A stretch of DNA of 38,382 nt from Stramenopiles sp. TOSAG23-2 (lineage: Eukaryota): assembly GCA_900128395.1 (NCBI GenBank), contig LT649318.1:1-38382 (forward strand). The letters are read 5' to 3'. Below are positions 1-38,382 of the stretch, piece by piece. Within the stretch, counting starts at the first letter, position 1, and each line of letters starts with the position of its first letter. Made by a program: the position numbers and the translations under genes. The notes under the pieces are model-generated. The model was not told the origin of the DNA and did no database searches. It saw only the letters and a list, made by a program, of their open reading frames with translations.

Positions 1-347
1 GTACACGTACAGTTGGTGAAGTTGTAGATGCAATGAAAGCAGAAATTTTGAATGCTGGGGGTAGTGCAACACCAGCTCCTCAAACACCAAATACTGCAGC
101 ATTAAATGTTTCAACTGCGGCAGCGGTAGAAGTTGTATTGGAAGTTTTAGCAAATAAAACAGGATATGAAACCGATATGCTTGAAATGGATATGGATTTG
201 GAGACAGAATTAGGAGTTGATTCCATCAAACGTGTAGAAATTTTATCTGATGTACAAGCACAATTGGGTATCGAAGCACAAGATGTAGCAGCACTAGGAC
301 GTACACGTACAGTTGGTGAAGTTGTAGATGCAATGAAAGCAGAAATT
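1..347 (+). repeat. 300-bp-period tandem ACP-domain repeat within the PUFA synthase gene
   Basis: Bases 1-47 are identical to 301-347 (gtacacgtacagttggtgaagttgtagatgcaatgaaagcagaaatt). The period of 300 bp is 100 codons: an Ala/Pro/Thr linker plus one ACP. Confidence 0.92.
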
Positions 348-2873
348 GTTATGGCCGCAAAGGGTGGTATGGCAACTCCTGCTCCATCAAGTGGCATGAA
401 ATCACGCACAACAACCCCGGCGCGTGCAAGATCCCTTGGAGACACTGCTAGTGTTAGTTTAACGTATGCACATTTAGTTTCACTTCCACATCCAGATAGA
501 TTATCGTTAGATGCACCAAGTAATCGCCCTTATGTGATCGTTGATGATAATACGTCGACTACTGCTGAGCTTGCACGGCAATTTGGTCAACGAGCTGTAG
601 TTCTTTCATTCCGCGGTGGGAATTTTCAGCAACGAACTGGGTTGAATCAATTGATTGTTCCTGATACAAGCGAAGAAAATTTAAAGCGTACTTTGAACAC
701 CGTCCAATCATCTTATGGTGTTCCTGGTGGTTTTATTTATCAACACCGCCAAGGTGCAGATGACGCAGAACAACTTGGATGGCTTTTGATGCTTGCTAAA
801 CATGCATCGCCATTTGTTAGACAAGTAATTAATGGTGGTCGAACATTCTTTTTCACCGTGAGTAGAATGAACGGTAGTCTCGGCTTAGGTGCATCTCCAA
901 ACGGTTCTATTCGCAAAACCCTTGAAGGTGCAGTGTTTGGCTTAGCAAAAACATTAGATCATGAATGGCAAGATGTTTTGTGTCGAGGAATTGATATTGC
1001 TCAAGGCATTGATGCCAGACGCGCTGCACAATACATCGTGCAAGAAATTTCAGACCCAAACAGACTAACACGTGAAGTTGGGTATACTAAAACAGGTCAA
1101 AGGCAAACGAGTCGTGCTAGCGATTTGTTAGTCCCAACTGCTGAAAATGAAGTTAAACAAAATTATGCTATATCAAGCAATGATGCATTTATTGTTACAG
1201 GAGGTGGACGTGGAATTACACCTTTATGTATTGCAGAGTTAGCACGTAGAGTTAACGGAGGCACCTATTTCTTGTTAGGCCGATCACCTATCATTTCTGA
1301 ACCAAATTGGGCACGCAGAAAAGAAGGCAAAGATTTAGATAAAGCATGTATTGCAGAGTTAAAAAGAAAGTTCAAAGAAGGCACTGGCCCTAAAGTAACA
1401 CCGAGATTGCATAAATCGACTGTGAGATCGATCGTGGGAAGCCGAGAGGTGAACGCATCGTTATCTTTGATTGAAGCCAATGGTGGTAGAGCAATTTACG
1501 TCCCATGCGATGTTATGGATAAAGATAAAGTAAGACAAGTTGTTCAAAACTGCAATACACAGTATGGTGTAAAAATAAGTGGTGTTGTACATGCATCGGG
1601 CGTACTTCGCGACAAAGCAATTGAAAATAAGACGGTTGCTGATTTCAATTTAGTATATGGCACCAAAGTTCAAGGATTGTTAAATATTTTCGAAAACATC
1701 GATATGGGGAGTTTAAGGCATCTAGTGATGTTTTCCTCTTTAGCGGGTTTCCATGGAAACACTGGCCAAAGCGATTATGCTATGGCAAACGACGTATTAA
1801 ATAAAATAGGTCATTTCGTTTCATTTAAATACCCACAATGTCGCGTGCGTGCTCTTGATTTTGGACCATGGGATGGCGGTATGGTAACTCCAGCATTGAA
1901 AGCACATTTCAAATCGGCTGGTGTACAAATTATTCCTAGAGACGAAGGAGCTGAAATAGTTGCATCTATTTTGACTTCCTCAGAACAAATTCAATGTCTT
2001 GTTGGTAACTGGTTGTCACCGCCTGTGAAATGTTTACGCGCAAAAAACACTTTGTTGCGTACGGTAGGAAGAGATAGCAGCCCATTTGTAGAATCGCATA
2101 CAATTAAAGGCAAAGCTGTTTTACCAATGACTGTGGCCACTGGCACATTAGCATCGATTCCTTTACAATTAAATCCAGGATACTTTTTAGAGAAAGTTGA
2201 AGATGTAAAATTATTCAGTGGTTTAACATTGGATTCTGATAATATGCAAGTCGAATTGGTTTCAAACATGATCGATAATAGAAATGGAAATTTGACTTTT
2301 GATGTGTCATTGAAGAAAGTACAAAGTAATGGCAAAAGAGTCCCAGGGTATAAAGCGAAAGTAACATTGACTCCAAAACGCAAAATGCAAGGGAAAACAC
2401 CACAGCAATTTGATTTAAATGCAAATGCTTCCGCCAATATTCCGTTGTATGATGGTAAAACACTGTTCCATGGTATTCATTTCAAAGGAATTAACAGAGT
2501 TTTAGCTTGTGATAGTAATAAAATTACATTGGAATGTTTCAATACCAACATTTCATCGAAAGATATGGGAAATTTCCCAGTAGTTGTTGATTATTGCGAT
2601 CAGTTTAATTTTGACATCAGTCTTCAATCTGCATTAGTCTGGGCAAGAAAATTACGAAATGCAGCTGCATTACCAACAGGTTTAAAATCAGTTGAATTTT
2701 ATTCTCCATTTCCATCATCTGGTGAATGTTATTACACAACGTTGGTTCGTACCAGTGGATCTGAGAAGGATGCTTCATGGAACTCAACTGCGTTTATGCA
2801 TGATGCTAGAGGTAATTTATTCTTAAAAGCTGATACTGTTGTTACAGTCAATGAGAATATGTCGTATAATTAA
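3..2873 (+). CDS. pfaA: Polyunsaturated fatty acid (PUFA) synthase subunit A-like (PfaA/OrfA), 5'-truncated: final tandem ACP domains, ketoreductase, PKS-type dehydratase
   Basis: The frame is open from base 3 (TRTVGEVVDAM...). ACP motif ELGVDSIKRVEILS has Ser at 222-224, with the PfaA-type tail RTRTVGEVV. KR motifs: VTGGGRGIT, VHASGVLRDK, GQSDYAMAN. DH motifs: HTIKGKAVLP (His 2097-2099), LYDGKTLFHG, DISLQ. The ACPn-KR-DH order matches the C-terminal half of PfaA/OrfA. Confidence 0.93.
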   Translation, partial: TRTVGEVVDAMKAEILNAGGSATPAPQTPNTAALNVSTAAAVEVVLEVLANKTGYETDMLEMDMDLETELGVDSIKRVEILSDVQAQLGIEAQDVAALGRTRTVGEVVDAMKAEIVMAAKGGMATPAPSSGMKSRTTTPARARSLGDTASVSLTYAHLVSLPHPDRLSLDAPSNRPYVIVDDNTSTTAELARQFGQRAVVLSFRGGNFQQRTGLNQLIVPDTSEENLKRTLNTVQSSYGVPGGFIYQHRQGADDAEQLGWLLMLAKHASPFVRQVINGGRTFFFTVSRMNGSLGLGASPNGSIRKTLEGAVFGLAKTLDHEWQDVLCRGIDIAQGIDARRAAQYIVQEISDPNRLTREVGYTKTGQRQTSRASDLLVPTAENEVKQNYAISSNDAFIVTGGGRGITPLCIAELARRVNGGTYFLLGRSPIISEPNWARRKEGKDLDKACIAELKRKFKEGTGPKVTPRLHKSTVRSIVGSREVNASLSLIEANGGRAIYVPCDVMDKDKVRQVVQNCNTQYGVKISGVVHASGVLRDKAIENKTVADFNLVYGTKVQGLLNIFENIDMGSLRHLVMFSSLAGFHGNTGQSDYAMANDVLNKIGHFVSFKYPQCRVRALDFGPWDGGMVTPALKAHFKSAGVQIIPRDEGAEIVASILTSSEQIQCLVGNWLSPPVKCLRAKNTLLRTVGRDSSPFVESHTIKGKAVLPMTVATGTLASIPLQLNPGYFLEKVEDVKLFSGLTLDSDNMQVELVSNMIDNRNGNLTFDVSLKKVQSNGKRVPGYKAKVTLTPKRKMQGKTPQQFDLNANASANIPLYDGKTLFHGIHFKGINRVLACDSNKITLECFNTNISSKDMGNFPVVVDYCDQFNFDISLQSALVWARKLRNAAALPTGLKSVEFYSPFPSSGECYYTTLVRTSGSEKDASWNSTAFMHDARGNLFLKADTVVTVNENMSYN

Positions 2874-2918
2874 AAAAGTATATGATAAAGTTTATGTGTG
2901 TGTAAAATATAAAAAGAT

Positions 2919-3140
2919 ACTCCGTATACGAAGCGTATACTTTAGTATGATATAATGTCGGCGTGTGTAAAACAATTAATTATTATTTTAAAAATTTAAA
3001 AATAAAATAAAAATATACGGTTCGTATCATATATATATATGTTTTACGAATACTTTTATATTCGTATCATACATGCACATACAAAATAAATGTACTCGTA
3101 CGTACATATAATTTGAAATTTGAAATTTTTTATTCGTATC
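2919..3140. other. TACG/CGTA-rich patch between convergent gene 3' ends
   Basis: ccgtatacgaagcgtatac, tacggttcgtatc, ttacgaa, ttcgtatc (x2) and tactcgtacgtac in an otherwise very AT-rich spacer. Function unknown. Confidence 0.6.
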
Positions 3141-3146
3141 TCTCTC

Positions 3147-4514
3147 TCAACAATTGCAATTCCATACAAATAGTTGTTTTTTATTCTCATTTAATATGGC
3201 CATCTTTTTGCCTTCGTAATCACTAAATGCGATTTGTTTAATTTTTCCTCCGGTACTTCCATCATTGTTTATTACAAGTACCTCTTTCAATACTCTTTCT
3301 CGTGATTTTGAGTCTCTTACCTCACAATCATAGATGTAAATATTACTCGAATCATCAACACATGCTATTTTTTTGCCGTTTAAGCTCATTGTACATTTTG
3401 ATATTGGTGAACCAACATTCTTCTTCGACAGAATTTCAGGATCGGCTTTTAAATCAAAACGTACATCAATATCCCATAAGACTAAATAGCCATCTTCACC
3501 AGCAGTTACTACTCGATCTGATATGCCACTTGCTACGCCAGCATCGTTTGGCCCAAAACAAACCGCATTGACATTTGACTTGTGCGCACTTGCTGCCAAC
3601 ACCATTACATGCTTATTAGATACGTTTTGAAAAACAGGTTCTGCTGATCCTTTTTCTTTCTTACGAACAACTTCGAAAATTTTAACTTCAGAATTTTTTG
3701 TAGAAGCATTACAAATAAAATGTCCATCTGTTGATAATATTGCACCACCATATGAACAACTTTTATTTGGAACTTGACCAATTTTTGTTCCATTTTTAGA
3801 ATCCCAAACATAAAAATATTCATCTGATTTACAGTCACACCCAGTAACAATAATGGGCGATGAGTATGCCGTATCGATGGAACAACTTTGAATAATTCCA
3901 CTGTGATATGTATTAAATCGTCTTTTTTTCAATTCGATTAATTCATATTTAAAGCCACTAGAAGATGATTTCTCCCCACTGTTTTTTTTCTGACGCATTC
4001 GAAAGAAATAAACTTCCCTTGACGACTCGGAGGACCCAATCAATGTCAATGAATCAGCCGCCCAAGACAAACTAGTTATTGTATCACCTTCCATATTGAT
4101 ACGAAAAAACAACGGGACTCTTCCACTAGAAGTATTGTTCATTGTATCTTCTAATTCAGTAACTCGTACCGATTGATCTTGTGATGATGTTGCTATCCAT
4201 TTTTTATTTGGGGAGACTGCAAAATTAATAATATTTTGTGAATGTCCTTTGATTGCATGTGAAAAGTTTTCATGGCTTGGTAAAGGTTCTCTCTTCTTCT
4301 TTTTCTTACCGCCACCAAGCTTATTTGTTTTAATAGAAGATGATTTCTTTTTCTTTTTCTTTTTTTCATCTTGTAATTTCTCTGCGTCCATTTGTTCCTG
4401 CAGTTTTAATTTTTTCGTGAGTTTCTCTTTGCTTTTGTCTTTGCCATAAATATAATATGCAGAACCAAATACAATGAATAGCATTAATATTATTGAAAGG
4501 AATATGTTCAACAT
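3147..4514 (-). CDS. TBL2: Transducin beta-like protein 2 (N-terminally anchored WD40 protein)
   Basis: N-terminal hydrophobic anchor (IFLSIILMLFIVFGSAYYIY), Lys-rich linker, first WD repeat IKGHSQNIINFAVSPNKKWIATSSQDQSVRV, and the TBL2-like segment VTAGEDGYLVLWDIDVRFDLKADPEIL. Confidence 0.85.
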   Translation of the reverse strand: MLNIFLSIILMLFIVFGSAYYIYGKDKSKEKLTKKLKLQEQMDAEKLQDEKKKKKKKSSSIKTNKLGGGKKKKKREPLPSHENFSHAIKGHSQNIINFAVSPNKKWIATSSQDQSVRVTELEDTMNNTSSGRVPLFFRINMEGDTITSLSWAADSLTLIGSSESSREVYFFRMRQKKNSGEKSSSSGFKYELIELKKRRFNTYHSGIIQSCSIDTAYSSPIIVTGCDCKSDEYFYVWDSKNGTKIGQVPNKSCSYGGAILSTDGHFICNASTKNSEVKIFEVVRKKEKGSAEPVFQNVSNKHVMVLAASAHKSNVNAVCFGPNDAGVASGISDRVVTAGEDGYLVLWDIDVRFDLKADPEILSKKNVGSPISKCTMSLNGKKIACVDDSSNIYIYDCEVRDSKSRERVLKEVLVINNDGSTGGKIKQIAFSDYEGKKMAILNENKKQLFVWNCNC

Positions 4515-4787
4515 GATTGCAAATATAATAATGATATGTTATTTATAGTATGGTATGTATGATATAAAAATTGTATATATATGTGTGTGTGTGCCTGTAA
4601 TTTGTATATTCTATATCACCCTTGTCGGATGTACGTGTGTTGTTGTTGATTATTTTAATCCAAAAGAAGAGGACAAGACGTGAGATACAGTACGCGCGCA
4701 CATTTGAAATGTTTTCCTGAAAATGATATTTTATAAAAGGATAATATATGTTACGTGAATATTTATACTACACTCTTCCACACTTTT

Positions 4788-5390
4788 TTATGCTTCCTCT
4801 TTATCCTCCTCAGGGTTTTCTACATAAGTTTGGATTAAATTTTGTATTTTATTCACTTCTAAAACTAAATCATTCAATTCCGTTTTGGACATTTGAAACT
4901 TTATCGAACTTACAGAATTACTATTTTTTTTTCCAGTATTCATTTCAACCAATGCAACAGGAGCACTAAATTCAGGTTCACTAGATGTGTCGTTACGAGT
5001 TGTGGTTACATCTAAGCGCCACGAAAAATTTTTCAACGTAGTTGACCATGTTGCATCATTACATAATGTTGTGTGAATTTTTTCTCGTTCAGATGCCCAA
5101 TACAATTTTGCTATCTTACAATGTTCCTCTGTACAATCAAATTTCTCTTGAAAGCTTTTCATAAATTCTTCATCCGTCGCATCATTGAAAGCGCATAGTT
5201 GCAAAATCTTTAAACAATCATTGAAAAACACATCAACTTCAGCTTCGGTCATCTTCGAATTTGCCATCACGTTATCCCTTAAAAACTCATTATTATATTT
5301 CGTCTCACCAAAAAACGTTCTACGTATCAAACCTTTTAATAAACCTTGGAAACTTCTTGCATCTATATCAATTTTTAAAGCTTCACTCAT
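4788..5390 (-). CDS. COMMD1: COMM domain-containing protein, most like COMMD1
   Basis: FQGLLKGLIRRTFFG...YWASEREKIHTTL...WSTTLKNFSWRLDV...APVALVEM...IKFQMSKTELNDLVLEVNKIQ matches the COMMD1 layout. First ATG is at 5390; the track start at 5417 is GTG. Confidence 0.8.
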   Translation of the reverse strand: MSEALKIDIDARSFQGLLKGLIRRTFFGETKYNNEFLRDNVMANSKMTEAEVDVFFNDCLKILQLCAFNDATDEEFMKSFQEKFDCTEEHCKIAKLYWASEREKIHTTLCNDATWSTTLKNFSWRLDVTTTRNDTSSEPEFSAPVALVEMNTGKKNSNSVSSIKFQMSKTELNDLVLEVNKIQNLIQTYVENPEEDKEEA

Positions 5391-5666
5391 TATTATTTTA
5401 TTTTTTTTACGTTCCACTCTTGTCTTTGTTTATCTTATTTTAAATTAACAAATATCTACTCTACCTTATATATATTCAGCTGTCTTACTACTACAAATAA
5501 ATATATATATATATAGATATATTTACTACTAGATACTTATTGTCACTTATTGTATGTTTTCTATCTGTCGTCTGTATAAAGATTTAATTTTGTGTATAGT
5601 GCTTCAATAGATAGTTGTTGTTGTTTTATTCATTCTGGCATTTTTTATTATATTATTATTATATTA

Positions 5667-5770
5667 TAGCTATAATAAGCCAGATAGCTAAGCCTGGTAG
5701 CTAACCAGGGCTAAGCCAGTAAGCCAGGACAGTATTACGCGTAGCTCTACCTGGCAGGCTGGCGTACAGC
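5667..5770. promoter_or_regulatory. GC-rich AAGCCWG(G)/TAGC motif patch upstream of COMMD1 (putative regulatory element)
   Basis: TAAGCCAG 5676, TAAGCCTGG 5689, TAACCAGG 5702, TAAGCCAG 5712, TAAGCCAGG 5720, then cctggcaggctggc. Similar patches lie upstream of other genes. Confidence 0.45.
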
Positions 5771-6060
5771 AGAGAGAAGTTCTCTCTGATTACAGTATTA
5801 TATAAATTGTAGTAGTATAATATTAGTCGTCTACCAATATATCTTAGTTTTGATAGTAATTCTACGTGCCTGAGAAAATAAAATAAAATATGATAATAAT
5901 AAAAATCAAACATATATACGAGGTACATACTTCATTTTAATAATACTGTGGACACACACACAACACAATTTTTCTATTTTTTTTTTTTTCCACACCTCTT
6001 TCTTTATACAGTCTCTTTTTACTATACTTTTCTCCTCCTGTTCACTTGTTTATTTCTTTT

Positions 6061-9000
6061 TTAGTTTTTTCTACTGTGTACATGTCCTGCAATGCGATGA
6101 AGTTTCTGTATTTTGCTTCCTACCTGATTATGATTTAATTTATGCATATTTTTCCTATCCTGATTATTATTATGTTTCAATTCTACTTTTTTTTCTTTAA
6201 ATACTACTAATGGTTGTACACGGTCGCCATGGCAAGATATACTTAAACGTGGGCGCTGGCTTGCGATATCAGCTTTTGCAGTAGCAAATCCAACAGCATC
6301 TGCCTTCGTGCTTTTACCTGGTGCACCTCCATCAAATAAAATTGCTATGTTTCTACTTCCGTAACCGTTTACCCAGTCTCTCATCCATGTTGTAATATCT
6401 AATGCTACAAATTCATCTGTTTTTCTGGCATATCCTATTCGGCAATCATTTAAGTATCTAAAATAAGTAATATTGAATTGTTTATAGTTCACATTATTAA
6501 CGTTCATACCATACCTTGAGTTACAATAGTAAAAAGGTTTTGTACTTGAGTCAGTCACATATAAACGCAAAGCTGCTTTCTTTATCATTGCACCTTCTGT
6601 AGATTTATCTACTAATTTACGTACATCGATATTAACTAAAATGGTTGATTTTGGATAAACTTTCTTTTTCTCATCAATTGCATATGATGCAAATTGAAGT
6701 CTAGTATCTGGATGCCATCCATGTAAACGATAGCCGATTCTGCCTCTAGGTTTATTTTTCCATTGTGCAATACCGGGGCCGCCATACGCAATCATAGAAG
6801 AACCTGCACTATCTGCTGCTTTCGTATCACTACCATCTTCTTCGTTTACACTTACGGCAGCCATTTTAATGGATGTTTGGTCCAATGCCTTGCTAAATGG
6901 CGATTGGCGATCTTTATCGTCACTAGTACAAGACCAACGAGAAGCTTTTGGATTTTCCTTACTATACGTTTGGAATGCTTCGTTCAATAGGTCAATACGG
7001 CATTTCGCTTTTGTTTCTTCCTGCTTAAATGTATCATGCGTGTAAATCCAAAATGCTTTTTCTGGGATAGAAGGAATTTCTCCCCATGGATCCGTACCTT
7101 CCCCTTGGTTTCGACCCAATTCAACTGCTGATGGCCATGTTGAAGCATCGAATTTTTTCGTGGAAAATTTTTTATCATCCCACCCTTCACCTTCTAAATC
7201 TTTTTTCTCATCGGTACATCTCCATGATGAGCTAGTAACAACCGAATCGCCGATAGAGCACATTAAACCTGCTCTGCCAGAACCGCTTCCTTTTACCTTT
7301 GCTCCAACAACTTTTGTATCACACGGAGCACGGAATCTATATGCAGTTTTGAAGTCGTCATTCCACGTGTATCCAATTGCATTCTTGGCTGCATATCCTA
7401 ATTCTTCGCCATCAGCAAATACTTCCATTTCTTTATCAGCAACACAACGAATCGGTAATCCACCGGTGGTTATTTTGATATTATCAATGCCTTTGACATT
7501 GCAGCAATAACATTTATGATGTTCTTGGAAAAAACGTATTCTCATTTTCCCTTTTGCTTTTATTTGTGCCTCGATAGCTTCTTTTGGGATTCCAACAGTA
7601 ACTGGTCTCCAGCCACACCATTTTCGTTTCTCCGATGGTACTTTGTTCTTTGCCAATAATTTTTGGTCGCACTTGAAATAATCTCCATAAGCTTTTGCTG
7701 GAAATGCTTTCATTTGCTTCCAAGCACATTTTTCATTGGCTTCTTTTACGGTAAATTTTCCTTTTGTATCTCTAACTTTTTTCCTTGCTGCAGTACAAGC
7801 AGAAGTTGCTGGTTTGTCACAATCTTTCACGCACCATTGTACTACAACATCAAATTTTCCAGGTACTTTCAATGGAAGACTTTCTTTCAACTTTAACTTT
7901 TCTTCTACCTCGTCTTCCTTGATGTCTTCTTCGGTGTTTTCATCATCTTCCTTTACTACATCACATGCGCCTTTCAATACGGATTTACCTTCCTCATGAC
8001 CAACTTTCACATAATCTGCTACACAAGCAGTCATTGCAGCAGCATCTGGTACCGGCATTCCACTACATTTAATAATTGTTTTGCGGCATATTTCACCAGC
8101 TTCTTTTGTTGAAACTTCATTTCCCGATGGATCCTTCATACGTGCTAACGACCACGCTTTGTCTCGTGCATACTGCTCCGTCAACATTTGTTCCGCCATT
8201 TTCATGCCAAGCTCTGCATGAGTACCAATGGTTGAACCTAAACGTTTGAAGTGATAAGCGGTATTTTTACCTGCGTTAACAAAACCATTGCAACGGAAAT
8301 GAGAATTTTTTCCACTTTTAATGGTCAATGGACTCATGTAAAAGGCACGAGATGTCATTCTATGCCCACCACGTGATCCTGACCTTGCAAGGAAATTGCC
8401 ATTTCCAGTATCTCCACCAGCACCATTTTTGCCATAATAACCGCACAAACCTAATGATCTGCCGTCTCTGGGCGATGTAATAGTTAAATATGAATCCATA
8501 TAGCTACCACATGAATATTGAATACTCCAACCATCAACACTCATTGTATGAGACGTAACTTTCATTTTAAACATTGGGGAAGTGAAGCTACGACCAATTT
8601 TTTGACACTTGCATTTGTTTGCTAATTTACCTTCACAAGTTTCTAAATAAAAGTTACAACGATCCATAGAGATGGTTTCGCATGGTCCGTTCATATTTCC
8701 ACTAAAATTAATCTCGCCATTTGGAAATGGTGCTCCTTTGCATTTTTTCAATGAAAAACCTCTATTTACGGCAACTCTACCACGTGGAGAGGTACGTAAA
8801 CGAGCTTCGATAGGCACATCTGGATGGCGCGACCATACAAATTCACCAGCATCATAAAGATTAAAGTTTGCACCAGCCGCTGTGTTTGGATGTGGGTCGC
8901 CAACACTTCTGCAACGGCGAAAGCCACCATTAGTATTTGGTTTAGCAACGCTAAGGCAGTTTGGTTCTTTGAAACCCTTTTCGCATTTGCAAGTACATTT

Positions 9001-10239
9001 GTGTGTCTTCTTATCGTGGCATTCGAACGAATCTCTTTCTTCATCTGGCAAATTGCCTTTACTGTCAGTGCATTTGGAAGTGAATATCCCTTCCCCATGT
9101 CCATTGCAAGGTGGCTCGTCGTTGCATTTATCCTTTGCGTCATATTCAGCCTTTGCACGTTGCTGACGTTCGTATTCTGCCTTCAATAATGCATATTCGC
9201 TTTGACAAATAGCATCGCCATCATCTGGCCCATCCTTTAAATAGAACGAAACAACACCACCCTCTGCCGCGTCGAATTCAACAGTTGTTAAGTATCGACT
9301 ATCTTTTGGCTCTGGAAAATCAAATTTGTTGCCATTTTCGTTTCCCAAGAATAATGCTGCTTGATTGCTGTATGAATGGCCACCTAACATACTTCCGGTC
9401 CATATGCCTTTACTTAACTTAGTATCAATACCTTCGCCGATGACTTCTCGAACCGCGCGGGGGGAACCGTGCACGCGCATCATTGGTGGTGCTTTTGGAT
9501 TTCCACCAATAGTTTTTAATGGCTTTGCCTCAGCTTTCTTGGAAAACGTATCTGTCCATTCCAAACCTTCATGTAGTCTACCACCTCTTTTGAAAAATTT
9601 AGGACGAGAATACAATGGAAACTCAAAGTCTTCATCAACTTGAACGTCAAGTGGTTTACAATTTTTTCCAACTCTAGTTTCCTCTGGTTCGTCTTGTTCG
9701 GCATCTGGGTTTTCTGCTTCTTCTTCTTTCTTTGCTTCCTCTTTTTGGCAAAGCTGGAAGGCCTCTTTTACATCCTCCTCGTCAATATCTTTGCACGGGT
9801 TCTGATCAATAAAACAGTACATAACTGCTTTCTTTAAGAACGGTGTGAACTTTGGGCAATTTTTTGATTTTAAATATTCCACGTAAGTCCACTCCTCTTT
9901 CTTTGTGTCTAGACCTTCTATTCTACAGTCTTTTCTTGTATTGATCTTTTTCACTTTTCCATCTGGGCATCTAATTTTATTTTTATCCACCGGCTGTGGG
10001 TTTGCTTGCTTTTGCACTTTTTCTTCCTCTTCCTTCTCTTTTATCTCATCTCCTGATGGAGGCCCAGGTTTTGTAACTACTCTTTTTTCTCGGTTTACAA
10101 CGTGTTTAGTTATCCTTGGGCTTTTTTTTTGTCCTTGTGATTTACGCTCATTTATTTTAAGATTAATACTGTTTACTTCCTGTCCTACTAACAATAGTAG
10201 CAAACACAGTGATATGAAACGGATATTACGCATCTTCAT
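6061..10239 (-). CDS. Secreted 1392-aa mosaic protein: signal peptide, split reelin-like beta-sandwich, EGF-like, VWD, CBM67/rhamnosidase-N-like lectin domain, C-terminal DNRLRE/CBM96-like domain
   Basis: Signal peptide MKMRNIRFISLCLLLLLVGQEVNS. EGF CNGHG...CTCKCEKGFKEPNC. VWD CRSVGDPH...FNLYDAGEFVW...GLCGYY. Lectin-like CVADKEMEVFADG...AGLMCSIGDSVVTSSSWRC...FDASTWPSAVELG...PW. C-terminal IKKAALRLYV...VALDITTWMRDWVNG...RPRLSI. No C-terminal TM seen. Confidence 0.85.
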   Translation of the reverse strand: MKMRNIRFISLCLLLLLVGQEVNSINLKINERKSQGQKKSPRITKHVVNREKRVVTKPGPPSGDEIKEKEEEEKVQKQANPQPVDKNKIRCPDGKVKKINTRKDCRIEGLDTKKEEWTYVEYLKSKNCPKFTPFLKKAVMYCFIDQNPCKDIDEEDVKEAFQLCQKEEAKKEEEAENPDAEQDEPEETRVGKNCKPLDVQVDEDFEFPLYSRPKFFKRGGRLHEGLEWTDTFSKKAEAKPLKTIGGNPKAPPMMRVHGSPRAVREVIGEGIDTKLSKGIWTGSMLGGHSYSNQAALFLGNENGNKFDFPEPKDSRYLTTVEFDAAEGGVVSFYLKDGPDDGDAICQSEYALLKAEYERQQRAKAEYDAKDKCNDEPPCNGHGEGIFTSKCTDSKGNLPDEERDSFECHDKKTHKCTCKCEKGFKEPNCLSVAKPNTNGGFRRCRSVGDPHPNTAAGANFNLYDAGEFVWSRHPDVPIEARLRTSPRGRVAVNRGFSLKKCKGAPFPNGEINFSGNMNGPCETISMDRCNFYLETCEGKLANKCKCQKIGRSFTSPMFKMKVTSHTMSVDGWSIQYSCGSYMDSYLTITSPRDGRSLGLCGYYGKNGAGGDTGNGNFLARSGSRGGHRMTSRAFYMSPLTIKSGKNSHFRCNGFVNAGKNTAYHFKRLGSTIGTHAELGMKMAEQMLTEQYARDKAWSLARMKDPSGNEVSTKEAGEICRKTIIKCSGMPVPDAAAMTACVADYVKVGHEEGKSVLKGACDVVKEDDENTEEDIKEDEVEEKLKLKESLPLKVPGKFDVVVQWCVKDCDKPATSACTAARKKVRDTKGKFTVKEANEKCAWKQMKAFPAKAYGDYFKCDQKLLAKNKVPSEKRKWCGWRPVTVGIPKEAIEAQIKAKGKMRIRFFQEHHKCYCCNVKGIDNIKITTGGLPIRCVADKEMEVFADGEELGYAAKNAIGYTWNDDFKTAYRFRAPCDTKVVGAKVKGSGSGRAGLMCSIGDSVVTSSSWRCTDEKKDLEGEGWDDKKFSTKKFDASTWPSAVELGRNQGEGTDPWGEIPSIPEKAFWIYTHDTFKQEETKAKCRIDLLNEAFQTYSKENPKASRWSCTSDDKDRQSPFSKALDQTSIKMAAVSVNEEDGSDTKAADSAGSSMIAYGGPGIAQWKNKPRGRIGYRLHGWHPDTRLQFASYAIDEKKKVYPKSTILVNIDVRKLVDKSTEGAMIKKAALRLYVTDSSTKPFYYCNSRYGMNVNNVNYKQFNITYFRYLNDCRIGYARKTDEFVALDITTWMRDWVNGYGSRNIAILFDGGAPGKSTKADAVGFATAKADIASQRPRLSISCHGDRVQPLVVFKEKKVELKHNNNQDRKNMHKLNHNQVGSKIQKLHRIAGHVHSRKN

Positions 10240-10274
10240 CTACAAATTGCTATGAATAACAGATAATAACCTTG

Positions 10275-10301
10275 TATATATATATATATATATATATATA
10301 T
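10275..10301. repeat. (TA)n microsatellite
   Basis: About 13 consecutive TA units just upstream of the 1392-aa gene. Confidence 0.9.
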
Positions 10302-10823
10302 TATGTATACACAACTACATATATGTAAAACTTTTGTATGTATGTATATATATGGGTGTGTATGATAATATGATAATGCAATCTTGTATATTATTATCTG
10401 ATGCAGCGAAGGTAATAAATAATGCTGTTTCAGCCTATTGCCACTAATGCTTTTCGTATGCATTACGTCCCCCCCATCTTTTTAAAAATCGAGGAAGAAG
10501 TTTTTTTATCTTCTTGCTTCGTTTTTATCACTATTATTGTTGTATATATATATAGATGCACATACTATTATTCATCGCTATAGCCCGCTTATAGCATTAT
10601 GTACCGCACACACCGCACTACGCATTAATAAAGCAAGAAAACTATAGGTAGCTAGCCCTACTGGTACGTAAGTGCGTAAGGCTAGATCCTAGTCTAAAAT
10701 CTAAAACATTTTGGGAATTGTTTGGTATTCTAATTTTCAATACAAGTATAACTTTCGTGTATAGCACTATAGTTTGATTCTTTTTATTTTTTTGCCATAT
10801 TATTATTTGTTGTTGTTATTGTT

Positions 10824-10859
10824 GCTGTCCCGGGCTGTCCAGCTGGCCAGCTGTGCACC
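10824..10859. promoter_or_regulatory. GC-rich patch in a divergent promoter region: GCTGTCC x2 plus a 14-bp palindrome
   Basis: gctgtcc at 10824 and 10834; perfect palindrome cagctggccagctg at 10840-10853. GCTGTCC is the reverse complement of the GGACAGC repeated at 28907-28925. Confidence 0.45.
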
Positions 10860-11016
10860 TTAACCTGTTGTTGTTATTTCTTTCTTCAAAATAATAAAAA
10901 TAATAATAAATTCGAAGTGAAAGTGTTGTAATAATAAGTAAAAAAGGAATATTTTAATTGAAAGCATTTTATTGTTTGCTGTGTTTTTTAACAAAAACAA
11001 ATGAGATAGAATAAAC

Positions 11017-12102
11017 ATGGCATTAAGACGACGACGCTCTGCGTTTCGTAGATATACTAGCATTTTTACCGTTGTGGTTGCTTTAATTGGATTTTTTATT
11101 TCTTCCTTTTTACGAAAACCTAAAATTGGATTACCAATAAATAACGAAAGATACATTGTTGATCTTGAATCATTTGAGACTATAATAAATACAAAATCGA
11201 AAGATGGTTCACAAACTGTCGTCAATCAATTACTATCAACTTTCATTCAATCTTCTTATGATGATTCATTATCACAATTTCTTCAAAAGTCAGAGGCGAA
11301 AGGCTCAACTAAAATTGGAATTCTCCAAATATATATAAAAGAAACATTATTTTGGTTATTACAAATGCTTTTAGGTTGGGCACGACCTGATGCTTCTGGT
11401 TTTGTCAATAAAGCATCTCTTTACGTTGGATCAAGACAACAGATATGGGCAGTACTGAAACCAGCACATATTAGAAAACCACCACAAAAAATGATCAAAC
11501 CACAAAATTTATTAGATTTGGGGAGTGGGAGTGGTACAGAAACCGTAAAGTTACAAAGTGTTTTAGGGATCAAACCAAAAGATGTTACATGTATTGAAGA
11601 TTCCTTTGCAATGCGCAATAAGTTACAATTATATGGATTTCAAACAAAAAAGTCACATAATGAATTGTCTGATACAGAAAAATTCACTCATGTTTCCTTG
11701 TTAAATATTTTAGATCGATGTGACATGCCACATGAAATATTATCAGCAGCAATACATAAGTTAGAAACGGATGGTATAATTATGTTGGCTATAGTCCTAC
11801 CATTCAAAGCAAAAGTATATATTCAAAAAAGATATATAAAATGGGGTAAACCAGCATCTCGAAAGCCTTATAAACCATTGAAGTTACAGCCTAAACCAAG
11901 TTATATAAAGGGGCAAAATAGCAATACCTTTGAAATCGCATTAATCAGGTTTGTTGAAACCATTTTATTACACCATCCAAATTTAGAATTAAAATCTTGG
12001 ACCCGTATGCCATATGTTAGCAGCGGCGATACACATTTTACTCACTACACAGCTGATATGGCTTTCATGGTATTTAGTTTATCTGAAAGTAGAGTTGGTT
12101 GA
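11017..12102 (+). CDS. METTL9: METTL9/DREV-family SAM-dependent methyltransferase (protein-histidine N-methyltransferase-like)
   Basis: FIQSSYDDSLSQFL, motif I LLDLGSGSG, SLLNILDRCDMP, LAIVLPF and C-terminal WTRMPYVSSGD...YTADMAFMVF parallel METTL9. There is an N-terminal hydrophobic segment. Confidence 0.85.
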   Translation: MALRRRRSAFRRYTSIFTVVVALIGFFISSFLRKPKIGLPINNERYIVDLESFETIINTKSKDGSQTVVNQLLSTFIQSSYDDSLSQFLQKSEAKGSTKIGILQIYIKETLFWLLQMLLGWARPDASGFVNKASLYVGSRQQIWAVLKPAHIRKPPQKMIKPQNLLDLGSGSGTETVKLQSVLGIKPKDVTCIEDSFAMRNKLQLYGFQTKKSHNELSDTEKFTHVSLLNILDRCDMPHEILSAAIHKLETDGIIMLAIVLPFKAKVYIQKRYIKWGKPASRKPYKPLKLQPKPSYIKGQNSNTFEIALIRFVETILLHHPNLELKSWTRMPYVSSGDTHFTHYTADMAFMVFSLSESRVG

Positions 12103-12104
12103 TA

Positions 12105-12155
12105 TACTTCGTACTCGTATTCGTATATATATACGAATAATATATACTCGTATGA
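12105..12155. other. TACG/CGTA-rich patch immediately after the METTL9 stop (convergent spacer)
   Basis: tacttcgtactcgtattcgtatatatatacgaataatatatactcgtatg. Confidence 0.6.
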
Positions 12156-12422
12156 CCCACGTGCGATAAGATCAGAGGATATGGAGGAATAAAAAACAGA
12201 CCCATAATATTTACTAAAATAAATATATTATTATTTTTTAAAAAATTAAAATTCTTACTACTAGTTTTTAAAAATTTTAATGTACTCTCTTCTTCTTTCT
12301 TTTTTTTACTTTTCTATTTTTACTTCTTCTCTATATTTTTTTTATATATTAATTTTGTTATTTTAAAAATATAAAAATCTATTCTTTCTCTATATTCTTC
12401 GTTTCTCTTCTCGCTAATTTCT

Positions 12423-15400
12423 TTAAAGTGCAGAAACGGCATCTTCCCCAATTAATTCAACTTCACCTAGACCATAACCAGCCGATACAATTTTCATCAT
12501 TTCAAAATATGGTTTCTTTGTCTCTTGTTTCCTATCTTGACTTGCACCAAAATAAACGTAAATATCTTGAGCTGGCTGACCCGGCTTTGTTGCAAATGGG
12601 TTGTAACTATCATAAACTTTTGCGTAACCGCTGTTATTTGGAATTGCACTATTTTCAGCATTTGCACAAGCATCGGAAACAAATCCAACACCATCCTGCT
12701 CTAATTTAATTTGGAAACGATGTTTTTTACCAGTTGCACGACATGGTATAACCCTTGGTCGTCTCTTTCCACGACTAGGTTCTTCCATTTGATAAATTGC
12801 CAATTCGTCACAATTATATGCGAATTTTAAAACATCAGGACTGTGTCCAAAAGACCATTTTCTTTGTGGTTTAGTCGATATCATGATAAAATGATCGTTG
12901 CATTTTCCTGGTGCACCTACGACAGCACCCGTAATGGTCGTTCCAGTAGCAGGCCATGCTTGAGCGGAATAAATTGCTAATTGATTTTCTGCGTCTCCAG
13001 AAAAGTATATACCCTTTGCATGCCCTGCTTGGTTCTCTAGCCCGTAATCATATGTAATTGCTTTTTTATCTGGGAAAATCCAAGCTTTTTTATCAAATTT
13101 TTTGAATGTATCGTACAAATATGGGAATTTCTTGCGAATTGGATTTTCATATACATCATCAATATATATCGCAACACTTTTCACTTTTTTGCGAGCTTGC
13201 GACAGTTGGAATTTTTGCATGTCAAAATCTTTGTCCTCCAAATTATATTTCTCTGCTTTGCCACGTTGTTTCTGTTTTTCATCAAAGTATTTAACTGTTA
13301 CACTCTTTGCATGATATCTATGTTTTTGAGCAATGTTAATAGCCCATATATCTTGAACACGATTGAAATTAATTGTAACCTCTGGATGTGGTACTCTACC
13401 CCTTGGTCTACTGTTCCAATTGTCTTTTTCTTTATTAGGGTATGGAGTAGCCCATGCTTGACCGTCAACAGTCATTCTTGATTTATCATAAATGCCATTG
13501 TGCAATTTTTCACAATTAAATTTGTATTCAGATTTTGACCAGAAACCTTGGTAGTATCTACCCAAGTTATATTTACCAATTAACCCGTTGTTGCATGATG
13601 CCCAAGCATATTTTCCCCAACTGGATCTTCTGTTTACATTGGATAATAAATTCCCGCGTAGAGATAATTGCCCAATGGAAAGTGTTGCTTTCTTGCAATT
13701 TTTTTGTGTTGCTGTTGTGAAAATACTGATATCATCCGCCGCGAATGGTACAATGTCATAGTCTTTAAAGTAGCCATTGCCTACATTAGTTTTTTTATCA
13801 ATATCTTCAACGTTGACCGTTCTTTCACCCCCTGGATATTTGATCAAAAATGTTTTAGGACGACATTCTGCTTTGCTCTCCTCAGCATGTACTAATCTTA
13901 ATTGATATACCAAGACTGGGAATGAAAATTTCAAGTTTACAGTCGCAACTTCAGAACTTGGTTTGAAATTAGTGTCTTTATATGTTGATTTTTTACCATC
14001 ATGCTTTAAAAGTTTCATGCATTCCGTCTCACTAGTTCCTTCTGATTTGCATGATTGTAATGAACCAGATAAATATAAATCCTCATATCGATTCTTCGTC
14101 CATGAAAATCCAGGGAAACCTCTACTATCCGTCTTTGATGGCATTTGGCAATATTGACCAGTGGTACATGCTCTAGATATTGTTCTAAATTGAGGTGGAA
14201 CAGACCAGCCTGTAGCAAGATTCAAGCCCATGTCTAAAGTGGACATCGTGATATTCTTCTCAGGTGTTGGACTATTAACATTGACACTTACGCGAACTGG
14301 CCATTTAACAGATTTTGATTCAATTTTGAATTCATCAATTGCAAATTCTTTAGGGCCAGATAATTTAAACATAGTTGAGCCGGATGCTGCAGGATGTGCA
14401 CCATTAGTGTTGTCATTGTACAAGTCAATTGTAACTTTTCGCCAGTGGCGATATCTATGGAATGTGTTAAATCCAGCAACAACAAACCAAGTGCTACCTC
14501 CATCACGCGATGCGCTAAGCGTAACACCTTTCGACTCGTATGTAGGCACCCATCCGAAGCCGCAAAGTTTGATAGAGAAGCTTACTTTTCCACCCCTCAA
14601 CACATTGACTGGGTTTGATATAATCTCACCGTCCTTCTTAAAAACCATTGCTTTTCCAAATGGACTGCCATATGCACATGATCCCCCAAGAATAGCTTCA
14701 CCATTTGTTGACTTCCATTTATTTGTGTCCCATGCACCTTCAAAATCTTCACCAAGAGCTACGCCCCCAGCGGAACCAGGGTATGATCTAGGCTTACATT
14801 TAACTTCGGTATCCGATACATACTCCGTTTCTAAACATTCTTCATTGTTGTAATACGCTTTGATGGATTTGGCACGCGTACTGTCGGCATTTAGGCCGAA
14901 ATTTTTCCCTGATATTCTAATTGATCCAGCAAATTTTCCTTCAGTACGTTGATATGGACTAGTGCTAGTTATATATGGACCCATAACCAACGATCGTGTA
15001 TCTACACAATTTCCAGTATCACTTACGCTTTCTTTAATATACGTTACCACTCCTGATTCTTTTGATTTTCCACAACTTGTTGCAGAATTTGCACTATAGT
15101 AAGTACAGCTACCACTTTTCACCGTAAATGCTGCACAACTTGCTAAATTGGCACATGATTTTTTACATTCCTTTAAAGTTTTCGTTTCCTTTGCTTTGAT
15201 TGGATTGCCTTGAAGATTTGCATTTTTATATTCAAAGAAATCCAGTTCGTAAAATTTACTTTTTGAAGATTCCATACCTAAACGATAAGATGATTGGCCA
15301 GCAACTGTTACATATACTCTTTGTGGTTGTAAACCATTTGATCCTCTAGCGAGTCGTTCATGTTGGTTTTGTGGAATTCTACAAAGTATTTCTGTATCAC

Positions 15401-18400
15401 TAATGTATGTAGCCGAGCCTTGGAAGTTTCCGAAACCACACATGTGGCGACCTCTATAGTTACTATAATATCCCGTTGGGTGGAAAAACTGGTTGCTGTA
15501 TATTCTTGTACCAAAATTTTTACCGTAGATCTTGAAGGAATAATCATACTGTTGCCACCAATTATCTGGATTACTGCAACCACCATTCTTTTGTGGACAG
15601 GTATTTGCCCAGGTGCGACCATGAGGATTGAATGCATTTAAATGCTTATCATTTGGTGCTGATGTTTTCAACATTGTTATCTTACTGATTTCTGGGGCAT
15701 CAAACGTATATACGGCGTCTGGATTATAATTAAGCCTAGCACTTAGTCCACCAACGGTCATACCTATTGGGAGATTTTTACCTATACCAGGATTGGTACT
15801 TAGCGTACAAGTTGCTTTCGTGTTGCTTATAATTTTCAGATCAGCACAAGCAATTTGACCAACTTTCATTATCGGTCTAGATCCTTTATTACAACCTCTG
15901 GTCATGATAGCTTCGATATTTAAGCCGAAATTTACCCCGGTAATATCCAATGTATTTCCACCAGTAGTAGGACCATGCAATGGTCGTACTTTTGTTACCA
16001 TTGGGCCATTGTAATCATATAAACTATTTCTTCTCGCAACATCATAATCACCAAGCTTCACATTTACAAATTTATTTGTACCAGTGCCAGTGTCTGCTAC
16101 GCATTCAATTAGCCTCGAGTTGACTCTAGTAAAACTTTTACATGGTTCACAATCAATCGATGGATAAACGGTTGGGCAAAATCTCGCTGAAGGGCCTTTC
16201 ACACCTTTAGTGGTCGTGTAGGATATGTAGGTAAAACATTTACCAAAATTTTCTCCATAAATTTTTGTTGATTGATTCCCGTAAGTTGGACCATTTCTTG
16301 GCAAAATAGTTGAAACAACTGGTCGCTCATACTCCCACCTTACGTTATCAGCCTTGGAATCGGAATACAAACCATTTACTGGTCCTAGGGATACTATGTG
16401 ATTTTTTCCTAATCCAGGAGGCACAAGGCATCGAGCTTCTGTATCACTGACCCAACGTGTCTGAAGACAATATGCATCTCCAATCTTGATAACTGGCGTT
16501 TGGGAGAAATGTTCATTTTGCATCTTCGGTTTATCGTAGACACCATGTTTTGCTTCGTCTGCTTTGATCAAACCCCACGTGGATCGCGTTGGGCCAAAAT
16601 TCCAACCTTCGATTGTGATCCAGTACTCTCCAGATGGTGCACCACATGCACGGCAACGGCCGGTACTGTTACTCGTGTCGATATTGCTTCTTGCTGGATT
16701 TACAACTTTTGAAACGACTGGACGATTATAATTTAGTAATACTTTTGGTTTACTACCTTGACCACCAAGCGTTACTTTCATCTTTCTTGCCACACCAGTA
16801 CCTGGTGGGGCAATGCATTCTAATCTGCTATCTGACAAATAATTTGTCTTGATACATTTATTCCAGCCTTTTCCAGTGTGGCTACTATCCGTTTCAAAAA
16901 CCCATGCGGTAAGCTTTTGCACATCTTCGATACTTTCCCACCAAGTAAAGTTATCTCTTCCATCTCTCTTCTCTTCTATACTGTAATCGCGACAACCGAA
17001 ATTGCGACCCTCTACTATAATTGCCGTCCCACCCTTTGCGCCAACATTTGCACGGCTGGAACTTCCAGCATATGCGCGAGTTGTTTCAGGGGCATCGTAA
17101 TTGAATCTGTAATCAATAACCATTCCACCTTTCAAACGATAGAACATATCTTTATCTAAATTTCTACCTTGTGGAGAATTGTCGTCGAAATATTCAGTTA
17201 GTAGTTCCCCAGTAACAACATCAAACGCTTTCAACACGGCTACTCCATCATCCATAGTTGCAGCTCTACGTGGCGTATTTCTAACGTCCGAGAAACGCAT
17301 ATCGCTTGATGGACTTAACACTTTACTTGCAATTCTACTCCATAAAAGTCTCCTGCGTAATTTATAAATTTCATTTCTCTCCTTATTTAACTCAGCCATT
17401 TTGTTGTTTACTTCAATGCGAGTGTCTCTAACGTTCTCTTCTGCACGTTTTGCTTGATTTTTTTTAATTTGAGCTACCGTTTCCTTTTGTAATTCTTTCT
17501 CGTACGTTTCTTGCATTTTTTCAACTTCTTCGCTTAACTTGTTGACATTAGATGGCGATGAATTAGCCCTATTCAATTCTTCATGAAGGAGAGCAATCGT
17601 CTTTTTCATTCTTGTCCCTAATTCTTCACGAATTGTTTTTTGTTCGGCTGAAAGTTGTTCCAACATTGGCAAAGCAGCTTGAAGTTTTTCTGCCTTTGTT
17701 ACAGCTTCTTCTAACTTTCCTTGTTGATCATCTTCACGCGATGAAACATCTGCTTCTTTAGCTTGCTCAATAAGACGTTTTGTATCTTGCTTTACGGCTG
17801 CCTGTTTCTCATTTGCTTTTGCAGTATTCCGTGCTTCTTCTTCTTGTTGCGCATTTGCTTTCTCGGCAATTTTCTCAGTTTTCTTTACTTCCGCATTGAG
17901 GTCATTCAAAACAGCAGCTTTTGCTGTTTTTGCTTTCTTAAGTTGGTATTCAGCTTCTTGTTCTTTTGCAGTTGCTTCTTGGAATTTACCCGCCTTCTTA
18001 AGCTGTTCTACCTCTTTTTTTAATGCAGGATTTTTCTTTGCTTTTTTCAACGCAACTTGAAATGCTTTTTGCAACTTCTTCATTCTTGCCGCTTGAATTA
18101 ATTCTTTGCCTTTAGTGCGAAGTAGCTTAATTTGTGATTGTTTTTGCTTGCCAAGTGCAGGATTAAGTGCATTAGCTATTAAATCTTCATCATTCTCGTT
18201 GCTTAGGCTGCCTTTATTCATGGCTTCAAACGCAGCTCTTGCAGCAGCACCTTTTGCAGCTTTCGTTTGTTCCTCGGCGGATCTCTCTTCATCTTCCAAT
18301 GCTTTTTTGCGAGCCTTTTTTGCCGCTTCGATATCGTCTTCAGCTTGCTCTTTCTTTGCTATTATCATTTCACTTTGCCTGTCCCAATGCTTAATTGCTT

Positions 18401-21400
18401 GAGAGGAGTTCATTTCGACTTCTTGCTCTTTAATCGTAGCTTGGACTAATCTTTTAATCGCTTCTTGCTGTGCCATAGCTGCAATTTCGGCTTTTGACAT
18501 GGTTTGCATTACTGTTAATGGCTCTGGTGCAGCAGTGTATTTCTCGTTCGCTTCTTTTGCCTTTTTTCTCGTGTCTTCAACTTTTTTCTCCAATGCGAAA
18601 GCTTTCTGTTCGATTGCTTCAGCCTCTTCTACTTGACCTGCCTTTTTAAGTTGTTCTACCTTTTCTTTGAGTTTCTCGGCCTCTTTTGCATCTTCCTCAG
18701 CTTCTGCCTCCAATTTTGTTCCTTCTGGAGATGCAGACATGGTCTTAACGGCCTTTGCTTGTTTTCTCAGCAATTCCACCTGTTTCTCTTTAGCTTTTGC
18801 TTCATCTATTTTGCCCTCGCGCTTAAGTTGTTCAACTTCTTGTGCAGTTTCATCGGCTTCAGCTTCTAACTGTTTTGCTTGGGATGAGCTGGAAGCCTTT
18901 GCCTCTTTCATCGCTAGTTTTTCCATTCCTGCTGCTTGTTGTTCCAAACCAACAGCTTCCATTGGTTTTCCACTTGCTCTTGCAACAGCGGCAGCTTCTT
19001 TTAATTTTTTGGCTTCTGCATCATACCTTTGAGCTTGACCAGTACCTTCACGCGAGCGATCGCGTTGGGCCTCTCGTTCCAAAGCCTTTTTAATGTCGAC
19101 GCCAAACACGTCAAATGGAAGTGATGGTTTTGGTGCTTTTGGTTTTAAGCACATTGGTAATTTTCCACTCCAAGCACCAGTTGTAGCGTTACAAGTAAAG
19201 GAACCATTGCCAATCAAATCATAACCATCTTCACAAAACAAAGTTGCGTAGTTACCTTGACCATACTTCTTACCCATTTGTTTGATAGCAAATATCTCAG
19301 GCAAGTTGTTGCATCTTTTAATTTTCGCGTTTGCCTGTGTCTTGGTTTGAACAAAGCGTCTTCCATTTGTAACTAAATGAATTGAATGTTGTCTGCTCAA
19401 AGTAATTTTTCCATCATCAGCAGTTTTTCGTACTACTCCAAATCCTGTCTCGCCATCTGGCAAAACACCGAATCCAATACCGCATGGGACTAAACATTTC
19501 AAAATCTCGGATGAAACTCTTTTTGTTTTGGTACATGGTACACGATTACGACCATATTCAAACATTTCACCGAACCAAATTGCACTATCGGATGGAAAGT
19601 TGAAACCCATAAGCTCCATTACGTATCCACCCATTACAGCACCTCGTTTAATTGTAATTTCATGAATTTCTGGCGCGTCATAGGAGAAATACGCAGCTTG
19701 GAAAAGGTTTTCAGCACTTGATTCTTGATTACCAACAACAACTGTCACAGGTAGATCAAAACCGCCAGGAGCATGTTTTGGCACCGTGCATTCTACTTGT
19801 TGATTTGAAATCCAACGAGTATCTGCACATGGAATGCCACCAATTCTAGCCGAAATATTAACGCCAGAGCCCCCAGTTTGTCCGAAGCCCATCCCAGTAA
19901 TTGTAACTACCTTTCCACCTCGCAGTGGAGCGTGTCTTGGGCGAATCTCATATACTTCAGGACGCCTGTAAGAGAAAAACGTATTAGCCTTTGAACATTG
20001 CGTACCTACACAAATTCTTACATCTAGATTTTTTCCAACACCTTGTCCTACAACACACTCCATGCTCGTTTGGTTGACTAACAAGGGTTGATCATGCCTA
20101 TCCACATTCGCGCATGGTTTTCCGCCAACAGTAGCACGTAAATGATTGCCTTGTTCATGACCGTAGTTCAGACCTTTGATTTTCAGTAAGCATTGCCCTC
20201 TTGTTGGGCACACTGGTGGATCGACACTATGAACTTCTGGATCGTCGTAGTTCCATATTGCACTGTTGCGGTCTGTCTGGTCGCCAACTGTGATTTTTAC
20301 AGATTTAGACATTCCCCATCCACCGGGAGATGCGCATAGAACCAAATCGTCAGATTTCCACATTATTTGCGGACATGGCACTCCATCAATTGTTACAGTT
20401 GGCATGTGATCTGCTTTACCGAAATTTTTACCATGAATGGCAACGTTCGTTCCTCCCACAGTCGTTCCATGATTTGGACTTACATTGTTTATTATAGGTG
20501 GATTATAATCGTAATATATAGGCTTGCAGCAACTATTACACTTTGTACAAGCCTCGCCTTCTGGTGGAAACATTTGGCCAGCTGTCGTCACAACAATTTC
20601 CTTTCTAGACCCAACACCTTCTGGAACTTTACATTCAATTTCTTTATCAGACAGCCATATTGTTCTAGTGCACAAGACACCCCCAACTGTCACAACAGTT
20701 GTCAAATTTTGAACAATATGATCTTTATCTGGTCCAAAATTGTAACCTTTAAGTGTAATCGTATTACCTCCAGACGTTGGCCCAAATTTTGGGTAATAAC
20801 TGTTCACCACTGGTTTGTCATATGTAAATTGCAAATGCTCCTCGATACCTTCCAAAGAAGATTCTTCATGAAGCCTGGTGAGCCTTTCATAATTTCCCAT
20901 ATCGCTTGTACTTTGATTTCCAACAATAACAACAACTGTTAAATTTGCACCAACACCTGGTGGTACTACGCATTTCAACATTCCTGACGTCATCATCTCG
21001 AGTTGAAGACACGATTGTCCTCCAATTGACGCATAGATGCATCGTGGACCAGCCATGGTATAATCAGGTGCCATGTTATTTGCGCATGCAGGCTCAGCTA
21101 TAATTGGTGCCTTCATGCGCGGGGATAATTGCACCACTCGCATTTGAATTGGACCTGCTGTAACATAGTATTGTTTAGAATACATAGATTTCAAACTAAG
21201 CGTTTCCGATGTTGCTTCCCCTTCAAACGTCATCTTGGCAGTGAAGCGTTGGTTTTTTTGCATAGTTTTCATTGTACCAGCAAGGTACAATTTGTCTTTT
21301 GGTAAATGATCTTTTGGAGTGAAAAAAGTAGGGCACTTGATTTCATGTGCATCGCCAACTCCCGTTATACTTGGACATTCTGCACCATATGATTTTGCAG

Positions 21401-24146
21401 TGTTGTCAGCAATAAACATGCCTCTTACTTCTACTTTGTATCGCATTCCAATTTTCAAGCCCTCAATAGCCATTACGGTAGCTTTCTCTTCCCATAATTC
21501 GTTATTTTTAACTGGGTTCCATATTTTGCTACAGCCGGTTGTGAAAAAGCAATCTCTACGTTGTGATTCGTCTTGTTCTGCTCCAAAGAACGATTCACCG
21601 TCGGCGCTAATATCAGCATTTACAGTATCTGTTTCATTATATGCCGATCCTGTTGCATTAAAGTTTGATGGTGAATCATTAGCACCCTGATTATTTGCAG
21701 ATTGTTTTGCATTTTGCATAATATTATCTGCGAAGTCAATAAAAGCATATAAATCTACTAGTTTTGAATTGAATAATTCCATTCCACTACCAGTCTTTTC
21801 AGCCATCTCCACAAACACCGATGGTTTTGGTCCAGATTTCGGTCCAGTAAGTGTGGTGGTAGTACCATCTAGGTTTTGAATTTTCCCCACAAGTGTACGG
21901 TCTGTTTTCCAATCATAGTTTTTGTTATCTGCATCTTCACCATTCTTTGATTTTGCAATTTTTGACATACGTTCTTGATTTTGACCATTTACACCTGTAT
22001 ACCTTTCACCAGTTGCAGCTGCAACGCTCGCACCGATAACATTTTTAAGCTTATTACCTGAAAAAGATCCTCCTTCCATAGTTTTCGATACGTTTGACAA
22101 CGCACTTACAGAAGTCTTTACAATATTGGCAACTGCCATCGCAGCTGCTAATGCTTCTCCTTTAAGATTCTTTTTTAACTTATTAACAGCTTCTTCTGAT
22201 GCTTTTTCAACACTGGAGGCAGCACCGGCGACATCGCCACGTGCAGCAGCTTCGGCAGCAGCAAACAATCCACTTTTAACAGAACTATCGTTTTTCATAG
22301 CACCAGCCATTGCATTTGCTTCCTTCTCTTCCACGGATGGTGCCCAGTTTTTATCGCCAACACCTGTGTTATTCCATGCAGCACCCCAGCTATGTGTGAT
22401 GCCAGCTCGTTCTTGTGCATATCGCAATCTACGATGTGTCCAATCTGCAACTGGTGGTGTCAAATCTGGTGACGCTGCACCAGTTCCAAAATTAATACCA
22501 GCTATTAACACTTCGTATCGCCCGAGTGTTACGCCATTTGCTGGCGTAACCGATGCAATCATTGGAGGATCGTAGTTAAACGTAAACTCTTCCGCCGTTG
22601 TAAATCTACCGTCTAATAAAGTCACAACTACGCGATGATTAGTACCTACTCCTGGTGAAGTTGTACAAACGATTTCAGAATGCGTAACATGTTCCTGAGA
22701 TTTGCATGGTACCCCACCAATGGTAACAACGGGCATTGCATCTTTTGTTCCAAAATTTGAACCTCGTAAAACAACAGTTGTATTTCCTTGTGTCGGTCCA
22801 TGTTTAGCAGAGGTTGATTCAAGTGTTGGTCTTTCATAATCAAAATAGAAATTTTGATTCCATAATGGTTGTTCCATTCCATTTATAGTCACCACAATAC
22901 TATGGTTTGTTCCAAAATTAGGTGGAGTGACACATTGCAGGAGTTCATTTGATATCCAATGCGATTGCACACATTCTTTCTCGCCAACTTTAATTGTTGG
23001 ATTATAATCTTTTGTACCAAAATTCTTACCAGTAATATTTATAATATTACCTCCAACAGTTGGTCCTTTTTTAATCGATATCGTATCGATAACCATTTCA
23101 CGAATCTCGTAGTTAACTACATTCTGTGCATCCGTGTCGTTGTTACCGATGCCGTCGCGAATTACTATTACTCGTTGAGCACCTGCAGGCCTGTGCTGAG
23201 GTACTACGCATTTAACTATACTTTCCGACACCCAGACAGTCTCATCGCAAGGAATTTCGCCTAAATATGCTTTTAGTCCTGCACTGGGTGTAAAACCAAA
23301 CCAAAGACCTGTAATTGTAATAATAGTACCTCCGAACGTTGGTCCGTGTACAGGATCAATCGACATGGTTACTGGATATTTAACTGGTGCTACTATTTTT
23401 TTAGGTGGCAATGCATGTTGTATATCCATTGTCCCTGCGCTACAAATTTCATTTAGATAACTACCGTGCTTTATATTTAATATAGCTGTACGTACAGTTG
23501 TTTCACTAAGGCGCGTAGGAGAATGCAGCCAGTTGCCTTTGCAAGCTGCATCTTCATTTTGATTAAATGGCCCGTCTGCACCACCAACTGAACAGGTCCC
23601 TTCGGTGCTGGAACCATCATCCTCATCAAGATTCTTTGCACCTGCACACCAACCACATGTAGGGTCCGATAAACAACTTTTACAGTCTGTATATTTAGGA
23701 CACGGTCGGCCAGGACAAAAAGAGTACGACCAAAATGTTAATGCGCAAACGTTGTCTGCCTTTGGTCGTTTTGGCCCCCCAGCAACGCACTTCATGTTAG
23801 CGTCACACCAACCGCATTGCCTTTGTCTAGTACACTCACTACATGATTTTAAATTTTCACAAGGATCTTCACCACTGACGACAGCATCAACTTGTGTTTC
23901 TGGAAAACGTTTTTCTGCTTCTAAATCTCTAGCATGTTGTACTTCCGGTTCGCTCAACGGAGTGACTGTTGAATTTGTTTTTATTTCTATAATCGTTTCA
24001 TTTTTTACAGTAGGTTTATGCTCACCATATTCTTCCTCTTCGCCAAAATCATGCATGGCATTTCCAGTTCGGAAGCTTGAAAGGTGTATCACAAAAAGTA
24101 ATAAAACAGCTATACTGCATATTTTTCTATATGATTCTGAAAACAT
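12423..24146 (-). CDS. Giant secreted mosaic protein (~3907 aa): signal peptide, 2 PSI (plexin) repeats, ~15 IPT/TIG domains, sushi/CCP, long coiled coil, PAN/apple, reelin-like, two F5/8 (discoidin)-like domains
   Basis: Uninterrupted 11.7-kb ORF; first ATG at 24146 (track start 24164 is TTG). PSI CxxxxSCSEC...CGWC x2. Repeated IPT motif P.V....P.HGPT.GG..I.I.G.NFG...IGG.PC....W.S...I.C..P.G.G. Sushi ATLFCEDGYDLIGNGSFTCNATTGAWSGKLPMC. PAN ECKKSCANLASCAAFT...CTYYS. Reelin-like EDFEG...SRDGGSTW...WRKVTIDL...FAIDEFKI. Confidence 0.9.
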   Translation of the reverse strand: MFSESYRKICSIAVLLLFVIHLSSFRTGNAMHDFGEEEEYGEHKPTVKNETIIEIKTNSTVTPLSEPEVQHARDLEAEKRFPETQVDAVVSGEDPCENLKSCSECTRQRQCGWCDANMKCVAGGPKRPKADNVCALTFWSYSFCPGRPCPKYTDCKSCLSDPTCGWCAGAKNLDEDDGSSTEGTCSVGGADGPFNQNEDAACKGNWLHSPTRLSETTVRTAILNIKHGSYLNEICSAGTMDIQHALPPKKIVAPVKYPVTMSIDPVHGPTFGGTIITITGLWFGFTPSAGLKAYLGEIPCDETVWVSESIVKCVVPQHRPAGAQRVIVIRDGIGNNDTDAQNVVNYEIREMVIDTISIKKGPTVGGNIINITGKNFGTKDYNPTIKVGEKECVQSHWISNELLQCVTPPNFGTNHSIVVTINGMEQPLWNQNFYFDYERPTLESTSAKHGPTQGNTTVVLRGSNFGTKDAMPVVTIGGVPCKSQEHVTHSEIVCTTSPGVGTNHRVVVTLLDGRFTTAEEFTFNYDPPMIASVTPANGVTLGRYEVLIAGINFGTGAASPDLTPPVADWTHRRLRYAQERAGITHSWGAAWNNTGVGDKNWAPSVEEKEANAMAGAMKNDSSVKSGLFAAAEAAARGDVAGAASSVEKASEEAVNKLKKNLKGEALAAAMAVANIVKTSVSALSNVSKTMEGGSFSGNKLKNVIGASVAAATGERYTGVNGQNQERMSKIAKSKNGEDADNKNYDWKTDRTLVGKIQNLDGTTTTLTGPKSGPKPSVFVEMAEKTGSGMELFNSKLVDLYAFIDFADNIMQNAKQSANNQGANDSPSNFNATGSAYNETDTVNADISADGESFFGAEQDESQRRDCFFTTGCSKIWNPVKNNELWEEKATVMAIEGLKIGMRYKVEVRGMFIADNTAKSYGAECPSITGVGDAHEIKCPTFFTPKDHLPKDKLYLAGTMKTMQKNQRFTAKMTFEGEATSETLSLKSMYSKQYYVTAGPIQMRVVQLSPRMKAPIIAEPACANNMAPDYTMAGPRCIYASIGGQSCLQLEMMTSGMLKCVVPPGVGANLTVVVIVGNQSTSDMGNYERLTRLHEESSLEGIEEHLQFTYDKPVVNSYYPKFGPTSGGNTITLKGYNFGPDKDHIVQNLTTVVTVGGVLCTRTIWLSDKEIECKVPEGVGSRKEIVVTTAGQMFPPEGEACTKCNSCCKPIYYDYNPPIINNVSPNHGTTVGGTNVAIHGKNFGKADHMPTVTIDGVPCPQIMWKSDDLVLCASPGGWGMSKSVKITVGDQTDRNSAIWNYDDPEVHSVDPPVCPTRGQCLLKIKGLNYGHEQGNHLRATVGGKPCANVDRHDQPLLVNQTSMECVVGQGVGKNLDVRICVGTQCSKANTFFSYRRPEVYEIRPRHAPLRGGKVVTITGMGFGQTGGSGVNISARIGGIPCADTRWISNQQVECTVPKHAPGGFDLPVTVVVGNQESSAENLFQAAYFSYDAPEIHEITIKRGAVMGGYVMELMGFNFPSDSAIWFGEMFEYGRNRVPCTKTKRVSSEILKCLVPCGIGFGVLPDGETGFGVVRKTADDGKITLSRQHSIHLVTNGRRFVQTKTQANAKIKRCNNLPEIFAIKQMGKKYGQGNYATLFCEDGYDLIGNGSFTCNATTGAWSGKLPMCLKPKAPKPSLPFDVFGVDIKKALEREAQRDRSREGTGQAQRYDAEAKKLKEAAAVARASGKPMEAVGLEQQAAGMEKLAMKEAKASSSSQAKQLEAEADETAQEVEQLKREGKIDEAKAKEKQVELLRKQAKAVKTMSASPEGTKLEAEAEEDAKEAEKLKEKVEQLKKAGQVEEAEAIEQKAFALEKKVEDTRKKAKEANEKYTAAPEPLTVMQTMSKAEIAAMAQQEAIKRLVQATIKEQEVEMNSSQAIKHWDRQSEMIIAKKEQAEDDIEAAKKARKKALEDEERSAEEQTKAAKGAAARAAFEAMNKGSLSNENDEDLIANALNPALGKQKQSQIKLLRTKGKELIQAARMKKLQKAFQVALKKAKKNPALKKEVEQLKKAGKFQEATAKEQEAEYQLKKAKTAKAAVLNDLNAEVKKTEKIAEKANAQQEEEARNTAKANEKQAAVKQDTKRLIEQAKEADVSSREDDQQGKLEEAVTKAEKLQAALPMLEQLSAEQKTIREELGTRMKKTIALLHEELNRANSSPSNVNKLSEEVEKMQETYEKELQKETVAQIKKNQAKRAEENVRDTRIEVNNKMAELNKERNEIYKLRRRLLWSRIASKVLSPSSDMRFSDVRNTPRRAATMDDGVAVLKAFDVVTGELLTEYFDDNSPQGRNLDKDMFYRLKGGMVIDYRFNYDAPETTRAYAGSSSRANVGAKGGTAIIVEGRNFGCRDYSIEEKRDGRDNFTWWESIEDVQKLTAWVFETDSSHTGKGWNKCIKTNYLSDSRLECIAPPGTGVARKMKVTLGGQGSKPKVLLNYNRPVVSKVVNPARSNIDTSNSTGRCRACGAPSGEYWITIEGWNFGPTRSTWGLIKADEAKHGVYDKPKMQNEHFSQTPVIKIGDAYCLQTRWVSDTEARCLVPPGLGKNHIVSLGPVNGLYSDSKADNVRWEYERPVVSTILPRNGPTYGNQSTKIYGENFGKCFTYISYTTTKGVKGPSARFCPTVYPSIDCEPCKSFTRVNSRLIECVADTGTGTNKFVNVKLGDYDVARRNSLYDYNGPMVTKVRPLHGPTTGGNTLDITGVNFGLNIEAIMTRGCNKGSRPIMKVGQIACADLKIISNTKATCTLSTNPGIGKNLPIGMTVGGLSARLNYNPDAVYTFDAPEISKITMLKTSAPNDKHLNAFNPHGRTWANTCPQKNGGCSNPDNWWQQYDYSFKIYGKNFGTRIYSNQFFHPTGYYSNYRGRHMCGFGNFQGSATYISDTEILCRIPQNQHERLARGSNGLQPQRVYVTVAGQSSYRLGMESSKSKFYELDFFEYKNANLQGNPIKAKETKTLKECKKSCANLASCAAFTVKSGSCTYYSANSATSCGKSKESGVVTYIKESVSDTGNCVDTRSLVMGPYITSTSPYQRTEGKFAGSIRISGKNFGLNADSTRAKSIKAYYNNEECLETEYVSDTEVKCKPRSYPGSAGGVALGEDFEGAWDTNKWKSTNGEAILGGSCAYGSPFGKAMVFKKDGEIISNPVNVLRGGKVSFSIKLCGFGWVPTYESKGVTLSASRDGGSTWFVVAGFNTFHRYRHWRKVTIDLYNDNTNGAHPAASGSTMFKLSGPKEFAIDEFKIESKSVKWPVRVSVNVNSPTPEKNITMSTLDMGLNLATGWSVPPQFRTISRACTTGQYCQMPSKTDSRGFPGFSWTKNRYEDLYLSGSLQSCKSEGTSETECMKLLKHDGKKSTYKDTNFKPSSEVATVNLKFSFPVLVYQLRLVHAEESKAECRPKTFLIKYPGGERTVNVEDIDKKTNVGNGYFKDYDIVPFAADDISIFTTATQKNCKKATLSIGQLSLRGNLLSNVNRRSSWGKYAWASCNNGLIGKYNLGRYYQGFWSKSEYKFNCEKLHNGIYDKSRMTVDGQAWATPYPNKEKDNWNSRPRGRVPHPEVTINFNRVQDIWAINIAQKHRYHAKSVTVKYFDEKQKQRGKAEKYNLEDKDFDMQKFQLSQARKKVKSVAIYIDDVYENPIRKKFPYLYDTFKKFDKKAWIFPDKKAITYDYGLENQAGHAKGIYFSGDAENQLAIYSAQAWPATGTTITGAVVGAPGKCNDHFIMISTKPQRKWSFGHSPDVLKFAYNCDELAIYQMEEPSRGKRRPRVIPCRATGKKHRFQIKLEQDGVGFVSDACANAENSAIPNNSGYAKVYDSYNPFATKPGQPAQDIYVYFGASQDRKQETKKPYFEMMKIVSAGYGLGEVELIGEDAVSAL

Positions 24147-24791
24147 GATGGAAGAATTGTTCAATAATTTGTATCTATGTAAACTATTAACAAATCTTAT
24201 ATAATGTAACTATATATGTATAATGTATTAATAGCACAATTATCAAGATTTCAATTCTCTTACTGTAAGATCTCTATCTATATTCAATGTTTTTATAATT
24301 AGTGTATTTGGACATACCATATATACATATATACATATAGTATATATATCTGGTATGCATTTATTATTATTACTATATATTTATCAATATTCTTTTTTAA
24401 TCCTATTGCTATGCTGGAAATAATAACTAATGCTGTGATCATGTAATCTCCCCCCCTTTTTTCCTAGAAATTGACTCACCGTCACCTCCGCCTCGTAAAA
24501 AACAAAAGTATCTTCTTCTTTTATTACACTAACATGCATAAAAATGTCTATAGATAGGGAATGTACCATTTTAAAATTAAGGATGGTTTTTGATGTAGTA
24601 GCTATATACTTGCAGTAGTATTTGCATTGAAAAATCTGTTTGTCATATTTCCTTAACATGAATTCCTAGATAAAACGAGGTACATTGAGTCGATATTGTG
24701 TGTGTTTATTCATAAATGCTGTGTCAATGATAGCTGTATTATAATGTGAAAATTATAGAAAAGAAGGTGAACGAGCAAATATTTTTATAGA

Positions 24792-24830
24792 GCAAGCCAG
24801 GCAAGCCCGCAAGCTGGCAAGCCTGGCAAG
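24792..24830. repeat. Five tandem GCAAG(C) units (8-9 bp period) in a divergent promoter region
   Basis: gcaagccag-gcaagccc-gcaagctg-gcaagcctg-gcaag. Related patches lie at 24985-25001 and 25106-25138. Confidence 0.75.
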
Positions 24831-25105
24831 ATGAAGGGAAAAAAAAGCTGTTTGCGAATCTATAGTAATACCATTGTAATGGAGGTTATGATAATGCTGT
24901 GATGTGCAAATAAGAGAGGCCATCAAAAAAGTAAAGAGGCCCACAATCACACTACTGGATAAGTATCACACTAGAATTAAGAATAGCTAGCCAGGCTAGC
25001 AATATAGCAGAATGCTGTGGGAAGAACTGTATACCAAAAATATAATAATGTGGACAAACTTTTTCACTTGATGGTGCTACACAGTATGTCCATTGTAGAA
25101 GAATA

Positions 25106-25138
25106 GCAAGCCTGGCCTGGCTGGCAAGCCAGGCAAGG
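25106..25138. promoter_or_regulatory. GC-rich AAGCCWGG patch upstream of YIPF1/2 (putative regulatory element)
   Basis: gcaagcctggcctggctggcaagccaggcaagg. Confidence 0.45.
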
Positions 25139-25566
25139 AGAGTTTCTTTTTCTTCCAACTTTAAGAAAAGCTTTACAGCAAACAGCAATATATCCATGCT
25201 ATGTCTAGGGAAGGGCTAAGGGCTATGGTAGCTACGGCAACACTATGAGAGACGTTTGTAATCTTCATTCCCTCTGGCCCTATCAATTTAAACTTATAGT
25301 GAACTTTTTAGTAGTCTAATATCTTTACAATTATCATCCCAATAATAATAATAATAAATGAAAATAAACAAACCACAAAAAAATAATAATAATAAAAAAT
25401 ATATTCAAAAAAATAGAGAGATTTAATATATTGAATAATGCAATGCCATAAATAGAATAAATGCAAAAGAAAGAAGACAAAACATAGAAGAATACAAAAT
25501 AAGTTACACAAAATAAATTATTAACAATACTAATATTATATAATTATATATTAACAAAACAACATA

Positions 25567-26370
25567 ATGATGGATCATGAAGAAGGTGAAAATCCATTTG
25601 CCGAAGTGGAATTAGAAGGTGGTACTATGGGTGATAACGGTGACTTTGCTGAAGATGATTCATTACTTGAAAATAATAATAATAAAGCTAATGAAACGGG
25701 GGTACAGAAACCAGCTGGTATGTGCAGTTGCTTTTCAATTGCATTTTATCAACCATACTTTAACGTAGATACTGATGATGTGAAGCAGCGTTTGGTGCGT
25801 TCCCTGAAAGGGTTCAAAGATCATGATTTCGTTGAATTTATATCACAAAAACCAGATTTGTATGGACCTTTTTGGATTTATACAACGTTGATTTTTGTTA
25901 TTGGTGCTACTGCAAATTTTGCTAGTTATTTATCTTTTGTTCCAACAAAAAAGAACCCGACCTGGAGTTATGATTTTACATTATTAACTGGTGCGGCGGC
26001 ATTGATCTATGGTTTTGCTATTGGTGTATCTGCTGGACTTTGGTTAATATGTCGTTATTTTCGTGTACCGTTTAATCTTTTACAATCTGCGTGTGTATAT
26101 GGTTATGCACATACCGTTTATATATTTGCTGCTATCATTTGTATTATACCAAGTAATGCAATTGGTTGGATCGGTATTATGTTTGCCTTTGGTGTTGCGG
26201 GCGCTTATTTAGGATTTAATTTATTAGCACATTTGAAGAAACATTTTGATAATGTTCAACAAACAAATGGTGTTGTAGGTATAGTATTACTTTCACATGC
26301 TGTTTTTGCCGTTTTATTAAAATTATATTTTTTCAAACATATTTTAATCAAAGAGGAAGAGACATTTTAG
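25567..26370 (+). CDS. YIPF1: Yip1-domain family Golgi membrane protein (YIPF1/YIPF2-like)
   Basis: FYQPYFNVDTDDVKQRL, PDLYGPFWIYTTLIF and CVYGY motifs, five hydrophobic helices, acidic N-terminus. Confidence 0.9.
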   Translation: MMDHEEGENPFAEVELEGGTMGDNGDFAEDDSLLENNNNKANETGVQKPAGMCSCFSIAFYQPYFNVDTDDVKQRLVRSLKGFKDHDFVEFISQKPDLYGPFWIYTTLIFVIGATANFASYLSFVPTKKNPTWSYDFTLLTGAAALIYGFAIGVSAGLWLICRYFRVPFNLLQSACVYGYAHTVYIFAAIICIIPSNAIGWIGIMFAFGVAGAYLGFNLLAHLKKHFDNVQQTNGVVGIVLLSHAVFAVLLKLYFFKHILIKEEETF

Positions 26371-26497
26371 AAACTTTAATACACTAGAGAGGATAGAAAG
26401 GATGAATGAAGAACGAGAGAGAGAAGAGAAAAAAAGATACATACATATATATATATATATATGTGTGTATAAAATATTGAAATATTAAATATATATA

Positions 26498-26655
26498 ATA
26501 CGACACACACCAGATATGAGCATACGAGAACGCGTACGTAACACTAAAAATACGCTTCGTATGCATAACGAATATGATATGCATACGTACGTTTTCATAT
26601 GATATCATACTATATGCATGTTGTATATGATATGATACACACAAAAAATACGAAG
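26498..26655. other. TACG/CGTA-rich patch between convergent gene 3' ends
   Basis: atacgac, catacgagaacgcgtacgtaac, atacgcttcgtatg, catacgtacg, aatacgaag. Confidence 0.6.
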
Positions 26656-26757
26656 AAGACACTCTCTGGTGCAATGTTCAAGCGGTGTAAACTAGTAAAC
26701 ATCTCGATGCTGTCACGGAAAAGTATGATATCATATATATATATCATTTCTTATCAT

Positions 26758-28572
26758 TCATATATTTAGTGAAGGAGGTGGTGCCATTGGTGGGGGTGGT
26801 ATATCACTATCAACACTATTTGGTGTTCCTGGTGGAAGTGCAGGGCTGCTCATTACTGAGTCATTATCATCATCATCATCTTCAGAAAAATCAGAATCAT
26901 CACTGGGATCGCTACTATCAGCATTTACCATTGGTGATGGTGGTTCAACGAACGGCGGTATGAGTGGTGGAACATCGTCCTCTTTGTTTGTATCGTTTTC
27001 TATCGTTGGAGTTAATGGAGGTGTTGGCGGTGCAGGTGGAGGTATTGATGGATTTCTAATATGCCCCGTCTTAACATTTTCCGAAGTATCAACTATAATA
27101 GTGGGTATTACAGTTGGTGCAACGCCTACATCATCATCTTTGTTTTCATTAGTTTTATTCCCATTATTATTATAATTGTTGTTGTTGTTGTTGTTGTTCT
27201 TGTTTCTATCAACAACACTTTGTCTTTTATCCCAATTCGCACGCACAGCTTGATGTAACTCATCATCAATTGGTACAAGCTGATTTTTGCCATTAGACAA
27301 ATTCCCATAATTATCTGCAATTGCCGTATTTATCGCTTTTGACGTTTCAACATTTAATGTTAACATCAATAATTCACGTTGTTTCGGATTTAGTGTCATT
27401 AGATATAACTGTTGTTGCCTTGGTTCAAGTTCTGTAAATGTAGGTTCATATTCTTCTCCCTCGTCCTCCTCCCCATTTGCTTTGTTCCTGTTAATAGCAT
27501 TATTTTCACGCTTTTTACTTTGTTTGCTATCTCTTAATAATTTTTTTACATTTTTTTCATTTTCATTTATTTTTTGCAAAGTTCGTTTACTTTTTGGAGA
27601 TTTATCTTTCATAAATTTCAACCGTTGATCTAATTGCATTAATTCTTCGTTTAAAACCCGTTCCTCATCATCTCCCATTCTTAATTTATTAACTTCTCCA
27701 TTATTTAATTTCGATTTAATATTGTCAAAACGTTGTTTTAATGAACCATTAATAATGTGTAAATTCGTCATGGCTTCAGGATCTTTATTATCATTATTAT
27801 TATTACTTTTATTATTTTTTATTATTTCATCATCTCCTAAAATATCTTCGACTTGTTGTTCTTCTTGTTTCTTTGATTGGTATTTTCTCATAGCTTCTTG
27901 CTTTATTGATTGACGATGCATTTCCGTTTCTCGACCAAGTATATTGTAACCATTTGGCGCAGGACCTTTTGATCTTGCTGACTTTGTTTCCCAACGTTGT
28001 ACATATTTTGTTTTATGCATGACGTCGCGTGCACTTAATTTAAAATTATGCTCCTCTGGATGTTTATCATATGAACGTAAACCATTATGCCAGTGTTGTG
28101 GTGGAGATTGTTGTCTTCTTACTCCTTGTACGCCATGGGTTTTTGTAATTTTTCTAAAGTCTTTTAATGTTCTTGCAGTTTGCTTATTAAATTGACGTGG
28201 ACTTAATAATTTTTGCTGCCCCCCATGATAATGTAGATTTTGTTGCGATGATTTTGTTACTCTATTGTTTCCTTTATTACTTTTATTTTTACTACCACTT
28301 TTATTATAGTTATTGAAGTCACCACGTTTCATGAAATGTGATAAACGCCTTAATGAGGTATGTTCCTCATCTCTCATGCTTTGCCTCCGATCTTCTGGCG
28401 TTGCACCTATTTCATCATAAAATTTTGTCAACGATGAATTGGCTAAATCCGAATTTGCTAAACTTTCATAAGAAGGTAATGCAAGTTCCTTTAAATCTTT
28501 TTTTGCAGCTTCTTCACTAATAGTTAATGCATTTAATATATTATCTACTTGTTGTATATTTGACAATGCCAT
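26758..28572 (-). CDS. Hypothetical protein (604 aa): coiled-coil middle, poly-Asn tracts, Pro-rich/acidic C-terminus
   Basis: Long ORF with first ATG at 28572 (MALSNIQQVD; track start is TTG). C-terminal PPPAPPTPP, SDDSDFSEDDDDDND, PPPPMAPPP. No family recognised. Confidence 0.75.
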   Translation of the reverse strand: MALSNIQQVDNILNALTISEEAAKKDLKELALPSYESLANSDLANSSLTKFYDEIGATPEDRRQSMRDEEHTSLRRLSHFMKRGDFNNYNKSGSKNKSNKGNNRVTKSSQQNLHYHGGQQKLLSPRQFNKQTARTLKDFRKITKTHGVQGVRRQQSPPQHWHNGLRSYDKHPEEHNFKLSARDVMHKTKYVQRWETKSARSKGPAPNGYNILGRETEMHRQSIKQEAMRKYQSKKQEEQQVEDILGDDEIIKNNKSNNNNDNKDPEAMTNLHIINGSLKQRFDNIKSKLNNGEVNKLRMGDDEERVLNEELMQLDQRLKFMKDKSPKSKRTLQKINENEKNVKKLLRDSKQSKKRENNAINRNKANGEEDEGEEYEPTFTELEPRQQQLYLMTLNPKQRELLMLTLNVETSKAINTAIADNYGNLSNGKNQLVPIDDELHQAVRANWDKRQSVVDRNKNNNNNNNNYNNNGNKTNENKDDDVGVAPTVIPTIIVDTSENVKTGHIRNPSIPPPAPPTPPLTPTIENDTNKEDDVPPLIPPFVEPPSPMVNADSSDPSDDSDFSEDDDDDNDSVMSSPALPPGTPNSVDSDIPPPPMAPPPSLNI

Positions 28573-28894
28573 TTTTGCTATAAATGCTAAAGCAATAAAA
28601 ATAATATGATATCTTAATATATTATTATTATATAATTCAAAGCACAGCAAAGTAAGTTCCAATTGTGTTTATAATCGTCACAAAAATAGACAGAGACCGC
28701 AGACACAGGCAACAGATATAGATAAAAATTATACACAGAAATGATATATATATATGTTCTACCAACAAAATAAAAACAAACAAATATGTACACATATGTT
28801 GCATATATCTCTAACTGATACCAAAAATATAAATAACATTTTTATAAGAAGTGCTGCTATTTATACGCTACAAATAGGTCCCAAGTGTTTTTGG

Positions 28895-28933
28895 CACAGC
28901 CGGACAGGACAGCCGCCAGGACAGCCAGACAGC
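28895..28933. promoter_or_regulatory. GGACAGCC-type direct repeats in a divergent promoter region
   Basis: cacagcc-ggaca-ggacagcc-gcca-ggacagcc-agacagc. The same core occurs on the opposite strand at 10824-10840. Confidence 0.45.
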
Positions 28934-29256
28934 GTCTCTCTGGTTTTTATGAAAGTACGATACATTTAAGGTTTTTCATCGGTACCTATTTAGCATATAA
29001 ATAGCATTAATGTTATTTGTATTCTAATCTGTGACAACCTTCAATTAGAACCTTCGAACCTAAACATTATGATATTATGATAGGCGACACATATGGTAGA
29101 CTCGGCGGCACGTAGTAGTTGCTACTATAGCTAATACAACAAATAAAAAACACACGCCAAAGGCAGCACCAAAATATGATGAAATAATAAAAAAATAATT
29201 ATATATACAGTATTTTAAAATAAAGAAACAATAGTTGCGATAATATGGAAAAGATT

Positions 29257-29311
29257 ACACACACACACACACATACATATGTATTACTGAATAATAATAA
29301 TAATAATAATA
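29257..29311. repeat. (AC)n and (AAT)n microsatellites
   Basis: acacacacacacacac at ~29257-29272 and about 7 aat units at ~29290-29311. Confidence 0.85.
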
Positions 29312-29367
29312 GTACGAAAGAGAAAATTCAATGCGAACATATATATATATACACACATATAAAGAAC

Positions 29368-30801
29368 ATGTACAAAGAACAAAAATCGTATGAACCGTTA
29401 GGTCAAGAAATGGAAGAAGAACAAAATCCACATATATTGCTGCCATTGAATGTTGTATGTAAATTGTTTTTACCAGTATCATTAGCATTTATATTGTTCG
29501 TATCTATTATAATAATTACATTTATTACAGCTAGTCCTAATGGGAAAATAACATCTGTTATTTTCGTATTTCGTGATGCAGGAGAATATTTTTCATTAAT
29601 TCCATTTTTATTAACACTTCAAAAACAACAGGCAAATAATTTTTTAGTATCTGGTATTATTATTAATGGAGGTACAGCACCTGCAGACGCTTCAATTGAA
29701 AATAAAAATATTTTTATGTTATCATCTTTTTTTCCAAATTTAAATGCTAAAAAATTAATTGAACGAAATCAAACATTTGATCAAGCAAATGAATTTGTCA
29801 AATTAATTATAAAAAAGCAAGAAGAGGATAATTACCGAAAAGAAATTAATCGTTTTGTTGTTATTTCGGGGTTAGTTTCAAAAGCTCAAATTGATATAAT
29901 AAAAAATTTCAAAATTGTATATAATAATAATAATAAATTTGAAACAATTGGATATGATGATGGTTTTAACAATTGGGATAAAAATACATGGGGTCATAAA
30001 GCAATGACTACAACTATTACTATACAAACAACTAGTGATGGTAAAAAATATCAAAACGATAAACGTAGAAGTATATTTGATAAATTATGGGTAAATGCAA
30101 ATAGTATAAAACAAGAAGCAACAAAAGCAATTATGATTCCATCATTGAAATCACAAGTTGAAATAGAAGTTGTAGGTGATTCGTCATTTTTGCAATGGGA
30201 AAAAGCAACAAAAAAAGATATATTATTTTATAAAAATGTACGTAAATATATGTATGGTAATAATGAAGAAACTTGTTTTGGGATTTTATATTTCGGTGGA
30301 TATGGCAATGGATATTATGAATCTGTACAATTATTTGCAAATGTAGTAGGAAATATAACAAAACAATATAATCAAAAAATAACAACATTTTTTTGTTTTT
30401 CCTTTGTTGCTCATCCAGGTGCAAGATTTAATACGAGAAAAGAGGAAGAAATATTTAAAAATGCAGGGGCTAATAATGTTAAAATACTTTCAAGATCAGA
30501 ATATGCAACATCAATATATGCAAAAGCTAGTAATGCAACTTTATCACAAGGTAGTTCATGTGGACCTCAAAGTATAAGTATTGGAATTCCAAGTTTGTTT
30601 ACAGAAAGTTCAAATAATATTTTTCAAACGGAAGGTTTATTAGCAATTGGAAATAATTTTACTGCATTAAAAACATGGTTTTATAAAATGAAAGCAACAA
30701 ATGGACAATTACCAGGTGGTGAAAGCCATGATGGTGCTACTATTTTAAAAGATCTCGGCATTCCATTGGATCCAATAGCACGTTGTATGGAGTATTTATA
30801 A
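29368..30801 (+). CDS. Type II membrane protein with a probable GT-B fold (CDP-glycerol glycerophosphotransferase / UDP-GlcNAc 2-epimerase-like superfamily)
   Basis: One N-terminal TM (LPVSLAFILFVSIIIITFI), then VIFVFRDAGE, TIGYDDGF, IEVVGDSSFLQW, ILYFGGYG, FVAHPG, ASNATLSQGSSCGPQSISIGIP, resembling the GT-B HP...ST..EA...G.P pattern. ATG 29368 is preferred because the upstream in-frame ATG 29245 runs through CA/AAT microsatellites. Confidence 0.6.
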   Translation: MYKEQKSYEPLGQEMEEEQNPHILLPLNVVCKLFLPVSLAFILFVSIIIITFITASPNGKITSVIFVFRDAGEYFSLIPFLLTLQKQQANNFLVSGIIINGGTAPADASIENKNIFMLSSFFPNLNAKKLIERNQTFDQANEFVKLIIKKQEEDNYRKEINRFVVISGLVSKAQIDIIKNFKIVYNNNNKFETIGYDDGFNNWDKNTWGHKAMTTTITIQTTSDGKKYQNDKRRSIFDKLWVNANSIKQEATKAIMIPSLKSQVEIEVVGDSSFLQWEKATKKDILFYKNVRKYMYGNNEETCFGILYFGGYGNGYYESVQLFANVVGNITKQYNQKITTFFCFSFVAHPGARFNTRKEEEIFKNAGANNVKILSRSEYATSIYAKASNATLSQGSSCGPQSISIGIPSLFTESSNNIFQTEGLLAIGNNFTALKTWFYKMKATNGQLPGGESHDGATILKDLGIPLDPIARCMEYL

Positions 30802-31260
30802 TTATATATATATATACCCTGTATTATTAATTAGAATATAAAAAGTCTCAATGCATACATAGTACTAGCTAATTATAAACTTTTTTTTTAATTACGGTGG
30901 TAGTGCTATGCACCTATTAATACCACCAGGTACAATTGTATTTCCCCTAAGTAAATATTATATTATTATTATTCGTCTGGGCACCTAGGCAGTTGCCTAG
31001 TAGTAGTAGTATACAAAATAAATACAACAAGGCCAATATATATATGATGGTATGCAACATACGTAACATTATACCAGATTATATTATAAATAATTTACAC
31101 ACATATGTATGAAATATAAGACACATGATTGTTGATACGTAAGTAAAAACATCGCATATAACCTATATGTAGTAACCACCGTAACGACAACAAACAACTC
31201 ATAATAGTAATACCGTTAGCCGTGTGTGGAAGGGGGAAAGAGATAGAATTTTGTAAGAAG

Positions 31261-32532
31261 ATGAAGTTAACATTGGAGGCATTACAAGATCCAAAGTATC
31301 AAGAGTCAAAAACTAATTTTCAAGAAAAATTTCAAAGAGCATTTGAAACTAATAATAATAATACTGATGAATTAAGAAGACAGCAACGGAAGATTAAGAA
31401 TAGAAATAGAACGAAAAAAGTTGCAAACAAAATGCAAGTGGAAGTATTTGACATGCTTGGGACTACAAGTAATGCTGTAAGGGCAGTAAGAAAATGGTTT
31501 CAACAAAAAGAACATATTAAAATTGCTTCTGTTACTGGAAAGTTAACTTTATTATATTTGCGTAACCAAAAGTTAGATCCCAATACGGGTAAAATAATTA
31601 CAAGGCCAAATGCAACGATTCATTCGAATGATAGATTAGCTGTATTATATGTTTTAAACGATTTATTTCAACGAATTCATAAAGGTAAGAACACTGATAA
31701 TAATGGTAATAAGAATCGACAAAGACGAGATAGCACTGGCGATGAATCCAGTAATACTACAACGATTTCAAATCAGCTCAATAATATTAGCAGAAAAAAT
31801 AAAAAATCATTTATTGAAACTGAACAAGATTTGATGTTGGATAATGGTGATAATTATTCAAAGCAATTGTCTTTGTTTGATTATCGTGAAAAGTGGAGTA
31901 ATATCATGCCTAATCTTGTTGGCGAATGTTGTAAAAATTTATATGGTCAAGATTTAGAAAATTGTAAGTTGGTGTTAAATGTATGGAAGACTAAAAAGAT
32001 TTTAAATGGGAACATGTTACAACACATTATTGATAAATATATCTCTAAAATAACAAGTAGTAAACGACGAACCGAAGATCATCATGATGACAATAATAAC
32101 AATTACATCAGTAGTGGCAGCAATGTTGTTATAAAGAATAATAATGCAGTAATTACACCAAACCATAATAAAGACATGGAGAAATACCAATATGTATCTA
32201 CATCATCATTTAACGCGCCATCATCAAATAATAATACAAAAGGTTTTTCTTCATCTGGTGGTAGGAAGAGTAATAAAGGGCATGCCAAGAAGAAAACAAT
32301 GATATTGCAAAAAAATAATGGTGGTGGTGGCAGTTTTTTTAGAGCTACAAATGCAAATAATAATGTAACGTCAAGTCATAGTCGTAAACACACTAGAAGT
32401 AATAATAAAAAAAAGAACAATAATAACAAGAACAAGAAAAGAAAATTGAATTCACAACAGCGTCGTAATAATCATAATAATAATAACAGTAATAGTCGTA
32501 ATAAAAGTAGAAGTAAGAAGAGCACAAGTTAA
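31261..32532 (+). CDS. CTD-interacting domain (CID/RPR) protein with a basic, Asn-rich disordered tail
   Basis: AVRAVRKWF, RLAVLYVLNDLFQR (CID signature KL..LYL.ND..Q) and CKLVLNVWKTKKIL (CID last-helix pattern). First ATG is 31261; the track start is GTG. Confidence 0.7.
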   Translation: MKLTLEALQDPKYQESKTNFQEKFQRAFETNNNNTDELRRQQRKIKNRNRTKKVANKMQVEVFDMLGTTSNAVRAVRKWFQQKEHIKIASVTGKLTLLYLRNQKLDPNTGKIITRPNATIHSNDRLAVLYVLNDLFQRIHKGKNTDNNGNKNRQRRDSTGDESSNTTTISNQLNNISRKNKKSFIETEQDLMLDNGDNYSKQLSLFDYREKWSNIMPNLVGECCKNLYGQDLENCKLVLNVWKTKKILNGNMLQHIIDKYISKITSSKRRTEDHHDDNNNNYISSGSNVVIKNNNAVITPNHNKDMEKYQYVSTSSFNAPSSNNNTKGFSSSGGRKSNKGHAKKKTMILQKNNGGGGSFFRATNANNNVTSSHSRKHTRSNNKKKNNNNKNKKRKLNSQQRRNNHNNNNSNSRNKSRSKKSTS

Positions 32533-32643
32533 AAAAGAAAAAATGAAAACTTTGTTTTAAATTAAAATCTAGGTTCTATGATGGGTGGTGTCCTACAAAA
32601 ATGTATGTAAAAAATTCGAAGAGAAGACGACGCGTCGTGTTTG

Positions 32644-32664
32644 GAGAGAGAGAGAGAGAGAGAG
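32644..32664. repeat. (GA)n microsatellite
   Basis: About 10 GA units. Confidence 0.9.
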
Positions 32665-32675
32665 GGTATTTGTAA

Positions 32676-32891
32676 TACTCGTACGAACGTTAATATATAC
32701 GTACGAAGTACGTACGCGTACGATTTACGCGTATAATATGTCATATCATATTACTAATGTCTGTCAAATTCGTATCATATAAACAATACGATCGTAATAT
32801 ACTTACGAAGTACTTCTTTTTAAAATATACTCGTACGTACGAAGTCGTACGAGAATATGTACAAATATTTTTTAAAATTACGAGTACGTAA
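32676..32891. other. Densest TACG/CGTA (CGTACG) patch, between convergent gene 3' ends
   Basis: About 14 TACG counted by eye in ~215 bp, e.g. tacgtacgaagtacgtacgcgtacgatttacgcgta and tcgtacgtacgaagtcgtacga. Confidence 0.75.
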
Positions 32892-32916
32892 TTTATAATA
32901 TATATCATATTCCTTT

Positions 32917-34068
32917 TTACTCTGGTTTCTTCTTCTCTTCGCCATCATTTTTTACAGTATTCTTCTTACTCGTACTATTACCAGAAGTTGATGCTTGTTT
33001 ACTTATTGTTGTATTTTTTGTTGTATTGGTACTGCTGCTACTGCTGCCTCCAAATGGATTAATAGCATACGTAAATGCATTCCATAAATGTTCGCCACTC
33101 TTTTTTTGTATATTAGAATCACCTAGTACTTGTTGCATCCAAAATGCTGCATGTTTACCAACTTCTTCATCATTCAACACATTATGTGTAACAGACGTAG
33201 CTGCATCTGTTGAACTTTGTACAACATCTGCACGTGCTAAGGTATGTACTAATAATTGACCCAATGCAGCGCGAGTTTGTTCATCTTCCATCAATTGTGA
33301 CAATAAATCCAAAACAACCTTTTTCGTCCATGGCTCTTGTAAAACATTGCCAAATAATATCGTCACTTGATCTAATGTTTGTTGATCTTTTAATATGTAC
33401 TGGACAACATTTTGTGATAATTTATTTACTTCATTCTGTGTCTCTGGATTGCGTAATGCAATGACTAATAATTGCACCAAAGCAATTTGTGTTTCTGGCT
33501 GTTGGACTAAATTTTGTAAAAATGTTACCGTCTGTTTTAATACTTTTTCATCTTGTAAAACAGTATTTACGGCACCAATTGCTAATTGTTGCACCTCAGA
33601 CTGAAATTCCTCACTCGCAATACTTTTACTTGTAACCTCGGCAACATTTCCAGAAAAATAATCGATAATAGTACTACCATATATCCATGTACCCATGCCA
33701 ATAAGTAAAAATGCACCACCATATATACGAGAATTTTTTTGACTTTGTAAACGCATAAGACGTTCCATTGCATTTTCCATACTAGCAGTTTCTTCCTCAG
33801 CTGCTGAAATAAATGTGCGCCGTTGACACATTCTATTTACACGAATACAAGATTGGCTTTTTCTTATGTTCCCATATTTACGATAACGAGTAAAAATATT
33901 GATTCTATTATGATTGATATTGTTATTATTATTATTTAGTCTATAATTATTTCTATTATTCTTAATAAAATGGTGATATTTTCTACATTGATGTGCCAGC
34001 ATTTTATTTTTCTTGTTGATATTTACAATTGATTTCATCTTGGAAGGTTTATATATTTTAGAAAACAT
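32917..34068 (-). CDS. Probable mitochondrial single-pass membrane protein with ~19-aa amphipathic helical repeats
   Basis: Long Arg/Lys-rich, acid-free N-terminus ending QRRTFISA (presequence-like). TM IYGGAFLLIGMGTWIYG. Repeats VLQDEKV / LVQQPETQ / LRNPETQ / ILKDQQT / VLQEPWT / LMEDEQT / VLNDEEV / VLGDSNIQ. Confidence 0.7.
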   Translation of the reverse strand: MFSKIYKPSKMKSIVNINKKNKMLAHQCRKYHHFIKNNRNNYRLNNNNNNINHNRINIFTRYRKYGNIRKSQSCIRVNRMCQRRTFISAAEEETASMENAMERLMRLQSQKNSRIYGGAFLLIGMGTWIYGSTIIDYFSGNVAEVTSKSIASEEFQSEVQQLAIGAVNTVLQDEKVLKQTVTFLQNLVQQPETQIALVQLLVIALRNPETQNEVNKLSQNVVQYILKDQQTLDQVTILFGNVLQEPWTKKVVLDLLSQLMEDEQTRAALGQLLVHTLARADVVQSSTDAATSVTHNVLNDEEVGKHAAFWMQQVLGDSNIQKKSGEHLWNAFTYAINPFGGSSSSSTNTTKNTTISKQASTSGNSTSKKNTVKNDGEEKKKPE

Positions 34069-34517
34069 CTTTGCTTCGTTTTTGTTTTCTTTTGTGGTTG
34101 TATTTAATATCTCACTGTCATGTACGATAACAGCTGTAATTTACATACGTTTGAATCTGTATATTTTCTTCTTTCATCTTTTCTTATGTCTCTATTCATA
34201 TATATTATTAGAATTATATACATTCATACACACACATTTCTATTTTATGAAAAATTCGTTATACACTAATAAGTATAGTCTCTATGTGTGTACATTATAA
34301 TTGAAGGGTCATCAACACATCAATAAGTTTTGATGAATATCTCATGTATATCGATATGCCATAATGAGATTGACAACAGAAAGGTCCCTCTCAACACAAA
34401 CCGGGTCATATGTGATACGAAGCGTAAATACTTTTTGATGATAACAAAACATTCAAATAGACCGTGTGTGTGTTTGTGTGTTTGTGTGTAGAGAGAGGAA
34501 GTAATTTTTTAGTTTTT

Positions 34518-34641
34518 TACGTTCGTATTTATTATCGCGAGGTTAAAGTTATATATATACGTACGACTCGTACATACAAGAGAATATTTAAGATACACAC
34601 AAATATATCTCTCTATTTTTAGAGAAAAATATATTCTCGTA
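34518..34641. other. TACG/CGTA-rich patch downstream of the 899-aa gene stop
   Basis: tacgttcgta, atacgtacgactcgtac and ctcgtaa within ~170 bp of the stop at 34688. Confidence 0.5.
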
Positions 34642-34687
34642 AAATTTGTTTTATAATTTTTTTTTTTAAATATAATAAATCTCAAAA

Positions 34688-37387
34688 TTAAAAATTCCAC
34701 CCTTCCAATTCTTTCTCTTTGGAAATTAATGCATTATCAAATACTATTCGTGGTATATCAAGGTATCTAATGACGGTTGCGATGCAAAATGCTACAAAAT
34801 ATGTCGACATATAGTATGGCCATAATTGGAAAATTGTTGTATAATCAAATTGATCAATTGAAAAGGCAGTTATCGAAGATAAAATAAAGGTGCTGACGAA
34901 TAGTAATGGAAACCATTTAAATGTGGGTGGTTTTTGCGTACATGCAACTAGTAGAGGCAAACTTTGTGCAAACATTCGTTGACTAATAGTAGCAAATGCT
35001 GTTGTAACTATAGGCAATCCCTCAGTAATCCCATAATACTTAACAACCCATGGCCTAATGCTCATATAAATGGTAAATACTATCAAGGTATGACATGCAC
35101 GGTATTCAAGTCGATATTTGGCATACTTTTTCCTGCTCCAAGAATGTTGTACATATCCTTCCATCCCGATCGTCACAAGAATCGATAGGAACGACCCTAA
35201 TGAAAATATCATGGAATACCCTGCTTGATATGAGAAAAACATTTCTAACAACGTGATCCCTACCCCCATTTTGTAAAAAGATCTATCCCTTTTATACGGG
35301 TCCATGAAATATCCAAACATTAAGATATAATTGCTGAATGGAAGTAAAAAGCACAGAGCATATTGCAACATTTCTGCATAAGGCAATGGATCTCTAACTT
35401 TAGTAAAATAATCATTAGGTCCGTACGAAAGCATTTCTGTCCCTTTATCAGCAGCAATTGTCGATAAATATGAAATCTTATCGTTACATGAAGCCTCTCC
35501 TGCAAATATGGAACATGCTCGAATCGATATGTCAGTGAAACCAAGGCCTTCTATTATATTAAAACACCCACGGAAATATGGATCAGTTTTAACCGTTGTG
35601 CTCCTTGATGAATTTGGTATAAAAACGCAGAAACACAAAATGTATATCGAAAATAATAATTGGTTGCGTACTTTGAAATGTGGTAATGCATTTTTAATAT
35701 GAGTGAAAGCTCTTGAATATATTGTAGTCTTTGCACCATCTTCGATATCGAACATATCTAAATCGTCATCAAGCTGATTCTTGAAATTTGATCGTAGGAA
35801 AGATCCTTCAATATTATTATTACCATTGTAACTATTGCTTCCACCATTCGCATTATCGTTATTGCTGCTATTGCTAAAAGTATCATTGCCGTCAGAGTTA
35901 GCATCGGTGTTATGATCATAACGATTACTACTATCATCAAAATTTGATATTCTTGCTTTCTTATTTGAATATGATTTCTTTTTTACAATATCAAAATCAA
36001 CACTATTTGATTCTCCAACTTGTGAAAGAAATCCATCCTTTGCAATTAATTTAAATTTGTATTTACCAATTGTAAAATCATTTAAATCAATAGCAAAATA
36101 TGCTGACGTACCAGTCTTTTCATTTCCATGCAACGTATCTACTGCTTTCCTTTCTGCTATCAAACCCGTTTTCGGGTCTACTTTTTCCAAAACACCATGC
36201 GACATGAAATCACTATCCCATATACCATTTATAGTAATTAAACTGTAAAAGTTAATCTCCTGCTTTTCAATTAAATTTGGCACCAAATTTTCAACATGCA
36301 TATCTGACATGCCATCAAATTCATCATCGAAACCATGAAATTCGCTGTTTAAATAATCATTATCTAAACTATCACTGTCACTTGTAACATACGAAGAGCT
36401 TGAATCATGTTCTTCTTCCGTAGAATTGGATTGAGAAGATCCACCATTTGCAGTAAATGATTCAAAGCCATTTTGCAGTAATGACCTGACACTAAATGTA
36501 GTTTCAAGTACATCATTTCGCCATGTGTGCTCTTGAAGCTCTTTTGCTTTCTTAAATTCGTCATTAGCTTGGACAAAACCATTGAAACCTAGAAAAGTTT
36601 TGATCATACTAACCATGTCTTGCACATCTTTTTCACGCTTGATTGAGTTGATTTTTTTGGTCACCTTACCTGTAGTAATAATAGTATCTTCATCTGATAT
36701 TTTGCTATTACCTATATGAAAATCATCATTTTTGAGTGTTTCTTCTTCGATCTCTTTTCTTTCTTCTACACCTTGCATCATACGCATACCGGATGTATCA
36801 CGCATAGTCGGCATATATTCATTTTGCTCCTTCATTTTCTTGTTAAGTATATGATTACTAGTAGTAGTAGTCGTAATATTAGTACCACCACCACCAGTTG
36901 TGCTATCTTCTCTACCTGCTGTATTATTATTATTATTATTATTCAAACGATGCTTACCAAGGATTGACTCAGAACTCTTGTTTATTGTTTTCGTATTTGC
37001 TATTTCATCTACTTTGCTAATATCTGCTTTCTTTTTACACTTTTGTTTCCAAGATTCTAACCAAAGTTCTAAAAACTTGACAACTTGCACTTTATCTTTA
37101 GTGGAAGTGAAAGGTAAATATCGATTTACATAAAGATCTTTGTATTTTTTTCCAAAGTTCTCAGGAAAGCATATACTACCCGTATGAGGATCAATCCGAG
37201 CACTTTTCCTGAAAACAGATGCAACTTTACTGGCATCTTCTGGAGTGCAATATGCTGACCCGATTCTTAATGGAAATCCATGAAATCGTATTTTTACACC
37301 AAACCTTTTCAACGTTGCATTTCCACGCGTTCTTGTAACATTTGACGGAAGTTGATGCTTTGTATTTTTTCTACCTGATTTTTTCAT
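34688..37387 (-). CDS. 899-aa protein: N-terminal AP2/ERF-like segment, disordered region, Ig-like segment, C-terminal ~7-8 TM domain
   Basis: LPSNV...KRFGVKIRFHGFPLRIGSAYCTPEDASKVASVFR resembles the AP2 three-strand-plus-helix pattern. GKYKFKLIAKD...GESNSVDFDIV is beta-sandwich-like. Multiple hydrophobic helices occur in the last ~325 aa. The ORF itself is secure; the domain calls are tentative. Confidence 0.7.
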   Translation of the reverse strand: MKKSGRKNTKHQLPSNVTRTRGNATLKRFGVKIRFHGFPLRIGSAYCTPEDASKVASVFRKSARIDPHTGSICFPENFGKKYKDLYVNRYLPFTSTKDKVQVVKFLELWLESWKQKCKKKADISKVDEIANTKTINKSSESILGKHRLNNNNNNNTAGREDSTTGGGGTNITTTTTSNHILNKKMKEQNEYMPTMRDTSGMRMMQGVEERKEIEEETLKNDDFHIGNSKISDEDTIITTGKVTKKINSIKREKDVQDMVSMIKTFLGFNGFVQANDEFKKAKELQEHTWRNDVLETTFSVRSLLQNGFESFTANGGSSQSNSTEEEHDSSSSYVTSDSDSLDNDYLNSEFHGFDDEFDGMSDMHVENLVPNLIEKQEINFYSLITINGIWDSDFMSHGVLEKVDPKTGLIAERKAVDTLHGNEKTGTSAYFAIDLNDFTIGKYKFKLIAKDGFLSQVGESNSVDFDIVKKKSYSNKKARISNFDDSSNRYDHNTDANSDGNDTFSNSSNNDNANGGSNSYNGNNNIEGSFLRSNFKNQLDDDLDMFDIEDGAKTTIYSRAFTHIKNALPHFKVRNQLLFSIYILCFCVFIPNSSRSTTVKTDPYFRGCFNIIEGLGFTDISIRACSIFAGEASCNDKISYLSTIAADKGTEMLSYGPNDYFTKVRDPLPYAEMLQYALCFLLPFSNYILMFGYFMDPYKRDRSFYKMGVGITLLEMFFSYQAGYSMIFSLGSFLSILVTIGMEGYVQHSWSRKKYAKYRLEYRACHTLIVFTIYMSIRPWVVKYYGITEGLPIVTTAFATISQRMFAQSLPLLVACTQKPPTFKWFPLLFVSTFILSSITAFSIDQFDYTTIFQLWPYYMSTYFVAFCIATVIRYLDIPRIVFDNALISKEKELEGWNF

Positions 37388-37740
37388 AGTTACTGCTGTT
37401 GGAAAATTTACTTATTGTTGTTGCAGTACTGTTTTTCACCTATGAATATAATAATATATCTGATAAATAATGTTATGTACTTGCGTGCTTCAATATTAAT
37501 CAATAGAAGAAATGAATTGTTTATTTTGAGTATATCTTCTCTTGTTGTATAAATATGTTGTATGTAAGTTTTGACAGTAGCTTCTACCTACATGTACATT
37601 GATCATCTGCATGTATAAATAATAGTTGTGTGATGATTGGTAGGTAAGAGGTAGAGGTGGATTGATGAAGATAATAGTCCACAAATTCACCTGCTATTTA
37701 AATGCTATAATAAACATGAAAATTTGATGATATTTTGTGT

Positions 37741-37835
37741 AGGTAGGCCTTCCAGGCCTTACCAGGCTTGGTAGATCTAGCCAGCTAGAACGGATCCTCC
37801 CTCTAGGCCTTGCGTGCTTGCCACTTGCCAGGCTT
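37741..37835. promoter_or_regulatory. GC-rich AGGCCT/CCAGG/CTAG patch ~350-450 bp upstream of the 899-aa gene
   Basis: aggccttccaggccttaccaggcttgg...ctagccagctag...cttgccacttgccaggctt. 37824-37835 is the exact reverse complement of 24819-24830 (aagcctggcaag). Confidence 0.45.
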
Positions 37836-37964
37836 TTATTGGTATCTAATACTATAGTGCTTTATTAGCAACTGCTGTTCCATTTGTAATTCCATCAATT
37901 TTTTCTAAATCAGATTCATTAATTATAATATCAGCATTTCCTATTTATAAAACTACTCCCTGCT

Positions 37965-38146
37965 ACCAGTAGTGTTTGTAAATTTTCGTCTCGTGCTCTC
38001 CGAATGACATAGAACCAGATGTCCATATATTGGCTAATGTCAAATTTCCTATTGTTGAACCAGTAGCTATTAATAGTAGCTGATACAGTTGATGAAAAGG
38101 TTCCAGTTCCTGTTACACTTAATAAATTACCAGATGCCAATGTTCC
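37965..38146 (-). pseudogene. Frameshifted fragment of a Ser/Thr/Gly-rich repeat protein gene
   Basis: Joining frames gives GTLASGNLLSVTGTGTFSSTVSA / ATGSTIGNLTLAN..TSGSMSFG / DENL / TTG. This resembles a 'GSTIGNLTLANGSITDSSGAISFGDENLSTTG' repeat recalled from memory from marine sequences, not from a search. Confidence 0.55.
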
Positions 38147-38354
38147 GCTGGGAAGACTAGAAGACTCTCTGTGCTGCATGCTGCATGCTGCACTAGCACT
38201 GCAGAGTTTGTTGGATATACAATAAGGTTTTTTAATATGAAGGAGATAGATTTATAAATTTAATCTTTTCTAGAGAGAGTCGTCTGACGACGCGAATATA
38301 TATAGATCTTTTTTTTTGTGCAGGGACGATGTTTTGAGTACACAGAGTATTAAT

Positions 38355-38371
38355 CCCCCCCCCCCCCCCCC
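38355..38371 (+). repeat. Poly-C homopolymer (17 nt)
   Basis: Run of 17 C, 11 bp from the window end. Confidence 0.9.
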
Positions 38372-38382
38372 ACCAAGTCTAT

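Follow-up and report, generated by a model that had tools for sequence, protein, structure and literature searches.

Why do short words with a CpG core collect where genes end in compact, AT-rich marine protist DNA? The preliminary description of this locus reported clusters of TACG and CGTA in four convergent spacers and in the 3' side of one tandem spacer, and it offered three explanations: a lineage-specific signal for 3'-end processing or termination, a boundary element bound by protein, and a trace of local CG methylation or mutation. The window analyzed here is the whole stretch of DNA (38,382 nt), and the enrichment, repeat, and folding results below all refer to this one 38 kb window with its 12 genes. 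Ordinary eukaryotic genes are present (Yip1, COMMD1, CID, and WD40), 5' spacers are long, and ORF12 had no relative among a viral contig collection.

RESULTS

CpG-cored words are concentrated in spacers that face stop codons

The four spacers are convergent because the ORF ends that flank them face each other: 2873(+)/3147(-), 12102(+)/12423(-), 26370(+)/26758(-), and 32532(+)/32917(-). The spacer at 34069-34687 is tandem, and its 3' side faces the ORF at 34688-37387(-). These ends agree with the coordinates and orientations first reported. The number of TACG or CGTA words per 100 nt was 4.03, 1.56, 2.84, and 6.51 in the convergent spacers and 1.10, 0.78, 1.43, and 1.78 in the tandem spacers, compared to 0.77, 0.14, 0.52, and 0.00 in divergent or 5' spacers and 0.12 to 0.79 in the 12 ORFs. 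The count in each spacer was compared to those of 1,000 dinucleotide-preserving shuffles. Convergent spacer 1 held 11 words versus 5.8 expected (13 of 1,000 shuffles reached 11), spacer 3 held 11 versus 5.1 (4 of 1,000), spacer 4 held 25 versus 11.2 (0 of 1,000), and the tandem spacer at 34069-34687 held 11 versus 5.4 (8 of 1,000). Spacer 2, with 5 words versus 2.5 expected (80 of 1,000), was not significant alone, and its cluster was limited to the first 50 nt adjoining ORF5. None of the remaining seven spacers had an unusual word count (85 to 1,000 of 1,000 shuffles reached the observed value). Across the whole 38 kb, every one of the five densest 100-nt windows lay inside a 3' spacer, and convergent spacer 2 was joint sixth, tied with one ORF-internal window.

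The sequence context of the CpGs differed in the same way. With TA context defined as TA directly before or after the CpG, CpGs in this context made up 45 of 63 in convergent and 22 of 39 in tandem spacers, compared to 10 of 52 in divergent ones and 159 of 887 within ORFs (convergent versus divergent, Fisher test, 2.6e-8). Convergent spacers, which total 1.4 kb, contained 4.62 CpGs per 100 nt, 3.3 times the density of the divergent spacers (1.38 per 100 nt in 3.8 kb). The reported richness of the five spacers and scarcity of the words in divergent spacers were therefore borne out. The statement that the surrounding DNA is CG-poor was correct for noncoding DNA outside the patches, as the divergent spacers illustrate, but not for the whole window, in which CpG was only mildly depleted (observed/expected, 0.87).

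The actual vocabulary of the clusters was TACGA/TCGTA, CGTACG, and TACGAAG. TACGA/TCGTA occurred 34 times in 2.5 kb of 3' flank, 4 times in 4.5 kb of 5' flank, and 51 times in 31 kb of ORF, and 35 of the 38 intergenic copies were within stop-facing spacers, mostly 7 to 190 nt from the nearest stop, which supports within the window the proposed tie to gene 3' ends. Counts in 3' flanks, 5' flanks, and ORFs were similarly distributed for TACGAAG (8, 0, and 3) and ATTCGTA (6, 0, and 0), whereas TATATA was not 3' specific (35 in 3' flanks versus 43 in 5' flanks). CGTACG, which had been named as the core, was present and mostly confined to 3' flanks (11 of 14 copies), but it was not the main word, the nonpalindromic TACGA/TCGTA being commoner.

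The words showed no strand bias. On the sense strand of the 3' flanks there were 18 TACGA and 17 TCGTA (13 versus 13 in the first 150 nt), while other words in the same flanks were strongly directional (GAGAG 18 versus CTCTC 0, TGTGT 15 versus ACACA 2, and AAAAA 50 versus TTTTT 14). Because they are strand symmetric and form palindromes, the cluster words could serve both convergent genes, as had been suggested. They were not avoided inside ORFs (observed/expected, 0.9 to 1.1), so a single word is no potent terminator.

Table 1. Positions of word clusters, inverted repeats, and predicted hairpins in the window
Feature	Position	Strand	Details
Convergent spacer 1 cluster (ORF1+/ORF2-)	2923..3139		11 TACG/CGTA words; 10/12 CpGs in TA context
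Perfect inverted repeat GTATACG-aag-CGTATAC	2924..2940		51 nt past ORF1 stop; folding z -2.9 on one strand, -3.3 on the other
Perfect inverted repeat TACGAATA-ctttta-TATTCGTA	3045..3066		8-bp stem
RNA hairpin of 16 bp predicted around CGTACG, G-U pairs included	3070..3110	-	Sense of ORF2; 141-nt segment z -3.9, opposite strand -1.4
Convergent spacer 2 cluster	12108..12153		Directly 3' of ORF5 stop; (TTCGTA)x3.2, then palindrome
22-nt perfect palindrome TATTCGTATAT/ATATACGAATA, spacer 2	12118-12139		After (TTCGTA)x3.2
Convergent spacer 3 cluster (ORF7+/ORF8-)	26499..26655		11 words; kept in conspecific contig L001
Inverted repeat CGTATGCATA-n10-TATGCATACG, spacer 3	26558-26587
34-nt imperfect palindrome, spacer 3	26572-26605		Centre ACGTACGT
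Convergent spacer 4 cluster (ORF10+/ORF11-)	32679..32894		Densest; 25 words, 21/27 CpGs in TA context, 12 CpG-bearing inverted repeats
Inverted repeat TACGTAC-gaa-GTACGTA, spacer 4	32698-32714
Inverted repeat TACGCGTA-cgatt-TACGCGTA, spacer 4	32713-32733		At spacer midpoint
Inverted repeat CTCGTACG-n8-CGTACGAG, spacer 4	32830-32853
Inverted repeat AAATTACG-agta-CGTAATTT, spacer 4	32875-32894
Composite predicted RNA hairpin	32810..32887	-	Sense of ORF11; 136-nt segment z -3.0, first 150 nt after stop z -3.9
Tandem-spacer cluster, 3' side	34518..34641		47-170 nt past ORF12 stop; sense (-) RNA z -3.2, opposite strand -0.9
10-bp hairpin, tandem-spacer cluster	34556-34578
Isolated ATACGAAGCGTA copy	34414..34427		Same 12-mer at 2926-2937 and, reverse-complemented, at 26551-26562
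Weak case, downstream of ORF3 stop	4629..4756		3/7 CpGs in TA context; alone not significant
Weak case, downstream of ORF4 stop	5736..5921		5/7 CpGs in TA context; 85/1000 shuffles reach the count

The clusters form inverted repeats, and 3' flanks are predicted to fold

We counted inverted repeats that were perfect and carried a CpG within the arm, with a stem of at least 6 and a loop of at most 12. The four convergent spacers together held 18, a tandem spacer and the terminal 5' region held one each, and the three divergent spacers held none. When whole spacers were compared to 4-mer-preserving shuffles, 19 repeats were found versus a mean of 4.8 (0 of 300 shuffles reached 19), and when only the clusters were considered, the 18 repeats were still about twice the expectation of 9.2 (2 of 500 shuffles) and covered 240 bases versus 133 (0 of 500). 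This excess was carried mainly by convergent spacers 4 and 2; the clusters of spacers 1 and 3 and of the tandem spacer, taken singly, had no repeat excess over such shuffles. The TACG and CGTA half-sites were 0 to at least 14 nt apart. Predicted stems were 6 to 16 bp long, with several per spacer that shared common words but differed in sequence. Several of them close a C-GAA-G loop (TACGTAC-gaa-GTACGTA, TACGAAGTA, and the TATACGAAGTATA of a related strain), and the remaining hairpin loops were AAG, GTT, CTT, or longer. No consistent T-run followed the stems, and only 1 of 11 terminator-like sites in 24000-38382 was within a cluster.

For each of the 12 ORFs, the 150 nt that follow the stop were folded, and the result was expressed as a z score relative to shuffles. 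On the sense strand the mean z was -1.93, with 6 of 12 flanks at -2 or below, and on the antisense strand it was -1.07, with 3 of 12. The corresponding means were -0.07 and +0.07 for 5' flanks (0 of 11 at -2 or below) and -0.39 and +0.05 for ORF interiors (1 of 12). The sense folds of 3' flanks were stronger than those of 5' flanks (Mann-Whitney, p=0.006). The sense strand gave the better fold in 9 of the 12 3' flanks, a difference that was not significant at n=12 (Wilcoxon, p=0.077). Palindromes of (TA)n that lack CpG accounted for part of the 3' signal, as in the ORF7 flank.

The clusters turn over rapidly and are restricted to a lineage

The conspecific contig retained the convergent spacer 3 cluster with a similar number of CpGs (10 versus 11), and ACGTAT-c-ATACGT stood in place of the palindrome ACGTACGT. 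The two strains differed at 11 of 162 aligned cluster sites versus 7 of 296 four-fold degenerate sites, with many indels, and no purifying selection on the exact cluster sequence was visible over these 162 sites. In a relative with 83% protein identity (L002), the orthologous convergent spacer had two words only and no inverted repeats, and a (TACG)4 microsatellite was present within a divergent spacer. Presence in the conspecific and absence from the orthologous spacer of this relative support the view that the clusters are lineage specific.

RNA matches were assembled contigs, most of which stopped near ORF ends, and they revealed no poly(A) site. One of them (X7), from a poly(A)-selected seawater library, was ~97% identical over ORF9 and departed from the window 2 nt after the ORF9 stop, with TATACGAAGTATA... 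in place of the (TA)n of the window, a hint that related strains have such words in transcribed 3' UTRs.

DISCUSSION

We tentatively interpret the clusters, with a probability of about 40%, as the hairpin-type and strand-symmetric component of bidirectional 3'-end zones, which would be variants of the palindromic UAUAUA zones of yeast. The yeast bidirectional termination zones are reported to center on palindromic UAUAUA/UACAUA/UAUGUA (bioRxiv 10.1101/2022.11.02.514956). In our window as in S. cerevisiae, short palindromic TA-based words, readable on either strand, lie between convergent genes within compact zones that span a few hundred nt, and TACGTA fits T-A-pyrimidine-purine-T-A, a pattern that is our own summary of the S. 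cerevisiae variants. Conversely, the 3'-specific words here are CpG cored and mostly nonpalindromic half-words (TACGAA and TACGAG) paired into hairpins, and TATATA lacks 3' specificity. Short TpA-rich inverted repeats (arm of at least 5, spacer of at most 8) are reportedly enriched in yeast at 30 to 60 nt before the poly(A) site, with a proposed action at the RNA level (Miura et al. 2018, PMC6420913). They resemble ours in their statistical enrichment near gene 3' ends, but the yeast repeats are pure AT types and were established across the genome from mapped poly(A) sites, while the discriminating repeats of our 12 genes contain CpG and a common word family.

According to the "hairpin rule" reported for Mimiviridae (PMC4402537), viral transcripts end and are polyadenylated at palindromes able to form hairpins. 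Both settings are AT rich and intron poor, with dense genes and 3' intergenic palindromic hairpins usable by convergent genes; however, the Mimiviridae system is a cytoplasmic viral transcription apparatus, in contrast to the ordinary eukaryotic genes here, and our stems are shorter, several per spacer, and built from common words. Bacterial bidirectional intrinsic terminators and REPs, as described in bioRxiv 10.64898/2026.03.23.713779, likewise place G/C-clamped hairpins in convergent 3' intergenic DNA and have a comparable repeated palindromic vocabulary, but the window is in a eukaryotic nuclear context and has no consistent T-run, and REPs are one conserved sequence family while our stems differ in sequence. 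The C-GAA-G loop and closing pair of some of the hairpins, not all, resemble, and only resemble, GNA-triloop mini-hairpins of the GCGNAGC type, reported to be extraordinarily stable (PMC13037366). The earlier remark that no described element of this kind was known is thus too strong for the class, which includes the yeast zones, the yeast poly(A)-site repeats, and the hairpin 3' ends of Mimiviridae; for the CpG-cored word family itself, a literature search found no paper.

The clusters could instead be a nonadaptive by-product, an account that we regard as doubtful, in which palindrome and simple-sequence processes (slippage, the perfecting of quasi-palindromes by template switching, and single-strandedness associated with transcription) run unchecked in the least constrained, doubly transcribed convergent and 3' spacers of a compact genome, and CpG-cored TA-rich hairpins pile up without function because they are the most stable seeds. 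The position of the clusters amid runs of (TA)n, (GA)n, and (GT)n and tracts in which pyrimidine and purine alternate, found in all spacers, is consistent with this, as are the one true short array, (TTCGTA)x3.2, the correspondence of (TA)n to TATACGAAGTATA in the related strain, the microsatellite and missing cluster of the more distant relative, and the tolerance of the words in ORFs. The rapid divergence between strains, with its many indels, fits a mutational origin too; we count this turnover, with CpG number nearly kept, for the hairpin reading, and the constancy of that number argues against a by-product. So does the fact that divergent spacers, which are longer, equally rich in alternating TA/TG/CA tracts, and fast evolving, have 0 to 1 CpG-bearing inverted repeats and ordinary CpG contexts. 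Furthermore, decay of (TA)n by transitions should yield far more CA/TG than CG, which is seen in 5' spacers but not in the clusters, and Tandem Repeats Finder detected no (TACG)n array in them.

We consider it improbable that the words are double-stranded DNA sites, with TACGA/CGTACG bound by a gene-end factor (a roadblock terminator or boundary protein) or targeted by a CpG- or site-specific DNA methyltransferase. Their perfect strand symmetry in strongly biased flanks, their high CpG density, and the recurrence of longer words (ATACGAAGCGTA three times, TACGAAG, and ATTCGTA) would suit such sites, but no candidate binding protein or methyltransferase was linked to the motif, and the tendency of RNA to fold better on the sense strand via G-U pairs (ORF2 and ORF12 flanks) would be needless for a DNA site. 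Hairpins are favored over a fixed dimer site because the half-site spacing varies. Origin from one dispersed transposon or MITE, which the preliminary description had named as a refuting case, or from a degenerate (TACG)n microsatellite is highly improbable. Words of 7 to 12 nt do recur between patches, and there is one 19-nt hexamer array; however, terminal repeats and target duplications are lacking, a whole-window search (seed 11, length of at least 16) joined no patches by a repeat family and returned AT-rich low-complexity matches only, and Tandem Repeats Finder, run with the most permissive score, found no period-4 array in any cluster. Such an origin is thus largely refuted within the window.

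For the bidirectional 3'-end zone that we favor, any action of the hairpins, its level (RNA and not DNA), and a role in 3'-end formation are inferred. The modules, strand symmetric, able to form hairpins or cruciforms, and made of CpG-core words (TACGA/TCGTA, CGTACG, TACGAAG, and TACGCGTA) within TA-rich DNA, would sit where transcripts of one or both neighbors must end and would be the nondirectional part of a 3'-end or termination zone. One or two C-G pairs would clamp an otherwise weak TA-rich stem, so that a stable short hairpin could form in the nascent RNA (or DNA duplex) whichever gene is transcribed, promote cleavage or termination, and block read-through into the convergent neighbor. 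Direction would be supplied by the strongly strand-biased words found beside them, namely (GA)n, (UG)n, and runs of A. Against this proposal stand the tolerance of the words in ORFs, the concentration of the repeat excess in two spacers, the nonsignificant strand difference in folding, the part of the folding signal due to (TA)n, and the divergence of the exact cluster sequence between strains. Given the relative whose orthologous spacer lacks the cluster, any signal here would be young or replaceable.

Distribution of TACG/CGTA words among genes and spacers

The 38,382-nt window has a G+C content of 35.5% and a CpG observed/expected ratio of 0.87, and approximately four-fifths of it consists of twelve long ORFs, whose map agreed with the spacer coordinates and orientations of the preliminary description. 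The domains found were ordinary eukaryotic ones (KR/ACP of a polyketide-type synthase, WD40, COMMD1, DREV methyltransferase, Yip1, and CID), one product was a 3,913-residue TIG/PSI protein, and five of the 12 ORFs had no Pfam match. In a protein atlas, Yip1 matched generic eukaryotic clusters only. The 5' spacers were 580 to 1400 nt in length. Across the window, there were no matches to Rfam covariance models at gathering score, and a tRNA search returned none. ORF1, encoding a polyketide-type ACP/KR protein, contains two identical copies of a 47-nt sequence spaced 300 nt apart, which probably reflect a tandemly duplicated carrier-protein module. (AC)n and (TA)n tracts occupy the first approximately 120 nt of ORF9 as listed; its real start codon is probably farther into the ORF, and the divergent spacer would lengthen accordingly. 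ORF10, which adjoins the densest cluster, has a weak match (E = 2.7e-7) to the CID, the Pol II CTD-interacting domain found in termination factors, and this proximity is probably a coincidence. The data behind all of the results described here comprise 12 genes, a conspecific contig, and a second, more distant contig.

The density of TACG/CGTA words was 4.03, 1.56, 2.84, and 6.51 per 100 nt in the four convergent spacers (conv1 to conv4, respectively), 0.78 to 1.78 in tandem spacers, 0.00 to 0.77 in divergent or 5' spacers, and 0.12 to 0.79 in ORFs, and all five of the densest 100-nt windows of the entire sequence were in 3' spacers. The earlier claim that such words cluster on the 3' sides of genes and are few in divergent spacers was thus borne out. 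Word counts exceeded those of dinucleotide-preserving shuffles in conv1 (equalled or surpassed by 13 of 1000 shuffles), conv3 (4/1000), conv4 (0/1000), and the tandem spacer at 34069-34687 (8/1000); the excess was not significant for conv2 by itself (80/1000) or for any divergent spacer. The clearest statistic was the context of CpG, which was directly preceded or followed by TA at 45 of 63 sites in convergent spacers, 22 of 39 in tandem spacers, 10 of 52 in divergent spacers, and 159 of 887 in ORFs (convergent versus divergent, Fisher 2.6e-8). CpG density in convergent spacers was 4.62 per 100 nt, 3.3 times the value of 1.38 for divergent spacers.

Positions of spacers and other features (window coordinates unless L002, a metagenome contig from a relative, is named)
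Feature	Position	Remark
Convergent spacer conv1	2874-3146	
Convergent spacer conv2	12103-12422	
Convergent spacer conv3	26371-26757	
Convergent spacer conv4	32533-32916	
Tandem spacer	34069-34687	3' side faces ORF12
ORF12	34688-37387	minus strand
ORF10	31222-32532	
ORF9, listed start	29245	
(AC)n and (TA)n tracts, ORF9	29256-29361	
47-nt duplicate, ORF1	1-47, 301-347	
12-mer ATACGAAGCGTA	2926, 34416, 26551	copy at 26551 reverse-complemented
TATGATA/TATCATA sites	26572-26609, 26724-26747, 32734-32753, 2945-2955	
(TTCGTA)x3.2 array	12108-12126	
Predicted hairpin, ORF2 flank	3070-3110	
Repeats and palindromes of divergent spacers	24792-24830, 24986-25000, 25110-25134, 10834-10853, 28896-28932, 37745-37767	
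Bins without RNA-contig cover	26404-26754, 30967-31317	among bins listed
Chimeric joints and A-rich inserts, library X8	32404-32549	
Loose contig end, library X8	behind 32445	
Tandem repeats of approximately 40 nt and (TACG)4 microsatellite	L002 2227-2370, 2613-2626	divergent spacer of L002

Vocabulary of the 3' flanks

An unbiased k-mer comparison covered 2.5 kb of 3' flanks, 4.5 kb of 5' flanks, and 31 kb of ORFs, with each word counted together with its reverse complement. The palindrome CGTACG, which the preliminary description had regarded as the core of the clusters, was indeed present and enriched in 3' flanks but was one family member only, the commonest members being nonpalindromic.

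Word counts by sequence class
Word	3' flanks	5' flanks	ORFs
TACGA/TCGTA	34	4	51
CGTACG	11	0	3
TACGAAG/CTTCGTA	8	0	3
ATTCGTA/TACGAAT	6	0	0
ACGCGTA/TACGCGT	7	0	1
TACGTA	9	2	7
TATATA	35	43	19

Purely 5' spacers held just 3 of the 38 intergenic TACGA/TCGTA words, and the 12-mer ATACGAAGCGTA occurred three times. The words were not avoided in ORFs, where observed/expected ratios were 0.9 to 1.1 against a maximal-order Markov model. Relative to the closest stop, TACGA stood in the sense direction in 18 cases and TCGTA in 17, which rules out a linear strand-specific RNA motif. A second vocabulary of the 3' flanks, TATGATA/TATCATA (16 in 3' flanks, 5 in 5' flanks, and 4 in ORFs), frequently took the form of the palindrome TATGATATCATA, which contains GATATC.

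Within the first 150 nt after the 12 stops, the sense strand was strongly purine skewed (A, 751; T, 582; G, 283; C, 184) and contained GAGAG 18 times versus CTCTC 0 times, TGTGT 15 times versus ACACA twice, and AAAAA 50 times versus TTTTT 14 times. Against this directional background, TACGA was exactly symmetric (13 versus 13), making the CpG words the nondirectional component of the 3' flank. Words of the GTGTGTA(A/T)AA type were located 28 to 120 nt past six stops and, together with GAGAG, TGTGT, and AAAAA, are candidates, on sequence grounds, for directional, UGUA-like 3'-end signals.

Inverted repeats and predicted RNA folding

The cluster words pair up as short inverted repeats: GTATACG-aag-CGTATAC, TACGAATA-ctttta-TATTCGTA, TATTCGTATAT/ATATACGAATA, CGTATGCATA-n10-TATGCATACG, TACGTAC-gaa-GTACGTA, TACGCGTA-cgatt-TACGCGTA, CTCGTACG-n8-CGTACGAG, and AAATTACG-agta-CGTAATTT. 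With perfect arms, a CpG in the arm, a stem of at least 6, and a loop of at most 12, there were 18 such repeats in the four convergent spacers, one in the tandem spacer, one in the terminal 5' region, and none in the three divergent spacers. Since TACG and CGTA are mutually reverse-complementary, some inverted repeats arise automatically, and we therefore used shuffles that kept all 4-mer counts. Whole spacers contained 19 inverted repeats compared to a shuffle mean of 4.8 (0 of 300 reached the observed number); for clusters only, the values were 18 versus 9.2 (2/500), and the bases covered were 240 versus 133 (0/500). The main carriers of the excess were conv4 and conv2.

The repeats of divergent spacers were instead G+C richer and used another vocabulary: GCAAGCCTG x4.6, GCTAGCC-a-GGCTAGC, GCCTGGCT-ggca-AGCCAGGC, CAGCTGG/CCAGCTG, ACAGCCGGACAGG x2.9, and AGGCCTTACC x2.4. 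They were absent from 3' spacers and are candidate promoter-side motifs, judged by sequence.

Predicted RNA folding of 150-nt segments was expressed as z relative to dinucleotide shuffles. The mean z was -1.93 in sense and -1.07 in antisense for the 12 3' flanks, -0.07 and +0.07 for the 150 nt before 11 starts, and -0.39 and +0.05 for 12 mid-ORF windows. Values of -2 or below were obtained for 6 (sense) and 3 (antisense) of the 12 3' flanks, for none of the 11 5' segments on either strand, and for one of the 12 mid-ORF windows on each. The difference between 3' and 5' flanks was significant for the sense strand (Mann-Whitney, p = 0.006). Sense folded better than antisense in 9 of 12 3' flanks, which at a Wilcoxon p of 0.077 is a hint only. 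The clearest cases were the ORF2 flank, with a predicted 16-bp hairpin including G-U pairs (z of -3.9 versus -1.4), and the ORF12 flank (-3.2 versus -0.9). Plain (TA)n palindromes, as in the ORF7 flank, provided part of the folding signal.

Repeat and viral identities

The patches could have been fragments of one dispersed transposon, as the preliminary description allowed, but no repeat family of at least 16 nt connects them, so they are not pieces of a single element; a dispersed transposon or MITE with alignable copies, terminal inverted repeats, and target-site duplications was likewise not found. Nor are they a (TACG)n microsatellite: Tandem Repeats Finder (score 30) detected no period-4 array in any cluster, its sole array being (TTCGTA)x3.2. 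Alternating pyrimidine-purine tracts of at least 10 nt were also present in 5' spacers, where they consisted of TA, TG, and CA steps without CG, and hence neither (TA)n decay nor a Z-DNA-like alternating-tract bias explains the 3' specificity. A scan for bacterial-type terminators gave 11 sites versus 5.6 expected, one alone of which was within a cluster. ORF12, the one of the 12 ORFs that was compared to a viral contig collection, had no relative there; because of this and the long 5' spacers, a giant-virus origin of the window is unlikely.

Related contigs and RNA libraries

A single metagenome scan with the Yip1 protein (ORF7) gave 80 retained loci, two of them close (L001 and L002) and the other 78 at 26 to 35% identity; the comparison below uses the two close loci. 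The conspecific contig L001, which is 3.7 kb long, has 99% protein identity and differs at 7 of 296 four-fold sites. It carries the same convergent pair and has kept the cluster: its spacer contains 10 TACG/CGTA words, and both of its 5' flanks are free of them. The L001 and window clusters differ at 11 of 162 aligned positions and by several indels; CpG numbers are 10 and 11, respectively, and the window palindrome ACGTACGT is replaced by ACGTAT-c-ATACGT, likewise palindromic. One 5' flank differs at 31 of 273 sites, diverging even more than the cluster, so this strain comparison gives no evidence on constraint either way. L002 (7.4 kb, 83% identity, 44% G+C) is syntenic, and its orthologous convergent spacer, the one compared, contained just 2 such words and lacked inverted repeats. 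A (TACG)4 microsatellite is present in the L002 divergent spacer, as are four tandem repeats of approximately 40 nt of the type gatacac-ttttatttgtt-gggaatgtagtccc.

Parts of the window were present in 15 RNA-labelled seawater libraries. The RNA evidence consisted of assembled contigs (23 runs), and four libraries (X2, X8, X4, and X7) were compared over positions 25000 to 35500. Their contigs cover ORFs at 95 to 99% identity and thus come from related strains. Among the assembled contig ends listed for this region, no clean poly(A) end was found in a spacer. The only poly(A)-like end among them, from the oligo-dT library X8, was rejected as a poly(A) site, being inside the A-rich tail of ORF10 amid many chimeric joints. 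These joints and the A-rich inserts around that tail have the appearance of an artefact of assembly or priming, not of splicing. An X7 contig (poly(A)-selected seawater RNA), approximately 97% identical over ORF9, departs from the window 2 nt past the stop and reads on TATACGAAGTATATAATATATGAGAG where the window has (TA)n, indicating that related strains gain and lose such words at other 3' ends. The TATACGAAGTATATAATATATGAGAG word is probably in a transcribed 3' UTR of a related strain, with DNA carry-over in the library being possible.

Interpretation of the clusters

In the best-supported reading, to which we assign a probability of about 0.4, each cluster would serve as a strand-symmetric hairpin module within a bidirectional zone of 3'-end formation or termination. 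TA-rich stems would be clamped by C-G pairs, either transcript or the DNA duplex could fold into a stable short hairpin, and the machinery would learn which gene is ending from the purine-rich and UG-rich words, which are directional. It is improbable that these modules amount to a nuclear "hairpin rule," by which CpG-clamped mini-hairpins (TACGA/CGTACG) would close Pol II units on both strands, one cluster ending both convergent genes, with the hairpin recognised by an RNase III-like or other structure-specific factor and not as a linear poly(A) signal.

The main rival to the hairpin-module reading, somewhat doubtful in our judgment, holds that palindromes and simple sequence grow where DNA is doubly transcribed and under weak constraint, with the clusters arising as a by-product. 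Their fast turnover, the missing cluster in L002, and the tolerance of the words in ORFs all fit such an origin, yet the divergent spacers, which are longer and equally repeat rich, carry no CpG-bearing repeats. If the words were recognised as duplex DNA by a binding protein or a methyltransferase, their strand symmetry and the recurrence of longer words would be accounted for, but half-site spacing is variable and sense folding depends on G-U pairs, and we consider this explanation unlikely.

The yeast efficiency element has a set position ahead of cleavage/poly(A) sites on both strands and is recognised by Hrp1, an RNA-binding subunit of the cleavage factor, and nucleosomes are depleted there. 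Published work describes yeast bidirectional termination zones centred on palindromic UAUAUA/UACAUA/UAUGUA (bioRxiv 10.1101/2022.11.02.514956), TpA-rich inverted repeats located, in yeast, 30 to 60 nt upstream of poly(A) sites (PMC6420913), and, in Mimiviridae, the ending of (nearly) all transcripts at hairpin-forming palindromes (PMC4402537). As in yeast, palindromic TA-based hexamers are 3' enriched and strand symmetric here (TACGTA and CGTACG), whereas the canonical TATATA is not 3' specific; by analogy, the proposed modules would work like the yeast UAUAUA zones and TpA-rich inverted repeats. Their likeness to the viral rule is one of form. Predicted sense folding reached a z of -2 or below in half of the 3' flanks and in no 5' flank. 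The viral context is lacking, given the eukaryotic housekeeping-type domains and long 5' spacers. In open-access full text, we found no description of the TACGA/CGTACG word family at gene ends and nothing pertinent that joins the words with polyadenylation, convergent genes, or stramenopiles. The earlier statement of knowing no described element of this kind agrees with this search as regards the CpG-cored word family but is too strong for the class of phenomenon, already known from yeast and giant viruses.

To our knowledge, how convergent transcription stops within 300 to 400 nt in very compact eukaryotic genomes is poorly understood outside yeast. In single-cell and metagenome assemblies from this group, the words would give annotators an inexpensive indicator of where genes have their 3' ends and how they are oriented. 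Should the clusters be a mutational by-product, they would be a clean example of transcription-side-specific palindrome growth. If they are functional, a protist lineage would have replaced the plain UA-rich palindromes of yeast with a CpG-clamped hairpin vocabulary, a nuclear solution near that of giant viruses, whose 3' ends are hairpin defined, and near the bidirectional terminators of bacteria.
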